Origin: Candidatus Bathyarchaeota archaeon
Lineage (GTDB): Archaea > Thermoproteota > Bathyarchaeia > 40CM-2-53-6 > RBG-13-38-9
Direction: 5' to 3'
NCBI GenBank assembly: GCA_963807605.1
Contig: CAWECG010000003.1
Coordinates: forward strand, 480,001 to 544,000
Length of the DNA stretch: 64,000 nucleotides
Shown here: positions 1 to 64,000 of the stretch, one piece after another
Numbering within the stretch: the first letter of the stretch is position 1
Layout of the letters: the number at the start of each line of letters is the position of its first letter
The notes under the pieces: model-generated
What the model was told of the DNA's origin: nothing
Seen by the model: the letters and a program-made list of their open reading frames with translations, nothing else
Databases searched by the model: none
Program-made: the position numbers and the translations under genes

Positions 1-1
1 C

Positions 2-610
2 ATTGCGGACATTGTTGAAAGTAATAAGCTCTTCGTCATCTCCGACGAAGTCTACGAGAAGTTCATATACAACGGCCAAGGGCACATCAGCTTCGCAACT
101 ATACCTGGAATGACGGAGAGAACCCTAACCGTAAATTCCTTCTCCAAGACTTATGCGATGACTGGCTGGAGAGTGGGATATGCCGCGGGAAACAGCGAAC
201 TGATCGCCAAAATCCGCGCAATAAGTGAACATACCTGTTGGTGTCCTAACTCGATAGCACAGAAAGCCGCTATCGCCGCGTTGAAGGGCCCTCAAGAGTG
301 CGTCAAAGAGATGGTTGAGGAATTTAGGAGAAGACGCGATCTAATAACAACCGGTCTCAACCAGATTGACGGGTTTAAATGCAATTCACCAGGAGGAGCC
401 TTCTACGCATTCCCTGACATTGAAGAGGTCGGACTATCATCAATGGATTTGGCGCAGTCTCTCCTGAGGAAAGCGAAGGTCGCGGTCGTCCCCGGCATCG
501 CCTTTGGGTCGGAAGGTGAGGGGAGCATTAGATTCTCTTTCGCAAACTCAAGAGAGCACATAAGCGAGGCGTTAGAACGAATAAAGAAGACAGTGAAAGT
601 CCTAGGTTGA
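2..610 (+). CDS. PLP-dependent aminotransferase class I/II (aspartate aminotransferase-like), 5'-partial
   Basis: Frame open from the window edge (IADIVESNKLFVISDEVYEK); PLP-lysine motif SFSKTYAMTGWRVG; GAFYAF and IRFSFA motifs. Confidence 0.9.
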   Translation: MADIVESNKLFVISDEVYEKFIYNGQGHISFATIPGMTERTLTVNSFSKTYAMTGWRVGYAAGNSELIAKIRAISEHTCWCPNSIAQKAAIAALKGPQECVKEMVEEFRRRRDLITTGLNQIDGFKCNSPGGAFYAFPDIEEVGLSSMDLAQSLLRKAKVAVVPGIAFGSEGEGSIRFSFANSREHISEALERIKKTVKVLG

Positions 611-614
611 GTCA

Positions 615-1868
615 TCAGGCCTTAATCAAAGCCCGATGCTCCATCTTCATCTGACCAAATAATTCTTTATTGGCAAAGAGATCAATACAGGTAAGCGCCA
701 TTGCTTTAGTTGCTAATATCAAAGCCTGATCTCCACTCTCAGAGACTGACGCGTCCGCAAACTCATGGGAGTGGATCGCTATGCCTTTCTTTCCAAGAGA
801 GATTAGCGGATGTATAGCCGGAACGACTTGGCTAACGTTTCCGATGTCTGAGGATCCTAGATGCTCATGCTCGTCAAGCTCTTGTACGACTCCGCCGAGT
901 TCGATTAGATTTCTCTCGAAGACTTGGGAAAGAACTTCATTCGTTAACATGTTTGCCAGACTGTATGAGCTTGGCTCAAAGTTCAGGCTTGCGCCGGTCG
1001 CTAGTGAAGCTCCTTCAGCGCAATTTTTCACCTTTGTCAGGACCTCGCCAAGATAATTCTTATCTGATGCTCTCAAGTAAAAAAGGGCCGACGCTTTTTC
1101 GGGAACGATATTGGGGGCATCGCCACCTTCCGTTACGATGCCGTGGATCCTGACATCACTGCGAAGGTGCTGCCTCAGAGCATTTATGCCATTAAATGTC
1201 AGAATGATTGCGTCGAGAGCGTTGATGCCTTTCTCTGGAGAGGCTGCAGCATGGGCTGGCCTTCCGCGAAAGATCATCTTGACCGGGGTGAGTGCAAGAA
1301 AACGCGGCTCCAAGGTTGTCTTGACATAAGGATGGATCATCAACACTGCATCAACATCTTTGAAGCAGCCGGCCTCAACCATCTTCACTTTTCCTCTAAT
1401 CTGAGATTCCACATCAACCAATTCTTTTCCAGGCGCAGTTGCGCCCTCCTCGTTGGGTGTGCCAAACACGACAAGGCGACCCCCAATGTCGCTTATTAGG
1501 CCAGATAATGCCATCGCTGCCCCGATCGCGCTGGCGGCTATAATGTTGTGACCGCAGCCATGACCGAGTGTCGGCAGTGAGTCGTACTCGGCTATGAGAC
1601 CAACAGTAGGTTCTCCGAGGTTGCCTTTGTAGGCTTTAAAGGCTGTTGCAAGACCTGCCACACACCTCTCAATTGAAAAGCCGTACTTCTTCAATTCGGT
1701 CGTCAGAAGTTCTGCGGCCTTGAATTCTGAGAGGCCAAGTTCTGGGTTCTTGAAGATCTCGTGGCTGATTTGCAAAATCCTTGGTGTCAGAAGATCTATT
1801 CTTTGCTTAATGAGACTCTTCGTCGCGACGACATTCCAAGATGGCAAGTGTAATCCTCCTAAAGACAC
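615..1868 (-). CDS. M20 family amidohydrolase/peptidase (M20D-like)
   Basis: EYDSLP, HGCGHN, GTPNEE, HAAASPEKGINALDA and GSSDIGNVS motifs. Confidence 0.9.
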   Translation of the reverse strand: MSLGGLHLPSWNVVATKSLIKQRIDLLTPRILQISHEIFKNPELGLSEFKAAELLTTELKKYGFSIERCVAGLATAFKAYKGNLGEPTVGLIAEYDSLPTLGHGCGHNIIAASAIGAAMALSGLISDIGGRLVVFGTPNEEGATAPGKELVDVESQIRGKVKMVEAGCFKDVDAVLMIHPYVKTTLEPRFLALTPVKMIFRGRPAHAAASPEKGINALDAIILTFNGINALRQHLRSDVRIHGIVTEGGDAPNIVPEKASALFYLRASDKNYLGEVLTKVKNCAEGASLATGASLNFEPSSYSLANMLTNEVLSQVFERNLIELGGVVQELDEHEHLGSSDIGNVSQVVPAIHPLISLGKKGIAIHSHEFADASVSESGDQALILATKAMALTCIDLFANKELFGQMKMEHRALIKA

Positions 1869-2333
1869 GTTTACTGATCTGGCCTGAGGGCTTGTGTTGC
1901 CTCAACCGCTCTTGTTTGGTTAGCAACGGCCCCCGAGTAGCCAACGTTACCTGCGTTAGCAGTCCTGATGAAGCCTTGTTGTGAGGGTCGGATTTCGTCT
2001 TTCTTTTCAGTGAACGTTTGAACCACCAGTTTATCATCCTGCAAAACTGTTCTGATATAAAGATAGCCTAAACAAAATCATGACAGCGAATAGTCTGATG
2101 ATTGGGCTATTTCTGCCAAATCATCGTGAACGTTGTAGAAGAATAAAGTTGTTTTTATGCTTATAACACGCCAGAAGATATCCTCAAATCAGGTCCTTAT
2201 GAAGCCAAGCGGAAATATTCTATTGGAAAGCAGATTACGGCCAAGTGCGCTTTCTGTCAGAATTGCGAACTGAAATATCCATGGGATCGGTCGATAATAC
2301 TTGAACAGAATACAAAATATTTGTCGAAGAACC

Positions 2334-2746
2334 ATGCACCAGACTAATGAGAATTTGAAGTCCGCATTAACTGGTGAGTCGCAAGCCAACATGCGGTACA
2401 TTATGTTTTCTGAAGTCGCCAAGCGAGAGGGATACGGCGAGCTTGCAAGTCATTTCAGAAGGACAACTGAAGAGGAGACAAAACATGCAAGAGCGCTGTT
2501 CGAGATGCTGTATCCACAGATATCCGCCAAGGACGCGTTGAAGATGGCTCTTGAGATCGAAACGCTTGAGACTAGAAGGTATTCAGAATATGCGGTAACA
2601 GCTGAGGAGGGAAGGTTCCTGATGCATCTGAACTCAAGAGGTTACTTAATGAAGCCAAGAAACATCTCGAAGAGTGCGTTGCAGCCGAGAAAGAACATTC
2701 AGAAGCCGCCAAGAAAGGCCTTGAGTTACTGTTTCCAGGAGTATGA
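2334..2746 (+). pseudogene. Rubrerythrin/ferritin-like di-iron protein with a -1 frameshift near 2610 (possibly a sequencing error)
   Basis: N-half has GESQANMRY and EETKHA; the second ExxH (AAEKEHS) continues in another frame from about 2612 to TGA at 2744-2746. Confidence 0.75.
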
Positions 2747-2970
2747 GCAAACTCGTACGCTTAGAAAGCTACAGTCTCGCCTTGAATAAGCGCGCGCCTA
2801 AATGATGGCAACCACAAACGAGATCATTTTTCAAGCAATGCACTAGATCCTTAGAACAACGTTCAGTATTGTTTCAGAATGACGTATACAATAAGCAAAC
2901 TTAAGTAGAACACTCCATCGTCATCAGGAATAACTCGTATGAATCCAGTCAAACCAGTGGTGATGGTCTG

Positions 2971-3525
2971 ATGTATGAAGTCAGATGGCACGGTAGAGCA
3001 GGTCAAGGGGTAATTACGATTAGTCGCCTTCTAGGCTTGGCTGCCATGTTGGAAGGTAAGCACATCCAAGCCTTCCCCGAATTTGGACCAGAACGGATTG
3101 GTGCTCCAATGTCAGGTTTCACGAGAATGTCTGACAAGCCGATTGAAATTCATAACAAGATCTACAACCCGGATGCTGTCATAGTCTTGGATCCAACTTT
3201 GTTTGCTTTTGTCAATGTGAGTGACGGGCTGAAATCGAATGGGAGTCTCCTTGTCAATACCACTGAAGCTCCAAAGCAAGTTCTGACCAGACTGGGGCTT
3301 AAGGGTCCATCATGTTTTTGTGTCGATGCAACAGGAATCTCACTCAAGATCCTGAAGAGCACAAGGGGATTCAACACAGTGATGCTGGGTGCATTTGCTA
3401 AAGCAACTGATGTAGTTTCAATGGACTCCGTTAGAGAAGCTGTTAGATCACGATTCTCGGGAGAACTGCTTGAGAAGAACTTGGAGTTATTGGCAAGCGG
3501 AAATCAAGAGGTAGTTACTTTATGA
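2971..3525 (+). CDS. porC: Pyruvate/2-oxoacid:ferredoxin oxidoreductase gamma subunit
   Basis: EVRWHGRAGQG and FPEFGPERIGAP motifs; first gene of a four-gene operon. Confidence 0.92.
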   Translation: MYEVRWHGRAGQGVITISRLLGLAAMLEGKHIQAFPEFGPERIGAPMSGFTRMSDKPIEIHNKIYNPDAVIVLDPTLFAFVNVSDGLKSNGSLLVNTTEAPKQVLTRLGLKGPSCFCVDATGISLKILKSTRGFNTVMLGAFAKATDVVSMDSVREAVRSRFSGELLEKNLELLASGNQEVVTL

Positions 3526-3860
3526 GTCAGAAGGAAAGTCTGAGCGAACGAATGAAACTCAGCTGGAAAGATATGCCCATTGGGGGCGTTATGTTCGAAC
3601 CCGGTTCCACTGTCGAATATAAGACAGGAGCATGGAGGGTACAAAAGAAACCACTCATAGATCAGGATAAGTGCATTCGATGCTTAATATGTTGGATCGT
3701 ATGTCCCGACGTTTCCATTGAACGCCTACCGAAATCCTACAAGAAGTACACAGAGAGCGTTAGAGTAGACTATGAACACTGCAAAGGTTGCGGCATCTGT
3801 TCTGCTGAATGCCCCGTAGACGCTATTGAGATGGTGGAGGAATCAAAGGTTGTACCGTAA
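3522..3860 (+). CDS. porD: Pyruvate/2-oxoacid:ferredoxin oxidoreductase delta subunit (2x[4Fe-4S])
   Basis: KTGAWR, CIRCLICWIVCP and CKGCGICSAECP. Confidence 0.92.
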   Translation: MSQKESLSERMKLSWKDMPIGGVMFEPGSTVEYKTGAWRVQKKPLIDQDKCIRCLICWIVCPDVSIERLPKSYKKYTESVRVDYEHCKGCGICSAECPVDAIEMVEESKVVP

Positions 3861-5121
3861 GAAAAGCGAATTCACAGCTGAAGGAATCATTCCCTACTCG
3901 GGGGAAGGAGACACTGTCACAATAACAGGAGGAGCAGTATGCACCCAAGTGGGCTGCGCTTACACAGGTGATGAAGCTGTCGCATACGCAGCCAAACAGT
4001 CTGATGTTGATGTCGTCGCTGCTTACCCAATCACGCCTCAAACCATCATTGTGGAGAGATTCAGTGAATATGTTGCAAACGGTGAAGTTGACACAAAATT
4101 TATGGCTGTAGAGTCTGAGCACTCTGCAATGTCTGCTTGTGTTGGATCGAGTCTGGCAGGTGCGCGAGTATTCACATCGACCGCCAGCCAAGGACTGGCC
4201 TTGATGCATGAAGTCCTCTACCTAGCATCCGGCCTCCGATCCCCTATCGTTATGGCCGTTGTCAATCGAGCCCTCTCAGCGCCGATCAACATACATGGAG
4301 ATCACAGTGATATGATGGGCTCACGAGATTGTGGGTGGATCCAAATATATGCTGAGAATGCCCAAGAAGCCTACGACTGTACCATACAAGCATTCAAGAT
4401 AGCCGAGGACACTCGTGTCCAACTTCCAGTAAGCGTTAATCTCGACGGCTTTTTCGTTTCGCATGCAACAGAGAGCATGAAAGTCATAGCTGATGAGGCA
4501 GTTACCCGATTTCTCCCCCCCAGAAAGCCCCTCTTCAAGGTAGATCCAACAGTACCATTATCCGTAGGTGGAATGATGTTGCCCGAATATTATTATGAAG
4601 TAAAACGTCAGCAAGAGGAGGCGCTCCGTCTTTCAAAACCGGTTGTAAGTAGTATCGGGAAAGAGTATGGAGAATTGACTGGAAGACGATACGGCCTTAT
4701 GGAGACCTACGGGCTTGAGGATGCTGACGCAGCCATAATCGCCTTGGGAAGTACTTGTGGAACTGTCCGGTCAGTCGCAAAGCAGCTCAGGGCTAAGGGC
4801 AAGAAAGTTGGAGCAATCAAACTATGGGTGTACAGGCCTTTTCCCATTGAGGAGTTCCTCTCCAGTGTAGAGGATCTTAAGGCACTCACGGTATTGGATC
4901 GAGCTATTAGCTTTGGAGCTCCCTACGGTGCCTTATGCAGTGACATAGCGTCCGCCCTACAAAACACTGGAAGCGACTTGAAGGTGCTTAACATGATTTA
5001 CGGTCTTGGAGGACGTGACATACCCACCTCAACAATCGAGCAGGTCTTTGAGGATACGCTTGAAACTGCAAAGACGCGTAAAGTAAGTGGGCGCATCAAG
5101 TTCTTGGATGTGAGAGAGTAA
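3850..5121 (+). CDS. porA: Pyruvate/2-oxoacid:ferredoxin oxidoreductase alpha subunit (probable TTG start at 3850)
   Basis: AAYPITPQT, ESEHSAMS, TASQGLALMHE and YGLGGRD motifs. Confidence 0.92.
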   Translation: MYRKKSEFTAEGIIPYSGEGDTVTITGGAVCTQVGCAYTGDEAVAYAAKQSDVDVVAAYPITPQTIIVERFSEYVANGEVDTKFMAVESEHSAMSACVGSSLAGARVFTSTASQGLALMHEVLYLASGLRSPIVMAVVNRALSAPINIHGDHSDMMGSRDCGWIQIYAENAQEAYDCTIQAFKIAEDTRVQLPVSVNLDGFFVSHATESMKVIADEAVTRFLPPRKPLFKVDPTVPLSVGGMMLPEYYYEVKRQQEEALRLSKPVVSSIGKEYGELTGRRYGLMETYGLEDADAAIIALGSTCGTVRSVAKQLRAKGKKVGAIKLWVYRPFPIEEFLSSVEDLKALTVLDRAISFGAPYGALCSDIASALQNTGSDLKVLNMIYGLGGRDIPTSTIEQVFEDTLETAKTRKVSGRIKFLDVRE

Positions 5122-6056
5122 TGGTTGCACTAAAAGATCTGTCGAAAGAGGAACTCTACGCTCCAGGCCACAGACTCTGCGCGGGATGCGGGCCATCAAT
5201 ATCTGTCAGGATGGCGCTCAAGGCAACGAGGGGTCCAACCGCAGTTGTCAACGCAACGGGCTGTGTCGAAGTCTCCACCACTATATTCCCCTACACTGCC
5301 TGGAGGATCCCATGGGTACATGCCCTCTTCGAGAACGCCGCCGCAGTTGCCAGCGGTCTAGAATACGGCTACGAAGCACTAGAGAAACGTGGCGAGAGAA
5401 AGGGCAAGGTCGATGTAATAGCTCTCGGAGGTGACGGGGGAACCTTTGACATAGGGATCCAAGCACTCTCAGGTATGCTTGAGAGAGGTCATGACATTGT
5501 CTACATATGTTATGATAATGAGGCTTACATGAATACGGGGATCCAACGTTCGGGTGCTACTCCAAGAGGTGCCGCAACTACGACAACCCCGGCTGGGAAG
5601 GTTATACCTGGCAAGAGGGAGAACAAGAAGGACCTAGCGGGCATCTGTGCAGCTCATGGGATAAGTTACGTAGCGACAGCCTCGATAGGCTTTTTCAGTG
5701 ACTATATCGAAAAGGTGAAGAAAGCAATTGAAGTGGATGGACCCGCTGTCATACACGTCCTAGCTCCCTGCCCGCTCGGCTGGCGCTCAAACCCCACAGA
5801 TACGATAAAGCTGGCAAAGATGGTGGTGCAAACAGGATTGTTTCCGATCTATGAGATTATAAACGGGCAATACAAGATGAGCCTTAAACCGGGCAAGCTT
5901 GTCCCGATTGAAGAATACTTTAAGCTTCAGGGAAGATTCTCTCACCTCTTGAAACCAGAATCCAAAGACGAACTCGAAGCGATAAAGCGAGAGGTTGAGA
6001 AGAACTACAATAGAGTTCTAAGATTAGCTGGCGAGCAGACCACCCCATCAAAATAG
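5121..6056 (+). CDS. porB: Pyruvate/2-oxoacid:ferredoxin oxidoreductase beta subunit
   Basis: GHRLCAGCG; TPP motif GGDGGTFDIG...YDNEAYMNTGIQRS; PCPLGW. Confidence 0.93.
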   Translation: MVALKDLSKEELYAPGHRLCAGCGPSISVRMALKATRGPTAVVNATGCVEVSTTIFPYTAWRIPWVHALFENAAAVASGLEYGYEALEKRGERKGKVDVIALGGDGGTFDIGIQALSGMLERGHDIVYICYDNEAYMNTGIQRSGATPRGAATTTTPAGKVIPGKRENKKDLAGICAAHGISYVATASIGFFSDYIEKVKKAIEVDGPAVIHVLAPCPLGWRSNPTDTIKLAKMVVQTGLFPIYEIINGQYKMSLKPGKLVPIEEYFKLQGRFSHLLKPESKDELEAIKREVEKNYNRVLRLAGEQTTPSK

Positions 6057-6286
6057 TCCAATAGGCATATTACGTAGCGTTTTGTTAACTTAGTCTAGCT
6101 TGGCTCGCGCGCGCTGTGGTCCGGATATCAAGTCAACCAGAAGGGAATCTGTCAGGCGATCGCTTTGAATAAGTGAGATCGTGGATTACATGAGGCATAA
6201 GTTGATGTCCGCGCCTCAACTGCCCAAGTTTATTTTTATATTTTGGATGCTATACTGACCAGTTAAGCGAATCGAAGGCAAATAGT

Positions 6287-6634
6287 ATGGGGCATGACAT
6301 AAGAGAGGTAGAGTCTGGAGACCTGGTGGCTAAGAAGGCACTGCTGGCTGACTTGGTAGTCTATCAAAAGGGGTCTGTGGTAAGCAGGACAATAATCGAC
6401 AAGGATTCGGGAACAGTGACACTATTCGCTTTCGATCAAGACCAAGGATTAAGTGAACACACGGCGCCGTTTGATGCTCTGATCAACATTCTTGATGGTG
6501 AGGCTGAAGTCATCATTTCTAGTAAAGCCTATCGTTTAAAGGAAGGCGAAATGATCATCATGCCCGCCAATGAGCCACATGCACTAAGAGCCGCAAAGAA
6601 ATTCAAAATGATATTGACTATGATAAGGTCTTGA
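6287..6634 (+). CDS. Cupin domain protein
   Basis: TLFAFDQDQGLSEHTAPFDA and MPANEPHAL cupin motifs. Confidence 0.85.
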   Translation: MGHDIREVESGDLVAKKALLADLVVYQKGSVVSRTIIDKDSGTVTLFAFDQDQGLSEHTAPFDALINILDGEAEVIISSKAYRLKEGEMIIMPANEPHALRAAKKFKMILTMIRS

Positions 6635-6808
6635 GTCTATCACTGCCCAGTTGCTTGAGGATTCTATTAGGCCTTTGATTTTTGACGTTCTAATATGTCT
6701 CGGATCTCATTCAGAGCCGCTTCGATTGTAAGAGGCATAACACGCGCGCTAACACAATTATACATATTAAACATTTCTTGGCAGTACTATAATTTGGAGA
6801 AGATCAAT

Positions 6809-7225
6809 TTGCCATCTGAAGGTGTCTGCAGGTTCAGCGTATCGGCTCCTAGAAGCCTTGTTGAAGAATTTGACTCTGTCATCAAGAAGATAGGTTACGA
6901 TAGGTCAAAAGCGATCCAAGCTGCAATGCGTATATTCCTAAACGATTACAAATGGACACATGACGTTGGAGGCAATATAGCTGGAGGTCTCGTAATGATC
7001 TACGACCACGAGATTCAAGGTTTGGAAGAAGACCTGACGGATGTCCAACACCGCTACCAGAACATAATCAGTTCGACCACACATGTACATCTCGATGAAC
7101 GTCACTGCCTTGAGATAATCCCGCTTAAAGGAGAGGCAAAACTCGCCAAGAAGCTGTCTGAGGAGATCATGACGAAAAGGGGAGTCAAACAGAGCAGGTT
7201 AGTGGCGATTACACAATCAACCTGA
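6809..7225 (+). CDS. nikR: Nickel-responsive regulator NikR (probable TTG start at 6809)
   Basis: RHH N-terminus (RFSVS...RSKAIQAAMR) and metal-binding domain YDH...HVHLDERHCLE. Confidence 0.9.
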   Translation: MPSEGVCRFSVSAPRSLVEEFDSVIKKIGYDRSKAIQAAMRIFLNDYKWTHDVGGNIAGGLVMIYDHEIQGLEEDLTDVQHRYQNIISSTTHVHLDERHCLEIIPLKGEAKLAKKLSEEIMTKRGVKQSRLVAITQST

Positions 7226-7277
7226 TCTTCTTTATGTCGTGCGCGTCAAAGCGTCGAATGGAGCGCATGTATTTCTG

Positions 7278-8099
7278 TTATTTGTGAGAGCTGATTCTTC
7301 TCAACTTGGCGGCTCTATTGGCGATAAGAATTGCCACGACGCCTGCCGCCACACCTCCATCAATATTGACGACAGCTAGCCCTAAGGAACAAGCCTGAAG
7401 CATCGCGGTCAAGGCGCCAACGCCCTTTTCTCCAAATCCATATCCAACTGAGGTTGGAACGCCGATTACTGGAATATCCACCAAACCTGACACAACCGAT
7501 GGTAGCGCCCCCTCTCGTCCAGCAACCACGATTATCGCATCAACGTCTTTCTCTATGATTTCTTTTAGTGGAGAGAATAGTCTATGAAGTCCAGCGATGC
7601 CTACATCATAGGCCGTTAGGACTTCGCAGCCCATCTCCTCAGCAAGGATCCTTGCCTCTTCGGCGACGGGAATGTCTGCCGTTCCTGCGGCTAGGACTCC
7701 GATCTTGCCACCGGTTTTCTCAATTCGAAAGTTCTTCTTCTTTATAGCAACCATGCCGGCTTTCTGATTCACCGTTAGAATGAAGTCGTTTGGAACCGCG
7801 GCCTTGAGGTTTTCAATCTGCTTCTCATTGGCTCGGCTGATTATCACTCTTCCTTTGTCCATCATCTTTAACGCTATTTCTAGAAGATCCTCGGGTGTCT
7901 TCCCTTCGGCTAGGATAATTTCGGGAATTCCCTTTCTAATCTCTCGATTAACATCCAACCTGGCAACATCACTAACTGTATCAATAGCTTGCACTCGAAG
8001 GAGTTTTTCAGCATCGTCTAATGAGATCAACCCCTTCGAAAGTCTCTCCAAGATTTCTCTCAACGGTGACCCACCGACTATGACTCTCAAATCAAACAT
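7278..8099 (-). CDS. larB: Nickel-pincer cofactor biosynthesis carboxylase LarB
   Basis: AGTADIPVAEEA, DVGIAGLHRL, AGREGALPSVV, VPTSVGYG and VVNIDGG. Confidence 0.92.
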   Translation of the reverse strand: MFDLRVIVGGSPLREILERLSKGLISLDDAEKLLRVQAIDTVSDVARLDVNREIRKGIPEIILAEGKTPEDLLEIALKMMDKGRVIISRANEKQIENLKAAVPNDFILTVNQKAGMVAIKKKNFRIEKTGGKIGVLAAGTADIPVAEEARILAEEMGCEVLTAYDVGIAGLHRLFSPLKEIIEKDVDAIIVVAGREGALPSVVSGLVDIPVIGVPTSVGYGFGEKGVGALTAMLQACSLGLAVVNIDGGVAAGVVAILIANRAAKLRRISSHK

Positions 8100-8218
8100 G
8101 TAGCCATATTTTATCTTTGAGAATGAACCCCGCTCGACTGGTAAGCCCTTGACTTATTACAATTGAGGGTAAATCTTACAGTTATTTCCGATCTATGCGC
8201 CCAATGTGAGTATAGTAT

Positions 8219-9127
8219 TCAAGTGCGATCGGTAGGTAGCTTTTTGTCTCTATTCTTCAATGCGACTCTAGGCACTATCTTTTTCTCTAGAGCCTCATCC
8301 ATGCTCCCGCTTCGGTAGCCAAGAAGATCTATGGTCACATACAGAAATCCTAACCTTTTGAGTTTCATTGCCAAGGACTCCATCAATTCCTCGTCGAAAA
8401 AGAGTCTGCGCTCATTTTTCCCAACCTCTATGCGCGCCAAATTCCCGTGGTCACGTATTCGAAGCTCCCTGACTCCAGTCATTTTTCTCAGGAGCTTCTC
8501 GGCTTCAGCTACCCTTCTTATCTTGTCCTCAGTTATCTCCTGGCCATAGGGAAACCTAGAGGATAGACATGCCATGGAGGGTTTGTCTGCGGTGACTAGG
8601 CCAAACATCTTGGCAAGGGCTCTGACTTCAGTCTTCTTAATGCCTGCGTCAGCGAGCGGGCTGAATACCCCGCCCTCAAAAAGCGCTAAGGCTCCTGGCC
8701 TGTGGACTTTCATGTCATCAGCGTTTGTCCCATCAACTATGCATGCGATCCCATGTTCCTCCGCTATCTGCTTTAGTCTCGCGATTAGTTCCTTTTTGCA
8801 GTAGTAGCATCTGTCTGGTGGATTCCTGACGAAGTTTGGATTAGTAGTTTCGTCAACTTTTATCGTTATGTGTCTTATTCCAATTTCTTTGGCAATACCC
8901 TTCGCCTCTTCGAGTTCTCCGTAGGGTAGAGTCGTCGAATTGGCTGTCACCGCGATGGCTTTATTTCCGACAGCCATCTTGGCGATTAATGCAACCAGAG
9001 AACTGTCAACTCCCCCAGACATGGCAACTAGTACGCTGCCTTCGTTTCTTAGCTTATCCAGTACCCTGTTCATCTTCTTTGTCAACATCTTTCGTTGATT
9101 CAATTGTGTTACGCCAGTTTTCCCCAT
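8219..9127 (-). CDS. larE: ATP-dependent sacrificial sulfur transferase LarE
   Basis: PP-loop SGGVDS, RCYYCK, DGTNADD, KPSMACLSSRFPYG and GYRSGSM. Confidence 0.92.
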   Translation of the reverse strand: MGKTGVTQLNQRKMLTKKMNRVLDKLRNEGSVLVAMSGGVDSSLVALIAKMAVGNKAIAVTANSTTLPYGELEEAKGIAKEIGIRHITIKVDETTNPNFVRNPPDRCYYCKKELIARLKQIAEEHGIACIVDGTNADDMKVHRPGALALFEGGVFSPLADAGIKKTEVRALAKMFGLVTADKPSMACLSSRFPYGQEITEDKIRRVAEAEKLLRKMTGVRELRIRDHGNLARIEVGKNERRLFFDEELMESLAMKLKRLGFLYVTIDLLGYRSGSMDEALEKKIVPRVALKNRDKKLPTDRT

Positions 9128-9562
9128 TGGTTCTCACTGCCTCAAGTTTGGAGTCATTACTGTTCCTGTGAATTCTTCTTTTCCAAGCATGGCGTACGAG
9201 TTGCGTACAAGCCATGCGAGGTCATTGATACTGAAGGGATTTGACGTTTGAAGGAATCTGGAGTATGCTCGTAACCAGACAAACCTGCCTAAATTTCTGT
9301 GTAAAAGACTGATACTCCGTGTATTATTTCTGTGTCCTAAGAAGGGGCGCTCGAACGTATTATCTTAGCTCGCGACAAGAGCAGCAAATGCAAACTACTT
9401 CTAATTAACCTATCGTTTAACCACGTGATGCATAGAGATGGATCTTGCGGGGTTTCACACTGGTGGATTGAGTTCGCGCTTCTATTCGGGCAAATGCAAA
9501 GAATTCTTTATTATGAGCTGTGGAAAGAAATGATGATAGAAGCCAATGGATGAGTGTTCAGT

Positions 9563-10039
9563 ATGGAGAGGCAGGTTAAGGTCGGAGATAAGGCTCCAGA
9601 TTTTACGCTATTCGACACTGAATTAAAGCCCAGGAGTCTCAAGGATTTCAAAGGAAATGTCGTGCTAGCCTTTTACCCTGGAGCATTCACCAACACCTGC
9701 ACAAAGGAGATGTGCGCCTTCAGAGATTCTCTTACGAGGCTAAGCGGTCTTAAAGCTCAGGTTGTTGGAATAAGCGTCAACGATCCATTCTCTAACAAAG
9801 CATTTGCCGAGGCAAATGGGCTGACTTTCCCATTGTTAAGCGACTACAATCGAGAAGTTCTTCGGAGATACGGTGTTATGGTGAACGACTTTGCCGGTCT
9901 TAAAGGCTACAGTGCTGCCAAACGTTCCGTCTTCATCATAGACACGAAGGGAATAGTGTGTTACAGATGGGTGACTGAAAACCCAGGAATAGAACCTAAT
10001 TATGGCGAGATAGAAAAGGCGTTAGAGGAAATAAAGTAG
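9563..10039 (+). CDS. Peroxiredoxin (Bcp/PrxQ type)
   Basis: GDKAPDF and [15 protein letters not shown]. Confidence 0.9.
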
Positions 10040-10120
10040 AGGCTTATCGCGCCTCTTAACTATCTTATTGTGCCTCCGATTCTTCGCTTCTACCTTTGTC
10101 TAAACGTTCCTTGTCGAATA

Positions 10121-12061
10121 TTATGTGAAACTCTCTTTCCGAGTTTCTTTGACGTAGTTTATCAGTCCACCTGCGAGCAGGATACGCCTCTCCCTTTTCG
10201 AAAAAGTGTTAAGGCACTCCATTCGCCTTCCTTCTATCTCTATCAGTATTTTTTGAGATTCATGTGTGATCTGATCTTTGACATTCTGGATTTGGATAAT
10301 GTCCCCATAGTTTATTCTACCGTAGTCTTCTGGCTCTGCAAAAATCAGAGGTACCACTCCAAAATTGATTAGGTTAGTTCTATGTATCCTAGCAAAACTC
10401 TTGGCTATTTTGCCCTTCACGCCCAAGTATCGGCATACTAGAGCTGCATGCTCTCGACTCGAACCCTGACCATAATTTTCCCCGCCAACAACGAATCCTC
10501 CTGCCGACTCCTTAGCTCTCCTTGTGAAAGTAGGGTCTACCTTTTCGAAGGTAAACTCGCTTATAGCAGGGATGTTGCTTCTGAGCGGCAGGATCTTACT
10601 TCCGGCAGGAAGTATGTCGTCTGTGCTGACATTATCTGCAAGTTTGAGCAAGACTCTTCCAGAGAGCCTGTCTTCCAGAGCTACAAGAGTAGGGAATGGT
10701 TTGATGTTGGGTCCTCTGAAAACCTCAACGGCTCTCTTGTGCTGCACAGGTGGAATTACTGACTCTTCATTTACAACATAGCGTGTAGGTTCAACTATCT
10801 CTGGATATTCTCCCAAAGTCCTTGGATCTGTTATCTTCCCGTTTATGGCAGCTGCCACCGCGACTTCAGGGCTGCATAGATAGACCTTATCATCTTTTGT
10901 CCCACTTCTACCAGGAAAGTTTCTTGGGAAAGTCCTTAGCGAGACCGTTCCAGTAGCAGGGGCCTGCCCGATTCCTATACACCCAAGACAGCCCAGTTGG
11001 TGGATACGTGCACCAGAACGAATCAGCTGGGTTAGACCGCTTGCATCACCTAAGTTCTCTATAATCTGTCGGCTTCCCGGGTTTACTTCGAAACTGATGT
11101 CTTCATGAATCTTCCTGCCTTCCATTGCCTTTGCGATGATCATCAAATCTCTGAAAGAGGAGTTTGTGCATGAGCCGACTATAACCTGTGCGACCTTGAT
11201 TCCCTCGACCTCTTTTACCCTCCGGACATTGTCAGGAGAGGAGGGGCAAGATATGAGAGGTTCTAGCTCGCTCAAATCCAATTCTGCATGTTCATCATAT
11301 TCTGTGTCAGAGTCAGCCTGGATCCTCTGCCAAGCCTCACCTCTATCTTGAGCTTCAAGGAATCTCTTGGTGTTATCATCTGAAGGGAATACGGTAGAGG
11401 TCGCGCCCAACTCTGCTCCCATATTGGCAATAGTTGCCCTCTCAGGCGTAGCCAGAGTCTCGACGCCTGGTCCATAATACTCTATGATCTTTCCGAGGCC
11501 GCCTTTGACGGAGTATCTTCTGAGCATCTCAAGTATGACGTCTTTGGCTGAAACCCAAGGTCTGAGTCGGCCTGTTAACTTCACTCCAAAGATGCTCGGT
11601 ACCTTAAGATAGAAAGGTTCACCAGCCATAGCCATCGCGACATCCAAGCCACCTGCGCCGATGGCGAGCATCCCGCATCCTCCGGAGGTTGGAGTGTGGC
11701 TGTCAGAGCCCAGAAGCGTCTTGCCGGGAACTGCGAAGCGTTCAAGATGGATATGATGTGAAATTCCATTGCCGGGTTTGGAGAAGTAGACGCCGAACTT
11801 CTTGGCGGTGGTCTGAAGGAATAAGTGGTCATCCATATTTCGGAAATCTGTCTGCAAGAGGTTGTGGTCGACATAGCTTACTGAGAGTTCCGTCTTCACA
11901 TGCGGAATGCCGAGAGCTTCAAATTCTATGAAGGCAAGGGTACCTGTTGCATCTTGGGTAAGTGTTTGATCGATTCTTACTGCTATCTCTTCCCCAGGTT
12001 CAAATCGGCCTTCGACCAAGTGGTTCTCAATTATCTTTTGAGCTACACTCTTGCCCATCAA
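10121..12061 (-). CDS. Aconitate hydratase (short ~650 aa form)
   Basis: TQDATGT, DSHT, GSCTN, CLGCIG and NYGQGSSREHAA. Confidence 0.92.
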   Translation of the reverse strand: MMGKSVAQKIIENHLVEGRFEPGEEIAVRIDQTLTQDATGTLAFIEFEALGIPHVKTELSVSYVDHNLLQTDFRNMDDHLFLQTTAKKFGVYFSKPGNGISHHIHLERFAVPGKTLLGSDSHTPTSGGCGMLAIGAGGLDVAMAMAGEPFYLKVPSIFGVKLTGRLRPWVSAKDVILEMLRRYSVKGGLGKIIEYYGPGVETLATPERATIANMGAELGATSTVFPSDDNTKRFLEAQDRGEAWQRIQADSDTEYDEHAELDLSELEPLISCPSSPDNVRRVKEVEGIKVAQVIVGSCTNSSFRDLMIIAKAMEGRKIHEDISFEVNPGSRQIIENLGDASGLTQLIRSGARIHQLGCLGCIGIGQAPATGTVSLRTFPRNFPGRSGTKDDKVYLCSPEVAVAAAINGKITDPRTLGEYPEIVEPTRYVVNEESVIPPVQHKRAVEVFRGPNIKPFPTLVALEDRLSGRVLLKLADNVSTDDILPAGSKILPLRSNIPAISEFTFEKVDPTFTRRAKESAGGFVVGGENYGQGSSREHAALVCRYLGVKGKIAKSFARIHRTNLINFGVVPLIFAEPEDYGRINYGDIIQIQNVKDQITHESQKILIEIEGRRMECLNTFSKRERRILLAGGLINYVKETRKESFT

Positions 12062-12409
12062 TAATCAAACCTTGCTTCTGTCTATGTGATATTGCGATCT
12101 TGAATTAGCTGGACGCTGAGACTTGGACCGGGCATCATGATAGGTTATTGCAGCAAGCCTTGAAGGGCCTATGTCTGCCCCAGCGGCGAAATAAAAGATT
12201 TGCTTCAAAGATGATATGCGTGGAACAGTTCATCATTATCATCATGATGATTTCCTGACCTTAAATAAGTGATATTAAGATACAGTCAAACAGCATTTCA
12301 CTATCATCAATGGATTTGGAAAGACCGACAAAATTATGGTAGGTAAGATTCCGGCTTCACAAACGGACGATTGTTTTTGAGATGTAGCTCATGACAGAAG
12401 CGTGCGCGC

Positions 12410-12673
12410 TTGCGTCTCTATAGTGGTATTGAACGTCAGTGAGTGCTTCTTGGACTCCGTGGGATCGGTGGTCATAGGTTAACAGAACCGCGCATGCTTC
12501 AAGTTTGTTTTCTCTCCTTTCCATGTATAGTCTGTGATGAAGTTGCGCATGGCAACCTGCAACCCTTTCGATCGGTCTTTGTATCCTATTGCCCTGAGCG
12601 AATCATCAAATTGCTTCATCAACTTTGGAGGCGTAGAGAAGCTAAACTTGTCCACCTTCACCAAGAACGGCAC
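12410..12673 (-). pseudogene. nikR: Second nikR, frameshifted and 3'-truncated
   Basis: RHH domain KFSFS...DRSKGLQVAMR; after a frameshift near 12490 it reads AVLLTYDHRSHGVQEALTDVQYHYRD; similarity ends at GCGCGC 12404-12409, before the HxHxxxxxC Ni site. Confidence 0.8.
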
Positions 12674-12795
12674 ACCTCCCCTCCAAGTGCAACTTTCAAC
12701 ATATCACAATTTCGTCTTTCAGCTTCTGATATGATAACCTATCCAGCGGATCAAGTGATTATCGGGCATCCGCACCATCCTAAAAGTTTATTAGA

Positions 12796-12823
12796 GTAAC
12801 ACTAATCAGCGAAATCGTAATAC
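12796..12823 (+). promoter_or_regulatory. Candidate NikR operator GTAACA-N16-TAATAC just downstream of a TATA-like box
   Basis: Fits the NikR GTAnnA-N16-TnnTAC dyad; lies between AAAAGTTTATTA (12782-12793) and the nikM start at 12836. Confidence 0.7.
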
Positions 12824-12835
12824 TGGTGACTTACC

Positions 12836-13609
12836 GTGCATATTCCGGATGGATATCTAGGGCCTTCAACGTTCATTTTCTTCTACATATTCATGATCCC
12901 GTTATGGTTCGTAGCGTCTAGGAAAGTGGAGAAAAATCTCAAGACCAAGGAAATACCTTGGCTTGCTTTTGGAGTGGCCTTCTCATTCGTGATAATGATG
13001 TTCAACTTTCCCGCGCCTGGAGGAACAACGGGGCACGCGGTTGGGGCGGCTATCCTTGCATTAACCTTGGGGCCTTGGTTCGGGTTTCTGGGTGTTACAG
13101 GTGCGCTGCTAATTCAATGCCTCTTGTTTGGAGACGGAGGAATAACCACTTTCGCTGCTAACTCGTTCAACATGGGGCTAGTCATGTCCTTTGTCAGCTA
13201 CTATGTCTACAAGTTGCTGGCTACTCGTGCTTCCGTTTTGTCGCGTCGGCGTTGGTTGGCGGCTGCGACATCCGGATATGTTGGACTAAACGCCGCGGCT
13301 CTGTGCTGTGCGATAGAATTAGGTCTTCAGCCTCTACTGTACTACACTGCGAACGGCAGCCCTCTCTACGCTCCTTTCCCGCTATCTGTAACGATTCCCG
13401 CCATGTTGATTTCTCACATGTTTATTTTCGGGTTTGTCGACGCGGCTGCAACTGGTTTCTTGGTTTCCTACATAATTCGTTCCGACCCATCAATGTTAGC
13501 ACCTTCAATGGCGCAAAGCATTCCGGGCAGCCCGGTGGTGAATGAGCAGTCTCCAGCGCCAAAGCGTCAATTTTCAGAAGACTGTGGATGCTCCTCGCCG
13601 TTTTGGTAG
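12836..13609 (+). CDS. nikM: ECF Ni/Co transporter substrate-binding component NikM/CbiM (probably the N-part of a fused NikMN split by a frameshift)
   Basis: N-terminal MHIPDGYL; GTTGHAVG; LFGDGGIT. Confidence 0.88.
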   Translation: MHIPDGYLGPSTFIFFYIFMIPLWFVASRKVEKNLKTKEIPWLAFGVAFSFVIMMFNFPAPGGTTGHAVGAAILALTLGPWFGFLGVTGALLIQCLLFGDGGITTFAANSFNMGLVMSFVSYYVYKLLATRASVLSRRRWLAAATSGYVGLNAAALCCAIELGLQPLLYYTANGSPLYAPFPLSVTIPAMLISHMFIFGFVDAAATGFLVSYIIRSDPSMLAPSMAQSIPGSPVVNEQSPAPKRQFSEDCGCSSPFW

Positions 13610-13908
13610 TACTGGTTCCCGTGGGTCTGTTGGCTCCGGGATCGGCGTTTGCCGAATGGAGTGCTTCCGAGCTGGAAACACTATTTGGGATCACGCCTCC
13701 TGCAGGGCTCACCAGCTTGGAAGGATTATACAATGCTCCTTTGAGTGGCTACAGCGTGCCTGGAGCAACGACCTTCACCCAACTTAGCCTGGCGTATATC
13801 CTCGCAGCCGCCATTGGGGTATCTATTTTCGGTTTGTGTCTTTTCGCGTTCTACCGAGTTAAATCAAGAGCTATCGTCTCAGATGCTGTACCTCCAGAAG
13901 AGGCGTGA
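13588..13908 (+). CDS. nikN: NikN/PDGLE-like membrane component
   Basis: Two TM segments; LLAPGSAFAEW and APLSGYSVPG; in-frame upstream RRLW suggests fusion to NikM. Confidence 0.7.
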   Translation: MLLAVLVVLVPVGLLAPGSAFAEWSASELETLFGITPPAGLTSLEGLYNAPLSGYSVPGATTFTQLSLAYILAAAIGVSIFGLCLFAFYRVKSRAIVSDAVPPEEA

Positions 13909-13914
13909 TTTCAG

Positions 13915-14859
13915 ATGCTTCCTGAATGGCTCAGTCAGAGACCAACCGTCGGCGCTTGTCCCTGCTGCACCGTAGGAGGGCCTAGCAAGAAGAGCATTGT
14001 GGATAGAACCATAGGAGCCTTCTCAGGTTTCTTCGATGAATCCAGCTTCGCTGAAGGCTATGCATGCAAGGGAGGGCTACTGCAATTCGTTGACCCGCGT
14101 TTCAAGCTGGTCGGGATGCTTTGGCTTGTCGTTTGTGTTATCCTTGTGAGTCGCGTGGAATGGGTTCTTGTTATTCTTGGGGTTGCTATTCTTCTTGCTG
14201 TTGCCTCGAAAGTGAGGCTGGGTTACTACCTGAAGAGAGTTTGGCTCTTCATCCCGCTATTCACATTGGTCATTGCTGTGCCGGCTATGTTCAACTTCAT
14301 CGTTCCCGGGCAACCTCTTTTCGTACTGCTAAGTAAGGGTCAGCCCCTTGGTCCTCTTGTTTTTCCGTGGACGATTTCAATCACGGTTCCTGGCCTTCAA
14401 GGGGCCGTCCTCTTTGTCTTGAGGACAGGAGCTGCCGTTTCCTTTGTGATCCTACTCGCTTTGACCACCCGCTGGACTGACCTGCTAGCATCTCTTCAAA
14501 GTCTGAGGGTTCCAAAGGCCTTCGTGATGATACTCGGCATGACTTACAGGTATGTGTTCGTCCTAGTGGGCATTGCACAAGACATGTCCTTTGCCCTAAA
14601 GAGCAGAACACTGAACCCCGAACGTAGTGCGAATGTGAGAGAGTGGTTGGGTGCAACGATTGGAGTGCTTTTCCGTCGGTCAATGAATATGAGTGAGCTT
14701 GTTAATTTGTCAATGATTTCACGTGGTTATGATGGGAGAGCCAGAAAGGTTACTGAATTCCGCGCTGAACCGTTTGACTGGGCTTTCTTGGGATTTCTCC
14801 TTGGACTAGGCGTATTACTACTAATGCTTCGCAATATCGCCGTGTTGAATGGGATTTGA
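13915..14859 (+). CDS. cbiQ: ECF Ni/Co transporter transmembrane component CbiQ/NikQ
   Basis: DPRFKL, LRVP...MTYRY, ALKSR and MISRGY. Confidence 0.9.
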   Translation: MLPEWLSQRPTVGACPCCTVGGPSKKSIVDRTIGAFSGFFDESSFAEGYACKGGLLQFVDPRFKLVGMLWLVVCVILVSRVEWVLVILGVAILLAVASKVRLGYYLKRVWLFIPLFTLVIAVPAMFNFIVPGQPLFVLLSKGQPLGPLVFPWTISITVPGLQGAVLFVLRTGAAVSFVILLALTTRWTDLLASLQSLRVPKAFVMILGMTYRYVFVLVGIAQDMSFALKSRTLNPERSANVREWLGATIGVLFRRSMNMSELVNLSMISRGYDGRARKVTEFRAEPFDWAFLGFLLGLGVLLLMLRNIAVLNGI

Positions 14860-14860
14860 A

Positions 14861-15677
14861 ATGACTCAAAGATAGTGGGCTCGTCTTCGAGCTACAGAAT
14901 GTGGGCTATTCATACTCTGGCAATCATTCCGCCCTGAGTGACGTATCGATGAACGTTAAAGCTGGGGAGTCAATCGCCATTCTCGGAGCGAATGGCTCAG
15001 GGAAATCGACGCTCCTCAAAATATTATGCGGTCTAATCTTCCCCTCGTCAGGAACCGTCAAAGCGTTTGGGTCTACATTAAGTGAAGCGGGAATGGAGTT
15101 GAACAGAAGTGAATTCGCCCGCTACTTCAGACGAAGGGTGGGAATGGTGTTTCAAGATGCTGATTCTCAGCTATTCTCGCCCGTGGTCTGGGAAGAAGTG
15201 TCATTCGCTCCTCTGCAACTTGGCCTGTCTCAACAGAACGTGGAGAAACGGGTGAATGAAGCGCTTTCTCTCTTGAGAATTCAGCATCTCAGAAATCGTA
15301 GCCCACAGAGCTTGAGTGAGGGCGAAAAGCGGAAAGTGTCTTTAGCGTCCGTTCTTTCATTGGGTCCCGACATTCTCCTGCTCGATGAGCCCAGCTCAGA
15401 TCTCGACCCCCGCACTAAAGTCTGGCTAGAAGGATTTCTCAATGAATTGCATGATAGCGGCAAGACAGTCATTATGGCTACTCACGATCTTGAACTTGCA
15501 GCCGACACGTCAAACCGCTGTATCATCCTTGACGAGCAACACAGCATTGCAGGCGAGGGACCAACAGAAGAAATGCTAGGGAACTGGGATCTTCTGTTGA
15601 ATGCTAACCTAGTGCACGTTCATGCGCACAAACACGGACAAGTTCTTCACATCCATCCGCATGCCCACTCGGAATGA
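14861..15677 (+). CDS. cbiO: ECF Ni/Co transporter ATPase CbiO/NikO with His-rich tail; apparent +1 frameshift just after ATG 14861
   Basis: GANGSGKST, LSEGEK and LLLDEP; C-terminal HVHAHKHGQVLHIHPHAH; FELQNVGYSY lies in frame upstream of the GTG at 14901. Confidence 0.88.
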
Positions 15678-15883
15678 AATTCAGGCCATTTCGATTCCCA
15701 AGCCGAATCTCGTTCGATCCCGTTTGCCATTCACTATTTCAAGAAAACTCAGTCCAAACCATGAAAGGTCTGCAAGTCGTAGACTAACGATTGCTTTGTC
15801 GGGTAATCAGCGAAATCATGCAGAAAGCCAACGGAGGGCTCTAGCCTGACAATATTGATTGGTAGCGCGGACTAGCTGGCAGG

Positions 15884-16192
15884 CTACCGATTTTTTAGTG
15901 CCGCAGCTCTAAGGATTCCCTTCTCAGTCAGCCTGTACAGGAATTTGTGGCCTACCCTCCTTCTTTCCAGAAGCCCCTGTCGATAATATCGGACAAACCT
16001 CATGGCGATAGTCTTCCTGCCAGGCACTTTGCCCTCCCTAAACATTAAAACGTGCTTAACATCAAATAACCTGTGATCGAGTTCCCCAGTCCTATGGGAA
16101 AGATAGCCCTCAACTGAAAACCAACTATCAGGAGCCAAACCCAACGTATGAGCCTTGACAGCCGGTCTTACAAGACGTTTAAGGGAATGCAA
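15884..16192 (-). CDS. Hypothetical protein with C-terminal winged-helix-like motif
   Basis: YYRQGLLERRR...YRLTEKG resembles a wHTH wing. Confidence 0.5.
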   Translation of the reverse strand: MHSLKRLVRPAVKAHTLGLAPDSWFSVEGYLSHRTGELDHRLFDVKHVLMFREGKVPGRKTIAMRFVRYYRQGLLERRRVGHKFLYRLTEKGILRAAALKNR

Positions 16193-16216
16193 TACTAGAG
16201 ACCACGTGAAGAACCC

Positions 16217-16242
16217 AAGGTAACATCTTGAGATGTTACCTT
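16217..16242. promoter_or_regulatory. Perfect 12-2-12 inverted repeat (candidate operator)
   Basis: AAGGTAACATCT-TG-AGATGTTACCTT, 25 bp upstream of the wHTH-like ORF. Confidence 0.55.
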
Positions 16243-16407
16243 TACCTTTCTAAACTTTACAATACGTTTCTTACTCAATTAAGTATGATAAAATACTCAA
16301 ACCCATAGATCGTAGGGCGCGGCTGGGCACCCAGACAGAAGATTCTTACCCTTAGAAACCACGCGTAACCGCTCTCATTCTGGCTAGTCTTAGCAAACGA
16401 GCTCTAG

Positions 16408-16431
16408 CTCATCAGCTAAGGCGCACACACA
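16408..16431 (+). repeat. 24-bp direct repeat, left copy
   Basis: CTCATCAGCTAAGGCGCACACACA; 22/24 identical to 17362-17385. Confidence 0.75.
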
Positions 16432-16457
16432 AAATCACATTCAACTTTCGTTGTTTC

Positions 16458-17210
16458 TCATTTCTCTCCAGCGATAATACCTATCGTTCCCACCATAAAT
16501 GGCAATTTTAGCGCCAGAGGAATAAAGGCAGCTTCTCGTGTTTCTATAAATTGCGCGTTTCTTATCCCCCAACTTCGGATAGTCTCAATCAAATCAGCTG
16601 TATTGCCATATATCTGCCTCCGCAAGAACAAGTCCTGAAAGACAAATATTCCCCCCTTCTTAACCACACGCAATGCTTCCCGGATAACTTCTCGCTTATC
16701 TTTGGTGTCCCTCACTTCATGAAACACGAGATTGCTTACAACCGCATCAAAATACCCATCCTCAAATGGTAACGCCGAAGCGCTGGCTTTCTGGAAGGTT
16801 ACACGCTCATCTACTCCTTCAATCTTCGCATTGCTTTCACATGTGTTTTTTGAGTATCCCCACCGTCTTCCCCAAGAGTCAATTCCCACAACCCGGCCTC
16901 TCGCATACTTTTGAGCAAGCTTGATCGTAAGGGCACCATTTCCACATCCTATATCCAATGCGCGCCCTTCTCCATTCCAATCCAAATGTGCCAAAACCAA
17001 TTCAACGATATGGTCTTGGATATTCCCCCCTTGGGCAGAAAACTTGTATCGCGCATACGCACAATAGAGGGAAACTAGGAAGAACAAACCAGCAGGAATT
17101 ACGAAGACTGGAAACAAAAGGGCAACCCCCAAAAACACGAGACCTGCAGCACCAGGAATATAGACTAGTCTCTTTGAGAGCCAGTTCCCGTATTCTGGCT
17201 TTCCTGCCAT
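16458..17210 (-). CDS. Class I SAM-dependent methyltransferase with N-terminal membrane anchor
   Basis: ALDIGCGNG, LPFEDGYFDAVVSNLVFHEV and RVVKKGG. Confidence 0.9.
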   Translation of the reverse strand: MAGKPEYGNWLSKRLVYIPGAAGLVFLGVALLFPVFVIPAGLFFLVSLYCAYARYKFSAQGGNIQDHIVELVLAHLDWNGEGRALDIGCGNGALTIKLAQKYARGRVVGIDSWGRRWGYSKNTCESNAKIEGVDERVTFQKASASALPFEDGYFDAVVSNLVFHEVRDTKDKREVIREALRVVKKGGIFVFQDLFLRRQIYGNTADLIETIRSWGIRNAQFIETREAAFIPLALKLPFMVGTIGIIAGEK

Positions 17211-17361
17211 TTGTACATCCCTTTCTTTTCCCTTCTCGACACTCTACTATGCGCCAACCTGTGCATATATGAAGTTAAACAATGCGAGCGGCGTAGCGAA
17301 CAGCATAGATGCGTATGTTCACCAAAAGATACACAAAAATCACGATTCAAATCATGATGCT

Positions 17362-17385
17362 CTCACCAGCTAAGGCACACACACA
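17362..17385 (+). repeat. 24-bp direct repeat, right copy
   Basis: CTCACCAGCTAAGGCACACACACA. Confidence 0.75.
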
Positions 17386-17627
17386 GTACTTAAACGACGA
17401 TCAACGACCCAGTGAGGCTTAAGAGAGTCTTGAAATATCATTTCTACTGAGTTGAATTGAAGGCATAGCCTCTGATAACGGAGGGTTAGTCCATTTATCC
17501 TCAGAGTTACCCATATGCGTCACAGTTTGGTCCCCCACCTGCATATCCACCCCTGCCGCTACCTTTCCAAAGAGGTCCAACAATCTCCGCTCCGACCGCT
17601 TCCAAAGTTGCAGGCATATTACTGATA

Positions 17628-18278
17628 TTGAGTGGTGCTCTCACACTCATTCTCGTGTCTTTTGACAAGATACTCTGGTTATCCTCGACTTTCAACGCTG
17701 TTGCGCTCTTAGTTTTCGCTATTATAGATCTGCTTCTGGGCGTTATCCTCTTCATTCGGCCTTACACGTACATCTTCATCCTTGTAACGGTCTGGAGTAT
17801 TGTGCGAATCGCAATATGGTTCGGCGTCATTGTACAAGGTCCAAATTATGGGCTGACGTACGCTCAGTTCGCCGACTACCTTTTCAACCCTATCGCCGTT
17901 AACCCGCCGAACCCTCCAGGCGTACCCGGTATTCTGACTGACCCAATCATAGTCTTAGAGATACTAGTTATCATCTTTGCACTGCTGGGTTACCATGCAT
18001 ATTCACACCTGACGCCTTTCCTCGGCTACATTCCGCTTCCCAGTTTTGCCGGTTATCCACCAGTTATAGGACCTGCACCGTTCCCGAGGTTTCCACCAAG
18101 ATTCGCGCCAAGCGCACCACTAGCTTTTGGACGGTCGCCTTATTATGGAGCACAACGATGGGGCGTTCCACATGCGTACGAGACTTGCAGGTATTGTGGG
18201 CAACAATTGATAGCCAGTGCTGACCGACACATGGATTATTGTCCCTACTGTAACAGGCATCAATGGCATCATGTCTAG
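17628..18278 (+). CDS. Membrane protein with Pro-rich segments and C-terminal Zn ribbon (frame open from 17490; true start unclear)
   Basis: About 4 hydrophobic segments; CRYCG...YCPYC at the C-terminus. Confidence 0.7.
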   Translation: MSGALTLILVSFDKILWLSSTFNAVALLVFAIIDLLLGVILFIRPYTYIFILVTVWSIVRIAIWFGVIVQGPNYGLTYAQFADYLFNPIAVNPPNPPGVPGILTDPIIVLEILVIIFALLGYHAYSHLTPFLGYIPLPSFAGYPPVIGPAPFPRFPPRFAPSAPLAFGRSPYYGAQRWGVPHAYETCRYCGQQLIASADRHMDYCPYCNRHQWHHV

Positions 18279-18436
18279 AACAATAAAGCGCGCGCTTAAC
18301 CCAATTTCATCCTAGAAATGTCCATGTGGATGTTCACGTCGGAAAAGCAGCATCCACGTGACCACACCAAACAGCCAGATGTATGTATCCCCTGTCCCCT
18401 GCTGAGCGACGACGACGGTGTGCATATGATGATGCA

Positions 18437-19588
18437 CTATGGTTCGCCGACTATCTTGAAAGTTACGGGATATCTTGCCACATCGTTCCTTATGACCTTA
18501 GCCTTGTGTTTGAAAACAAGACCTTGAGTGTCACGCGAGAACATTTGACTTGTAATAACGACCGCTGATATTGTGGAGTTCTTGCTCAGTACCCGTTTGA
18601 CCATAGTGTCAAGCCTCCTGAAGTCTTCATCCATCATTTGGCGATCTATGCTGTTCAGATCCACGTAGATCATACCGGGCTTATTTCCGCTCAACTGCTT
18701 CTTTGCCTTAGTTATGGACTCGATGACGCTCTTTATGCGATCGGGCATAATTGCACACTTGAAACCAAAAATCCTCGGATTTCTAATTACAGGTTGATCC
18801 TCTTTCTTTTCCATAGCGAAAACAAAAAAGTCCAGTTCTTCTGTCGACGCAAATTCCATCGAGTGAGATGTGATTGGGAGGTCATACTGCGAAAGTATCT
18901 TCACGGTTATTTCGATACCTTTCTCAGGAAACGCGAAGCGTCCTTGTTGTTTGCTCTTCATGAAACGTCTGAGCTCATGAAGAATGAATTCAACATTCTC
19001 TTGCGTTGGATCACGTTGGGTCTTGACAACGAAGCCATAATTACACTTTAAATGATTCATGATAGCGGAGGCCTTCTGCATGATAAGCTTCCAGTACCCG
19101 TGGTTCCGCCTATCTCTTTGTGACAGTTTATCTTTTTGCTTGCATTCAACTTCTACCTGTTCGTCAATTTCCATTTCTGCCGTTTTGATCTTTTCGTCAG
19201 GTTTCTCCTTCAAGAATGCGACCTTATAATTCGCTCTTGCGTATGCCGATGCAACTTGCAGTTCATACACAGTCTTCTCAAATAGCTCTGATGAAACCGT
19301 GAGATTGCGTATTTTGCAGTCTAGTCGTTTTACGCTATTCTGACGAAGTATCGACAAACTCTCGCCGAGATGAGCCAATCGCATCATTTCTTCTGTCACA
19401 TTCTCATTCGCGCCAGAGACTTCTAGCTGCTTATCCACTTGATGAATAAGGACTGCGAGTGGGTGATACCGATCTGTATAGTCGACGAAGGTCAGCCTTG
19501 TCTTGTCTTTTGGCGGAGCGTAAGACTTGATTTTCTGAAGCTCACTACTCAACCAATCACGGTCAATTACGCCTTTCACTTCGGACAC
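18437..19588 (-). CDS. Hypothetical protein, possible PD-(D/E)XK-like fold
   Basis: 383-aa ORF; YELQVA...KTAEMEI...VEVECK pattern. Confidence 0.7.
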   Translation of the reverse strand: MSEVKGVIDRDWLSSELQKIKSYAPPKDKTRLTFVDYTDRYHPLAVLIHQVDKQLEVSGANENVTEEMMRLAHLGESLSILRQNSVKRLDCKIRNLTVSSELFEKTVYELQVASAYARANYKVAFLKEKPDEKIKTAEMEIDEQVEVECKQKDKLSQRDRRNHGYWKLIMQKASAIMNHLKCNYGFVVKTQRDPTQENVEFILHELRRFMKSKQQGRFAFPEKGIEITVKILSQYDLPITSHSMEFASTEELDFFVFAMEKKEDQPVIRNPRIFGFKCAIMPDRIKSVIESITKAKKQLSGNKPGMIYVDLNSIDRQMMDEDFRRLDTMVKRVLSKNSTISAVVITSQMFSRDTQGLVFKHKAKVIRNDVARYPVTFKIVGEP

Positions 19589-19634
19589 ATGAGTGCATCT
19601 TCAAATGAAATGTCCCTCACATACCTGCAACTCC

Positions 19635-19819
19635 CTATGGTGAACGTTCGAGTCTGGCGAGGACTTTGGAGTACATTCGGAAAGGTGTTCTGCCGGCCGC
19701 ATTCTTGCGAAGGTGATGCAGTGTACTCTTAGCGATTCCTGGTTTAGAGGCTTGCTTTTGAGTCAACTCTAGGATTCGTTTACGAAGCTCCACACTATAG
19801 CTTTCTACCAGGTTGGGAG
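19635..19819 (-). pseudogene. cas1: C-terminal remnant of an archaeal solo-Cas1 (casposase-like) gene
   Basis: PNL..SVELRKRILELTQKQASKPGIAKSTLHHLRKNAAGRTPFRMYSKVLARL resembles the HTH tail of non-CRISPR archaeal Cas1 (LR.kIL...G..K.TLHY...NA....PF); cut at the (GC)5 tract. Confidence 0.6.
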
Positions 19820-19839
19820 GCGCGCGCGCTTTTATATTT

Positions 19840-20460
19840 TCATTCTCTTCCGGCGAGAATATCTTCAATTGGCGGGAAAGGAGGCTCAGCGCCTATTGAG
19901 GAGATCCTGCCGGTTGGGCATACAACATAGCAATGGTTGCATACTGTGCATATTGCTGCCTTTTCAGGGTAGAGCGCAATCCGTCTCCTTACGCCTCTTC
20001 CCACAGATCCAATCGCGCTATCCCAAGTCGCCTCAATGCACCGACGAAGACATAACCCACATAGGATGCATTTCGTGGGGTCGCTCTGCACCTTTGAGCG
20101 GAATCTAGAGAGATCAGCCTTGTATTCGCCGGCCAATTCGCGCATCCTGCCAGCGACATCTTCTCCCGCAGATGCGGCAGCCAACTCGAGTATGGTCTTT
20201 CTCATAGAATCGATTCTGGGAGACCTCGTTCTTACCTTCAAGCCTTCCTCAGCAGGGTAGCAGCACGCAGCGACTATCCGTGATCTGCCTCTCTTCTCGA
20301 TCTCCACGCTGCAGATGCGACAGACGCCATACGACTCCAGCTCCTCGTGATGGCACAGCGTCGGTATCTCCACGCCTGAACACTTTGCAGCCTCCAGAAT
20401 CGTCATTCCCTCTTCGGCTTCAACATCTCTATCGTCTATTCTCAAGCTTAGAGCCTTCAT
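19840..20460 (-). CDS. NuoG/HydA N-terminal-like Fe-S subunit ([2Fe-2S] + 2x[4Fe-4S]) with no catalytic domain
   Basis: IPTLC...GVCRIC...AAC; CILCGLCLRRC; CTVCNHCYVVCP. Confidence 0.85.
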   Translation of the reverse strand: MKALSLRIDDRDVEAEEGMTILEAAKCSGVEIPTLCHHEELESYGVCRICSVEIEKRGRSRIVAACCYPAEEGLKVRTRSPRIDSMRKTILELAAASAGEDVAGRMRELAGEYKADLSRFRSKVQSDPTKCILCGLCLRRCIEATWDSAIGSVGRGVRRRIALYPEKAAICTVCNHCYVVCPTGRISSIGAEPPFPPIEDILAGRE

Positions 20461-20469
20461 GATCTAACC

Positions 20470-22389
20470 TCATCTTTTCCGGATTGGTTTCATTCCCTTT
20501 GGTGGTGGAGGTGGAATCGGTTCTCCTGATGATTTCCTGACCGCGTCGAACTTGCAGACCTCGTAGCACGCTCCACACTTCGAGCATTTCTCTTGTGTGA
20601 TCCAGTGAACTTGCTCCTTTTCGCCGTTGATAGCATTAGTCGGGCATGCCTTTAGGCATAGTAGGCAGGCTTGGCATCTCTTGGGCTCTATGTAGTAGTT
20701 AATCAGAGCTCTGCAGGCTTTGGCTGGACAACGCTTTTCCCTCAAGTGTTGTTCCCACTCGTCTCTGAAGTACTTCAGAGAAGTGAGCACTGGATTGGCT
20801 GCGGTCTTGCCTAACGCACATAGGGAAGCCTCCTCCATCGTCTTGGCTATTTCTTCAACTATCGACATGTCTTCATTGTTGCCTTTTCCGGCGCAGATGT
20901 CTCCCAGAGTGCTGGAGAGAACTTTCAGTCCTTCTCGGCATGGAATACATTTGCCGCATGACTCCTCAAGCAAGAAATCTACAAAGTACTTTGACGCATC
21001 AACCATGCAGGTGTTCTCATCCATGACCACCATGCCGCCAGATCCCATCATGGATCCGACCTTAGTGAGCTCGTCAAAGTCTACTGGAAGGTCGAGATAC
21101 TTGTCAGGGATGAAGCCTCCTGATGGGCCGCCGGTTTGTACTGCTTTGAATCTCTTGTCACCCCTAATTCCTCCGCCGATCTCGAAGATTAGGTCTCGGA
21201 GGCTAATTCCCATAGGAACCTCTACAAGGCCTGTGCTGTTTACCTTGCCGACAAGTGAGAAGATCGCGGTTCCGCTGCTCCCTTGTGTCCCGATCTTCCT
21301 GAACCATTCTGAACCATTCAGGACTATCAACGGAACAGTGGCCCATGTCTTGACGTTGTTAAGGCAGGTGGGTTTGCCCCACAGCCCCTTTACCGCTGTG
21401 TGAATGTATTTTGGCTTGGGTTCGCCAATCTTACCTTCGATCGCTGACATGAGAGCGCTGGACTCTCCCGAGACGAACGCTCCAGCACCTCTGTGTACCG
21501 TCACCCTAAAACTGAAACCTGACCCCATTATGTCTTCGCCAAGCAGTCCATAATCTTCGGCCTGCTTGATGGCGGTCGACACATTCTCCGCTGCTATGGG
21601 GTATTCTTCTCTCACATAGACGAAGCCTTTGTGGGCTCCGATCGCATAAGCTCCTATTGTGAAGCCCTCAAGTACGCTGTGAGGGTTATCCTCCATAAGC
21701 GATCTATCCATAAAGGCGCCAGGATCTCCCTCGTCGCAGTTGATGATGACGTACTTGGGTTCTTCAGGGGCGTTCCGTGTGGTCTCCCATTTCAGTGCGG
21801 TTGGAAAGCCTCCTCCACCACGGCCACGCAGGTTTGCCTTCTTGATTTCATCAACAACTTGTTGAGGTTTCATCTCGAAGAGGGCTTTTGCAAGGGCGTT
21901 GTACCCGTCGAATGCAATGTAATCTTCAATGCTCTTCGGGTCTAATTTTCCATTATTCTCCGTCAGTATCCTAAGCTGGTGCTTGTAGGAAGGTATCTCC
22001 TGGAGCTTATTTGATCTCTTGCCTGTTGCTGGATCTTTGTACAGCAGCCGCTCAACAATCTGCTTATTCTTAACAGTCTTTGAGACTATTTCCGGGGCAT
22101 CTTCAGCCTTTACCCTGAAGTAACAGATCTCCTCTGGGTAGATCGTGACTGTGGGGCCTTGTTCACAGAAACCTGAACATCCAGTCCCCTTGAGCCCCAC
22201 CTCGTCCTTTAGTCCCTGCTTTTCAAGCTCGGCTTTGAAAGCTTCCATGACTTTGAAGGCGCCGAGTGCAACGGAGCATGTGCTGACGCTGACTAAGATT
22301 CTGCGCTGATTTTTAGTTTGATTCGCTGTGATTGTCTTACGGAGGCTTCCAAGGTCTTTGGGTGATTTTATTCGGGTTACAACTGCCAA
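20470..22389 (-). CDS. nuoF: NuoF/HydB-like FMN/NADH-binding subunit (long, bifurcating-type architecture)
   Basis: LRGRGGGGFPT, NCDEGDPGAFMDR, GGPSGG and ESCGKCIPCREG; N-terminal [2Fe-2S] domain and C-terminal 2x[4Fe-4S]. Confidence 0.92.
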   Translation of the reverse strand: MAVVTRIKSPKDLGSLRKTITANQTKNQRRILVSVSTCSVALGAFKVMEAFKAELEKQGLKDEVGLKGTGCSGFCEQGPTVTIYPEEICYFRVKAEDAPEIVSKTVKNKQIVERLLYKDPATGKRSNKLQEIPSYKHQLRILTENNGKLDPKSIEDYIAFDGYNALAKALFEMKPQQVVDEIKKANLRGRGGGGFPTALKWETTRNAPEEPKYVIINCDEGDPGAFMDRSLMEDNPHSVLEGFTIGAYAIGAHKGFVYVREEYPIAAENVSTAIKQAEDYGLLGEDIMGSGFSFRVTVHRGAGAFVSGESSALMSAIEGKIGEPKPKYIHTAVKGLWGKPTCLNNVKTWATVPLIVLNGSEWFRKIGTQGSSGTAIFSLVGKVNSTGLVEVPMGISLRDLIFEIGGGIRGDKRFKAVQTGGPSGGFIPDKYLDLPVDFDELTKVGSMMGSGGMVVMDENTCMVDASKYFVDFLLEESCGKCIPCREGLKVLSSTLGDICAGKGNNEDMSIVEEIAKTMEEASLCALGKTAANPVLTSLKYFRDEWEQHLREKRCPAKACRALINYYIEPKRCQACLLCLKACPTNAINGEKEQVHWITQEKCSKCGACYEVCKFDAVRKSSGEPIPPPPPKGMKPIRKR

Positions 22390-22392
22390 AGT

Positions 22393-23046
22393 CTAGGCCT
22401 GCCTATACTTGGATAGGACCTTTTCCACATCAGGTAGTTTGAGGTTGCCGTGATATTCCTCGTTGACGGTCATGACTGGGCCCAGGGCGCAACAGCCTAC
22501 ACAATTGACGGTCTCAAGACTGAATTTACCATCGGCGGTTGTTCCTTCCCTATCCACGTTGAGGGATTTCTCGGCCTGTTCAAGAATCGTTTGAGAGCCT
22601 CGAACTTTGCAGGATGTTCCCATACAGACCCGGACGAGGTGCTTCCCCCGAGGAGCAAGAGAAAACGCCTTGTAGAAAGTTGCGATCTGGTAGACTTGGC
22701 TGATGGGTACATTCAGCTGCTTGCTCACCTCTGACAGCATCTCTCTTGGAAGCCAGCCGAAGCTTCGTTGCAGTCTCAAGAGGATCTGGATGAGCATACT
22801 CTTGTCATGTCCATACTCTTCCACTGCTTTATTCACTATCGCTGCGACTCCACGCAGTTTCACGGCCTTTCGTTTGATCGAGGCCCTTTTCTTCAATTCT
22901 AAGTCCAACTTCCTTCGACCCAAAACGGAGGCTATATCTTCAGGTACCTTTACCTTGTAACGACATTGCGGGCAAGTGGCATAGTATTGGTTCTGACCCT
23001 GGTAGTCCCATTTATAACCGCAATGCTGGCAAGCTAATTCAACCAT
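22393..23046 (-). CDS. nuoE: NuoE/HydC-like [2Fe-2S] subunit with N-terminal Zn ribbon
   Basis: ATFYKAF, VCMGTSCKVRG and CVGCCALGP; N-terminal CQHCGYKW...ATCPQC. Confidence 0.9.
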   Translation of the reverse strand: MVELACQHCGYKWDYQGQNQYYATCPQCRYKVKVPEDIASVLGRRKLDLELKKRASIKRKAVKLRGVAAIVNKAVEEYGHDKSMLIQILLRLQRSFGWLPREMLSEVSKQLNVPISQVYQIATFYKAFSLAPRGKHLVRVCMGTSCKVRGSQTILEQAEKSLNVDREGTTADGKFSLETVNCVGCCALGPVMTVNEEYHGNLKLPDVEKVLSKYRQA

Positions 23047-23219
23047 GGCTAAGATTACTACCTACCTACCCACAAACTAGAAGGTCACATATTTGAGTCT
23101 TTTTCGAACCCCTGGACTGGCCCAAGTCAAATAGATCGGGCTGGCAGCCGCTGCAAAGGGATCTCAGGTTATGTCTCATGCTTTTATACACGATTTCCTC
23201 CGCTATGACTGGATGATCG

Positions 23220-24236
23220 TTGTCGAGGACTGAAGTTGGCATAGGAGTTGTAGGATTAGGGTTTGTCGGCGAGAAAGCCCATCTTCAAGCCTTTCGGTCG
23301 ATCCAAGGAGCTAAGCTAATCGCGATAGCCGACGTGGATGTCGAACGCGCGAGGAAGGCAGGGGAAAAATTCAAGCTAAGATCAGTGTATTCCAACCATC
23401 AGGATCTGATCAAGGATCCCAACGTAGATGCAGTTGTAATCTCAGTCCCAACCTTTCTCCACCACCAAATTGTGACGGATGCTTTGAGGGGGGGCAAACA
23501 TGTCCTATGTGAGATGCCATTGGCCCCAACGTTGAAGGAAGCTTACGAAATTGTCGACGAGGCCAAGAAAGCAGGTGTCGTCTTTATGCCGAGTCTGAAC
23601 TTCAGATTCACACCAAATTATGTTAAGATGAAAGAGTTGATCGATCAAGGCTCGATCGGAAATCCGGTAGCGGCACTCTACAGAGAGTTCATTCCTGCCA
23701 AGGATTTGGCATTGCAATGGCCACCGGGATCGTGGGCGTGGGACGACAAAAAAAGTGGAGGGGGCCCGGCGTTTACACTATCTGTATGGTCGATTGATCT
23801 TTTACGTTGGCTCCTCAAAGCGGATGTTGAGGAAGTTCATTCTGTTTTGAGAAATGTTAGTCTGCGTGAGCTGGGCGGAACTATTGGATACACTTCCCTC
23901 GCAGTTCTTAAATTCTCAAATGGAGCGGTCGCAACTCTCCAGTTCAGTGGGCTCGTCAGGCCCTCGATGAGCGATAGTAAACTGGAAGTTCTAGGTGATA
24001 ACATGAATGGGCTGGTCGCAACTGGTAATGATGGTCTAGGTCTCAACGCTTCCGATCCGGACAAACAGGAATGGGTCTTTCGAGAGAAAGGAGCAAAAGT
24101 TTGGGGTCATTACCAAGAAGATGAGCACTTTGTGAGATCAATTCTGCAGAACAAAGAACCTCTCATCACCGTAGATGATGCCCTAAAGGCTCAAGAGGTA
24201 GCCACTAGGATACTGCAGCCAGCACACGCCTCTTAA
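23220..24236 (+). CDS. Gfo/Idh/MocA family oxidoreductase
   Basis: GVVGLGFVG, PTFLH and GKHVLCEMPLA. Confidence 0.9.
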   Translation: MSRTEVGIGVVGLGFVGEKAHLQAFRSIQGAKLIAIADVDVERARKAGEKFKLRSVYSNHQDLIKDPNVDAVVISVPTFLHHQIVTDALRGGKHVLCEMPLAPTLKEAYEIVDEAKKAGVVFMPSLNFRFTPNYVKMKELIDQGSIGNPVAALYREFIPAKDLALQWPPGSWAWDDKKSGGGPAFTLSVWSIDLLRWLLKADVEEVHSVLRNVSLRELGGTIGYTSLAVLKFSNGAVATLQFSGLVRPSMSDSKLEVLGDNMNGLVATGNDGLGLNASDPDKQEWVFREKGAKVWGHYQEDEHFVRSILQNKEPLITVDDALKAQEVATRILQPAHAS

Positions 24237-24302
24237 CCGCAAGAAAGTTCGGTAATTCTCTCGATTGAGCATATTCGAGATTCGCTACTTCATCCAGATT
24301 GA

Positions 24303-25520
24303 TTATTCGCTTTCTAGGAGTAGAAGGTCTGGATCCTCAAGATATTTGATAATCGTATTTACGAATCTCGCCGCCATCGCGCCATCAATCACCCTATGAT
24401 CGAAGGATAGGGATAGCGGGATGATCTTTCTTATGACGACCTTTCCGCCTCGAACAACGGGTTTCTCATAGATTCGTCCCGTGGCCAAAATTGATGTCTC
24501 GGGGTAGTTGATTATCGGCGTTGCGTGAAGACCCCCAATGAAGCCGATATTGGTAATGGTGAAAGTCCCGCCCTTCAGATCTGCTAGGTTGACTGTTCGG
24601 GATCGTGCCTTTTCAGCCAAGTCTTGAATCTCGTTGGCGATCTTGAGTATGCTCTTCTGATCAGCACCCTTGACCACAGGAACAATTAGACCTTCGTCGG
24701 TGTCTACTGCTACCCCGATATTGTAGTACTTCTTGAGAATGATTTCTTCATGCTCATCGTCAATAGAGGAGTTCAGATAAGGATATTGTTTGAGAGCTGC
24801 AATTACAGCTTTGATCACGAAGGGTACGTATGTTAGGTGGATGCCATTTTTTTCTGAAACCTCATTCTCCTTTTCCCTGATCTTGACAAGATGGGTTACA
24901 TCCGCCTCATCCATATGCGTTACATGTACTGCTGTCCTGCTTGACTCAATCATCTTCTTGGCAGTGCTTTTTCTTACGCCCTTCATTGGTAGAGCTTCAA
25001 TGTATCCGTAAAGGTCGTATTTCCTCGCAATCTTGGTAACTTCCAGTTTCCTCCCTTTTTCTTCTGCAAATCTTCTCACATCATCTTCTGTTATTCGACC
25101 TTCCAAACCCGTTCCCTTAACCTGGGAGATCTCGATGCCCAATTCTCTTGCAGCTCTCCTTGTGGCCGGTGTCGCAAGTATTTCGGGAGGTCCTGCTGTG
25201 GCTTCAGGTGCCTCTTCGAGGACGCCGACGACTGAGGCTTTAGGCTGAACAGGAACTAATTCCGGCCTCTCAAACTTCTCTCCAGGCTCCACTATGGTTA
25301 CTAGTGTCTCTCCGACTTTGACGGTATCTCCTTCTTTATGGTGGATCCTTAGTATTCTTCCACCTAGCGGAGAGGGTATCTCGACTACGGCCTTATCCGT
25401 CTCTATCTTGACGATGGGTTGATGTTCCTGAACCGTGTCTCCTTCTTTGACCTCCCACTCTACTATTTCTCCTTCAGTAATCCCCTCACCAACGTCTGGA
25501 AATTTGAAATTCGTTGGCAT
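24303..25520 (-). CDS. pdhC: 2-oxoacid dehydrogenase E2 dihydrolipoamide acyltransferase
   Basis: Lipoyl domain ETDKAVVE; peripheral-subunit-binding domain ATPATRR...GTGLEGRI; DHRVIDG. Confidence 0.93.
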   Translation of the reverse strand: MPTNFKFPDVGEGITEGEIVEWEVKEGDTVQEHQPIVKIETDKAVVEIPSPLGGRILRIHHKEGDTVKVGETLVTIVEPGEKFERPELVPVQPKASVVGVLEEAPEATAGPPEILATPATRRAARELGIEISQVKGTGLEGRITEDDVRRFAEEKGRKLEVTKIARKYDLYGYIEALPMKGVRKSTAKKMIESSRTAVHVTHMDEADVTHLVKIREKENEVSEKNGIHLTYVPFVIKAVIAALKQYPYLNSSIDDEHEEIILKKYYNIGVAVDTDEGLIVPVVKGADQKSILKIANEIQDLAEKARSRTVNLADLKGGTFTITNIGFIGGLHATPIINYPETSILATGRIYEKPVVRGGKVVIRKIIPLSLSFDHRVIDGAMAARFVNTIIKYLEDPDLLLLESE

Positions 25521-25530
25521 AACAAAGCCT

Positions 25531-26505
25531 CTAGAAGCTCGCTGTCTTTTCCAGTGCTGTCATAATCTTTTCCACGTCTGGAAGATAATAGTTCTCCAGC
25601 TTGAAGAGTGGAAAAGGAACATCTAGGCCTGTGACCCGCGCAATCGGGGCCTCTAAACTTAGAAAGACTTTCTCGTTGATGAGCGCGGTGATCTCAGCAC
25701 CGAGCCCGCACGTCTTAGGCGCTTCATGGACGATTACGGCTCTTCCTGTCTTCTCAACGGATTTGACCACGGTTTCGCTATCTAAAGGTGAGAGAGTGCG
25801 AAGGTCAATGACCTCTACGCTGATCTTATTTCCTTCCTTCTCAGCAGCTTCCAGAGAAGGTCGCATCATTGCGCCCCAAGAGATCACTGTGACGTCGCTG
25901 CCCTCTCGAACTACCTTTGCCTTGCCGAGTGGTACGACGTAATCTTCCTCAGGTACATCGCCCCTGACTGCGCGGTAAATTCTCTTCGGTTCCATGAAGA
26001 TTACGGGGTCAGGGTCTCTGATGGCTGAGATGAGTAGGCCTTTCGTATCGAATGGTGTCGACGGTGTTGTGACTTTGATACCTGGAGTATGGACGAGATA
26101 CGCTTCAGGGCTGTCGGAATGGTGTTCGGGCGGGCGTATCCCTCCGCCGTACGGAACTCTAACTACAAGTGGTACGTGGAATCTCCCGCGAGAACGGTTT
26201 CTTATCTTTCCAGCATGGGATATGATCTGGTCCAGTGCGGGGTATAGGAAACCCTCGAACTGAATCTCTGCCACTGGCCTCAGGCCGTATAACGCCAAGC
26301 CTATTGCGACACCCACTATTCCAATTTCGGAGAGTGGTGTATCTATCACTCTGTTCTCTCCAAATTCGTCTACCAGGCCTTCAGTCGCTCTGAAGACTCC
26401 GCCGTTTCTCCCTACGTCCTCTCCCAAGATCAGGACATTTGGGTCTCTCGTCATCTCTTGCTGGAGGGCGGACTTTACGGCTTGGACGATATTCAGCTCA
26501 GCCAT
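25531..26505 (-). CDS. pdhB: 2-oxoacid dehydrogenase E1 beta subunit
   Basis: Start MAELNIVQAV at 26505; GEDVGRNGGVFRAT, DTPLSE and EHHS. Confidence 0.93.
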   Translation of the reverse strand: MAELNIVQAVKSALQQEMTRDPNVLILGEDVGRNGGVFRATEGLVDEFGENRVIDTPLSEIGIVGVAIGLALYGLRPVAEIQFEGFLYPALDQIISHAGKIRNRSRGRFHVPLVVRVPYGGGIRPPEHHSDSPEAYLVHTPGIKVTTPSTPFDTKGLLISAIRDPDPVIFMEPKRIYRAVRGDVPEEDYVVPLGKAKVVREGSDVTVISWGAMMRPSLEAAEKEGNKISVEVIDLRTLSPLDSETVVKSVEKTGRAVIVHEAPKTCGLGAEITALINEKVFLSLEAPIARVTGLDVPFPLFKLENYYLPDVEKIMTALEKTASF

Positions 26506-27583
26506 TTCGCTCGACTCCTCTGGATCGCAAGAGTTCTTCGTACTGTGTCTTGAGGTGTGGTGGCAACTCGGCGTACGTCCAGACGAAGAGGTCTTTGATC
26601 TCTTGAGGAGTAATGGATTCTGCCTTCTGGACGGCTTGTTGAACCTTTGCCATGGCTTCTGCTTGGACTCTCTTTTCGTACTCCTCATTCCAGAGTCCCT
26701 TGTGCTGCAGATACTTGCGTAACCTATCTACTGGATCTCGTTTGATCCATGCTTCCAACTCTTCCTTTGGCCTGTATCTTGACGCGTCATCGGAGGTTGT
26801 ATGGTCGGCTATTCTGTAGGTGACACACTCGATCATTGTGGGACCTTTGCCTGACCGGGCTTTCTCTAGAGCCTCTTTGGTAGCCTTGTACACGGCGAAC
26901 ACATCATTCCCATCAATTTGGATTCCTTCGAAGCCGTAAGCCAGCGCTTTCTGAGCTAACGTTTGCGAAGCAGTCTGTCGGCTTCTAGGGACCGATATTG
27001 CCCACTGATTATTCTCACATACGAAGACTATTGGTACCTTGAAGGTTCCGGCGAAATTAGAGCCTTCGTGAAAATCTCCTTTGGATGTTGCTCCGTCTCC
27101 AAGATAGACTAGGACCGCTTTTCGATCTCCTTTAAGTTTGGCGGCCCAGGCGAAACCGACTGCGTGAGGAATTTGGGTTCCCACGGGAACGGCGACGGTG
27201 AAGGCGTTAATGTTTTCTGGAATCTTATTCCCTCTTTCATCTCCGCCCCAATATTCATAGAGCATCTCCATCGGCAAACCCATGGCGATATATGCAGGAT
27301 TTTCTCTAAACGATGGAAACATCCAGTCAGAACTCTCGAGAGCATACACGCTTGCCACCTGAGCAGCTTCCTGCCCCCTGGCTGAAGCATAGGTTCCGAT
27401 CCTGCCTTCACGCTGCAACTTTACAGCAACATCATCGAAGGTTCTGGATAAGATCATCAATTCAAAAATTTCCTTGATCTGGCTGTCAGATAGGTCAGGC
27501 TTCAGCGCTTCGTCACAATTTCCCTCCTCGTCAAGAATCTTCAAAATGGGAACATCGAATCTTGTGACAATCTCTCGTGGCAT
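26498..27583 (-). CDS. pdhA: 2-oxoacid dehydrogenase E1 alpha subunit
   Basis: GQEAAQV; TPP motif GDGATSKGDFHE...NNQWAIS; YRIADHTTSDD. Confidence 0.93.
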   Translation of the reverse strand: MPREIVTRFDVPILKILDEEGNCDEALKPDLSDSQIKEIFELMILSRTFDDVAVKLQREGRIGTYASARGQEAAQVASVYALESSDWMFPSFRENPAYIAMGLPMEMLYEYWGGDERGNKIPENINAFTVAVPVGTQIPHAVGFAWAAKLKGDRKAVLVYLGDGATSKGDFHEGSNFAGTFKVPIVFVCENNQWAISVPRSRQTASQTLAQKALAYGFEGIQIDGNDVFAVYKATKEALEKARSGKGPTMIECVTYRIADHTTSDDASRYRPKEELEAWIKRDPVDRLRKYLQHKGLWNEEYEKRVQAEAMAKVQQAVQKAESITPQEIKDLFVWTYAELPPHLKTQYEELLRSRGVERNG

Positions 27584-27676
27584 GTTAACTCAGCCCAAAA
27601 TCGCTTGCTCACCTAAGAATATGATCCGCCGTCTATAGATGGTTTTCCAGACTCTGTCACGCTTGGAAGTCGTGCT

Positions 27677-27955
27677 TCACTGACCTAGAGCCCATTGCTT
27701 TAGGGTCTCGTAGTCATGAGCTCCACAAAGCCATTTACCCGTCTTCTTGTTGAAGAAGAATGGGACTCCACCGCAGTATCCATTATCGATCTCTCTCAAT
27801 AGACTGGCGTTTGCCTCGTTGTGCCATACCTCCAACCTTTTCACTTTCAAGTTCGTTTCTGTCTCTAAACGCTCTATGAGGGCATCCATCTTTTTGCAAT
27901 GGACGCATTCTGTCCCGTAAAACTCCAGCAGGTCCGAATCAACCACTTCGCTCAT
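27677..27955 (-). CDS. Thioredoxin/glutaredoxin-like protein
   Basis: FYGTECVHC, EVWHN and CGGVPFF. Confidence 0.85.
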   Translation of the reverse strand: MSEVVDSDLLEFYGTECVHCKKMDALIERLETETNLKVKRLEVWHNEANASLLREIDNGYCGGVPFFFNKKTGKWLCGAHDYETLKQWALGQ

Positions 27956-28181
27956 TCATTCTACCATCCTGTAACACTTACCGCCCTCTAACAAATAATT
28001 TAGAATCCGCAAACTGATAAATGTGAATTTCTAAAAAATATTCACGGCTTTCGGCTTGGTGCCAGAATGGCGGTAACGTACTGATTTCGTGAGTCTGCTG
28101 TCTGAGATTTCTTGATCGACCTTAGAAAGAGGTAAACTGTAAAAAAAGGAGAGATCCTACGAGAGGGAACGAATACATTGA

Positions 28182-28352
28182 CTAGAGTGAAGTCGGATCG
28201 CAAAGATTCTCTTTCTTCGCTGCTACACGACCACAAACCTTGCATATGAACTGAGCATTCTTGACGAGGTCTCTAACTTCACCGACATCATACGTGTCTG
28301 ACCAAATCTTGCATAGGTGGTTCTCATGTCCAACATGTGGCAACTTAACCAT
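28182..28352 (-). CDS. Small Cys/His metal-binding protein (56 aa; not in the ORF track)
   Basis: MVKLPHVGHENHLCKIWSDTYDVGEVRDLVKNAQFICKVCGRVAAKKENLCDPTSL. Confidence 0.75.
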   Translation of the reverse strand: MVKLPHVGHENHLCKIWSDTYDVGEVRDLVKNAQFICKVCGRVAAKKENLCDPTSL

Positions 28353-28647
28353 GGTTTTCTACATCCTGTGTTTATGCAGGTACGTATCGAGTTTTTGTCT
28401 ACTTAAGTTTAGCTCCAAACTCGCCATTTTTTGGGCATCAGAAGTAGGCGGTAATACAAAACTTCCAAAGAAGAGGGGCGCGCGAGTAATCTCAAGAGCG
28501 CGCGCTTAGTCAGCGGAATGACTGCTGATTGGACACAGATGTAGACGCAGTGGTCAACCTTTTTTTGGATGATCTTCCTAATTGATCTTGTTTAAGCAGT
28601 CTAACCTCTTCGTTAGATGCTCCTCAAGTGGATCTGAGGATTCTGTA

Positions 28648-29484
28648 ATGCAAGAATTCGCTGGGCTTCATGAGAAGGTCTCAAAAAGTCCCTACACTCT
28701 TACGTTTGATGATGGACGCACTCTCATACTTCATGAAAATGCCGAGCCCGGTAGCGGAGATTCATCCCCCTTGCAGAAAGGCCTCATCATGCTTGTTAAG
28801 GGTCGACCTGTATGTGGTGAAGGCGTTGGATTTGGAGTTCCTGCACTGGAGTATCCGGGAAAGGTTTTCTTTTCCACATCTGCCAAGGTCGAAGCCAGAG
28901 ATGACGAGTTAATAAAGTACTTCTCGATTGACGCTTTCTCAAGAAAGGCTTGGAAGGAAAGATATCCCATAGAGAACGGGATATACTCAGCTATACAAAG
29001 CAGACTGGCTAAGAGGTATCAGACTGACAAGAATAATCGTTCTCTGCTAACCAGTTTGATGAAACTCCAACATCTTCTAGGAGTTAAGTTATCTTTTCAG
29101 AGGGTCACGCCAAGAGGGATAGTCAAGATCACCTATCAACTGGCTGGAAATAAAGTGAAGGTTCGAGTTGATTGTTCGAAGATCGCAGACGAAATTCCTG
29201 AGAGACTTCTGATTTTCAACGAACAATCAAGCGATTTTAATCTCTACGAAGACTGTTTCGAGAAGTTGACAAACGATCAGATAGGAGTGTGGGAGCTGGT
29301 GCACAGTGAAAGAGCGTGTCTAACCAATAGCTATGCAGAAACAACCTTGTGTGTTGAGGCTATTCCTGGAGCAGAGTTGTACAGGGGACGAGAACTTCTA
29401 AGGCCACGTTTGGACTGGTCCGGCTTTTGTTACGCAATTCCCTCCTTCGATCAAAGTTTCTGCTATACAATCAAGATCACTTAG
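28648..29484 (+). CDS. Conserved hypothetical protein
   Basis: Long ORF, 1 bp from the radical SAM gene; GEGVGFGVP and GRE..RPRLDWSG motifs. Confidence 0.7.
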   Translation: MQEFAGLHEKVSKSPYTLTFDDGRTLILHENAEPGSGDSSPLQKGLIMLVKGRPVCGEGVGFGVPALEYPGKVFFSTSAKVEARDDELIKYFSIDAFSRKAWKERYPIENGIYSAIQSRLAKRYQTDKNNRSLLTSLMKLQHLLGVKLSFQRVTPRGIVKITYQLAGNKVKVRVDCSKIADEIPERLLIFNEQSSDFNLYEDCFEKLTNDQIGVWELVHSERACLTNSYAETTLCVEAIPGAELYRGRELLRPRLDWSGFCYAIPSFDQSFCYTIKIT

Positions 29485-29485
29485 C

Positions 29486-30844
29486 GTGACCCTGTTGATC
29501 GATGTTCTCCTTATCTACCCTTTTCAGAGAACGAGATTCGATAGATCGCCGTTCAGGTTTCCACCATTAGGTATAGGTTACATAGCCTCTGTTCTTCAGC
29601 AACGAGGGTTCAAAGTAGATGTACTAGATTGTACATTTCAAGATGAAAACGATCTACTTGATCAAATTGAAGGATCAAAGCCCAAGATAATTGGTATCTA
29701 TTCCATGTACTCGATGGAGAGAGAAAGCATCTCACTTGCAAGAAAGATCAAGCATACGGCCGATCTCTTGGTCGCGGGGGGGCCTCTCCCGACTATTAAT
29801 CCCAAGATTTTCCTAGACGATTTCGACATCGCGGTTGTTGGTGAGGCGGAAGTGACTATGCTTGAGATCGTTGAAGACTTTTTTGATCATAAAGAGCCAA
29901 AGAAAGTCAATGGAATCGTATTCAAGGACAATTTTGGAATTCAACATACACCGAAGAGGGAACATATAGTAGATCTTGATTTGATTCCCTTTCCTGCGAG
30001 AGAGCTTTTCGATAATGACGCCTACAGGGAATATTATCAGAAGAGCTTTGGATATACCATGACTTCGATGATATCCTCTAGAGGTTGCCCTTTCAAATGC
30101 GATTTCTGCAGTAGGCCTGTCTTTGGGGAGAGTTTCCGATCGAGGTCCGCGACTAATATCGTTGACGAAATGGAGTTGGTATCTAAGCTAGGGTACGATT
30201 CAGTCTGGTTTGCAGATGATTGCTTCACAGTGTCTAAAGATCGCGTTATTAAAATATGTGACGAGATTATTCGCCGAGATCTACGAATCAACTGGGAATG
30301 TCTCTCAAGGGTGGACACACGAGATCCTGAGATGTTTTTAGTAATGAAAAAGGCTGGATGCAGAAAAATATTTTTTGGGGTAGAGTCGGGCGATGAAAGA
30401 ATCCTGAAGTTGATGAAAAAGAATGTGGATATCCGGGCTGCAAGAGAGGCAATTTACAACGCAAGTTCTGCGGGCATTGGTACCGGCGCTTTCTTCATGA
30501 TAGGTTACCCAGGAGAGAGCAATGACACCATTCTCAACACCATAAGATTTGGAACCACCCTTCCGTTAGACTATCTTTCATTCACACTCCCCTATCCGAT
30601 ACCTGGAACTGGTCTCTATGATAAGGTGAAAGATGTCTTAAGAGCGCCCTCGAAAAAGAAGATCCGACTAGTAGATCACGAGCTTCACTTCAAATCCGAA
30701 TTCTCAGAATTCAAATTAAAATTTGCAATAGTTAAAGCTACTGTGCAGTTTAGAATCCGAAAGTATCTTGGTGATAGAGGATATAGTATAGTGGGAAGGC
30801 CCTTTGAAAAAATCTCAGATATGATATTCAGATCATTAGAATAA
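29486..30844 (+). CDS. B12-binding domain radical SAM protein
   Basis: PPLGIGYIA, AGGPLPT, GEAE, SRGCPFKCDFC and FGVESG. Confidence 0.92.
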   Translation: MTLLIDVLLIYPFQRTRFDRSPFRFPPLGIGYIASVLQQRGFKVDVLDCTFQDENDLLDQIEGSKPKIIGIYSMYSMERESISLARKIKHTADLLVAGGPLPTINPKIFLDDFDIAVVGEAEVTMLEIVEDFFDHKEPKKVNGIVFKDNFGIQHTPKREHIVDLDLIPFPARELFDNDAYREYYQKSFGYTMTSMISSRGCPFKCDFCSRPVFGESFRSRSATNIVDEMELVSKLGYDSVWFADDCFTVSKDRVIKICDEIIRRDLRINWECLSRVDTRDPEMFLVMKKAGCRKIFFGVESGDERILKLMKKNVDIRAAREAIYNASSAGIGTGAFFMIGYPGESNDTILNTIRFGTTLPLDYLSFTLPYPIPGTGLYDKVKDVLRAPSKKKIRLVDHELHFKSEFSEFKLKFAIVKATVQFRIRKYLGDRGYSIVGRPFEKISDMIFRSLE

Positions 30845-30970
30845 CGAACATTCTTCTACGCGTACGACAAAGGGTCACCTAAGTGTGAGAGGCCACAATA
30901 TCTTGGGGCATCATTTACCGGAATCAATGATGAGATAAAGTATGATAAAGTAGCAGGGAATCGCGACGAA

Positions 30971-32236
30971 ATGATATTTCGGCAAAAAATTCGAAAAGAG
31001 CGGCTTGTGTTCTGCGCACTCAGTTTGGCTCTCCAATCTGCAATTGGGTTGTTTTTGGGCCATCAGTATGATATGCAAATATTCTACGCAACAGGCTACG
31101 AGGTATTTAACGGAACCACGCCTTACGGTATTCTTCCAACAAGTTCGATATTTAACCGCCCAGATTTTATAGGCTTAGTTCCAAGCATTGGGTATCCCCC
31201 TCCTTGGGCACTTTATCTTGGAGTTATTTATGGCGCAGTATATTTACCGACAAAAAACATATTTGCGTATAATCTTGCAATAAAACTGCCAAGCATCATT
31301 AGCAACATCGCTTTAGCCTTCTTGGCAGAGCAAATAGCAATTCAGGAAGGTCTTGACAGAAAGACCTCTAACAAGGTGTTCTATGTTCTTCTCTTTAATC
31401 CATTTATGATCTACATATCGGCGGCGTGGGGTCAATTTGATTCAATTGTAGTTCTAGCAACTGTTCTCGCTTTGAATGAGCTATATCGTGGCAAAATCGG
31501 CATATCCTCAATTCTCATAGCTCTATCCATATCCTTGAAGATCATTCCGCTGATTCTGGTACCGATGTTTCTGCTTTTCATCATAAAGAATTACGGTTTG
31601 AAGTTCATATCAAAGTTCGTAGTGGGTTGCGTTGTTGCGTTTGCCACTTTTTCTTTTCTACCATTCAAGATCTTTGGTTGGGACCTTAGTTTCATTTTAA
31701 ACAATTTGCAGGACCCATTTAGTAGAGCCGGGTGTTTTACTTTCTTTAACATTCTTGAATTGTTAAAAGATCGTGTTTCTCTTCCTCAAGAGTGGGCATT
31801 TTTGGGTTACCTGTGGATTCCAAGCCTAATTATCGGCTACTCTTGTCTTTCAAGGACTAGCCTGAATTCCAAGATGGATCTTTTCAGGTGGTCATCATCG
31901 ATACTATTTGTTCTTATGCTCACAAGAAGCTGGGTTTCAGAGCAGAACGTTGTATTGTTGGTTCCAATGGTCATGCTTGTTTCAGTCATAGGTTTTGAGG
32001 GTTGGAAAATGTCACATCTCGTTTGGATAATTACTCTTATCTTCACTTTTCTCAATACAAGTCCGTTTCAGCTATTCTTCCTCGTATCGCCTAAACCGTA
32101 TATCTGGATAAAAAGCCTAGACGAATCCTTTAGAACATCTAGACTCATCTTGAGATTTCTTGCGGTGATACCGTGGCAAATAGTAGGTTGGCATTATTTT
32201 AGGAGAACAATCAACGCGCGAAGGCTGTCTCTATGA
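30971..32236 (+). CDS. GT-C fold membrane glycosyltransferase-like protein (GT87/PIG-M-like)
   Basis: About 11 TM segments; YPPPW, FNPFMIYISAAWGQFDSI and SLKIIP. Confidence 0.75.
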   Translation: MIFRQKIRKERLVFCALSLALQSAIGLFLGHQYDMQIFYATGYEVFNGTTPYGILPTSSIFNRPDFIGLVPSIGYPPPWALYLGVIYGAVYLPTKNIFAYNLAIKLPSIISNIALAFLAEQIAIQEGLDRKTSNKVFYVLLFNPFMIYISAAWGQFDSIVVLATVLALNELYRGKIGISSILIALSISLKIIPLILVPMFLLFIIKNYGLKFISKFVVGCVVAFATFSFLPFKIFGWDLSFILNNLQDPFSRAGCFTFFNILELLKDRVSLPQEWAFLGYLWIPSLIIGYSCLSRTSLNSKMDLFRWSSSILFVLMLTRSWVSEQNVVLLVPMVMLVSVIGFEGWKMSHLVWIITLIFTFLNTSPFQLFFLVSPKPYIWIKSLDESFRTSRLILRFLAVIPWQIVGWHYFRRTINARRLSL

Positions 32237-32570
32237 CTTCCGTAGGAGGAGTTCCTTAAACGAAGCAGGAGAAAACGCATAATCGTAAGGATCGGTAGTA
32301 TGAACTGAGGCGGTCAATCATTTTGGCTAGGATCACAACACATTGGCTAGATGAAAAAGATTAACATGCTCGAATACCGAGTAGGGTCATCTCACCATAG
32401 CGTGCGTTAGGAAAGGGATACGGACTCTCGCTCAATTATTTCTCAATCCATGATCTGAACGGAAACTCTCCATTTTCGATCATTATATGTTCTTGTTAGC
32501 AGGACTGCCGGCACATTGACAGCTTGCCTAGTCCAAAACATTTAGAACGTTCGCCGCACAAGATCAAACT

Positions 32571-34298
32571 ATGATCGCATCCGATTTGTCTTTCAAGATA
32601 GGCGGAGAGGCTGGTCAAGGGCTCCAGACTACCGGCTACATTATGTCCAGGAGCCTAGCCAAAAGCGGCCTCTACATCTTTGCTAATCAGGATAACGAAT
32701 CTAGAATCAGAGGCGGTCATAACTTTTTTCAGATCCGTGTGAGCGAGAAGCCAGTCCAGAATCTGTCGGAGAATATTCACATAGTAGTTGCCATGGACAA
32801 TAGAACGATCACCGAGCACAGAGATGAACTCGTTGAAGATGGCATCATAATCTTCGATGGCGAGAAAATCAAGGTAGCGGAAACGGACGCTAACCTACTG
32901 AGCGTTCCTTTTGAAAGGTTGTCTAAGGAAACGACAGGTACAGCGACTATGGCTAACTCAGTGGCTGTAGCGTCGGCACTAAGCCTACTCGATTATGATT
33001 TTGAGTTGCTGACTAGCGTTCTGGATGACACCTTCAAAGAGAAGGGTGCGGAAGTCTCTGAGAAGAACACTCAGGCTGCAAGAGCCGGCTATGATTACAT
33101 TAAGAAGAATGCCGGGGGACGATTCAAGTATCAGCTTAAGATGGCCACGAAAGCTCAAGATAGAATACTGCTCAGCGGAAACGATGCTATAGCCTCCGGG
33201 GCACTGATTTGTGGTTGCAAGTTTATGTCAGGGTATCCTATGAGCCCATCAACCCCGATCCAGCAGTTCTTCGCCTCAAAAATGAAGGATTACCCAGTGG
33301 TCTTTGAGATGGGTGAGGACGAGATTGCTGTCATAAACATGGCTTTGGGCGCCTCATTCGCCGGAGTGAGGTCGATGGTCGCGACATCCGGTGGGGGTTT
33401 CTCACTTATGGTTGAGGCACTTAGCCTCGCAGGCATGACGGAGACACCGGTTGTAATAATCGTCTGTCAAAGACCTGGTCCTGCGACTGGATTTCCCACA
33501 AGGACAGAGCAGGCTGAGCTGGAGTTCGTCATTCACGCAGGTCACGGTGAGTTTCCAAAGGCGGTGCTTGCTCCTGGAAACGCCGAACAAGCCTTCTTCC
33601 TTACGTCGAAAGCCTTCAACCTAGCAGAGAAGTACCAGGTCCCTGTGATACTCCTATCTGACCAACATCTTTCGGACTCATATTTTACCACTGAAAGATT
33701 CGAGACTTCTCTCGTCAAAATCGAGAGGGGGCAGTTCTTCACCGAGTCCGATGCAAAGAAACTTGGAGAATACAAGCGACATATGATTACAGACTCCGGG
33801 GTCTCTCCAAGAATGTTTCCGGGTCAGAGTTGGGGGCTTGTAGTCGCCGATAGCGATGAGCATACGGAGGACGGCCACATTACGGAGCTTGCCGAGGTCA
33901 GAATAAAGAATGTGACTAAACGCCTGAAAAAGTTTGAACTGCTAAGCAGGGAAATCAGCCCTCCTTACACCTATGGTCCCTCAGATGCTGAAACGGTCAT
34001 GATCGGATGGGGTTCAACCTACGGGGCTCTTAGAGAAGCGGCTGATATTCTCAACACTCAGGGCTCCAAGGTCAAGATGCTTCATCTGAGCGAAATATGG
34101 CCGTTCCCCAGGGAAGCTGTAACCGGAGAGCTGAAGAGGGCAAAGTATTCAGTGTGTGTTGAGAGCAACGCAACTGGCCAGATGGCTCACCTCATTAGGG
34201 CTGAGACAGGAATTGAAGTCACTTCCAAGATTTTGAGGTTTGATGGAAGACCCATCTCTCCACAGTTTATCCTGAGAGAACTAGAGAAGGTAAGGTGA
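32571..34298 (+). CDS. korA: 2-oxoacid:ferredoxin oxidoreductase alpha subunit (gamma-alpha fusion)
   Basis: GGEAGQG, SRIRGGHN, GYPMSPST, ATSGGGFSLM and QRPGPATGFPT. Confidence 0.92.
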   Translation: MIASDLSFKIGGEAGQGLQTTGYIMSRSLAKSGLYIFANQDNESRIRGGHNFFQIRVSEKPVQNLSENIHIVVAMDNRTITEHRDELVEDGIIIFDGEKIKVAETDANLLSVPFERLSKETTGTATMANSVAVASALSLLDYDFELLTSVLDDTFKEKGAEVSEKNTQAARAGYDYIKKNAGGRFKYQLKMATKAQDRILLSGNDAIASGALICGCKFMSGYPMSPSTPIQQFFASKMKDYPVVFEMGEDEIAVINMALGASFAGVRSMVATSGGGFSLMVEALSLAGMTETPVVIIVCQRPGPATGFPTRTEQAELEFVIHAGHGEFPKAVLAPGNAEQAFFLTSKAFNLAEKYQVPVILLSDQHLSDSYFTTERFETSLVKIERGQFFTESDAKKLGEYKRHMITDSGVSPRMFPGQSWGLVVADSDEHTEDGHITELAEVRIKNVTKRLKKFELLSREISPPYTYGPSDAETVMIGWGSTYGALREAADILNTQGSKVKMLHLSEIWPFPREAVTGELKRAKYSVCVESNATGQMAHLIRAETGIEVTSKILRFDGRPISPQFILRELEKVR

Positions 34299-35158
34299 TA
34301 ATTTTGGTGACAATGGAGAATTACCAAGGCGGCGAAACAGCGTGGTGTCCAGGATGCGGAAACTTTGGGATCCTGACCGCGGTTAAGCGAGCGCTTGTTA
34401 AACTGAACTTGGAGCCACACCAAGTCTTGATGGTCTCAGGAATAGGACAAGCAAGCAAACTGCCACACTACATGCGATGTAATCTCTTCGACGGCCTCCA
34501 CGGCAGGATTCTGCCAGTTGCGACAGCGGCGAAAATAGCAAACCCCAAACTGACGGTGATAGCCGATGGAGGAGATGGGGAGATCTACGGAGAAGGCGGA
34601 AACCACTTAATCCATACCATCAGGAGAAACCCGGATATTACTTGTCTTGTACATGACAATCAGGTTTATGCTCTTACCAAAGGGCAGGCTTGTCCCACAA
34701 GTGAAGATGGCTACGTAACCAAGACTACCCCCCTGGGAACATTTTCAAGACGATTCAATACCACATCCTTAGCGGTTGCACTCGGGGCTTCCTTCGTCGC
34801 TCGCAGCTACGCAGGTAATGTAGCACATTTAGCAGACCTAATCGCACAGGGGATATCGAACCGGGGCTTCAGCCTAATTAATATCCTTCAACCGTGCGTG
34901 ACCTGGAACCATTTGAATACTTACCAGTGGTATGGAAGTAGAGTATACAAGCTTGATAGCTCATACAATCCTAAGGACAAGATGGCCGCGTTCCAGAAAG
35001 CCCAAGAGTGGGGAGAGCGAATCCCGATAGGAGTAATCTACACTGAAGAAAGACCGACATACGGAGATCATAACTCGAGAATCATTCAGATGCCTCTTGC
35101 TGAACAACTGCATGATCTGAAGAGTTACGAGAAGATTCTGGACGATTTCAGAGTATGA
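34295..35158 (+). CDS. korB: 2-oxoacid:ferredoxin oxidoreductase beta subunit
   Basis: WCPGCGNFG, LHGR, GGDG...DNQVYALTKGQ and QPCVTW. Confidence 0.92.
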   Translation: MIILVTMENYQGGETAWCPGCGNFGILTAVKRALVKLNLEPHQVLMVSGIGQASKLPHYMRCNLFDGLHGRILPVATAAKIANPKLTVIADGGDGEIYGEGGNHLIHTIRRNPDITCLVHDNQVYALTKGQACPTSEDGYVTKTTPLGTFSRRFNTTSLAVALGASFVARSYAGNVAHLADLIAQGISNRGFSLINILQPCVTWNHLNTYQWYGSRVYKLDSSYNPKDKMAAFQKAQEWGERIPIGVIYTEERPTYGDHNSRIIQMPLAEQLHDLKSYEKILDDFRV

Positions 35159-35397
35159 ACTGAGTCGCGAGGTTACTGCAAGAAGACAGATCACGACAGG
35201 AGGATAGGGCTCAACCCTAAGTCCCACTTTTCAGAAATGACGCATCAAAATGCCGAAGTGGGAGCACACAAGGTGGGTTTGTTTTCTTGACCTTTCAACT
35301 GCAATGATCTCAGCAACAAGATCATCACTCGCGTTTTCTCTGAACGTTGACAGAATAGAATCCGCACGTAAAAGACTTTATTGACATTCGTCAGTAA

Positions 35398-35955
35398 TTA
35401 TGTTGCAGGGCTTGATCTTCTTGCCTTCTTAGGATTAACCTTAACCATTATTGCATTATCAGTGGTATCGTATGTGACATCCAAGCCGATGTCTTCCGCA
35501 TACTTCTTGATGACCTCAGCCGAGAAGATCGACCACTGACGACAAAGCCTATGTCGTATGGTAAACTGGTCCCCATATTCGCCCTTTGCATACGAAAACG
35601 GCCGCATATGCATGTGTCTCTCCATGAATTCAACCAGTCTTCTGAGAACCTCAAGGTCGCCCCACCGTAGAGCGCGTATCCCACTTCCTTAAAGATGGGA
35701 GTCCCGACTTCGTGAGCTATGTTCATCAGATCGTCATCGTCGATGTGTTGCAGGAATCCGTTTAGTAATGTTTTGCTTATTTTCACCAGTTCGAACTGAT
35801 CAGATATCGGCTCCCCTTCAAGGCTCCTCCGGAGGGTTCGGGTAACGTAGCTGTTCAGACTCAAATCCTTTCTGGAGGCTTGCCTTCTAAGTTCACTCTC
35901 AAGGTCTGAGCTGATTCTGAACGAGACTGTTCTGGAATCGTTTTTTCAAAACCAT
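35398..35955 (-). pseudogene. RHH-domain protein split by two frameshifts
   Basis: SRTVSFRISSDLESELRRQASRKDLSLNSYV (RHH) followed by a HRLCRQWSIF C-domain in another frame; indels at the A6 run near 35943 and the G4 run near 35661. Confidence 0.65.
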
Positions 35956-36400
35956 CTCGATGACTGCCCATGTTCGGTATACAAGATTATATATTGCTGG
36001 ATTATTTGTGTTCTTCCGTTTATGATCATATGTATTGCAAATGCAGGTATTGTTTACAAGCAGAATCTCTGGGTGTGGTTCACTGGCTTTACAAGGGCAT
36101 TATGCTAGCAGAGATCACTGTGTACGAGTGACTGGGGCTTAACCAGGTCTATTGTTGTTGTACGCCGAAATTGTATCTGGGAGTGAGGGGTTGTGTCTTG
36201 GCAAGTCAGGAACGGGTTTCGTGATTGATACAGCGCTAGGGATCCAGGCCTTCTTCTCAGAGTGAATGACTCCATAGATTTGTTACCTGCGATTGGAAGG
36301 CAGGGTTACGCTAGGCACATATGTAGTACCTATGATATTTTGACACGCAAAATCGTGCAATCGAGACAGGTTGCAGGAGGTTGAGAGTTTGCCTAGGACA

Positions 36401-36634
36401 ATGAATGCGCTCTCCACGATGATGGCTCAGAAGAGGGTTCCAATTCGGATTCCCGGCCCCATGATGAATGAAGTGGACAGGATCGTCAGGGACCATCCAG
36501 AACTGAATTTCAATAGACAGCAGTTTGTCGAGTCTTCCTTGAGAGAGAAGATTGTGCGCATCATACTGCTTGAAGGTGTAAGGACAAACACCAATCAAGT
36601 GACAGTAGGAAACCAGATAGAAACCATATGCTAG
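36401..36634 (+). CDS. CopG/RHH family small regulator
   Basis: RVPIRIPGPMMNEVDRIV...NRQQFVESSLREKI. Confidence 0.7.
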   Translation: MNALSTMMAQKRVPIRIPGPMMNEVDRIVRDHPELNFNRQQFVESSLREKIVRIILLEGVRTNTNQVTVGNQIETIC

Positions 36635-36808
36635 TGGCTTGAACCGCCACTCAGAAACGAACGCCTCTTCATCGGATTAGCCGCGCTCTGTCACTCCGGG
36701 TTGTCGATCCCAGTTATACAAGAGATATGTGCAATATCTGTTCTGTAAGAATAATGTATAGCGATCAGTCCAGGAGTTGAGAGGTTGCCTGGTACAATCA
36801 ACAGCTTG

Positions 36809-36895
36809 ATGAATCAGAGGCGTGTCACAATTCGGCTTCCGAGCGGCATGATGAATGAGGTCGATAGTACGTTAAGGTTGCTTCACATATTGTGA
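36809..36895 (+). pseudogene. Truncated diverged duplicate of the upstream RHH gene
   Basis: MNQRRVTIRLPSGMMNEVD; upstream DNA also resembles 36374-36400. Confidence 0.55.
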
Positions 36896-37142
36896 GTGGT
36901 ACTGAGAGGATTCTTGGGATCGATCTGACCAGCGACAAGCAACAAAAACTCGAAGACCACATTATGCAACTACTGTTGGATGAGTCCAGCCCTGAAGAGA
37001 TGACAGAAGAAAGAGTCTTCAGATGGATTGAAACAAGAATTCAGAAGCTGGACACACAATAAGTTCATGGTATTTCGCGCGCACTCATGATTGCAACATT
37101 ACTGCTCAAACCTTTTCAATTACCCCCAATTGATTATGCGCC

Positions 37143-37988
37143 ATGCGTATTCAAGTCACTTTAACGCCGCCTGAATCGAAGAAGATTATAGCCCAAGCGG
37201 TTGCAGCACTGGATGTTGTTGAGCAGGCAAGGAAGGAAGGGATAATCCTTGTCAGTACCAGCACAACGTGCACATTCATTCTCGAAGAACTGACCCACAG
37301 AAAGATCACACATGGCTACGGATGTGGTATAGTTATACCGAGAGGAACCTGCATAATGCAAGAGATGCTCGATTCCATACGTCGACGAGGATACCCAAAA
37401 GTATGGGTATTGGAAAAAGGCACCTTGCACGAAGACCCAGAACTTGACGACGTTCTAAAACAAATGGGCGCGCGGGACGTCTTCATAAAAGGTGCCAACG
37501 CTTTAGACCCACAAGGGAATGCAGGGATCTTCCTTGGCAGCCCAATAGGCGGTACAGTTGGCAGAGTCCTAGGAACCGCGATGGCCAAAGGAATCAATAT
37601 GATTATTCCAGTAGGTCTGGAGAAGATGATACCAACACCAATTTCGAAGGCAGCCGCTGAAGCGGGCATCAACAGGATGGACTATTCAATGGGTATGCCA
37701 GTAGGGTTACTCCCCCTCAATGGAACAGTCATCGATGAGGTCAAAGCATTCCAGATATTGGCTGGCGCAGAAGCGATCCCGATAGGCGCAGGCGGATTAA
37801 ATGGAGCAGAAGGCTCGATCACGCTAGTCATCAAAGGTTCAGACAGTCAGGTCGAAAAGAGTTTGAAGATAGCAAAATCCGTTAAAGGGACTCAAGAGCC
37901 TGACGTGCGGCCAGCGGAGTGTCTAGACTGCAGATATCCGAGATGTTCTCTAGGTGCAGAAGCTGCAGCCGAGAATAAATCGGAATAG
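37143..37988 (+). CDS. Conserved hypothetical protein
   Basis: 281-aa ORF; DVFIKGANALD...GGTVG...IPVGLEK...GAGGLNGAEG. Confidence 0.8.
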   Translation: MRIQVTLTPPESKKIIAQAVAALDVVEQARKEGIILVSTSTTCTFILEELTHRKITHGYGCGIVIPRGTCIMQEMLDSIRRRGYPKVWVLEKGTLHEDPELDDVLKQMGARDVFIKGANALDPQGNAGIFLGSPIGGTVGRVLGTAMAKGINMIIPVGLEKMIPTPISKAAAEAGINRMDYSMGMPVGLLPLNGTVIDEVKAFQILAGAEAIPIGAGGLNGAEGSITLVIKGSDSQVEKSLKIAKSVKGTQEPDVRPAECLDCRYPRCSLGAEAAAENKSE

Positions 37989-38103
37989 CCCCGGCCATCT
38001 TTCTTCTGGTTCACCAGCCGTAGTCTCCTGTGAGATGCATCAGTGCAGTCACGATCGTGAGAATCCAGCGTAGAACAAAGTCGCAGAATACGAGGTTAGA
38101 GTA

Positions 38104-39066
38104 TTGCTCGGGACAATAGATTCAATGAGTGTTGAGATTCAAAACCAGATAGAAGATCTTCCTCGATATGCCCGCTACCTTTCCGAATTGTCGGCGGCTC
38201 CTGATAGGGAGAAGGGGGGAAGAAAATGCGTCTTCACAGGTGCCGGTGATTCCTTCGCTGCAGCTTTGGCAGCTGAACAGCTAAGCGAATACGCTGCAAG
38301 ATGCTTTGATCCTTACGAGATTAGTTTGCGACCTTCCGTAGTAACAGACTCGCACCTGTATGTTGTCTCAGTTTCAGGCAGGACAAAGAGTAACATCGAA
38401 GCCGCAAAGGCAGCCAAGAAATATGCCGCGAGAGTCACGGCAATTACTGCAAATCGAGACAGCGCCTTATCCAAGTCATCTGATGACGTCTTGGACCTTA
38501 GATTCTGCAGTGAAGGCAGACTGACTCCGGGGACTGGAAGCTTTACTGCAAGTCTCCTAGCCTGCTATTCACGTATCCAATCACTCCCCGAAATCTCCGA
38601 CCTCTCTCATATTTACGAAGAGGCCTTATTGTGGTCTGCTGAAACTGATGTTCCAATAAATTCAACTACTTTCTTCGTTGGCACGGGTTTGGCCTACCCC
38701 CTAGCCATTTATGGCAAGGCTAAGATCCACGAGGTTTTGGGATCCAAGGCTCAATCCCAGACGACTGAACAGTTCAGCCATATGGAGCTTTTCTCATTGA
38801 CAAGAGATGATCTGGTTATCGTAATGCCAGAGGATGAACATGACGATCTAGCGAGAGAACTTCATAGTCTGCTAGAGGAGATGCCTTTTCGGGCCGTGTT
38901 ATTCCCCACGAAGAATGATGACCGAATCAAAGATTCCTTGAGGGGAGCAATCTATCTTCAGACCCTGGCATGGAACACGGCAAAAGACCACGGAGTAAGA
39001 GAATGCGCGTTTGTCGATAAGAAACATCTGCTTGCGATAAGCGACAAGATGATATACATCCCATAG
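38104..39066 (+). CDS. SIS-domain sugar isomerase/GlmS-like protein
   Basis: FTGAGDSF, SVSGRT, AITAN and EQFSHME. Confidence 0.82.
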   Translation: MLGTIDSMSVEIQNQIEDLPRYARYLSELSAAPDREKGGRKCVFTGAGDSFAAALAAEQLSEYAARCFDPYEISLRPSVVTDSHLYVVSVSGRTKSNIEAAKAAKKYAARVTAITANRDSALSKSSDDVLDLRFCSEGRLTPGTGSFTASLLACYSRIQSLPEISDLSHIYEEALLWSAETDVPINSTTFFVGTGLAYPLAIYGKAKIHEVLGSKAQSQTTEQFSHMELFSLTRDDLVIVMPEDEHDDLARELHSLLEEMPFRAVLFPTKNDDRIKDSLRGAIYLQTLAWNTAKDHGVRECAFVDKKHLLAISDKMIYIP

Positions 39067-39135
39067 GTTGATACGCCCAAAAGAGCAGATCAGCGAGCGG
39101 ACTATGTTTCAGCCAAAGAGGATGTCGCAAATATC

Positions 39136-39801
39136 ATGACAATACTTCAAGCCGATATCTTTGGAAGCCCTAACATAGGCGTCTACTGTTTCGCATGCGA
39201 AGGATGGGCAGCGGTTCCCGCCGGCACTCCCCCGAATAAGAAGAAGAAATTCAGCGAGTGCCTCGAGGTGGACGTCTGCGAGGTAGATATCGCAGGCTCC
39301 AGTCTTTTGGGCATATTGTTGGCGGGAAACGCTAACGGCTTGGCACTTCCGGATATAATCCACCCCCATGAACTCGAGACCATAAAGAAGTCCACTCAGA
39401 GTAACATCGAGACTTTGAAGGATGAGAGAAACGCTCTAGGCAACCTAATTCTGGCGAACGATCATGGGGCGATAGTCGACCCCTCCTTTTCAACAACAAC
39501 AATCAGAGCACTTGAGCAACTTCTCCAGGTTGAGGTCGTCAAAGGATACATCTCAGGTTTTCCTTACGTCGGCTCTCTGGGCGTCGCAACAAATAAAGGA
39601 GCGATTATACATCCCTTGATACGTGATGACGAGAAGGAAACTCTAGAGGAAGTATTGAAGGTTCCAATCGAACCTTCAACAGTCAATGGAGGCGTTCCCT
39701 TCATAAGGTCAGGCCTCCTAGCAACCAGCCTCGGGGTAGTAACCGGCCCGTTGACTGCAGGCAATGAGCTCATGGTTATATCAAGGATGATGGAGGTATA
39801 A
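39136..39801 (+). CDS. eif6: Translation initiation factor aIF6
   Basis: GSPNIGVY, ALGNLILANDHGA and TVNGGVPF. Confidence 0.93.
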   Translation: MTILQADIFGSPNIGVYCFACEGWAAVPAGTPPNKKKKFSECLEVDVCEVDIAGSSLLGILLAGNANGLALPDIIHPHELETIKKSTQSNIETLKDERNALGNLILANDHGAIVDPSFSTTTIRALEQLLQVEVVKGYISGFPYVGSLGVATNKGAIIHPLIRDDEKETLEEVLKVPIEPSTVNGGVPFIRSGLLATSLGVVTGPLTAGNELMVISRMMEV

Positions 39802-39816
39802 AGAGGCGAAGTTTGA

Positions 39817-40038
39817 ATGAGCGAAGTCAAAACATTTCGGATCACTGGAGAGATCAAGAAGCCAAACGGCAACATAAACTTCTCAAAAGAAATGAAGGGC
39901 CTGCGAAAGGAGCAAGTGGTAGAAAGACTATACGCCGAACTGGGCAGCAAACATAAAGCCAAAAGATTTGAGATAACATTTAAGAAGATAACAGAAGAAA
40001 AGCCGGCGCCCGAGAAAGCAACCAAGACAAGGAAGTGA
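39817..40038 (+). CDS. rpl18a: 50S ribosomal protein L18Ae/LX (eL20)
   Basis: KTFRITG and YAELGSKHKAKR; position in the eif6-pfdA-ftsY operon. Confidence 0.9.
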   Translation: MSEVKTFRITGEIKKPNGNINFSKEMKGLRKEQVVERLYAELGSKHKAKRFEITFKKITEEKPAPEKATKTRK

Positions 40039-40044
40039 AGATAA

Positions 40045-40482
40045 CTGGCATCAAGTGAAGAGGAACTTAGGAGACTGCTTACCGAGATAAGAATGATGGA
40101 AGGCTCGGCCAACATTGTCCAGACTAGACTTAGAATAGTGTCAGCAGCATTGGACGAGACACTCATCGCGACAAGAGCCCTAGAGGGTGTCAAAGACTAC
40201 CAAAAGGGGACAGAGACGCTAATCCCTATTGGTGCAGGATCCTTCCTCCGGGTCGAGCTGGCAGATATCGATAGAGTGATAACCGGCGTTGGGGCAGGTG
40301 TCTGCATAGAGAAGAGTGTAGACTCCTCAATTCTGTCTCTCAAAGAAAGGGAGGCTGAACTTGATAAGCTAAGTAGCTCATTACAGCAGCAACTTGGACA
40401 GTTATCCACGAGCATTGAGAGTTCAAAGGACAACCTCGCAAGACTAGTCCAACAACAGAACGAGTCGCCAGCTAGAGCTTAG
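40045..40482 (+). CDS. pfdA: Prefoldin alpha subunit (probable CTG start at 40045)
   Basis: ETLIPIGAGSF...VGAGVCIEK; coiled coils. Confidence 0.9.
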   Translation: MASSEEELRRLLTEIRMMEGSANIVQTRLRIVSAALDETLIATRALEGVKDYQKGTETLIPIGAGSFLRVELADIDRVITGVGAGVCIEKSVDSSILSLKEREAELDKLSSSLQQQLGQLSTSIESSKDNLARLVQQQNESPARA

Positions 40483-40521
40483 CCGCGCACACCCAGATTG
40501 AAGAAGAAAGGACGAAAAAAA

Positions 40522-41427
40522 TTGTTTGAACGGCTTAAGACTGGACTAGAGGATTTCATCGATAAAGTCTCAAAGACAGAACTTAATGAGAAGACGATAA
40601 AAAGCCTGCTTGAAGAGTTCAAGATTATACTCATCCAGAATGATGTTGCCTACTCGGTAGCTGAAGAAATCTGCAACGAACTCGGTGATGAAATCAAAAA
40701 GGTCGAAGTCCGCAGATTTGGTGATCACAAGAAGACAGCTCGGACGATTCTCCGAGAGGTCCTTTGCAAGACCTTAGAGAAAGGTGAGAAGAACGATTTC
40801 CTTGATCTAGTGAAGAGAAAACGAGAGATGAAGGAGCCTGCCATAATAGTTTTTGTAGGCATAAATGGAACGGGAAAGACTACAACCATTGCGAAGATAG
40901 CCAACTTCTTGATGAAGAATGGCTTCACAACCGTTTTAGCATGTGCAGATACTTACCGAACCGGATCCATCGAGCAGATCGAAGAACATGGTAGAAGACT
41001 GGGTGTCAAGACAATAAAACACACATACGGAGCTGATGCTGCGGCGGTAGCCTACGACACAGTGAACTATGCTAGGGCTCACAGCACTGATACGGTCTTG
41101 ATCGATACTGCCGGAAGAATGCAGACGAACAAGAATCTACTTGACGAGATGAAGAAGATCATCAGAGTCACTAAACCAGACCTTACTCTCCTCGTTGTCG
41201 ATTCGCTCACTGGAAATGACGCCGCAGAGCAGGGCGCAGTCTTCAGCGGGGCTGTGCCGATTGACGGGATAATACTTACGAAACTCGACGCTGATGCGAA
41301 AGGTGGAAGTGCAATATCTATCTCAAGAATTACAGGAAAGCCCGTCGTATTCATGGGAATCGGGCAAGGATACGGCGACCTCTTGGGCTTCGATCCGAAT
41401 TTCATCATAAACAAGATTTTGGGCTGA
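40522..41427 (+). CDS. ftsY: SRP receptor FtsY
   Basis: GINGTGKTTT, DTYR, DTAGR, TKLDADAKGG and GIGQ. Confidence 0.95.
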   Translation: MFERLKTGLEDFIDKVSKTELNEKTIKSLLEEFKIILIQNDVAYSVAEEICNELGDEIKKVEVRRFGDHKKTARTILREVLCKTLEKGEKNDFLDLVKRKREMKEPAIIVFVGINGTGKTTTIAKIANFLMKNGFTTVLACADTYRTGSIEQIEEHGRRLGVKTIKHTYGADAAAVAYDTVNYARAHSTDTVLIDTAGRMQTNKNLLDEMKKIIRVTKPDLTLLVVDSLTGNDAAEQGAVFSGAVPIDGIILTKLDADAKGGSAISISRITGKPVVFMGIGQGYGDLLGFDPNFIINKILG

Positions 41428-41665
41428 GATTTTTCTCTTAAACCGTTTTCACCCTGATCCTGCTGTCGTGTGGATCTATTTTTACGAACGAGCGTCTCAT
41501 TGACGGGTAGTAGTTTAGGTCTATTTCAGGGGTTACCAGCACGCGAATACGCTGTCACTCCTCCTGAACTGCAACAGAGACAAAATGCACTTGTAGATGC
41601 GCAGGCCACTGTCACGTGATCTGGCTTAAGACGACTTGACTGGCATCTTACCGAGGATTATGGGT

Positions 41666-41788
41666 ATGCGTACTAATCATTTAGTTTATTGCCCAAACTG
41701 TGGTCTAGTCACTCGTGAGGATATTACTACCATCTGCTATACTGCTTCCACCTGCTTCTACTGCGGAACGAGATTAGAAGACGCTTAA
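41666..41788 (+). CDS. Zinc-ribbon microprotein (40 aa; not in the ORF track)
   Basis: MRTNHLVYCPNCGLVTREDITTICYTASTCFYCGTRLEDA; GAGGA upstream. Confidence 0.55.
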   Translation: MRTNHLVYCPNCGLVTREDITTICYTASTCFYCGTRLEDA

Positions 41789-41949
41789 CGAAGTAGCGTG
41801 CTCCATAAGCGTAGAATTGCGGACAAGCAAAAAGTCACCAAATGTCCTTTCAAATCAGATGGAGAAAACGGAATAATTTCGATAGGCGGGCGCAGACGAC
41901 CGGTATTACTTATATTCCAAGTGTGCATCTAGAAGGCAGAGGTTTACGG

Positions 41950-42402
41950 TTGTCAACAGGGAACTCCGAACTTGCCAAGATGAAAGTTGCAGAATTGAGA
42001 GAACTGGCTGAGCATCTTGGTATTGAAGCCCCATCAAAGAAGACCAAGGCCCAATTGGTAAGGGCGATCACGAAGAAACAAAAGGCTCCCGCTCCAGTTG
42101 AACCGCCAAAAGTAAAGGCCAAGCCCGCTGCTCCAATTGAAAAGGTGTACGGGATCTTCGTCAACTATAGGCAAGGCATGTTTAAGCAGAACATACATAG
42201 TCTTCTGTTAAGAATCCCAGGAATAGCTGATGCTGGCTCCGCCTCAAAGTATATTGGGCGAAAGGTCGTCTGGAACTCTCAAACTGGAAAAAGAATTGTT
42301 GGCAAGGTCGTCTCGATCCACGGTCGAGGCGGCATTCTTCTGAGCCGTTTCAGAAATAGTCTACCTGGACAGGCTATTGGAACTAGAGTAGAAATAGTCT
42401 GA
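41950..42402 (+). CDS. rpl35ae: 50S ribosomal protein L35Ae (eL33) with N-terminal Rho_N-like helical domain
   Basis: C-part GIFVNYRQG...YIGRKVVW...HGRGG...F..SLPGQAIG; N-part LAKMKVAELRELAEHLGI...TKAQLVRAI. Confidence 0.88.
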   Translation: MSTGNSELAKMKVAELRELAEHLGIEAPSKKTKAQLVRAITKKQKAPAPVEPPKVKAKPAAPIEKVYGIFVNYRQGMFKQNIHSLLLRIPGIADAGSASKYIGRKVVWNSQTGKRIVGKVVSIHGRGGILLSRFRNSLPGQAIGTRVEIV

Positions 42403-42403
42403 C

Positions 42404-43123
42404 ATGCGCTCCTGGACTCGGAAACGCCTGGACAGAGAACAATTAAACTTCAATGCCATGCCCTCCAAAACAGATCCAAAACGTGGCGTGAAAAGTGGAA
42501 TCTCCCTAAGAAGAGGGGAGATTTACGAGATAATACTTTCCACATACAACAAAGATAAACGTCCAAATGCTGCTCCCATGGGCATAAAGTTCGTCGGAAA
42601 CAATACGATCAGTATACAATTTTACAAAGGATCGCAGACACTCGATAATGTTCTGACAAGACGTTGTGCTGTTGCCAACTTAACCCATAACCCCCTCCTA
42701 TTCTACATGACGGCCTTCAAGAGAAAGGATTCTCTCCCGTCCAAACTCTTCTCGAAGGCGAAATCAGTCGACGCCCCATCTTTGAAACGTGCAGACGGGA
42801 ATATCGAGATGAGACTCACCCGAAGCATCTCGCGAAGAGATAGGGTATTAGTGCAATTCAAAATCGTGCAAATTAGCCGAGGGCATGCGCCCTCGCTCCT
42901 CTACAGTAGAGGGGTTCCAGCTTTGATTGAGTCTACCATTCACGCTACCAGAATACGTCAATATCTGGCTGAAGGTAAGAAAGGGAAGGCTGCCAAGCTA
43001 ATCCAACTCGTAAATCATTATAAAGATGTGATCGAAAGAGTCTGCCCAGACTCGAATTATGTTAGAGCCATCAGGGAACTCCAGTCAGAGATCGATGAAT
43101 GGAAGAGCCGGAGCATACGTTAA
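42404..43123 (+). CDS. DUF447 family protein
   Basis: EIILST...PNAAPMG...GSQTLDN...LIESTIHATR. Confidence 0.85.
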   Translation: MRSWTRKRLDREQLNFNAMPSKTDPKRGVKSGISLRRGEIYEIILSTYNKDKRPNAAPMGIKFVGNNTISIQFYKGSQTLDNVLTRRCAVANLTHNPLLFYMTAFKRKDSLPSKLFSKAKSVDAPSLKRADGNIEMRLTRSISRRDRVLVQFKIVQISRGHAPSLLYSRGVPALIESTIHATRIRQYLAEGKKGKAAKLIQLVNHYKDVIERVCPDSNYVRAIRELQSEIDEWKSRSIR

Positions 43124-44087
43124 GACACCCTCTAGACTGCACTTCTGTCTTATCGACATGAACGGTGAACTTGGTCGAATAGACGGCAGTCTCGGAGTCG
43201 CAATAGACAAGCCGAACGTCGAACTGACCGCATGGCTGAGCGAAGAGATCAAAGTATCCGGAAAAGACGCAGGAAAAGTTGAATCGATGGCCAGACACTT
43301 CCTCTCGAAGACAAACTCAAAACAGAAGATATCAATCAGAGTTGAAAAGGAGATACCTGCCCATGTTGGGCTTGGATCAGAGACACAGCTCAGTCTAGCT
43401 GTCGCAGCCTCTATCAAGAAGCTCCTTAATCTGCAGCTTTCCAGTCAAGAGCTCGCGCAAATAATGGGAAGAGGAGGCACTTCAGGAATCGGTGTAGAGG
43501 CTTTCAACCGAGGAGGCTTGATTCTTGACGGAGGCCACAGCTTCGGAAAGAGGAAGGAGAAGCAATTCTTCCTGCCGTCAAATGCTTCGAAAGCTTCTCC
43601 AGCACCGGTTCTGGCCAGGTACGACTTCCCCGAAGACTGGGCATTTGTTATAGCCACCCCTGCAGTTGACAAAGGTGCACACGGCGAAAGAGAATGTGAG
43701 ATCTTCAAAGAGTATTGTCCAATTCCTAGAAACGAGGTGGACATGATCACCAGGATCATATTGATGAAACTGCTCCCTTCACTCCTTGAACATGACATAG
43801 AGACATTTGGGTCAGGCCTCACGCAACTTCAGAATCTAGGTTTTGCCAAGGCTACGAAGAATCTAATGCACCCAACAACATCAAAATGCATCAAAGCATT
43901 GTTGCAAGGAGGCGCGTATGGTGCAGGGCAGAGCTCCTTCGGACCTATTGCCTATGGACTTGTCAAACAGGATCAAAAGAAAGAGAGCCTCGCGCAGACT
44001 CTAGCAGAGTTGCTCGAGAAGACAGGGGGAGGAGAAGTATTCTTCGCCGGACCTAACAATCTTGGAGCCGAAATAACGTACTCTTAG
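43095..44087 (+). CDS. mptG: Beta-ribofuranosylaminobenzene 5'-phosphate (RFA-P) synthase
   Basis: TPSRLHF, HVGLGSETQ, GRGGTSGIG and GQSSFGP. Confidence 0.9.
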   Translation: MNGRAGAYVKTPSRLHFCLIDMNGELGRIDGSLGVAIDKPNVELTAWLSEEIKVSGKDAGKVESMARHFLSKTNSKQKISIRVEKEIPAHVGLGSETQLSLAVAASIKKLLNLQLSSQELAQIMGRGGTSGIGVEAFNRGGLILDGGHSFGKRKEKQFFLPSNASKASPAPVLARYDFPEDWAFVIATPAVDKGAHGERECEIFKEYCPIPRNEVDMITRIILMKLLPSLLEHDIETFGSGLTQLQNLGFAKATKNLMHPTTSKCIKALLQGGAYGAGQSSFGPIAYGLVKQDQKKESLAQTLAELLEKTGGGEVFFAGPNNLGAEITYS

Positions 44088-44147
44088 AAAGACTTTTCGT
44101 GGTAAGCGTTTCAACTAGTTCGTAGCCGAACAGCGGAGATAGAAGTT

Positions 44148-45722
44148 TTGAGAACACTCATTGTCACGGGTCTACTTGCAAAGGACCTTGTAGTCAGGAG
44201 TCTGGCTGAAAACAGTTCCAGTTTTCAAATCTGTGCGCTTCCTGTCCCCGTCGCATCCTTGATGTCACCTGAATACATAACAAAGATGCTTGAAACGAGA
44301 GATCTCTCAAAGATTGATCTTATACTGATCCCAGGCCTGATTAAGGGAGACGCATCAAAGATCGAAGAGAGAACTCACATAAAGACCTGGAAGGGGCCTA
44401 GGAATGCAGCCGACCTGCCAAATGTCCTTGAAGTGATAGATAAGGTCAGATTCTCAACGACGTTGCCTGCAGACGAATTAGTGAGAGTGGCAAGTTCCAA
44501 GCGCGCAGAAAGGGCGCTCGCGGCAATCGAAAGGAAAGCAATACGCGCGGCATCCAGAAAGAGCCTAATTTCTGTTGGAGCTGGGAAACGAAGGATCTTT
44601 GTTGGTACATCCCTGCCCATGCGAGTCCTCGCTGAGATTGTGGATGCTTCAAGTCAGCCTACAGATGAGATTGAGAGAATAGCACTGCGCTTCGAGGCCT
44701 ATGGGGCTGATATCATAGATGTTGGGATGGTTGCCGGAGGTGGACACCCAGATGATTCGGCGAGAGCGGTGAAGGCTGTAAAGAAAAGAACCCAGAAAGC
44801 TGTGAGCATCGATGCAAGTGATCCAAAAGAGATCATGGCCGCGGTAAAGGCGGGAGCCGACCTCATACTCAGCATTAACGCTGAAAACATGGAGGAGGTA
44901 GGAAGATTCGGAGTCCACATTCCGGTCGTTGTGACCTCCGCGGGAAAGAACCACCGAGTCCCGGAGGATGTGGAGGATAGGCTCAAGCAGCTCAGCGTTA
45001 ACGTGAAACGAGCACGATCGTTGGGATTTAGGAAGATAATCGCCGACCCCGTTCTTAATCCGCTGTTGACGCCCAGCTTGTCAAAGTCTATCTTCACCTA
45101 TATGAAATACAGAAAGACGAATCCTAGTACGCCGATGCTTTTTGGCGCTGGAAATGTCACCGAATTGATTGATGCTGACTCAATTGGTGCGAACCTCCTC
45201 TTGGCAGGGCTTGCATCCGAGATCGGTGCGAACATTATTCTTACGACTGAGGCCAGCGCCAAGACTTGGGGTTCTACGATGGAGGCTGTTATAGCAGCGA
45301 GAATGATCGCCTTGGCGAAGGCCAGAAGGACAGCGCCGGAAGATCTTGGAATCGATCTTCTCAGAATGAAAGAGAAACGCTGGAGAGAGGAATCCTTCAG
45401 GATCTATAATGACGCTCGTCGATTATCAGCGAAGAACCGACCCGAGTTTATTCACGACCCTAAGGGATCCTTCAGGGTATCTGTAGATCGTCTAAAGAAG
45501 CAACTAGTCCTCATACACCACAGCTATGGTCAGATCAAGCCTGATCTAGTCATAGAGGGAAGCAGCCCAGAGAGACTAATTGAGGCCGCTATAAGCAATG
45601 GAATAATCTCCCATTTGGAGCATGCATTCTATCTTGGGAGAGAGCTTGAGAAAGCCAAGATCGCGCTGGAAACTGGAAAAAGTTACGTCCAAGATATGCC
45701 GCTTCTCTTTGGAGAAGAGTGA
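44148..45722 (+). CDS. Dihydropteroate synthase-like protein (methanopterin pathway) with C-terminal DUF4346-like domain
   Basis: IVTGLLA, GADIIDVG, IIADPVL, GNVTELIDADSIG and HAFYLGRELEKA. Confidence 0.88.
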   Translation: MRTLIVTGLLAKDLVVRSLAENSSSFQICALPVPVASLMSPEYITKMLETRDLSKIDLILIPGLIKGDASKIEERTHIKTWKGPRNAADLPNVLEVIDKVRFSTTLPADELVRVASSKRAERALAAIERKAIRAASRKSLISVGAGKRRIFVGTSLPMRVLAEIVDASSQPTDEIERIALRFEAYGADIIDVGMVAGGGHPDDSARAVKAVKKRTQKAVSIDASDPKEIMAAVKAGADLILSINAENMEEVGRFGVHIPVVVTSAGKNHRVPEDVEDRLKQLSVNVKRARSLGFRKIIADPVLNPLLTPSLSKSIFTYMKYRKTNPSTPMLFGAGNVTELIDADSIGANLLLAGLASEIGANIILTTEASAKTWGSTMEAVIAARMIALAKARRTAPEDLGIDLLRMKEKRWREESFRIYNDARRLSAKNRPEFIHDPKGSFRVSVDRLKKQLVLIHHSYGQIKPDLVIEGSSPERLIEAAISNGIISHLEHAFYLGRELEKAKIALETGKSYVQDMPLLFGEE

Positions 45723-45748
45723 ACGATAATGCATCCGAGTAGCTTAAG

Positions 45749-46549
45749 TTGTTGAGGAATGCTATCAAGGGAAACACCATGCGAGCTAGACTGAGAATGA
45801 GCTCAATACGTCATCCTAGGACAAAGAGCGTAGTGCTTATTGCGACGCTGGCGGCTGTCTATGCGATCCTCAGGATCATTCCGACTTTCCCTTTCGTGGG
45901 GATCCCCGGTGCCCGGTTCTCAGCCGCAGATTTTATCGCCACGCTCTATGGGGTCATATTGGGACCCTACTCAAGTGCAGTCTCCATCATACTTGGAACC
46001 TTCGTAGGGTACTTTGCTGGTCGTCCGCCGATATTCTACGGGCTAGACTTCCTCCCTGCCATGGTCAACGGTTTCATCGTTGGACTCATCATTCGCGGCA
46101 AGAGAGGGTACGCGTTGCTGGTATATCTTGTTCTTCTAATCTTATTCGTAGCACATCCTTATGGTCCAATGCTTTACCAGGTTAACGGGAACTCCCGATA
46201 TAGTCTGGGTCTGGGTCTTTCTTTTGTGTGGTTGCATATCTTCGGCCTCATCATTTTGGCATCCCCTGTAGGCTCGCGTTTGGGAGGGTTCATCGCAAAG
46301 GGCTCGGTGACTCTTGCCACGGTTGGTTTCATGTTGATGTCTTTCATAGGGACTTTGGCGCAACATTTGACTGGAAACCTATTGTATGCCTCTATGATTC
46401 TCCCCCTTCTTTCAACACAGGCGCAGGTGACAAGCTGGAGCATAGTATTCTGGCTTTATCCGATAGAGCGTGTCATGATTGTGGTTCTATCCACAGTAAT
46501 TGGTGTGCCGATTCTTCGGACATTAGTCTCCACAGTCCGGACCATTTAG
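45749..46549 (+). CDS. ECF transporter S-component-like membrane protein
   Basis: About 7 TM segments; LYGVILGPY and YPIER motifs. Confidence 0.7.
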   Translation: MLRNAIKGNTMRARLRMSSIRHPRTKSVVLIATLAAVYAILRIIPTFPFVGIPGARFSAADFIATLYGVILGPYSSAVSIILGTFVGYFAGRPPIFYGLDFLPAMVNGFIVGLIIRGKRGYALLVYLVLLILFVAHPYGPMLYQVNGNSRYSLGLGLSFVWLHIFGLIILASPVGSRLGGFIAKGSVTLATVGFMLMSFIGTLAQHLTGNLLYASMILPLLSTQAQVTSWSIVFWLYPIERVMIVVLSTVIGVPILRTLVSTVRTI

Positions 46550-46666
46550 AAGAAAGGATGAGATGAAGTTAACTAAGGGAACAATGCAGATCACTAAAGT
46601 TATGATTTGATGCTGAATCAGCCATTAACTTGAGCACCAAAACAGTGTACACTGGCGACTAGCACT

Positions 46667-47290
46667 TTGATTCTAGAGACTTTGGGTCTGCTCTCGCTAG
46701 GCTTCCTAGTGGGGCTCAGCGGCGCAGCTATCCCAGGGCCGCTGCTGGCCTTCACAGTATACGACTCCACTCAGAAGGGTAAGATCACAGGTCACTTGGT
46801 GATCTTCGGTCACGTTGCATGGGAGTTCGTCGTCATTCTGATAATTCTGTTTGGGTTCGGCTGGATCATTCTTCGAGGCCAGGTTCTGGTATACGGTTTG
46901 GGGGGGCCTGTTCTGATCCTGATGGGCTTGGGAATGCTTAGAAGTAGGCTGAGCAAGGTAGAGTGGACAAGGTCAAGAACCGACTCCTCAATCTTGGGAG
47001 GCATCTTCTATACAGCGTTCAACCCGACGCAGCCCCTCTGGTGGGCGACCGCTGGATTAGCGCTACTTCTAAAGGGCCTTGAGATTATGGGCCTTCTAGG
47101 AGTAGTTTTTGTTACGATTGGTCATTGGCTCTCAGATCTTGTCTATTACACATTCATCTCAGCCATGGTACATAGACAAAGAGACTCCATACTCCCACAT
47201 CAGCAGGGCATCTCGAGACTCCTAGGCGTGTTCCTGATTGCTCTCGGAATCTACTTCCTCACAGACGCCTTGGCAAGAGTGTTAACGTAG
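46667..47290 (+). CDS. LysE family translocator
   Basis: LSGAAIPGPL and FNP..PLWW. Confidence 0.88.
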   Translation: MILETLGLLSLGFLVGLSGAAIPGPLLAFTVYDSTQKGKITGHLVIFGHVAWEFVVILIILFGFGWIILRGQVLVYGLGGPVLILMGLGMLRSRLSKVEWTRSRTDSSILGGIFYTAFNPTQPLWWATAGLALLLKGLEIMGLLGVVFVTIGHWLSDLVYYTFISAMVHRQRDSILPHQQGISRLLGVFLIALGIYFLTDALARVLT

Positions 47291-47435
47291 GATCATGATC
47301 TGTGTCACTGGCGATTGCGGAGACTCTCCAGACTCTGGTTTCGTTTGTTTCAAGCATGAGAGAAACTCTACAGAATGAACTGCTTCTTATGGTCTGAGGC
47401 GGTTCTTGAAAAAAGAAGGGGAAATGGAAGAAAGA

Positions 47436-48641
47436 CTAGGATTTCTCCATATCCTTCTTCATTCTCAGGTAGTCTTCTCTTGTTATCTCGCCTTTGGTGT
47501 ATCTGAGGTTTAGACTGTCCATTGTGGCGCTCTTCTCTTCTTTCTTAGGTTGCAAAGCGATCTTTCTGGCTGCCACAGCGGCTACGAAGATCAGCAGTAT
47601 GATGATTATCAAGATGGCGGCTAGGATGAGGTAGGCTGTGGTGTAGTCCGGCTTCCACATCGCTGTGACGGTCATAGGGTTGTCCATGGTAACTTTTGCT
47701 GTTGGACTGTTAGGGGATCCGGTTACTCCACTCCAGCTGTTAAAGACATATTTTGCACCGAGGGAGCCCCAGAATCCTGTCATAGGCACTTCTGGAAGTA
47801 CGGAGACTGTGGCCTGGTCGCCTTGGTTGTACCATCCTGAGCCCTGGGGGCTACCTAGGTCAGATTTCACGTCCAGATAGTATTGAGTTTGGTAGTTTGC
47901 TGTGGCTGTGTGAGGAATACTCATTGTTAAGGTGATTGAGCTTGAGCTCATCTCTGTACCGTCGACGTTCCAGGACTTGAAGACGTCCCTCTCCACGTCT
48001 GACTTGTCAACCCTGTCTGGGGTGCTTAATGTTACAACTGAATCATTAGGCTTCCAGCCTGACTGGCCAATGGACTGACCTTGAGGATTGTTCACGGTCA
48101 GCATGTACTCTGAAAGGTAGGAGAATGTGTGAGAAGCCTGCATTTGATTCATGTAAGATGATGAGGGGTAATAGTACGGATAGTAGTAGTAGTTGTACGG
48201 ATAGTAGTAGAGACTGGGATAGTAGTAGGAGTAATAAGACGAGGGATAGGTGCTTGTGTATTTCTGCAGTGTCCATGAGGCATTGCTGCAGGAATACCTT
48301 ACTCCGCTCGCTCCCGAAACGTAATTGTCAACTTGGAAGGTATGGGAGTCGGTGCTGTTTACCTGGAATTGTTTTGACGCACCTCCCGCTACTGCCCCTT
48401 GGGCCTTTCCGTCGATCATGACATTTGTAGAGTAGTTGGACGGCATTCCAGATACTGATATTGTGGCGGTGTATTTGCCATAGCTCCCGTATGATGAATA
48501 GGGGATATAGTACGGAATGTAGTAGTCGTTGTACATCTGGGCTTTTGTCTCTTTGATTGAGCTGAATTGTAGGATGTTCGATAAGGGGATAGCACATAGA
48601 CTGAGAATGATTAAGGCTGTTAAGAATCTCAACGAATTCAC
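47436..48641 (-). CDS. Secreted/membrane-anchored protein with Tyr-rich tracts and C-terminal SHOCT domain
   Basis: Signal peptide, beta-rich repeats (GSGWY, F..W), TM helix and LRYTKGEITREDY. Confidence 0.85.
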   Translation of the reverse strand: MNSLRFLTALIILSLCAIPLSNILQFSSIKETKAQMYNDYYIPYYIPYSSYGSYGKYTATISVSGMPSNYSTNVMIDGKAQGAVAGGASKQFQVNSTDSHTFQVDNYVSGASGVRYSCSNASWTLQKYTSTYPSSYYSYYYPSLYYYPYNYYYYPYYYPSSSYMNQMQASHTFSYLSEYMLTVNNPQGQSIGQSGWKPNDSVVTLSTPDRVDKSDVERDVFKSWNVDGTEMSSSSITLTMSIPHTATANYQTQYYLDVKSDLGSPQGSGWYNQGDQATVSVLPEVPMTGFWGSLGAKYVFNSWSGVTGSPNSPTAKVTMDNPMTVTAMWKPDYTTAYLILAAILIIIILLIFVAAVAARKIALQPKKEEKSATMDSLNLRYTKGEITREDYLRMKKDMEKS

Positions 48642-48774
48642 TAAGGATAAAAATCCGTTTGGAATAATTTAAACATGATCGCAATTGGAAGGCGTCTTTC
48701 TAGAATATTTGAGTTTCTTCTAGAAAGCTTGTGCGTGCCAAGTGAGAATAGTTAGTTAAGTTCGAATTTTGAAT

Positions 48775-48833
48775 TCAAGAAAGAAAAAAATGGAAAAAAG
48801 GGTTGGGTGCTGCATCAAACCAGTTGATGCAGC
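48775..48833 (-). terminator. Thermosome operon terminator (hairpin plus T-tracts)
   Basis: GCTGCATCAA-N5-TTGATGCAGC (48809-48833), followed on the minus strand by T6 and T7 runs. Confidence 0.6.
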
Positions 48834-48846
48834 CAGGTTCTTGGTT

Positions 48847-50505
48847 CTAGTCGAATTCTGAGGAGCCTTCTTCTCCACCCGGCATCTTCGGAGGCCCTGC
48901 TGGCTCTTTCGGTTTGCCTGCAGCTATTACGTCATCTATCCTCAGTATCATCGTCGCTGCTTCACTCGCGGACATGACGACTTGCCTCTTGACTGCGAGG
49001 GGTTCGTAGACGTTGATCTTTGTCATATCCTTGGCCTTGCCATCATAGACATCGACGCCTGCCCATTTCTCTCCCTTCTCATGTCTTGATCTTAGGTCGA
49101 CGAGGATGTCTATCGGGTCGAGTCCAGCGTTCTCAGCCAGTGTCATCGGTATCGTTTCTAATGCTTCTGCGTAGCATATGGCTGCGAGCTGCTCTTTTCC
49201 TGTGAGCTTCTCCGCCCACCTCTTGAGTTGGGCTGCAGCCTCTAGTTCAGGTGCGCCTCCTCCGGCGACTATCCGCGGGTCGCGAACTACATCTCTGACT
49301 ACGCAGAGGGCGTCGTGGATCGAGCGTTCAGCCTCGTTTACGATTCGTTCTGTTCCTCCTCTTACGAGAATCGATACGGCTTTGGGGTTCTTGCATCCTT
49401 CTATGAAGGTCATCTTGTCGTCCGCAATCTTTCTCTCCTCGAAGAGTTCTGCGGTGCCGAGGTTCTCAGGTTTGAGATCATCCATGTTTATGACCATCTT
49501 TGCTCCTGTTGCCTTCGCCAGCTTCTCCATGTCCTTCTCGCTGACTCTTCTTACCGCGGCTATCCCTTCTCTGGCGAGGAAGTGCTGGGCGACGTCGTCT
49601 ATTCCTTTCTGGCAGAGGAGTACGTTTGCTCCTGAGGCCTTTACCTTCTGAACCATGTCTTTGAGCATCTTCTCCTCTTCGTCCAGAAAGGCCTTCATCT
49701 GTTCTGGTCTCTGGATGTTGATCTTTGCGTCGAATTCAGTCTTCTCAACCTCTATCGCCGCGTTGAGTAATGCTATCTTGGGGTTCTTTACGCTCTTGGG
49801 CATTCCGAGGTGAATGACTTCCTTGTCGATGACTACTCCTTTGATGAGTTGAGTGTCTGTGACTGAGCCTCCAGCCTTCTTCTCGACCTTTATGTCCTCG
49901 ATGTCCACCTTCCAGCCTTGAGGGCTCTGCTCAGCGACTTGGAGGACAGCGTCTACTGCAATGTCTGCTACGAAGTCAGCGTTCTCTGAGAGGAGTTTGC
50001 TGGCTTGGGAGGTTACTGCTACATCTTTGAGGGCTTTTCGATCGTTTGGGTCGACTTTGATCGCCATCTGATCGAGGATCTGTAGGGCTTTCTCGGTTGC
50101 CTGCCTGTAACCGTCAACGATGATTGTTGGGTGAACGTCTCTGTCTATTAACTCCTCGGCCTTTGAGAGCAGCTCGGATGATAAAACGACGGCTGTTGTC
50201 GTGCCGTCCCCAACTTCCTGGTCTTGAGCCTTTGCGACTTCGACCATCATCTTTGCTGCTGGGTTCTGGACGTCCATCTCTTTGAGTATTGTCGCTCCGT
50301 CATTTGTTATTGTAACATCTCCGAAGCTTGCTATGAGCATCTTGTCCATTCCTTTGGGTCCGAGTGAGGAGCGGACGCATTCTGCAACTACTTTTGCGGC
50401 AGCGATGTTGGATCTCACCGCTTCCCTGCCGGTGCTTCTGCTTGAGCCTTCTCTAAGAATCAGAACTGGTTGACCGCCAATCTTTGCTTGTATAGCTTCA
50501 GCCAT
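48847..50505 (-). CDS. thsB: Thermosome (group II chaperonin) subunit; alpha/beta assignment tentative
   Basis: [18 protein letters not shown] and GDGTTT. Confidence 0.93.
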
Positions 50506-50518
50506 TTTTCATTACCTC

Positions 50519-52156
50519 CTAATATTCCGGCATTCCGCCTCCGGGTCCACCCCTTGGGGGTGGCATTGGGGGCGGTCTTGCCGCTGCTATTACATCATCT
50601 ACTCTCAAGATCATCGAGGCTGCCTCAACTGCTGATTTCACAGCCTGTTCCTTAACCATGACGGGTTCTATCACGCCTTCGCCGATCATGTCTTTCGTCT
50701 TTCCAGTGTAGACATCAACTCCAAATGTGTATCCCTTCGGTTCGTCGTGTGCTGCCTTGAGGGCTACCATTATGTCTATCGGGTCTAGCCCTGCGTTCTC
50801 AGCCAAGTATTTTGGTATGCACTCGATGGCGTCTGAGAATTTTACGATTGCGAGTTGTTCTCTTCCGCCAATCTTAACTGCGTATTCTCTCAGTCTCTTT
50901 GCCACCTCGATTTCGGTGGCTCCGCCTCCAGCAACTATCTTGTTCTTATTGACTACGTCGGCTATGACGTATAGCGCGTCGTTCATCGCCCGTTCAGCCT
51001 CGTCGACAGACCTCTCGAGACCTGCTCTGATGAGTATGCTGACGGAGCGTGGATTCTTACAGTCCTCTATGAAGACCATTTTGTCTTCGCCCAGTCTTCT
51101 CTCCTCGGCGAGGCCTGCGTTTCCAAGATCCTTCTCTGTGAGGCCCCCGATGTTGTTTACAGTTCTTCCTCCTGTTGCTCTTGCAAGCTTCTCCATGTCT
51201 GACTCCTTTATTCTTCTGACTGCCATGATCCCTTCTTTAGCGAGGAAGTGCTGGGCGACGTCGTCTATTCCTTTCTGGCAGAGGAGTACGTTTGCTCCTG
51301 AGGCCTTTACCTTCTGAACCATGTCTTTCAGCATAGTCGTCTCTTCGTCGAGGAATGCCTTCATCTGGTCGGGGTCACTTATTCTGATCTCGGCGCTGAA
51401 TTCAGTCTTCTCAACCTCTATCGCGGCGTTGAGTAATGCTATCTTGGGGTTCTTTACGCTCTTGGGCATTCCAGGATGGACAACTTCCTTGTCAATGATT
51501 ATGCCCCTGATGAGTTGGGTATCAAGGATGCTCTTTCCGATCTTCTTCACCAGCTGGATATTGTCGATGTCAGCCATCAGTTTGTCTCCTCGCTGTTCGA
51601 TTATTTGCTTCACGGCGTCTACGGCTATCTCGGCTAGGTGATTTCTTGCGCCTCCCACATTTTTGCTGTGTAGGGCGGTCATAGCCACCTTCCTAAGGGT
51701 TGCTTTATCGTTCAAGTCTACAGGCTGACCAATTTGGTCAAGTATCTTCATAGTTTCGTCTGCGGCCTTCTTGTAGCCTGAGACTATGGTTGTGACATGG
51801 ATGTTGTCGTCGATCAGTTCCTCTGCCCCTCTAAGGAGTTCTCCTGCGAAGACTACGGCTGTTGTTGTACCGTCGCCAACCTCGTCGTCTTGGGTTTTTG
51901 CAACCTCGACCATCATCTTTGCTGCTGGGTTCTGGACATCGATCTCATCCAGGATGGTTGCTCCGTCATTGGTCACTGTTACGTCGCCTAGGCTGTCGAC
52001 TAGCATTTTGTCCATCCCTCTTGGGCCTAGGGTGGACTTTACGACTTCGCCGATTATCTTTGCAGCTGTTATATTCGATCTCTGGGCTTCTCTGCCTCGA
52101 CTTCTTGAGGCTCCCTCCTTCAGTATTAGAACTGGTTGACCTGTCAAATACGCCAA
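50519..52156 (-). CDS. thsA: Thermosome (group II chaperonin) subunit; alpha/beta assignment tentative
   Basis: [24 protein letters not shown] and a GGM tail. Confidence 0.93.
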
Positions 52157-52250
52157 TGCATTTCACCTTACTGAATAATCCACATTTAAGATTCTATTAT
52201 GCGAGTTTTCTATTCGATACGCCCGGTTGATATAAACTTTGTCGCGCGTA

Positions 52251-53329
52251 TGCTGTGTTGCGCGACTAGGTTTCAGTGATGTTTTTCGCTTTTGTTGGCT
52301 GTCTTCAGGTTTCGTCTAGCCGTGTGTTGCTGTGGTTGTTTCTATCAGCATGTTGTATAGTGAGGCTTTGATCATCATCTCCTGTGCCATGTTTTGCATC
52401 GTTTTGGCTGAGACGTATTCTCCGAAGGTTCGCTTCAGCGATGAGAAGGCTGATTCAGCCATCCATCTATACCCGTAGCCATGATTGTGTTTCCAGGCTT
52501 CAGGGTCTTTGAGGTATTCTTGGGCTACGAGCTTTCTGGGCATGCATCCTCCGGCCCTGCTGGATGTGTTCTTGCGCACCTTGATGGCTGGCTCAATCCC
52601 TTTTGCGTTGAGATAGCGGAAGTTGCTTTTCATATCGTATGCTCCGTCGCCAATTGCCTTGGCGACCTTACCTTTCTTGGAGGCTTCATCAACAAGCGGC
52701 TGGAGCATCCCTCCGTCACCTGTCTTCTCATCCGTCACCTTCAAGGCGAGTATCTTCTTCCGCTTTACATCAACGGCGATATGGATCTTGAGGTATCCGC
52801 GTCTCACCTTCCATTTATGGCGTATCCATTCGCCGCGGTTAGCCACCTTGATGCCTGATGCGTCCACCGCCAGGACTATGTCGTCGCCATAATCTTTCTC
52901 ATCCAGCTTCACATCTAACCTGTTCACGCGTCTATCTATGGTTGAATAGTCAGGCACATGGATCCTTGAGTCGAATCTTCTCAGGGCTTTGAGGAATCCT
53001 TCTGTCTGCCTGTAGGGTAGGTGGAATAGCAGGTGCATGTAGCCTAGAAGCCTGATGAAGATCTCAGGGTAGACGTATTGTCCACCTTCCTTCCCAGTAT
53101 TCATCTTTTCAAGCTCAATGTTCCACCTGTCAAGGATGCGTGGGTCAAGCAGGATCTCCCCACGCTTCACGAGACCCTCATTGATGCGTCTCCAATCTCT
53201 AGCAGCCAATCACAATCGTGGAATAGTTCTCTCACAGGCAATATAGATCATCCAACCACTTCCACGTCAATAAACCGAAAACTCAAACCTACATCCATAA
53301 ACAAAAATGTCTAGTCATGCAACACAGCA
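52251..53329 (-). mobile_element. IS5-family insertion sequence, 1079 bp, intact
   Basis: 19-bp TIRs TGCTGTGTTGC(GC/AT)GACTAG; 8-bp direct repeat CGCGCGTA at 52243-52250 and 53330-53337. Confidence 0.9.
52316..53209 (-). CDS. IS5-family DDE transposase
   Basis: LPYRQTEG, PDYSTI, VDASG, KIHIAVD, GDGAYD and Y..RWMAESAFS. Confidence 0.93.
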   Translation of the reverse strand: MAARDWRRINEGLVKRGEILLDPRILDRWNIELEKMNTGKEGGQYVYPEIFIRLLGYMHLLFHLPYRQTEGFLKALRRFDSRIHVPDYSTIDRRVNRLDVKLDEKDYGDDIVLAVDASGIKVANRGEWIRHKWKVRRGYLKIHIAVDVKRKKILALKVTDEKTGDGGMLQPLVDEASKKGKVAKAIGDGAYDMKSNFRYLNAKGIEPAIKVRKNTSSRAGGCMPRKLVAQEYLKDPEAWKHNHGYGYRWMAESAFSSLKRTFGEYVSAKTMQNMAQEMMIKASLYNMLIETTTATHG

Positions 53330-53454
53330 CGCGCGTAGGTACTGTCAAGTCTTCGTCTGATCGCTAGGGTTGTAAAAATTCGTCGGATAACTATCACGAC
53401 ATAAATGGCTTCTGAGGAATGATTACATATCTTGGTGCACATTCATTTGGATGT

Positions 53455-53844
53455 ATGATTTGGTATCCTTCCGACGATGACGTAATCTGCCTCAATTGGG
53501 TGGTTCTTGAAATGTCGCGTGACAAACACCCTCACAAACTCTTGGGGTCAAGAGAAGGAATACGAGCAATCATAGATAGCGTCAAACATCAAGAGCAAGG
53601 GGGGTTAATCTTTCAAGCCGCACTCTTGTTGAAGAACTTTGCCGAGAAACATATATTTGATGGTGCAAACCATAGAACCGCCTACGCAGTGACTAAGAGT
53701 TTCTTGACAAGGAATGGTAAACGTTTCCGAGTTAGCACTCTAAATGAGGCGTATCCATTTATTAAGAACCTTGAGGTACACGATATAGAAGAAATTCAAA
53801 GGTGGATAGAGCATGGAGAAGAAGGGTTGCCAAGAAAACCCTAA
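53455..53844 (+). CDS. Fic/Doc family toxin
   Basis: Variant Fic motif HIFDGANHRTA. Confidence 0.82.
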   Translation: MIWYPSDDDVICLNWVVLEMSRDKHPHKLLGSREGIRAIIDSVKHQEQGGLIFQAALLLKNFAEKHIFDGANHRTAYAVTKSFLTRNGKRFRVSTLNEAYPFIKNLEVHDIEEIQRWIEHGEEGLPRKP

Positions 53845-53926
53845 CCTAGCCTTCTTTAGGGAGATTCTTGAAGAGGACATACCTCTACTGAAGATGCTCG
53901 CCACTAATGGCAAGCATAAGGAATAG
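53813..53926 (+). CDS. Putative 37-aa antitoxin overlapping the Fic/Doc gene (not in the ORF track)
   Basis: MEKKGCQENPNLAFFREILEEDIPLLKMLATNGKHKE; acidic amphipathic helix ending LxxLA. Confidence 0.5.
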   Translation: MEKKGCQENPNLAFFREILEEDIPLLKMLATNGKHKE

Positions 53927-53943
53927 AGGTTAGAGTGGCTGTT

Positions 53944-54451
53944 TCAAGTCATTTGACTTGCGTTTTGTATCAACGTTAGCCACTTGTTCTTTCCTTCGAC
54001 TTTGATTCCACATGCTTCTGCTGGTGTCTTACCCTCTAGGGCTTCATGTGGTCGCATGTAGTTGTGGAATATCTGGTAGCCCTTCAGAATGGGAGTATCG
54101 GTTTTCTTCAGTCCTCGCATGACCTTCTCTCTATCTCTGACTTCCCCGTTGAACCGTTCCATCTTGTTATTATTTCTATCACCCTGTATTCTGATGTGGC
54201 TGATATGCTGAGGTCTAGGTTGCTGGTGTTGCCAAAACTCCTTACGATAAGCATCATGATAAGCTGGTAGTCCATCAGTGATTAGTAGCATAGGTTTCTT
54301 GCCTGTGAGTTCCTTGCCCTTGCGGAACAAGTTTCGAGCATCATGAGTAAACTTGGTATCGGCTACTTCTTGAACTATCCAGAAACGAGTCTCATCATCC
54401 ATGAGGGCGAAAACATACTTCATGTTGCCTCTGAACTTTACGAAAAGCTCG
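53944..54451 (-). pseudogene. IS6-family (DDE) transposase, C-terminal fragment
   Basis: ELFVK...ALMDDETRFW, LITDGLPAY, NNKMERFN and HN..RPH..L.GKTPAE; N-terminus missing. Confidence 0.82.
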
Positions 54452-54651
54452 GGAACTATCTTGCGACACTCGGCGAATTTGCTGAAGCGCAAGGAGAGCT
54501 ATTCGCAAAAGAGATGAACCACTACTTTGATCTGATACTCTCTTCGCTGGCCCTTGACTGACCAAACTGAGGAGAACAGCCAGCTTTTCATGCGCACACC
54601 AGATCATGGTTGGCTTGAGTGATGCAGAACGCAGAGGAGTAAAACTCTTTA

Positions 54652-55035
54652 TCAGTTCATCCTCAGATGCCTGTGAAAATCTGTTACGAAATTGTCAACC
54701 AATCTTTCAAGGCTCTGAGTAATTTCCTTGACTTTAAGACTGGCCTGTTCTTTGATCTTTGACTCTTCAGCTGCGATGTAAATGTGATAGTATCCCCCCT
54801 CTTTAAGTGTCCTTACTCTCTTGTACACGAGGCTCAAGCTGACTAGCTTTGATAACGAGCGGTGAACAGTGCTTCTGTTCCTCTTCACTGCTTCTGAAAT
54901 CTCGTCGAGGGTGACCTGATCGCCTCGTGCAACCACAAAAAGGATATCAAGATCCATCTGTTTCAGGTTGTACAGGCAGGTAAGAAGCTCCGAGCATGTC
55001 GCGCCTTTTCTCGTAAGGAATTGTATGCTTTCCAT
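54652..55035 (-). CDS. TrmB-like HTH transcriptional regulator
   Basis: LLTCLYNL, RNRSTVHRSLSKL and GGYYHIY. Confidence 0.85.
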   Translation of the reverse strand: MESIQFLTRKGATCSELLTCLYNLKQMDLDILFVVARGDQVTLDEISEAVKRNRSTVHRSLSKLVSLSLVYKRVRTLKEGGYYHIYIAAEESKIKEQASLKVKEITQSLERLVDNFVTDFHRHLRMN

Positions 55036-55148
55036 TTGACCTTAAGATAGGGAATGAGATGGAATATAAGTATTGCATGGTATTGGCAAGACTCTGATAC
55101 ATTAATAAACCCATTTCGCACTGATGAATGAACTGGTAGATTGTAACA

Positions 55149-55628
55149 ATGAGCGTAGATACTGAGAACAATAAAGACCAGGAAATCGAGAAGATCAAAA
55201 TGAGAGCCTTGCATGAGATCCAGAAGCAAGCAAAGACCCAGCAGAGTCAGACTGAAGCCCTGAAGGCTTTGGGCGGTAAACCGATAGACCTTACGGATTC
55301 AAACTTTTTTTCTGTTGTTAACAAGTACCCACTGATGCTGATCGATTTCTGGGCGCCATGGTGTGGGCCTTGCAGAATGGTTTCCCCTACTATAGATCAA
55401 CTGGCAAAGCAGTATTCGGGCAACATTGCATTTGGAAGAGTCAATGTTGACGAAAATCCAACGACTGCAAGTCAATTTGAGGTACAGGGCATCCCCACGC
55501 TCTTGATCTTTCAGCATGGGAAAGCAATTGATAGACTCGTCGGCGCATATCCAAAGAACACCATCGAATCGCGGCTCCAGGCACATCTAGGGAATGGTTC
55601 TGCTCCATCTGCCGGCGCATATCGATAA
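55149..55628 (+). CDS. trxA: Thioredoxin
   Basis: DFWAPWCGPC, NVDEN and GIPTL. Confidence 0.93.
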   Translation: MSVDTENNKDQEIEKIKMRALHEIQKQAKTQQSQTEALKALGGKPIDLTDSNFFSVVNKYPLMLIDFWAPWCGPCRMVSPTIDQLAKQYSGNIAFGRVNVDENPTTASQFEVQGIPTLLIFQHGKAIDRLVGAYPKNTIESRLQAHLGNGSAPSAGAYR

Positions 55629-55680
55629 TCAATCAAAATGCGTTTTGATTGAAACGTTGGGAGATGGAACTGTAAGCGAA

Positions 55681-55821
55681 ATGATTCCAGCAACAACCTC
55701 AAACGGCCAGCAAGTTCTTATTATGAAAGAGCGGTCTCAGCAGACAAAGGGAAAGAAAGCGCAGCAAAACAACATATTTGCTGGCAAACTGCTAGCCGAA
55801 CTCATCAAAACAAGCTTGGGA
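55681..55821 (+). pseudogene. 5' fragment of a third thermosome subunit gene
   Basis: MIPATTSNGQQVLIMKERSQQTKGKKAQQNNIFAGKLLAELIKTSLG aligns with the N-termini of the two intact thermosomes; cut at ACGCGCGCGT. Confidence 0.85.
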
Positions 55822-55961
55822 CGCGCGCGTAAATTATCAAGATCGAGAACGCATGAAACGGTGCCTAGGCATTTTCGAAGACTTCTGCATTGTTACCCAA
55901 AGCGTCAGGAATGGCATCAATGTCCAGGTTGCCGTCCAGTCCTGAGTGGAGGTGATTGCAT

Positions 55962-56138
55962 ATGGCGAAGAAGTTCAAATGCGCTGATATTGGTATGAAG
56001 TGTGGCTTCGAAGCTACGGCCAACACGACCGATGAACTAATGCCCAAAATTGCCGACCACGCTAAGGCTGCACATGGAATGACCGAGATACCCAAAGATA
56101 TACTTGCAAAGGTCCAAGCGGCGATAAAGGACATTTAG
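55962..56138 (+). CDS. DUF1059 small metal-binding protein
   Basis: FKCADIGMKCGF...HAKAAH. Confidence 0.88.
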   Translation: MAKKFKCADIGMKCGFEATANTTDELMPKIADHAKAAHGMTEIPKDILAKVQAAIKDI

Positions 56139-56150
56139 AAGTCGAAGAGA

Positions 56151-56831
56151 GTGAAGCGCACCGGAGGGACGCCGACGTCAAAGTCAAGGCGACATAGCGG
56201 CGGCTCCCTCAAGCTCCCTATTCCATTCTACCATCAAGCTTCGCAATTCACCTGCGGACCCGCTTGCTTGATGATGGCGATGAAGTTCTTCAAACCATCT
56301 CTGCATCTGAATCGAAAATTTGAGTTTGACATTTGGCGTGAAGCCAACCTGGTGGAGTGCTACGGAACAAGCAAAGAAGGGTTGGCGCTAGCAGCGGCTA
56401 GGCGAGGTTTTGACGTTTACATGCTCGGAAGAGCACTGCGGCATTCCTTCGTAGACGCCATCGATACCAAAATACCTAACATTGACTACCAAATGCTCGA
56501 GTTGCTTTACAATGACACAAAAGCGAAATTGCGCGCCATGGGAGTCAAGAACGTTGCTCGCGAAGTCCAGTTGTCCAACCTCAAGGGTGCTTTGCGTAAC
56601 TCGCAAGTTCCAATTCTGCTCACAAGCACATCATTGTTCGGGAAAAAAGAAGCCCTTCCACACTGGGTGGTCCTCACGGGGTACGGAAAAGACTGGTATC
56701 TAAATAATCCATTAGCAAACTCGCCAAATACGAGACTTAGCGGCCGGACTTTAGAGAACAATTTGGGGTACAAGGAAATTCGCTGCGCCGTCATTGTCCA
56801 AGGCTTAAAGCGGCGAGTTGAACCCAAGTGA
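56151..56831 (+). CDS. Peptidase C39-like (DUF3335-type) protein
   Basis: Q..FTCGPACLMMA, IWREA and PHWVVLTG. Confidence 0.82.
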   Translation: MKRTGGTPTSKSRRHSGGSLKLPIPFYHQASQFTCGPACLMMAMKFFKPSLHLNRKFEFDIWREANLVECYGTSKEGLALAAARRGFDVYMLGRALRHSFVDAIDTKIPNIDYQMLELLYNDTKAKLRAMGVKNVAREVQLSNLKGALRNSQVPILLTSTSLFGKKEALPHWVVLTGYGKDWYLNNPLANSPNTRLSGRTLENNLGYKEIRCAVIVQGLKRRVEPK

Positions 56832-56912
56832 ATTGTAGGTAAAGTTTGGATACATGGTTGTCGCTAAGCGATTCTCAAGGTCTAAAGTGAGTACCCTATA
56901 GGAGATGAGAAG

Positions 56913-57704
56913 ATGCCTGATATCTTTGAGGAGATTGTGCGGATAAGGCGAGAAAGAACTAGGGCTGCGCTTGCAACGGTCGTCGGCGGCGAAAAGGGAG
57001 TTCCAGGGAAAACGGGGTTCCGAATGCTAGTCTACTCGGATGGCAGCAGCCTGGGCACAATTGGAGGTGGCCTACTTGAAGCCAAAGTCCGAGAGGAAGC
57101 TCTACACTGCCTCGATGACAGGAAAACAAAGCTTCTGGAATATACCCTTGATGAGCAGAGTGCTGACGGGATTGGTGCATTATGCGGCGGCAAGGTCCAA
57201 ATTTTCGTGGAGCCGATCGAGGGGTCACCGAAGTTGTATGTCTTCGGAGGTGGTCACATCGCAGTTCCACTAGTCCAGTTTGCGAACACCCTGGGATTTT
57301 CTGTTATCGTGGTGGATGACCGAGAAGAATTCGCTAACAAAACACGCTTCCCGCAAACCGAAGTGAAGTTAGGCAACTTCGTCGATGTAACCAAGTCCTT
57401 CGACTTTCGTGAAGACGACTCTGTTGTTATAGTGACACGTGGGCATGAGCATGATGAGGTTGTGTTAAAGGAGTGCCTCTCCAAAGACAGGCTTCCAAAC
57501 TATATCGGCATGATCGGGAGCCGAGACAAGGTTGCTGCAACTTTCTCTCATCTCAAGGAACAAGGCGTATCAGAAAAACTGCTTGCGAAAGTTAAGGCTC
57601 CCATAGGAATAAACATAGGAGCTCGGACGCAGGCGGAAATCGCGTTGAGTATAATGGCTCAGATCGTTGCCCTTCTACATGAAGAGTCAACTAAATTACC
57701 CTGA
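56913..57704 (+). CDS. xdhC: XdhC/CoxI family Moco maturation factor
   Basis: GTIGGGLLE, LCGG, FGGGHIA, VTRGH and YIGMIGS. Confidence 0.9.
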   Translation: MPDIFEEIVRIRRERTRAALATVVGGEKGVPGKTGFRMLVYSDGSSLGTIGGGLLEAKVREEALHCLDDRKTKLLEYTLDEQSADGIGALCGGKVQIFVEPIEGSPKLYVFGGGHIAVPLVQFANTLGFSVIVVDDREEFANKTRFPQTEVKLGNFVDVTKSFDFREDDSVVIVTRGHEHDEVVLKECLSKDRLPNYIGMIGSRDKVAATFSHLKEQGVSEKLLAKVKAPIGINIGARTQAEIALSIMAQIVALLHEESTKLP

Positions 57705-57872
57705 GCTTCAGCTCAGGGTATTTCAGCTCCTTTTCTTATAACTGCTTCAAGCATTCTCTCTATGTTGTAGTATCCCTGCGGTGTGCACACACAATAATTT
57801 CTCTGTAGGAAGTGGAAAACCTCTAAGACCTCTCTTTAATTAGGCAGATACATTTGCCATCTGAGGACGTGC

Positions 57873-58193
57873 TTAGAATGTAACAATTTTCTCGCAATCC
57901 CTTATCATCTCATACAAATCTTTCATCGTTGACAGTGGACACATTTCAGAGCCTGAAGATTGTCGGATCTTGAGACAGCTGCCACATGCAAATATTTTGC
58001 CAGCGTTATCAACAAAGGAACGCATCTGCTCCGTTATTTTGAATTTATCAGTATCAAGATATTCGCACTCTACTCCTTTTGCTATAAGAAACACCTTTAC
58101 TTCATCACGTTCTTTCAGAGCAAAATTTCCAAACCGAAAAGCATTCCACACGGTTTCTGGGTCGTTCGAGTAGATAACAATGCCAATTTTCAT
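57873..58193 (-). CDS. DsrE family protein
   Basis: ETVWNAFRF, VFL..KGVE, ACGSC and CPLSTM. Confidence 0.88.
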   Translation of the reverse strand: MKIGIVIYSNDPETVWNAFRFGNFALKERDEVKVFLIAKGVECEYLDTDKFKITEQMRSFVDNAGKIFACGSCLKIRQSSGSEMCPLSTMKDLYEMIRDCEKIVTF

Positions 58194-58268
58194 ATTTGTA
58201 ACTCCTTAATTTTTTGTCATGATCACAAACAGGAGTCTTAGTCTTGCTGTCAACACTGGCTTCTAAGA

Positions 58269-59421
58269 CTAGGCCTCAAGCTTTTGTCTAATTCTGCCCA
58301 CGTTCTTGGAGACCAAGTCTACGGTATAGTCAACCTCCTCTTTGCTAGTCCATCTTCCCAGGCTGAATCTGACAGCGCCCAACGCAGTCTCTCTGGATAA
58401 TCCCATTGCTGTTAGTACTGGGGATGGCTCCATGGAGTCTGAGTGGCAGGCTGAACCTGTGGACGCCGCAATCTCTGGAATGCTCCTCAGAAGCTCTTCT
58501 CCGACTAGGCCTTTGAAGCTTAGATTCAGGGTATTCGGGAGCCTCTCCTCTGGGTGTCCATTCAATACCACGGAATCCCCACCCAGCTTGTCCAAGATGC
58601 CTTGGTAAAGCCCTTCTCTGAGAATCCTTGATTCTAGGTTTGAAGTCTGGGAGGTCTCTCTTCGCTATCTCGCAGGCCTTGCCCAACCCTACAATGTAGG
58701 GGACGTTCTCAGTGCCTGCACGTCTGCCCCGCTCCTGGCCTCCTCCATGGATCAGACTGTCCAGCTGTGTTCCGTTTCGAATGTAAAGCGCTCCTATGCC
58801 TTTTGGAGCATACAACTTGTGACCTGCTATGGTAAGGAGATCCACCTCAAGACTGTCTACATCCACGTCAGTCTTACCACAGGACTGGGCTGCATCAGTA
58901 TGGAATAGGATTCCTCTTTCGTTCAGAATCTTGCTGATCTCTTCGATGGGCTGAATCGTTCCAGTCTCATTGTTGGCATGCATAATCGTGACGAGGACAG
59001 TCTCGTCTGTGATGGCTTTCTCCAAGTCTTCTGTGCTTATGATCCCAAACTTGTCGACTGGAAGATATGTGACTCTGTATCCCAGTCTCTCCCTAAGATA
59101 ATTGCATGTTTTCAATACTGCTGGATGTTCTGTCTGAGATGTGACTATGTGCCCCTTCCTTCCGTGTGCAGTTGCAGTCCCTGTGATGGCTTGGTTGTTG
59201 CTTTCTGATCCGCTGCTGGTGAAGACGATCTCATCAGGTTCGCAGCCTATCAGTGCAGCGGTCTTCTCGCGGGCTGCGACTACTGCTTCATGGGCTCGCT
59301 GGCCGTAAACATGGTTGCTTGAAGGGTTACCGAACTCGTCCTTTAGATATGGAAGCATGGCCTCCAGGACTTGTGGGTCTGTGGGTGTAGTGGCGTTGTA
59401 GTCCATGTAGACTGGCTTCAA
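58269..59421 (-). pseudogene. iscS: Cysteine desulfurase (IscS/NifS) with a +1 frameshift near 58627 (possibly a sequencing error)
   Basis: DYNATTP, GNPSS, HTDAAQ and AGHKLYAPKG; catalytic STGSACH lies in the second frame. Confidence 0.85.
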
Positions 59422-59426
59422 TCTCT

Positions 59427-59795
59427 CTACTTCCTCTGAAGTATGCTCTTGACGAGCCTCTCTTCGCTGGTGAGATGCTCGAAAAGCGTCTCTCTAATCA
59501 TCTCGCATGCCTGAGTGATCTTCGGATTCGATATTCTGTAGTAAATGCTGGTTCCCTCTCTTCTAGTTAGGACAATGTTCTTGTCTCTCAAGACGGCCAA
59601 GTGCTGTGAGACGTTAGCCTGAGGTAGCCTGAGCATCTGGGCAAGTTCGTTAACTGATTTTTCGCCGCTTCTGAGAAGGTAGAGTATCTTCAACCTGACA
59701 GGGTTCGCAAGGGTCTGGCACATGGCTGCATGTAACTCAAAGACCCTATCCTCTGATGAACTTAGATGAGGCATTCTTGTTTCCTTCCTCTCCAC
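59427..59795 (-). CDS. ArsR/SmtB family regulator
   Basis: LANPVRLKIL, QANVSQHLAVLR and RREG..IYY. Confidence 0.9.
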   Translation of the reverse strand: MERKETRMPHLSSSEDRVFELHAAMCQTLANPVRLKILYLLRSGEKSVNELAQMLRLPQANVSQHLAVLRDKNIVLTRREGTSIYYRISNPKITQACEMIRETLFEHLTSEERLVKSILQRK

Positions 59796-59865
59796 ATATG
59801 ACTAGCACATGATATAAAACAATATTCTTATATATTAATATGATTATAACTAACAACAATATAAA

Positions 59866-60273
59866 ATGGAGACTAAGCATGTGAGTGAAAGAAACGGTGG
59901 GTGGATAGCCCTCCTAGTAATACTCTTGATATTTCTGTTCGCAGGCCCCATGATGTTCATGGGAGGAGGTTTTATGGGCCCAGGCATGATGGGTGGCTAC
60001 GGCCCGAACGGTGGGTACCGTGGCATGATGGGCTACGGAGGATATGGCTATGGTTACGGCTTCAACTGGCTCGGCGCAATAGTCCGGATAATCGTATTCC
60101 TGATCTTTCTTGGCCTGATAGCGTTTGGAGTCTACTACCTTGTCGGTGGAGGCAGACCAACACCCACGAGTCCAACACCAAGCAGCAGACCACTTGAGAT
60201 CCTAAAGGAACGATATGCCAAGGGCGAGATAACGAAGGAAGAGTATGAGCAGATGAAGCAGGAACTCTCCTAG
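59866..60273 (+). CDS. SHOCT domain membrane protein
   Basis: Gly/Met-rich GMMGG loop, two TMs and LKERYAKGEITKEEY. Confidence 0.88.
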   Translation: METKHVSERNGGWIALLVILLIFLFAGPMMFMGGGFMGPGMMGGYGPNGGYRGMMGYGGYGYGYGFNWLGAIVRIIVFLIFLGLIAFGVYYLVGGGRPTPTSPTPSSRPLEILKERYAKGEITKEEYEQMKQELS

Positions 60274-60286
60274 GAGGACTAACAGA

Positions 60287-61057
60287 ATGAACAGAAGGAT
60301 CCTACTTGGAGTAATCCTAATCATAATAGGCATCGTAGGGTTAGTCGCATTCTCAACAGTACAATGGGCACCAACATACACAGGCCCAACACCTGCACCT
60401 TATCCAACATCGACCGCGCCTTTCCAAATAACTCCAACGCCGACCCCGGGACAATACCAACCTTACCCAGCAATTCCAAGGAATATAGATGAGGCAGCAC
60501 AGGTGGCGAAGAGCTGGGTAGCATCCTTAGGATACCCTGACTTAGCCGTCAAGGAGATCATGGAGTTCCAGTATAACTACTACTTCATCGTCTACGAGAA
60601 GAGCACAGGGATCGACGCCTTCGAAGGAATCATCGAGAAAGCAGTCGGCCTAAGCGGAATGGGCGGGATGATGGGAATAGTACATCCAGAGCAAGGGCCG
60701 AGCATGATGTGGAACACCAAGTACGGACAGATGGCCAGTTGGGGCCCGACGGGTGGTAGCTGGAATCAAGGCGGAGGAATGATGAGCCGTGGATGGGGCT
60801 ACCAACCATACAGTGGAGTGCCCACCGCCAATATGTCGGTTACAAAGACAGATGCAAAGCAACTAGCCCAAACCTACCTAGACTCGAACCTTCCAGGCAC
60901 CTCACTAGAAGAACCAGAAACCTTCTACGGATACTATACCCTGCATGTCCTCAAGGATGGCAATATATACGGAATGTTAAGCGTCAACGGCTACACCGGT
61001 CAGGTATGGTACCACACCTGGCACGGCGCCTTCATACAAGAGAAAGCTCTGACCTAA
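60287..61057 (+). CDS. Membrane-anchored hypothetical protein (Met/Gly-rich, PepSY-like)
   Basis: N-terminal TM; PEQGPSMMWNTKYG and GMLSVNGYTGQVWYHTWHG. Confidence 0.8.
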   Translation: MNRRILLGVILIIIGIVGLVAFSTVQWAPTYTGPTPAPYPTSTAPFQITPTPTPGQYQPYPAIPRNIDEAAQVAKSWVASLGYPDLAVKEIMEFQYNYYFIVYEKSTGIDAFEGIIEKAVGLSGMGGMMGIVHPEQGPSMMWNTKYGQMASWGPTGGSWNQGGGMMSRGWGYQPYSGVPTANMSVTKTDAKQLAQTYLDSNLPGTSLEEPETFYGYYTLHVLKDGNIYGMLSVNGYTGQVWYHTWHGAFIQEKALT

Positions 61058-61092
61058 GAAACGCCACACCTTCTTTACCACAAGGAGTCGGA

Positions 61093-61198
61093 CTGCCAGT
61101 GAATAACGTCAATACGGAACAGTTGCAGAAGTTCATGGAGACTGTGAAGAAAGATCCAAAGCAAGCGTTGAAGGAGAAGAATGTCACCGGGGAATGGG
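61093..61198 (+). pseudogene. 5' fragment of an OsmC-like gene
   Basis: AAGGAG SD, then (M)PVNNVNTEQLQKFMETVKKDPKQALKEKNVTGEW, cut at GCGCGCG. Confidence 0.6.
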
Positions 61199-61213
61199 GC
61201 GCGCGAACGTAAT

Positions 61214-61306
61214 TTGAATCAAAATCTTGTCATCGTGTTAGTTCTATTGATTGTAGTCAGTGGAGCCTTAGCAATACTCGGCTACTATGGTGTTAGAACC
61301 CCCTAA
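61214..61306 (+). CDS. Possible 30-aa single-TM peptide or gene fragment
   Basis: MNQNLVIVLVLLIVVSGALAILGYYGVRTP. Confidence 0.3.
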   Translation: MNQNLVIVLVLLIVVSGALAILGYYGVRTP

Positions 61307-61421
61307 GACAGAAGACCTAACACCTTCTCCAACCATAAGCCCCGACACCCAGTAATAAGGCCAAGAATCGGCAAAGCGAAATCTAGCGCGCTATTCTTTT
61401 TCTTTGCGTAATGCCTATATA

Positions 61422-61457
61422 ATATAGCCGACGTGCTATATAGCATGCCAGCTATAG
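61422..61457. promoter_or_regulatory. Tandem ArsR-type operators ATATAGC-N6-GCTATA(T/G) x2
   Basis: 61422-61441 and 61438-61457, overlapping the TATA region and the arsR start. Confidence 0.65.
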
Positions 61458-61783
61458 ATGAGATTAGTATAATTAATTTCAAGTCAACTGTATTCGAGGC
61501 ATTGGGCGATCCAAGTAGATTGAAAATACTGGACTTTTTGAGAGATGGCGAAAAATGTGCCTGCGATGTCGTTCCAACTGTTGGTTTCGCTCAACCAACT
61601 GTTTCCAGGCATTTGAAGGTTCTCATCGATTGCGGCATCCTCAAAAGGCGCAAGGAAGGAAACAAAATGCTCTACTCAGTCACATCTCCAAAAATCTATG
61701 ACGTAATAGACTTGGTAGATTCACGCTTTATCGATTCCCTCAGTAGAAACGTCATCGCCAGAATACGACAGGGGTGTCGATAG
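61445..61783 (+). CDS. arsR: ArsR family regulator with alpha3 CxC site
   Basis: ALGDPSRLKIL, GEKCACD and QPTVSRHL. Confidence 0.88.
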   Translation: MPAIDEISIINFKSTVFEALGDPSRLKILDFLRDGEKCACDVVPTVGFAQPTVSRHLKVLIDCGILKRRKEGNKMLYSVTSPKIYDVIDLVDSRFIDSLSRNVIARIRQGCR

Positions 61784-61787
61784 AGAA

Positions 61788-62189
61788 ATGGACAGTGACA
61801 GAATGGAGAGTAAGAACGATGGCTCAGGCGATAAGAAGGTTGGCTTCATATTCTGTGTCTGCACAGGCAAATGTCCAGGATTCAAAGACATGGACATGTG
61901 GGATTTCATAAACACAATTAGAGCAACCTATCCGGTTGAGTATGCATTCATTCATCCCATGCTTTGCGACGAGGATGGAGACCGATTCTTTCAGGACTTC
62001 TTACGAAAAGATAGGAGGTACTTCATAGCGGGATGTGCCCCCATAATGCAGAAGAAACTCTTTCGAGACGCGTTCGCAAGGGCTGGACTCGACATAAACC
62101 AAGACCTTGTCTCACTCGATGTTAGAAACATGACCACACAAAAAGCGCTTGAAACCGTGAAGAAAACTCTGGAAGAGGCGGCAGCTTGA
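61788..62189 (+). CDS. Stand-alone HdrA N-terminal-like Cys-rich protein
   Basis: VGFIFCVC...HPMLC...IAGCAP...FRDAFARAGLD...DVRN parallels HdrA IGVYVCHC...C...AACSP...FR...AGLN...NIRE. Confidence 0.7.
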   Translation: MDSDRMESKNDGSGDKKVGFIFCVCTGKCPGFKDMDMWDFINTIRATYPVEYAFIHPMLCDEDGDRFFQDFLRKDRRYFIAGCAPIMQKKLFRDAFARAGLDINQDLVSLDVRNMTTQKALETVKKTLEEAAA

Positions 62190-62470
62190 CCGAAGAAACA
62201 TACATGGGGGTACCACGAAATAAGATTCCATGGTGCCCGGCCATTAACAGCGAGAAATGTAATCTTTGTGACGGAGATCCACAGTGTCTCAAGTTCTGCC
62301 CGCATGGAGTGTTCGAATACGACAAAGAAAACAAGAAATTAACTGTCAAGAACCCGAATAATTGTGTCGTATTCTGCAGGGTCTGCTCCAAAGTGTGCTC
62401 TGCAGATGCATTGAGTTTCCCAAACAAAAAGGAAATCTTGGAGTTAATAAAAAACGTCAGAGCAAACTAA
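62186..62470 (+). CDS. 2x[4Fe-4S] ferredoxin
   Basis: CNLC....QCLKFCP and CVVFCRVCSKVC. Confidence 0.88.
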   Translation: MTEETYMGVPRNKIPWCPAINSEKCNLCDGDPQCLKFCPHGVFEYDKENKKLTVKNPNNCVVFCRVCSKVCSADALSFPNKKEILELIKNVRAN

Positions 62471-62852
62471 GCATATCATAATCCCATGCAGTGGCATAGG
62501 AAAGGCCCTGGGCACGATTGCGCGTAGAGCCACATACATGGTAACGGATCAGATGTTGCCAGCACAGACAGAAACTACATGTCTCCCATTATTGACAATC
62601 GAAGACAAAGAAGCAGTGGAGAAAGTAAGAGGAAACCCGTGCATAACGATAGACGGTTGTATAGCTCAATGCGCAAAGAAGAACGTGGAGTATCACAAAG
62701 GAAATCTGAAAACAGCCATAAACGTACTCGACGTTTTGAAGCAAAATCCAGGGTTGAAACCTGGTACAGTCCTTGACATCGGTCCAGACGGGGAAAAGCT
62801 CGCCAGCAGAATCTCGGAAAAAATAGTAAAAATCATCGGTGAGACAAGTTGA
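62454..62852 (+). CDS. DGC-domain (putative Zn-binding) protein 1; start appears to be ACG at 62454
   Basis: IIPCSGIG (upstream of the ORF-track ATG), TCLP and IDGCIAQCA. Confidence 0.8.
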   Translation, partial: TSEQTKHIIIPCSGIGKALGTIARRATYMVTDQMLPAQTETTCLPLLTIEDKEAVEKVRGNPCITIDGCIAQCAKKNVEYHKGNLKTAINVLDVLKQNPGLKPGTVLDIGPDGEKLASRISEKIVKIIGETS

Positions 62853-63259
62853 AAATCAATTCAAGGAAGATCGGGCTGATCTCCTGCAGCGGCGAAGACC
62901 TGCCCGAAGGTACGATCTCAAGAGTTGCCACAAGAAGGATTCTCGAACGGCGAGACGACACAGTAACAATATGTCTACCACTGTTTTTGGCAGGAGGGCA
63001 GGGAGAAAGGGATTTCGCCAAAGAAAATCCCTGTATAACCGTCGACGGATGCAAGAAGATGTGTGCCGCCGTAGGCGTAAAGAAGTATGGTGGAGTGACT
63101 CCGTGCTCTACGATAGTGATTTCGGATGTGGTGGAAACCTTTGAGTGTCCGAAACCAACGTCGAAAAGCAAAATCGTATCACAGGATGAAGAACTCGTTA
63201 GAAAGACTATGAATGTTATAGATGAAAAAATCAAGATTGTAAGGGAAGGCAAGAACTGA
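62849..63259 (+). CDS. DGC-domain protein 2
   Basis: ISCSG, ICLP and VDGCKKMCA. Confidence 0.85.
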   Translation: MKINSRKIGLISCSGEDLPEGTISRVATRRILERRDDTVTICLPLFLAGGQGERDFAKENPCITVDGCKKMCAAVGVKKYGGVTPCSTIVISDVVETFECPKPTSKSKIVSQDEELVRKTMNVIDEKIKIVREGKN

Positions 63260-63261
63260 AA

Positions 63262-63675
63262 TTGTCATCGGAAAAGAAAGTGGCAGTAGCCGTGTGCACC
63301 GGAATGGATCAGCCACTCGCGACCGTAGCCAGATACGCTGGATACCACGTCTTGGAAAAACTAAGACCCGACAAGACGGTGCTTCTTTGCACTCCAGCCC
63401 TTCTAGGAGGAGTACAGGAAGATGTGGACTTTGTCAAAAACAACCCTGTCTTGATCATAGATGGCTGCGATGAGAAATGTTGCGAAAAGATCGTCAGGAA
63501 CTCTGATGGAAGAATACGCGCCATGATAAACGTGAAAGATGTCTTGAAAGAACACGGAGAACTACAGCCTGAGTCAAGAGTCAAACTTGGACCAATGGGA
63601 ATGGAACTTGCAGAGATAGTGGGAGACATCGCTGCAAAGAAGGTGGACCAAATACTGGAGGACGAGAAAGCTTGA
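63262..63675 (+). CDS. DGC-domain protein 3
   Basis: AVCTG, LCTP and IDGCDEKCC. Confidence 0.85.
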   Translation: MSSEKKVAVAVCTGMDQPLATVARYAGYHVLEKLRPDKTVLLCTPALLGGVQEDVDFVKNNPVLIIDGCDEKCCEKIVRNSDGRIRAMINVKDVLKEHGELQPESRVKLGPMGMELAEIVGDIAAKKVDQILEDEKA

Positions 63676-64000
63676 ACGAGAAGAAAGTTGCCATAGTTGC
63701 CTGTACTGGAATGGGGAAAGCCCTCGGAACGGTAGCCCGACAGGTTGCATACAAGGTTTCAGATGAACTACAACCGGAAAAAACGGTTTTAATATGCATT
63801 CCATCGATGGCTGCCAACGTGGGAGAATACAGGAATCAAGTGAAGAATTACCCATCAATCATCCTAGATGGCTGTGTGGAAAGATGTGCTACAAAAATCA
63901 TATCTAACAATAATGGCATGATCAAAGGAAGATTTTTCCTCCCACAACTTGTGAAGAAATACGGGTTAAAACCAGGACCCAGAACAAACATTGGACCCGA
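63672..64000 (+). CDS. DGC-domain protein 4, 3'-partial
   Basis: TTG at 63672: NEKKVAIVACTGMG...ICIP...LDGCVERCA; open to the window end. Confidence 0.82.
   Translation, partial: MNEKKVAIVACTGMGKALGTVARQVAYKVSDELQPEKTVLICIPSMAANVGEYRNQVKNYPSIILDGCVERCATKIISNNNGMIKGRFFLPQLVKKYGLKPGPRTNIGP

Follow-up and report, generated by a model that had tools for sequence, protein, structure and literature searches.

Alternating-CG tracts mark DNA break-and-rejoin points in a Bathyarchaeia lineage and may be remnants of transposon ends

We found that short alternating-CG tracts of the form A(CG)nT, with AGCGCGCGCT as the canonical form, mark points at which DNA has been broken and rejoined in a lineage of Bathyarchaeia; these take the form of one-sided deletions, edges of inserts and truncated genes. 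The window, that is, the whole stretch of DNA that was analysed, comprises 64,000 nt (positions 480,001-544,000 of the forward strand of contig CAWECG010000003.1, assembly GCA_963807605.1) from Candidatus Bathyarchaeota archaeon, a sediment or soil archaeon (Bathyarchaeia, 40CM-2-53-6; RBG-13-38-9). We infer, with a probability of about 0.5, that the tracts are what remains of the ends of IS5/IS1182-type DDE insertion sequences (ISs) from one clade, whose inverted repeats begin GCGCGC(GC). An origin from transposon ends is more likely than a new dedicated recombination system.

The motif is a 10-base palindrome, A(GC)4T, present in hundreds of intergenic copies in the genome. AGCGCGCGCT occurs 94 times in non-coding DNA genome-wide, where 2.6 occurrences are expected, and about 80% of the approximately 450 tracts in the genome are non-coding. 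Within the window, CGCGCGC has 20 matches (3.35 expected), a number reached in none of 100 dinucleotide shuffles. A precedes the tract in 77% of cases and T follows it in 80%; in non-coding DNA the 8-nt core shows no enrichment when flanked by other bases (TGCGCGCGCA, 1 versus 1.6 expected; GGCGCGCGCC, 2 versus 1.3), and neither do AGCGCT (128 versus 186) and AGCGCGCT (35 versus 22). New tracts keep arising, and they then decay in a roughly neutral way: their spread of lengths (127 of 7 nt, 198 of 8 nt, 74 of 9 nt and 36 of 10 nt) and the 1:1 ratio of intact to one-hit motif copies (99 versus 96) fit variable joining and neutral decay, not a motif kept by selection. They occur in all spacer types and are clustered, strongly so in variable regions. 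Many lie just 3' of stop codons, and in tandem spacers 93 are closer to the stop codon versus 58 closer to the start codon, a mild bias towards gene 3' ends.

All CG runs of at least 8 nt listed in the initial annotation are present, and all lie outside credible genes: GCGCGCGC at 2790-2797, directly after the stop codon of a rubrerythrin-like gene; the 9-nt CGCGCGCGC at 6106-6114, downstream of a 2-oxoacid:ferredoxin oxidoreductase operon; the canonical aGCGCGCGCt at 18288-18295, 9 bp after the stop codon of ORF216; the 10-nt GCGCGCGCGC at 19820-19829; a further canonical aGCGCGCGCt at 28498-28505, paired in its spacer with GCGCGCG (28478-28505 together); and the canonical aCGCGCGCGt at 55822-55829, which falls in a spurious open reading frame crossing a pseudogene end. 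The listed 7-mers were also recovered, at 6743-6749 (aCGCGCGCta), 28478, 37076-37082 and 61199-61205 (GCGCGCG), as was the one inside a gene (37468-37474, in 37143-37988), which is probably a chance coding occurrence. The 7-mer at 37076 forms the right edge of a variable segment (~35160-37114) with almost no counterpart in relatives.

The four gene fragments claimed to end at such tracts (nikR2, cas1, thermosome and osmC) are real truncations, and a tentative fifth proved to be the C-terminal end of cbiO. On the plus strand, a 50-aa N-terminal thermosome fragment (55672-55821; 46% identical to thermosomes) is 3'-truncated after TSLG, where the 55822 tract begins. A 34-aa N-terminal OsmC-like fragment (61096-61197, plus strand) is 3'-truncated at the 61199 tract; homology with an intact paralogue (C3:306059-306568) stops at 61197, 2 bp before the tract, and that with the genomes G001, G006 and G008 also ends at 61197/61198. 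The other fragments are on the minus strand. A nikR2 pseudogene (12414-12655; residues ~44-123, one frameshift) is 3'-truncated 4 bp from the decayed tract AGCGTGCGCGCT (12399-12410). The cbiO remnant, the last ~23 codons of the native gene (6670-6742), is truncated on its 5' side by the 6743 tract, which separates it from the nikR upstream region; its MPLTIEAALNEIR matches MPLTIDEALDEIQ, residues 279-291 of the 297-aa CbiO of G001, and it occupies the same position beside a cupin gene as cbiO does in G001. A 57-aa C-terminal cas1 fragment (19638-19814), cut at the 19820 tract with ~345 N-terminal residues gone, is 61% identical to a 402-aa Cas1 (C3:803495-804703; Pfam Cas_Cas1, E = 2.7e-49); it lies on the opposite side of the tract from the open reading frame at 19840-20460 (minus strand), which is a 2Fe-2S/4Fe-4S ferredoxin-domain gene and not cas1. 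A second cas1 fragment (15764-15862) is directly beside the decayed tract tAGCGCGGACTag (15864-15873).

Genome-wide, fragment ends were found at 23 of 393 tracts versus 26 of 1965 controls (OR 4.6, p = 6e-7), and repeat-alignment ends near tracts amount to 5.4% versus 2.2% of non-coding DNA. The missing gene halves were looked for beside other tracts and not found there; this indicates that the events were deletions or partial copies, not splits.

Contigs of related strains, from metagenomes of three independent studies, have indel edges exactly on tracts and twice carry a fresh tract as filler in the deletion joint. Among strain-level joints with a side of at least 90, four of five have an edge on a tract and two carry ACGCGCGCG or GCGCGCT as filler; left edges of indels are often without a tract. 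The 2790 tract is the right edge of a 676-bp strain-level difference (2114-2789), which is a deletion because G008 retains the rubrerythrin gene there. One soil strain has 6061-6113 swapped for 152 other bases, with the edge at 6114. Nine bp after the AhpC stop codon, the window has a short decayed tract (tCGCGCc, 10048-10052); soil strains have the canonical aCGCGCGCGCt there, and the 830 bp on its left side (9223-10052) are missing from them. In three related strains, homology runs up to 12399 or begins at 12410. The 6743 tract is the joint of a ~2.7-kb deletion relative to the same-genus G001, which has nikR / cbiM-N-Q-O / cupin at this locus and no tract on either side. Even members of the same genus do not share tracts at orthologous spacers: G001 has none at those of 2790, 6106 or 6743, and only the ~97.5% soil strains retain the 2790 tract, where synteny is broken. 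Independent contigs span the junctions at 2790 and 6743 (one soil contig at the latter), so these are not assembly chimeras. We observed none of the outcomes that the initial annotation had named as counting against it, namely no enrichment at breakpoints, artefactual junctions, or the same tracts in relatives with uninterrupted synteny.

Tracts also form the edges of a lineage-specific 7.8-kb insert (12062-19839) that G012 lacks, its aconitase and ferredoxin genes being neighbours. Module A of the insert, with the 12399 tract at its left edge, comprises the nikR2 pseudogene, a foreign cbiMNQO (only 29-40% aa identical to the native operon of G001), a methyltransferase gene and ORF216; module B comprises ORF383 and the cas1 fragment. 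The 18288 tract lies between the two modules, and the insert ends on its right at the 19820 tract, 10 bp away from the ferredoxin-domain stop codon. The initial proposal of cut-and-rejoin scars is partly supported: tracts mark sites of cutting and rejoining at truncations, insert edges and indel edges. Its suggestion of an unrecognised dedicated system is not supported, and for its transposon-footprint option two IS families with GCGCGC tips are a concrete candidate.

These families, IS-A and IS-B, encode DUF772 + DDE_Tnp_1 transposases, have seven copies each elsewhere in the genome, and end in GCGCGC, mostly flanked tA...Ta. CG runs of variable length (5-8 nt) stand on both sides of the copies and adjoin a conserved inner repeat; in one copy (L032) the runs are full on both sides (aGCGCGCGC and GCGCGCGCt). 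Homologues in G001, G002, G008, G012, G015 and other Bathyarchaeia keep the GCGCGC(GC) tips, and their inner repeats differ. A copy in G008, which is from another genus, has a TAGACT duplication outside its tips, and the orthologous site in the present genome has no CG run. The tips belong to the element, which makes transposon-end remnants the ordinary candidate source of the tracts. A solo TAGCGCGCTAT occupies the very position that an IS-A end has in a duplicated flank. A different IS, which the initial annotation had correctly placed in CGCGCG (52251-53329, minus strand; 1,079 bp, DDE_Tnp_1 + DDE_Tnp_1_5), was rejected as a CG-targeted element: it has 8-bp target duplications (CGCGCGTA for the window copy), its site is a coincidence since the seven others of its eight near-identical copies are not in CGCGCG, and it is not part of the phenomenon.

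If the tracts are end-remnants, an element would insert and promote an adjacent deletion, inversion or inter-copy event; it would then leave or be removed, with a few terminal bases of each end joined (GCGC + GCGC, with the preferred A/T flank), leaving a CG core of 8 ± 1-2 nt at the joint. Such joints would bound the DNA that was moved or lost, so that genes appear as tract-delimited modules. Excision of the IS is a predicted step. Self-complementary GCGC overhangs should anneal to TAGCGCTA, yet TAGCGCTA is not enriched (6 seen, 11.2 expected).

Three results speak against the end-remnant reading as the whole story: the lack of target duplications, the tract-rich relatives whose assemblies are without the IS, and the presence of only 14 full IS copies and one solo end versus ~450 tracts. 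Solo-tract flanks have no excess of direct repeats, and a left TA does not predict a right TA (36 versus 40.8 expected), so simple insert-then-excise footprints are not the rule; the symmetry of these flanks is inverted, not direct. Neither a protein search nor one by the DUF772 family detected a transposase of this clade in the tract-rich relatives G004, G007 and G010 (158-227 copies of GCGCGCGC and 29-44 of AGCGCGCGCT), which weakens but does not refute the reading, as MAGs often drop multicopy ISs; the tract-poor G008 and G012 do have such a transposase. Tract load ranges from 0 to 325 among relatives of similar GC content, some related genera having none.

It is doubtful that the tracts reflect a dedicated, as yet unrecognised enzyme that targets or makes A(GC)4T sites and adds or removes gene modules at them, whether this be a sequence-specific nuclease coupled to end joining, a site-specific recombinase, or a Cas1-type integrase that would cut to either side of a short palindrome and duplicate it, with ISs merely sharing or exploiting the site. 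That the motif keeps its A...T flanks across five genera, some of them without detectable ISs of the clade, would suit such an enzyme, as would the inverted flank symmetry, which is expected of a dimeric site-specific protein, the tracts as filler at deletion joints, and the cassette-like positions 3' of stop codons. However, no candidate gene is linked to tracts within the window, the ten conserved bases fall short of the sites known for tyrosine and serine recombinases, modules occur in both orientations, the left edges of indels often lack a tract, and neutral decay argues that the sites are not maintained. Two of six cas1 fragments abut tracts, but the other four and the one intact 402-aa gene lie away from them, and the presence of Cas1 does not follow the number of tracts, as none was found in G004 or G010.

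We consider it unlikely that the tracts are instead a pre-existing, preferred palindromic target of the IS clade (IS1182/IS1272-like), duplicated at both ends, with IS activity causing local rearrangement. A palindrome-duplicating pathway has been described for IS1272 (PMC5678879), and the variable CG runs on both sides of the ISs, full in L032, agree with it, as does one IS-A copy within a longer palindrome (TTCGGATA-GCGCGC...GCGCGC-TATCCGAA). Against this, the G008 copy is at a CG-free site with its duplication outside the tips, one IS-B copy has a paralogous empty site that lacks a tract, and the origin of the tracts and the new filler at deletion joints are left unexplained. Intrinsic fragility, in which alternating CG adopts non-B (Z-DNA or cruciform) structures and breaks, so that tracts are passive deletion hotspots and their link to junctions a by-product, would account for one-sided deletions that start exactly at tract edges and retain the tract; but this is very improbable, as 8 bp is very short for Z-DNA, the enrichment is limited to an 8-nt core flanked by A/T and is no stronger for longer runs, and the origin of tracts, the filler at new joints and the 0 to 325 range are unexplained. 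A functional intergenic signal (a regulator, chromatin-protein or terminator site, with the fragments incidental) is scarcely credible, for although the non-coding share and the bias to gene 3' ends favour it, tracts occur in all spacer types, cluster in variable regions, vary in length, decay near-neutrally and are absent from some related genera, with no conservation at orthologous spacers.

Excision footprints of eukaryotic cut-and-paste transposons (Tc1/mariner, P element) consist of the target duplication and a few terminal bases of each end. By analogy, the core may be read as tip plus tip (GCGC + GCGC) with a preferred flank, varying in length by 1-2 nt and marking former element positions with deletions nearby; the flanking duplications expected of simple footprints are, however, absent here. 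To our knowledge, footprints on such a scale have not been described for prokaryotic ISs. Among these, IS1182/IS5-type DDE elements are associated with palindromes, and IS1272 transposes by an 'IR-replacing' or stem-loop route (PMC5678879). The present elements resemble them in their DUF772 + DDE_Tnp_1 transposase, in the palindrome halves that bracket them and in the associated deletions and rearrangements. They differ in that a single CG palindrome of 8-10 bp, and not any stem-loop, stays constant, at least one copy inserted at a non-palindromic site has GCGCGC as its own tips, and solo palindromes outnumber elements ~30 to 1. REP/BIME palindromes, which are IS targets in bacteria (PMC1525189; PMC3733652), are likewise abundant intergenic repeats linked to IS insertions, but each REP is an imperfect hairpin of 20-40 bp that bears GTAG/CGTC tags and is associated with a RAYT transposase, whereas only 10-12 bp are conserved here, with no hairpin potential. 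The IS-excision enhancer (IEE), a PrimPol that joins ends by microhomology, causes IS loss and adjacent deletions (PMC9943667). Its products resemble the one-sided deletions that begin at an element boundary; a difference is that in E. coli it acts on ISs of the copy-out-paste-in type (IS3 family). HIP1 of cyanobacteria (GCGATCGC) occurs in coding and non-coding DNA alike and has no known tie to junctions. It is also an 8-bp GC-rich palindrome far above expectation, whereas the present motif is 80% non-coding, clustered and linked to junctions.

The alternating CG runs that the initial annotation had reported for the window were all found where it had placed them, and CGCGCGC matches the window 20 times, against 3.35 matches expected from dinucleotide-preserving shuffles (coordinates without a contig name are window-relative). 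Across the genome (2.65 Mb, 47% GC, five contigs) there are 321 such runs of 6 nt, 127 of 7 nt, 198 of 8 nt, 74 of 9 nt, 36 of 10 nt and 12 of at least 11 nt. Between 75% and 84% of runs of at least 7 nt, which we refer to as tracts, are non-coding, compared with 19% of the genome. They are preceded by A at -1 in 77% of cases and followed by T at +1 in 80%, with weaker preferences for T at -2 and A at +2; no conservation was seen in tract flanks genome-wide beyond two positions on either side of the CG core.

The suspected genome-wide excess was borne out when counts in non-coding DNA were compared with a third-order Markov model of that DNA: AGCGCGCGCT occurs 94 times against 2.6 expected, ACGCGCGCGT 21 times against 1.5, and ACGCGCGCGCGT 14 times against 0.2. 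No enrichment in non-coding DNA was found for AGCGCT (128 against 186) or AGCGCGCT (35 against 22), nor for the same core with other flanks (TGCGCGCGCA, 1 against 1.6; GGCGCGCGCC, 2 against 1.3). As the 8-nt core with A/T flanks is enriched and the shorter or otherwise flanked forms are not, the motif is a discrete palindrome, A(GC)4T, with close variants. Tracts are strongly clustered along contigs and occur in all types of intergenic spacer, gene 3' ends being slightly favoured. Counting 3-nt margins, there are 99 intact non-coding copies of AGCGCGCGCT and 96 with one core substitution, 53 of these being transitions; this ratio of about 1:1 implies an average age close to 0.1 substitutions per site and near-neutral decay. 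Literature searches found no description of the A(GC)4T motif, and tRNA and Rfam scans of the window gave no match.

Four gene fragments had been described as ending at tracts, and each proved to be a real truncation. The stretch at 55672-55821 corresponds to the N-terminus of thermosome proteins and stops after TSLG. The osmC fragment (61096-61197) has 76% identity to the beginning of an intact 170-aa paralogue (C3:306059-306568); at the DNA level the two loci cease to be homologous at 61197, and the tract begins at 61199. On the minus strand, nikR2 (12655-12414) is a frameshifted pseudogene whose end lies 4 bp from the decayed tract AGCGTGCGCGCT, and the cas1 piece (19638-19814) comprises the C-terminal 57 aa of a protein paralogous to a 402-aa Cas1. 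A fragment suggested tentatively as a fifth is the end of cbiO, with about 23 codons left, abutting the tract at 6743. The missing halves, predicted to lie beside other tracts, were not found there for osmC, thermosome or nikR, and the 3' part of osmC is nowhere in the genome. Enrichment at truncated-gene ends, which the initial annotation had led us to expect, was assessed for paralogue-detectable fragments, using queries that span the test position and a threshold of 15 bp: a fragment end lies within 15 bp at 23 of 393 tracts and at 26 of 1,965 controls (OR = 4.6, P = 6e-7), and truncations of both 5' and 3' ends are present. Intragenomic repeat alignments likewise end near tracts more often than expected (5.4%, against 2.2% of non-coding DNA).

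In genes, DNA identity to relatives is 65-77%, and gene order is mostly retained, whereas the DNA between conserved blocks differs. Their own tracts of at least 7 nt lie in variable gaps, at positions other than those in the studied genome. Tract load ranges from 0-1 (G005, G011) up to 298-325 in the genus studied here, and AGCGCGCGCT is enriched in all five of the other genomes tested, from four genera (29-119 copies, against 0-1 for the reversed control). The 7.8-kb insert at 12062-19839 is missing in the relative G012, in which 217 bp without a tract separate the aconitase gene from the ferredoxin gene; tracts form both edges of the insert and the boundary between its modules (12399, decayed; 18288; 19820). 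At a second insert, a 2-oxoacid dehydrogenase operon at 24.3-28.1 kb, neither edge has a perfect or decayed tract, which shows that tracts are absent from some junctions. Beyond that insert, about 190 bp at 28183-28375 are kept at 74-78% identity in G001, G003 and G005, beside different neighbours and without a clear gene; this stretch has no Rfam match and may encode a small protein or RNA.

G001, a genome of the same genus, has a complete cbiM-N-Q-O operon between nikR and a cupin gene, with no tract on either side of the interval; of this operon the genome studied here keeps only the cbiO end. The cbiMNQO within the window's insert has 29-40% amino acid identity to the G001 operon, whereas NikR is 77% identical, indicating deletion of the native operon and gain of a foreign one. 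To judge from these sequences, the native Ni/Co transporter, with its nikR-linked remnant region at 6670-7225, is functionally replaced by the foreign nikR-pseudogene-cbiMNQO module at 12414-15677, 5.7 kb from the native site. If the tracts are transposon end-remnants, this swap would be an example of gene-module turnover that can be read from them. Two neighbouring genes look like nickel-pincer cofactor genes: an AIR carboxylase-like gene (7278-8099) resembles LarB, and an NAD synthase/QueC-like ATPase gene (8219-9127) resembles LarE.

Two other candidates within the insert were considered and set aside: the ~105-bp repeat starting at 18288, as tract carrier, is loosely associated with CG palindromes and belongs to a separate small modular repeat family, and ORF383 (18437-19588), as transposase, is single-copy with no Pfam match. 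The ~105-bp element is conserved, with an internal hairpin GTGGATG...CATCCAC, and occurs at 18296-18392, C1:397034-397137, C3:51785-51960 and no fewer than 20 further loci; modular ~60-bp repeats GCTCTCACCAGCTAnGGCACACACA...GGTTCAAAT usually come after it. G001 has the element too. It lacks an Rfam match and may represent either a MITE family or a gene for a small RNA. Elsewhere in the window, 58220-59849 (a class V aminotransferase gene and a 122-aa ORF) and 57726-57784 have 91-98% DNA identity to contig C2 of G008, a genome of a different genus with typical DNA identity of about 66-75%, which suggests that a ~3.5-kb segment, extending into a SHOCT/256-aa/OsmC cluster, was transferred laterally in the recent past. 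At C3 ~39,600-39,800, a (GT)n microsatellite of more than 100 bp comes right after the break of copy C of the 1.2-kb SHOCT/256-aa repeat, with small modular repeats and then a GCGCGCGC tract downstream.

A near-identical strain was sought among metagenome runs and none was found, the best run containing 15% of the sampled words. Contigs of about 94-98% identity from two soil (X1, X2), one marsh (X5) and one peat (X6) metagenome were aligned to 2001-22000; these four runs have no contig cover at 18676-19342, a gap that is no evidence of absence. Short-sided joints and joints with undefined intervening bases were excluded, leaving five with long flanks (side of at least 90). A tract is involved in four of these five, and the fifth, from 16244 to 16341, is unrelated to any tract. 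At the joint from 2113 to 2790 (X1, X2), 676 bp including the rubrerythrin gene are gone and the tract is retained; since that gene is present at this place in G008, the variant is a deletion. From 6060 to 6114 (X2), 152 other bases are substituted, and the edge is the last base of the tract. The joint from 9222 to 10053 (X1, X2) lacks 830 bp including the AhpC gene and carries ACGCGCGCG, where the studied genome has only a decayed tCGCGCc, and at that from 9212 to 9393 (X5) GCGCGCT makes the canonical aGCGCGCGCt. In three strains homology ends at 12399 or begins at 12410. Independent contigs also cross the junctions at 2790 and 6743, giving the spanning support that the initial annotation had called for; the junctions there are thus not assembly artefacts. 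That tracts mark rearrangement joints and turn over is well supported.

Most of the abundant IS families in the genome do not terminate at tracts; two related families, IS-A and IS-B, do. Each has seven copies, with 41% amino acid identity between the families; IS-A (for example C1:531279-532405) has the ends GCGCGCAGGGTTGTCCCG and IS-B (for example C4:41596-42732) the ends GCGCGCTAGCCTCTTGCAATATT, and the flanks are mostly tA...Ta. The IS-A transposase has DUF772 and DDE_Tnp_1 domains. Homologues in G001, G002, G008, G012, G015 and other Bathyarchaeia have tips GCGCGC or GCGCGCGC and differing inner repeats, and GCGCGC tips beyond the two families occur in homologues from at least eight other genomes. 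In the IS-A transposase at one locus (C1:531200-532500), the reading frame stays open over 342 codons, but translation from the first ATG/GTG/TTG gives 208 aa only. The N-terminal DUF772 is encoded upstream of that codon, so that the start codon may be non-canonical or the frame may be read into from beyond the element. Another IS-A copy, at C3:1083302, is 12 nt downstream of the 3' end of a tRNA with encoded CCA.

We put the probability that the tracts derive from these IS at about one half: the GCGCGC ends of the IS-A/IS-B clade would have been left at joints through transposition-linked deletion and joining. An IS copy in G008 has a TAGACT direct repeat outside its tips and the orthologous spacer in the studied genome has no CG run, so that the tips travelled with the element there. 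One IS-B flank has a paralogous site without a tract, and in a duplicated IS-A flank a solo TAGCGCGCTAT occupies the very position that the IS end has in the other copy. Such comparisons, with two informative cases only, indicate that the CG tips belong to the IS and do not just mark where it lands. Targeting of the palindrome by IS elements and intrinsic fragility of the tracts are less likely but possible explanations. The 1,079-bp IS of the window was rejected as a CG-targeted element: its 8-bp duplications are unrelated to one another, and only one of eight copies has a CG site.

Several observations count against the derivation from IS ends. Direct repeats of k = 2-6, which target-site duplications would give, are not in excess around solo tracts, and a TA on one side does not predict a TA on the other; most tracts are therefore not simple insert-then-excise footprints, and each side of a solo tract behaves as a separate joint. 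Fourteen elements and one solo end stand against about 450 tracts. Searches of the draft MAGs by protein or DUF772 found no transposase of the clade in tract-rich G004, G007 and G010, and one is present in tract-poor G008 and G012. Tract load does not co-vary with IS presence across genomes, all of them draft MAGs, which often lose multicopy IS, so that loss of IS from the assemblies is possible. Simple annealing of GCGC overhangs would be expected to give TAGCGCTA, for which non-coding DNA shows no enrichment.

That a dedicated enzyme makes or uses the tract site is possible, and we consider improbable the full system that could be built on it in one Bathyarchaeia family. Here an enzyme would recognise or write A(GC)4T and excise, insert and swap modules, the site being duplicated or regenerated at each joint, and the GCGCGC-tipped IS would be a client, not the cause. 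Candidates would be an unknown nuclease or recombinase, or a solo Cas1-type integrase acting as in spacer integration, with the site as mini-repeat. The cas1 fragments prompted consideration of the latter: besides one intact 402-aa Cas1, extended at its C-terminus (C3:803495-804703), there are six scattered fragments of the same gene (C3:1057683, C1:340629, C3:841515, C3:52877 and, in the window, 15764-15862 and 19650-19823), two of which abut tracts. Cas1 is not supported as agent, having no phyletic or positional support beyond the two window fragments; the intact gene and the six fragments may be remains of casposon-like elements. A slippage-grown microsatellite or Z-DNA tract needs monotonic lengths and no flank preference, and is rejected as 8-mers (198) outnumber 7-mers (127), neither A(GC)2T nor A(GC)3T is enriched, and A/T flanks are required.

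If the tracts are transposon end-remnants, past deletions, insertions and gene replacements driven by IS would be recorded with unusual clarity, as hundreds of dated scars at base-pair resolution, and gene-module turnover could be reconstructed in an uncultured archaeal group. Prokaryotes seldom keep such records, since a donor site is as a rule either restored or lost. If a dedicated enzyme makes or uses the site, archaea of this group would have a genome-shuffling system of a new kind, addressed by 10 bp and perhaps useful as a tool. Under either reading the motif is a practical marker of variable regions and breakpoints in Bathyarchaeia assemblies.

A casposon would be expected to have an intact Cas1, inverted repeats and a 14-15-bp duplication at its ends, with Cas1 linked to the motif; in the studied genome one Cas1 is intact, two of six fragments abut tracts, and Cas1 shows no phyletic correlation with them. 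The tracts differ from several known systems. Integron-like cassettes have an integrase by the array, attC sites of ~60-140 bp and a single orientation; they were rejected as a model, as the tracts conserve 10-12 bp only and genes lie on both strands, and no integrase was found among the scanned window proteins. REP/BIME elements combine an imperfect hairpin of 20-40 bp with a conserved tetranucleotide tag, in contrast to tracts, where conservation ends within two positions of the core. HIP1-like palindromes are spread evenly over coding and non-coding DNA, whereas the tracts are mostly non-coding and strongly clustered.

Follow-up and report, generated by a model that had tools for sequence, protein, structure and literature searches.

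The 3' end of the 64,000-nucleotide stretch of DNA analysed here (the window) carries, at 61433-64000 and all on the plus strand, genes for an ArsR, a HdrA-N-like protein, a ferredoxin and four DGC (PF08859) paralogs. The earlier note had described these as seven tightly packed genes, and all seven open reading frames were recovered on that strand with the junctions it gave. In the genome from which the DNA comes (the source genome) the operon runs past the window edge: the stop codon of the fourth DGC gene lies 67 bp beyond it, in a 4-bp overlap with an eighth gene. This gene encodes the lipoyl carrier GcvH, which the earlier note, ending at the window edge, had missed.

61416-61444, plus strand: putative promoter and operator, a TATA-like element (61416-61426) followed by the 10-bp palindrome GCTATATAGC (61435-61444)
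61433/61445-61783, plus strand: ArsR/SmtB repressor (HTH_5, 55 bits, 6e-15; NF033788, 87 bits)
61788-62189, plus strand: stand-alone HdrA-N-like protein, 133 aa (HdrA profile and fold match)
62186-62470, plus strand: ferredoxin, 94 aa (sub-cut-off matches to Fer4_7, Fer4_6 and Fer4_10)
62454-62852, plus strand: DGC1, 132 aa from an ACG codon (PF08859, 56.0 bits over the open frame)
62849-63259, plus strand: DGC2, 136 aa (PF08859, 55.2 bits, 9e-15)
63262-63675, plus strand: DGC3, 137 aa (PF08859, 49.4 bits, 5e-13)
63672-64067 (window-equivalent; L002:3672-4067), plus strand: DGC4, 131 aa (PF08859, 59.6-61.5 bits, 9e-17)
64064-64534 (window-equivalent; L002:4064-4534), plus strand: GcvH lipoyl carrier, 156 aa (PF01597, 2e-35; TIGR00527, 132.8 bits)

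A 4-bp gap separates the ArsR gene from the 133-aa gene, which overlaps the ferredoxin gene by 4 bp; the ferredoxin and DGC1 genes overlap by 17 bp and DGC1 and DGC2 by 4 bp, and a 2-bp gap between DGC2 and DGC3 is followed by a 4-bp overlap of DGC3 with DGC4. The 17-bp overlap stands if DGC1 starts at 62454 and is called into question by the codon at that position, which is ATG or GTG in relatives and ACG in the source genome, L003 and L024. No ATG, GTG or TTG precedes the first Cys of DGC1, the first such codon being 62538, and a start there would therefore cost the protein its first Cys. The array had been thought perhaps to continue beyond the window; instead, DGC4 closes it, and 3' of GcvH there is a 445-bp gap and then two SAM methyltransferase genes. 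Reading downstream for acr3, arsP or arsM, as had been suggested, revealed none of them in the source genome, only these two generic methyltransferases, which were considered as ArsM partners and rejected on account of their generic scores, their position beyond the 445-bp gap and their failure to be kept with the cassette. All four DGC genes of the source genome are members of this operon.

The ArsR belongs to the ArsR/SmtB winged-helix family, matching HTH_5 and scoring 87 bits against an NF033788 cut-off of 55. Its true start is likely the ATG at 61445, giving a leaderless gene for a protein of 112 aa, and the palindrome GCTATATAGC directly abuts this codon. L003, L004 and L024, the closest of the co-directional relatives, keep the same palindrome at the equivalent site, and relatives with a divergent arsR carry a different perfect palindrome, CAATATTTAAATATTG, between arsR (or arsR-acr3) and the cassette. 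We infer that the palindrome at 61435-61444 is the ArsR operator. The alpha3 CxC motif EKCACD reported earlier is present; its aligned counterpart in the ArsR at the head of the source genome's acr3 operon is ELCSCE, and the CxC pair is near-invariant among 22 cassette-adjacent ArsRs spanning three ArsR subfamilies. Of the three Cys that make up the classical R773 As(III) site, the cassette ArsR has two, the third being absent. CxC pairs can respond to further soft metals or to redox state as well.

The Fe-S proteins and the DGC paralogs

The 133-aa protein found no match in a Pfam profile search and scored 14.8 against the NCBIfam hdrA model, whose cut-off is 1300. Its family profile aligns to HdrA residues 2-93 (E 0.004) and also matches the N-termini of HdrA ORFs of 560-1160 aa in the same class, and Foldseek with the AF2 model (pLDDT 79) returned the HdrA chains 7bkd, 7bkb, 8rvu and 5odc as best matches (TM about 0.6, probability 1.0). 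Profile and fold together support the earlier proposal that this protein mirrors the HdrA N-terminal domain and has no FAD domain. That it might be a broken hdrA was rejected, because it belongs to a conserved stand-alone family with 443 hits about 120-135 aa long, homologues ranging over 120-147 aa, and with five invariant Cys (C23, C25, C29, C60 and C83); no longer, fused members of the family turned up when they were looked for, which is weak evidence. In the HdrA of the methanogen HdrABC-MvhAGD (5ODC, 7BKB, 8RVU), which has the fold and the CxC...C...C pattern in common with the 133-aa protein, the N-terminal domain binds a [4Fe-4S] cluster that is completed by a partner residue, Cys197 (PMC9012536). 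The 133-aa protein differs in having neither the FAD/thioredoxin-reductase domain nor the ferredoxin domains of HdrA, and Cys197 is absent from it; the family-specific fifth Cys, C29, may replace that ligand, and the protein is a probable [4Fe-4S] carrier. The ferredoxin encoded next to it, whose gene in relatives always comes after the HdrA-N-like gene, has eight Cys in two cluster motifs, and its matches to Fer4_7, Fer4_6 and Fer4_10 (E 1e-5 to 4e-4) all fall slightly under the Pfam cut-offs.

All four DGC paralogs exceed the PF08859 gathering cut-off of 27 bits, at 49.4-61.5 bits, and each keeps the four conserved Cys, including those of the central DGC motif, as the earlier note had observed. 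These four Cys are invariant or nearly so (at least 99%) across 90 DGC proteins from related clusters. The DGC2 orthologous group has its own set of invariant residues, and the DGC3 paralog is limited to some lineages, about a third of loci. The AF2 model of DGC4 (pLDDT 93) predicts a flavodoxin-like alpha/beta fold in which the four Cys make one site at strand ends. Foldseek and VIA gave this model only generic flavodoxin/Rossmann-like folds and no clear solved relative, the best structural match being 3pu6_A (Z 9.1), and ArsC-type LMW phosphatases appeared among the matches only at E about 0.04. A PDB profile search with DGC found nothing, and a tblastn search of plasmids with DGC4 gave no match. 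The DGC and HdrA-N-like models look topologically alike, both being predicted as four-stranded alpha/beta folds with Cys at strand ends; common ancestry was considered on this ground and set aside, as hhalign returned a probability of 2% and thus no sequence support for homology. A complex prediction for DGC1, DGC2, DGC3 and DGC4 scored 0.23 against a mark of 0.32 and speaks neither for nor against the heteromer that had been suggested.

Conservation of the cassette and its lipoate and arsenic associations

The gene set is conserved as a unit: HdrA-N, ferredoxin, two to five DGC genes and GcvH recur together in more than 40 loci from Bathyarchaeia, Thorarchaeota and metagenomes. There is also a second form, with GcvH and one of the DGC domains fused, and distant lineages have a five-gene fused version. 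The full cassette has a sparse, patchy distribution: 6 of 201 sampled Bathyarchaeia genomes contain it. The source-genome copy is the unfused, four-DGC Bathyarchaeial version of this widespread, ArsR-controlled cassette. Literature on the DGC domain (PF08859, COG4273, IPR014958) and on GcvH with ars operons yielded no description of it, in agreement with the earlier view that the gene set is undescribed.

The carrier encoded by the eighth gene is a true GcvH family member by the TIGR00527 equivalog cut-off (132.8 bits against 115.85), with an invariant lipoyl Lys in the E-S-x-K motif (E75, K78). GcvT (PF01571) and GcvP (PF02347) gave no match in the 94%-complete source genome, which has three GcvH genes and four LplA-like genes; a second GcvH gene lies in a complex-I-like operon with CCG (HdrB/D-like) and GlcD proteins. 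LplA-type ligase genes follow the cassette on its 3' side in L008, L023, L052, L053 and L071. DGC and GcvH form a single ORF in Thorarchaeota and in many metagenomic relatives, with about 25 fused representative clusters and an ESM Atlas cluster of 56 members, and this fusion in other lineages therefore shifts the centre of the system to lipoate.

The metalloid link drawn in the earlier note finds backing in the neighbourhoods of related copies. A CxC ArsR adjoins the cassette in about 39 of 42 loci, and in about 25 of 49 a gene for the arsenite pump Acr3 is no more than a few kb away, all three acr3 genes that were checked passing the TIGR00832 cut-off. ArsC-like LMWPc genes occur nearby in about 12 loci, ArsP and thioredoxin genes recur around the cassette, and one genome (G162) has the gene string arsR-arsR-acr3-gcvH-DGC-DGC. 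Smaller sets of its genes keep similar company: HdrA-N/Fd pairs adjoin ArsR, ArsP, Thioredoxin_3 or ArsC-like genes, and singleton DGC genes occur in ArsR-Thioredoxin_3-ArsP-DGC-Redoxin-DsbD clusters. In the source genome itself no ars gene adjoins the cassette operon. Its acr3-ArsC operon is on another contig, with its own ArsR (36% identical to the cassette ArsR), and the GCTATATAGC palindrome is absent from that operon.

Proposed function and alternative readings

Lipoic acid is the classic target of arsenite poisoning. We propose, at roughly even odds, that arsenite induces the cassette and that its products form a thiol relay with a dedicated lipoyl-GcvH at its centre and ferredoxin as its electron source. 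In such a relay the ferredoxin and the free HdrA-N-terminal-type protein, both presumed to carry Fe-S clusters, would make up an electron-input module, and the lipoylated GcvH and the DGC proteins, with one four-Cys site each, would make up a thiol module. ArsR would occupy the promoter palindrome until arsenite, the putative inducer, binds at the CxC pair and causes its release. The Fe-S module would then send low-potential electrons, presumably in that direction, through or to the DGC proteins, so that the GcvH lipoyl arm stays in the dithiol state. The dihydrolipoyl arm and the DGC thiols could trap As(III), the candidate substrate, and hand it over to Acr3, or could alternatively act as a dithiol reductant for arsenic enzymes of the ArsC type and the thioredoxin-like type; by either route the other lipoyl proteins of the cell would be protected. 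Each module, GcvH-DGC and Fe-S, also occurs in the absence of the other, and electron flow between them is therefore not obligatory.

Several of the neighbours described above would also suit a general dithiol/disulfide-stress system, in which a ferredoxin-dependent reductase keeps the lipoyl-GcvH carrier or other protein dithiols reduced and ArsR is a thiol-reactive or redox sensor, with arsenic as one trigger of several. Next to the cassette, genes for Thioredoxin, Redoxin and DsbD are found repeatedly, HdrA-N/Fd pairs adjoin thioredoxin-like genes, the complex-I-like operon gives a second GcvH of the source genome a redox setting, and in Culexarchaeia a role as disulfide carrier for HdrB has been put forward for GcvH (PMC9723716). 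We nevertheless judge this reading unlikely: the repeated close pairing with acr3, ArsC-like and ArsP genes and the shared putative operator point to arsenic specifically.

It is less probable again that the cassette handles sulfane sulfur or polysulfide on the lipoyl carrier in the manner of sHdr-LbpA sulfur oxidation, although that system likewise joins a GcvH-like lipoyl protein to dedicated ligases (PMC6067878). A DsrE gene and a cysteine desulfurase remnant do lie in the same 6.7-kb block of the source genome, and Rhodanese and DsrE_2 near L074, but neither DsrE nor TusA is a conserved companion of the cassette. Moreover, its eight genes encode no HdrB/HdrC CCG proteins and no flavin HdrA, and the carrier scores as a true GcvH whose neighbours in relatives are ars genes.

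DGC is named a putative zinc-binding domain by Pfam and NCBI, its four Cys are predicted to form a single site at strand ends, and alpha3 CxC sites occur in Cd, Pb and Zn sensors of the ArsR/SmtB family too. A buffer or chaperone for soft metals (Zn, Cd, Sb, Pb), with the DGC proteins as plain metal binders under a CadC/SmtB-like sensor, is nonetheless quite improbable, as it leaves the ferredoxin, the Fe-S domain and the DGC-fused lipoyl carrier unexplained, and the P-type ATPase encoded next to certain copies belongs with the proton pumps (TIGR01647) and not with those for heavy metals. Least probable of all is an accessory pathway that would be switched on by arsenic damage to lipoyl proteins and would make or repair the GcvH lipoyl cofactor (supplying sulfur or electrons, for instance), since the LplA-type ligases and the MbdU-like DUF5714 gene 3' of the cassette in several lineages, and the fusion that puts a Cys site beside the lipoyl domain, are outweighed by the lack of a radical-SAM lipoyl synthase in the cassette and of adjacent ligases in most copies.

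Taking the arsenite-induced relay further, and only tentatively, since we think the wider claim somewhat more apt to fail than to hold, anaerobic archaea and bacteria may use protein-bound lipoic acid as a working part of arsenic defence, with a dedicated GcvH arm, reduced via a new ferredoxin-fed Fe-S route (free HdrA-N, ferredoxin and DGC), capturing As(III) or reducing arsenicals for export. What makes this worth pursuing is that DGC (PF08859) and the free HdrA-N-like family, both without an assigned function, are part of a tightly conserved unit that also includes a lipoyl carrier and has an arsenic-type sensor in control. If true, the proposal would provide a first role for DGC, bring a new cofactor into arsenic biology, give arsenic resistance in strict anaerobes a lipoate-based, ferredoxin-driven branch, and account for the orphan GcvH genes of archaea without glycine cleavage. 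The parts of the cassette are small soluble proteins, so the proposal is directly testable.

Comparison with known systems

With those ArsR-regulated ars operons that encode thiol accessory proteins (ArsR-Acr3-ArsC, the ArsD metallochaperone, ArsP with thioredoxin-like proteins), the cassette has in common an ArsR with the alpha3 CxC pair and small Cys-rich products, and in relatives it lies next to acr3, ArsC-like and ArsP genes or has a regulatory region in common with them. It differs in that no described ars family includes any of its six structural genes, and in that it is separate from the acr3 operon in the source genome. In the Ehe clusters of Culexarchaeia, the setting of the HdrB disulfide-carrier proposal (PMC9723716), an orphan GcvH likewise sits in a redox gene cluster of an archaeon without glycine cleavage, and the source genome also has one; there the partners are HdrB/CCG and a membrane hydrogenase-like complex, whereas in the cassette they are DGC and ArsR. 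The sHdr-LbpA sulfur-oxidation system combines GcvH-like lipoate-binding proteins, their dedicated ligases and a Hdr-like complex (PMC6067878). Both systems place a GcvH-type carrier outside glycine cleavage, tie it genetically to Hdr-related Fe-S proteins and have their own LplA-type ligases, in the case of the cassette in several lineages. Unlike sHdr-LbpA, the cassette retains only a free HdrA N-terminal domain, without the HdrB/HdrC CCG subunits and the flavin HdrA, its DGC proteins stand in for any known catalytic subunit, and it is ArsR-controlled and placed among ars genes rather than sulfur-oxidation genes.

Layout of the cassette and its probable control region

The window covers positions 480001–544000 of contig 3 in a 2.65 Mb, 94%-complete genome. 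Seven plus-strand ORFs run from 61433 to its end, packed exactly as the earlier note described, and reading on in the genome completes the operon:

First gene, + strand: ArsR/SmtB regulator (HTH_5; NF033788, 87 bits)
Second gene, + strand: 133-aa protein, no Pfam family
Third gene, + strand: ferredoxin with two cluster motifs (Pfam/NCBIfam)
Genes four to seven, + strand: DGC1–DGC4, all four matching DGC (PF08859)
DGC4, + strand: 131 aa, ending 67 bp past the window
Eighth gene, + strand: GcvH, 156 aa, overlapping DGC4 by 4 bp (gcvH equivalog, 132.8 bits against a cut-off of 115.85)

The suggestion that the DGC array might continue beyond the window did not hold: the gene content past the edge, where DGC4 is followed by GcvH and a 445-bp gap, defines a four-DGC array in an operon closed by a lipoyl carrier. 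Two generic SAM methyltransferases, a DnaJ-domain gene and an ICMT/PEMT-like gene lie 3' of the gap. All four DGC genes of the source genome are inside this operon, which represents an unfused, four-DGC Bathyarchaeial variant with a co-directional ArsR and its own palindrome.

The ArsR GTG at 61433 lies ~10 nt from a TATA-like element (61416–61426), and a 10-bp palindrome, GCTATATAGC, at 61435–61444 is followed directly by an ATG at 61445. Because of this spacing, the adjacency of the ATG and the conservation of the palindrome and its position among the three closest relatives, the ArsR is likely leaderless and 112 aa long, with an operator over its start. The DGC1 frame is open from 62451 and has no ATG, GTG or TTG before the first Cys; the codon at 62454 is ACG in the source genome and in two close relatives (L003 and L024), and ATG or GTG in all other relatives. 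Since the rest of the ORF is undamaged and conserved, DGC1 is probably translated, either from the ACG or through coupling to the ferredoxin gene.

Two ~230-bp inverted repeats, 94–95% complementary, flank a 6.7-kb block (window 57722–57950 and window-equivalent 64618–64845; L049:1722–1950 and 8618–8845 in a stretch of the same genome) and may mark a past inversion or recombination event. The left arm overlies the 3' end of a DsrE gene and the right arm falls in the gap 3' of GcvH; the block contains DsrE, the remnant of a cysteine desulfurase, another ArsR, two proteins that are membrane-bound or secreted, and the entire cassette. The desulfurase (NifS/IscS-like, 58269–59421, minus strand) is apparently split by a frameshift, as judged from translations, into an N-terminal part (58345–59421) and a C-terminal part in another frame with the active-site SACHS stretch (58269–58595). 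At 59866–60273 lies a 135-aa Gly/Met/Tyr-rich membrane protein with a SHOCT-like C-terminal stretch, followed 3' by a 256-aa Pro/Thr-rich protein that matches no Pfam family.

Protein families of the cassette

The earlier likening of the 133-aa protein to the HdrA N-terminal domain was borne out by several approaches. Its profile aligns to residues 2–93 of HdrA in the PDB, with CxC...C...C in common, and weakly matches the N-termini of 560–1160-aa HdrA ORFs across 201 Bathyarchaeia genomes. The top Foldseek matches of its AF2 model (pLDDT 79) are the HdrA chains of 7BKD, 7BKB, 8RVU and 5ODC (probability 1.0, TM ~0.6), with MvhD chains lower in the list. A broken hdrA is ruled out by a conserved stand-alone family of 443 homologues with five invariant Cys, which among the matches listed are 118–147 aa long and 66–95% identical. 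In HdrA, the N-terminal domain holds a [4Fe-4S] cluster to which a partner subunit contributes the last ligand, Cys197 (PMC9012536). The free family carries an extra invariant Cys, C29, which could replace that ligand.

The four Cys of the DGC proteins (C[ST]G, C.P, DGC, C) show at least 99% conservation, up to invariance, among 90 DGC proteins of related clusters, and each paralog group has invariant residues of its own; the paralogs are therefore not redundant copies. The DGC4 model (pLDDT 93) adopts a four-stranded alpha/beta, flavodoxin-like fold that places the four Cys at or just past the ends of strands 1–3. No solved relative of this fold stands out in structure and PDB profile searches, and homology between the DGC and HdrA-N-like families finds no sequence support. 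Our literature search found no paper on the cassette, on DGC family function or on the free HdrA-N family.

Conservation, fusion and arsenic context

Scanning a genome collection with the 133-aa family showed the relatives of the source genome to be Bathyarchaeia; the family occurs at 37 loci in Bathyarchaeia, Thorarchaeota, one Nezhaarchaeota MAG and one Nitrososphaeria MAG. The gene set proved to be a unit, with the order HdrA-N-like, ferredoxin, DGC1, DGC2, (DGC3), DGC4, GcvH wherever contigs permit. In Thorarchaeota one DGC and GcvH form a single ORF. Searching 1.8 billion representatives with this fusion yielded ~25 full-length DGC::GcvH clusters (30–58% identity), the ESM Atlas includes a DGC+GCV_H cluster of 56 members, and all fused relatives looked up read [~123-aa no-family protein]-ferredoxin-DGC::GcvH-DGC-DGC. 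That the two are fused argues strongly for physical cooperation between DGC and the lipoyl carrier. Accessory resistance genes are usually patchy in distribution, and so is the cassette, which is complete in 6 of 201 sampled Bathyarchaeia genomes over five families; DGC genes occur in 48.

An ArsR gene adjoins the cassette in ~39 of 42 loci, mostly divergently, and the CxC pair in alpha3 is kept by three cassette-adjacent ArsR subfamilies at identities down to 27%; an unrelated ArsR 1.6 kb upstream in the window has no such pair. In relatives, arsR and acr3 usually form an operon that points away from the cassette, and a perfect 16-bp palindrome, CAATATTTAAATATTG, lies between the two. In ~25 of 49 loci an acr3-like gene is found no more than a few kb away (the three checked all exceed the acr3 equivalog cut-off), ArsC-like LMWPc genes lie near ~12, and Thioredoxin_3/ArsP and Redoxin/DsbD genes near several. 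Parts of the cassette recur alone. A second HdrA-N-like subfamily forms pairs with ferredoxin beside ArsR, accompanied in some loci by an ArsC-like gene or ArsP/Thioredoxin_3, and GcvH is absent from the loci of these pairs, as is DGC from most of them; singleton DGC genes sit in ArsR-Thioredoxin_3-ArsP-DGC-Redoxin-DsbD clusters; and one genome (G162) has the string arsR-arsR-acr3-gcvH-DGC-DGC without Fe-S genes. Each module is thus tied separately to ArsR and ars genes. A conserved 76-aa no-family protein (L050:11749–11979; homologues in ~13 loci), absent from the window, often lies 3' of GcvH and 5' of an ArsC-like gene.

The source genome has its canonical ars operon elsewhere:

Contig 4, 23509–26150 (L069:4509–7150): ArsR, Acr3-like transporter, 119-aa no-family protein, ArsC-like LMWPc

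Its ArsR (ELCSCE) has the same CxC pair as the cassette ArsR, and the transporter, at 270 bits, falls slightly short of the 282.8 cut-off. Upstream of the operon is an MtrA-like gene.

Lipoate context and proposed function

The GcvH lipoyl lysine is invariant, and in several lineages LplA-type ligase genes, an MbdU-like DUF5714 gene and a CBS gene lie 3' of the cassette. With four LplA-like genes and two 2-oxoacid dehydrogenase E2 genes (one in the window at ~24315–24998), lipoylation is available in the source genome.

The best-supported explanation, to which we give roughly even odds, is that the cassette belongs to the arsenic regulon as an accessory module under ArsR control, with a dedicated lipoyl-GcvH at its centre; that lipoate is used directly against arsenic is a more tentative proposal. 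Gene content is observed, and the biochemical steps, all of which we infer from it, would run as follows. The ferredoxin and the HdrA-N-like Fe-S protein would supply electrons, the DGC proteins would mediate between Fe-S proteins and the lipoyl arm, and the reduced dithiols would either bind As(III) or serve as reductant for arsenic enzymes or arsenicals. Counting against an arsenic role in the source genome, no ars genes adjoin the operon there, its operator is unlike the one at the acr3 operon, and the box of the cassette ArsR contains two Cys instead of three. Rival explanations would make the cassette a general disulfide-stress reductase, a system for sulfane-sulfur handling, a soft-metal buffer or a means of lipoyl cofactor repair.

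The source genome has three GcvH genes, and neither GcvT nor GcvP was found in the 94%-complete assembly. A second orphan GcvH lies inside a complex-I/Mbh-like operon (contig 4, 420809–430403; L048:809–10403), which has genes for a CCG-domain (HdrB/D-like) protein, a GlcD-type FAD oxidase and an HdrD-like Fer4+CCG protein on its flanks. The operon resembles clusters in which GcvH was suggested to act as HdrB's disulfide carrier (PMC9723716).
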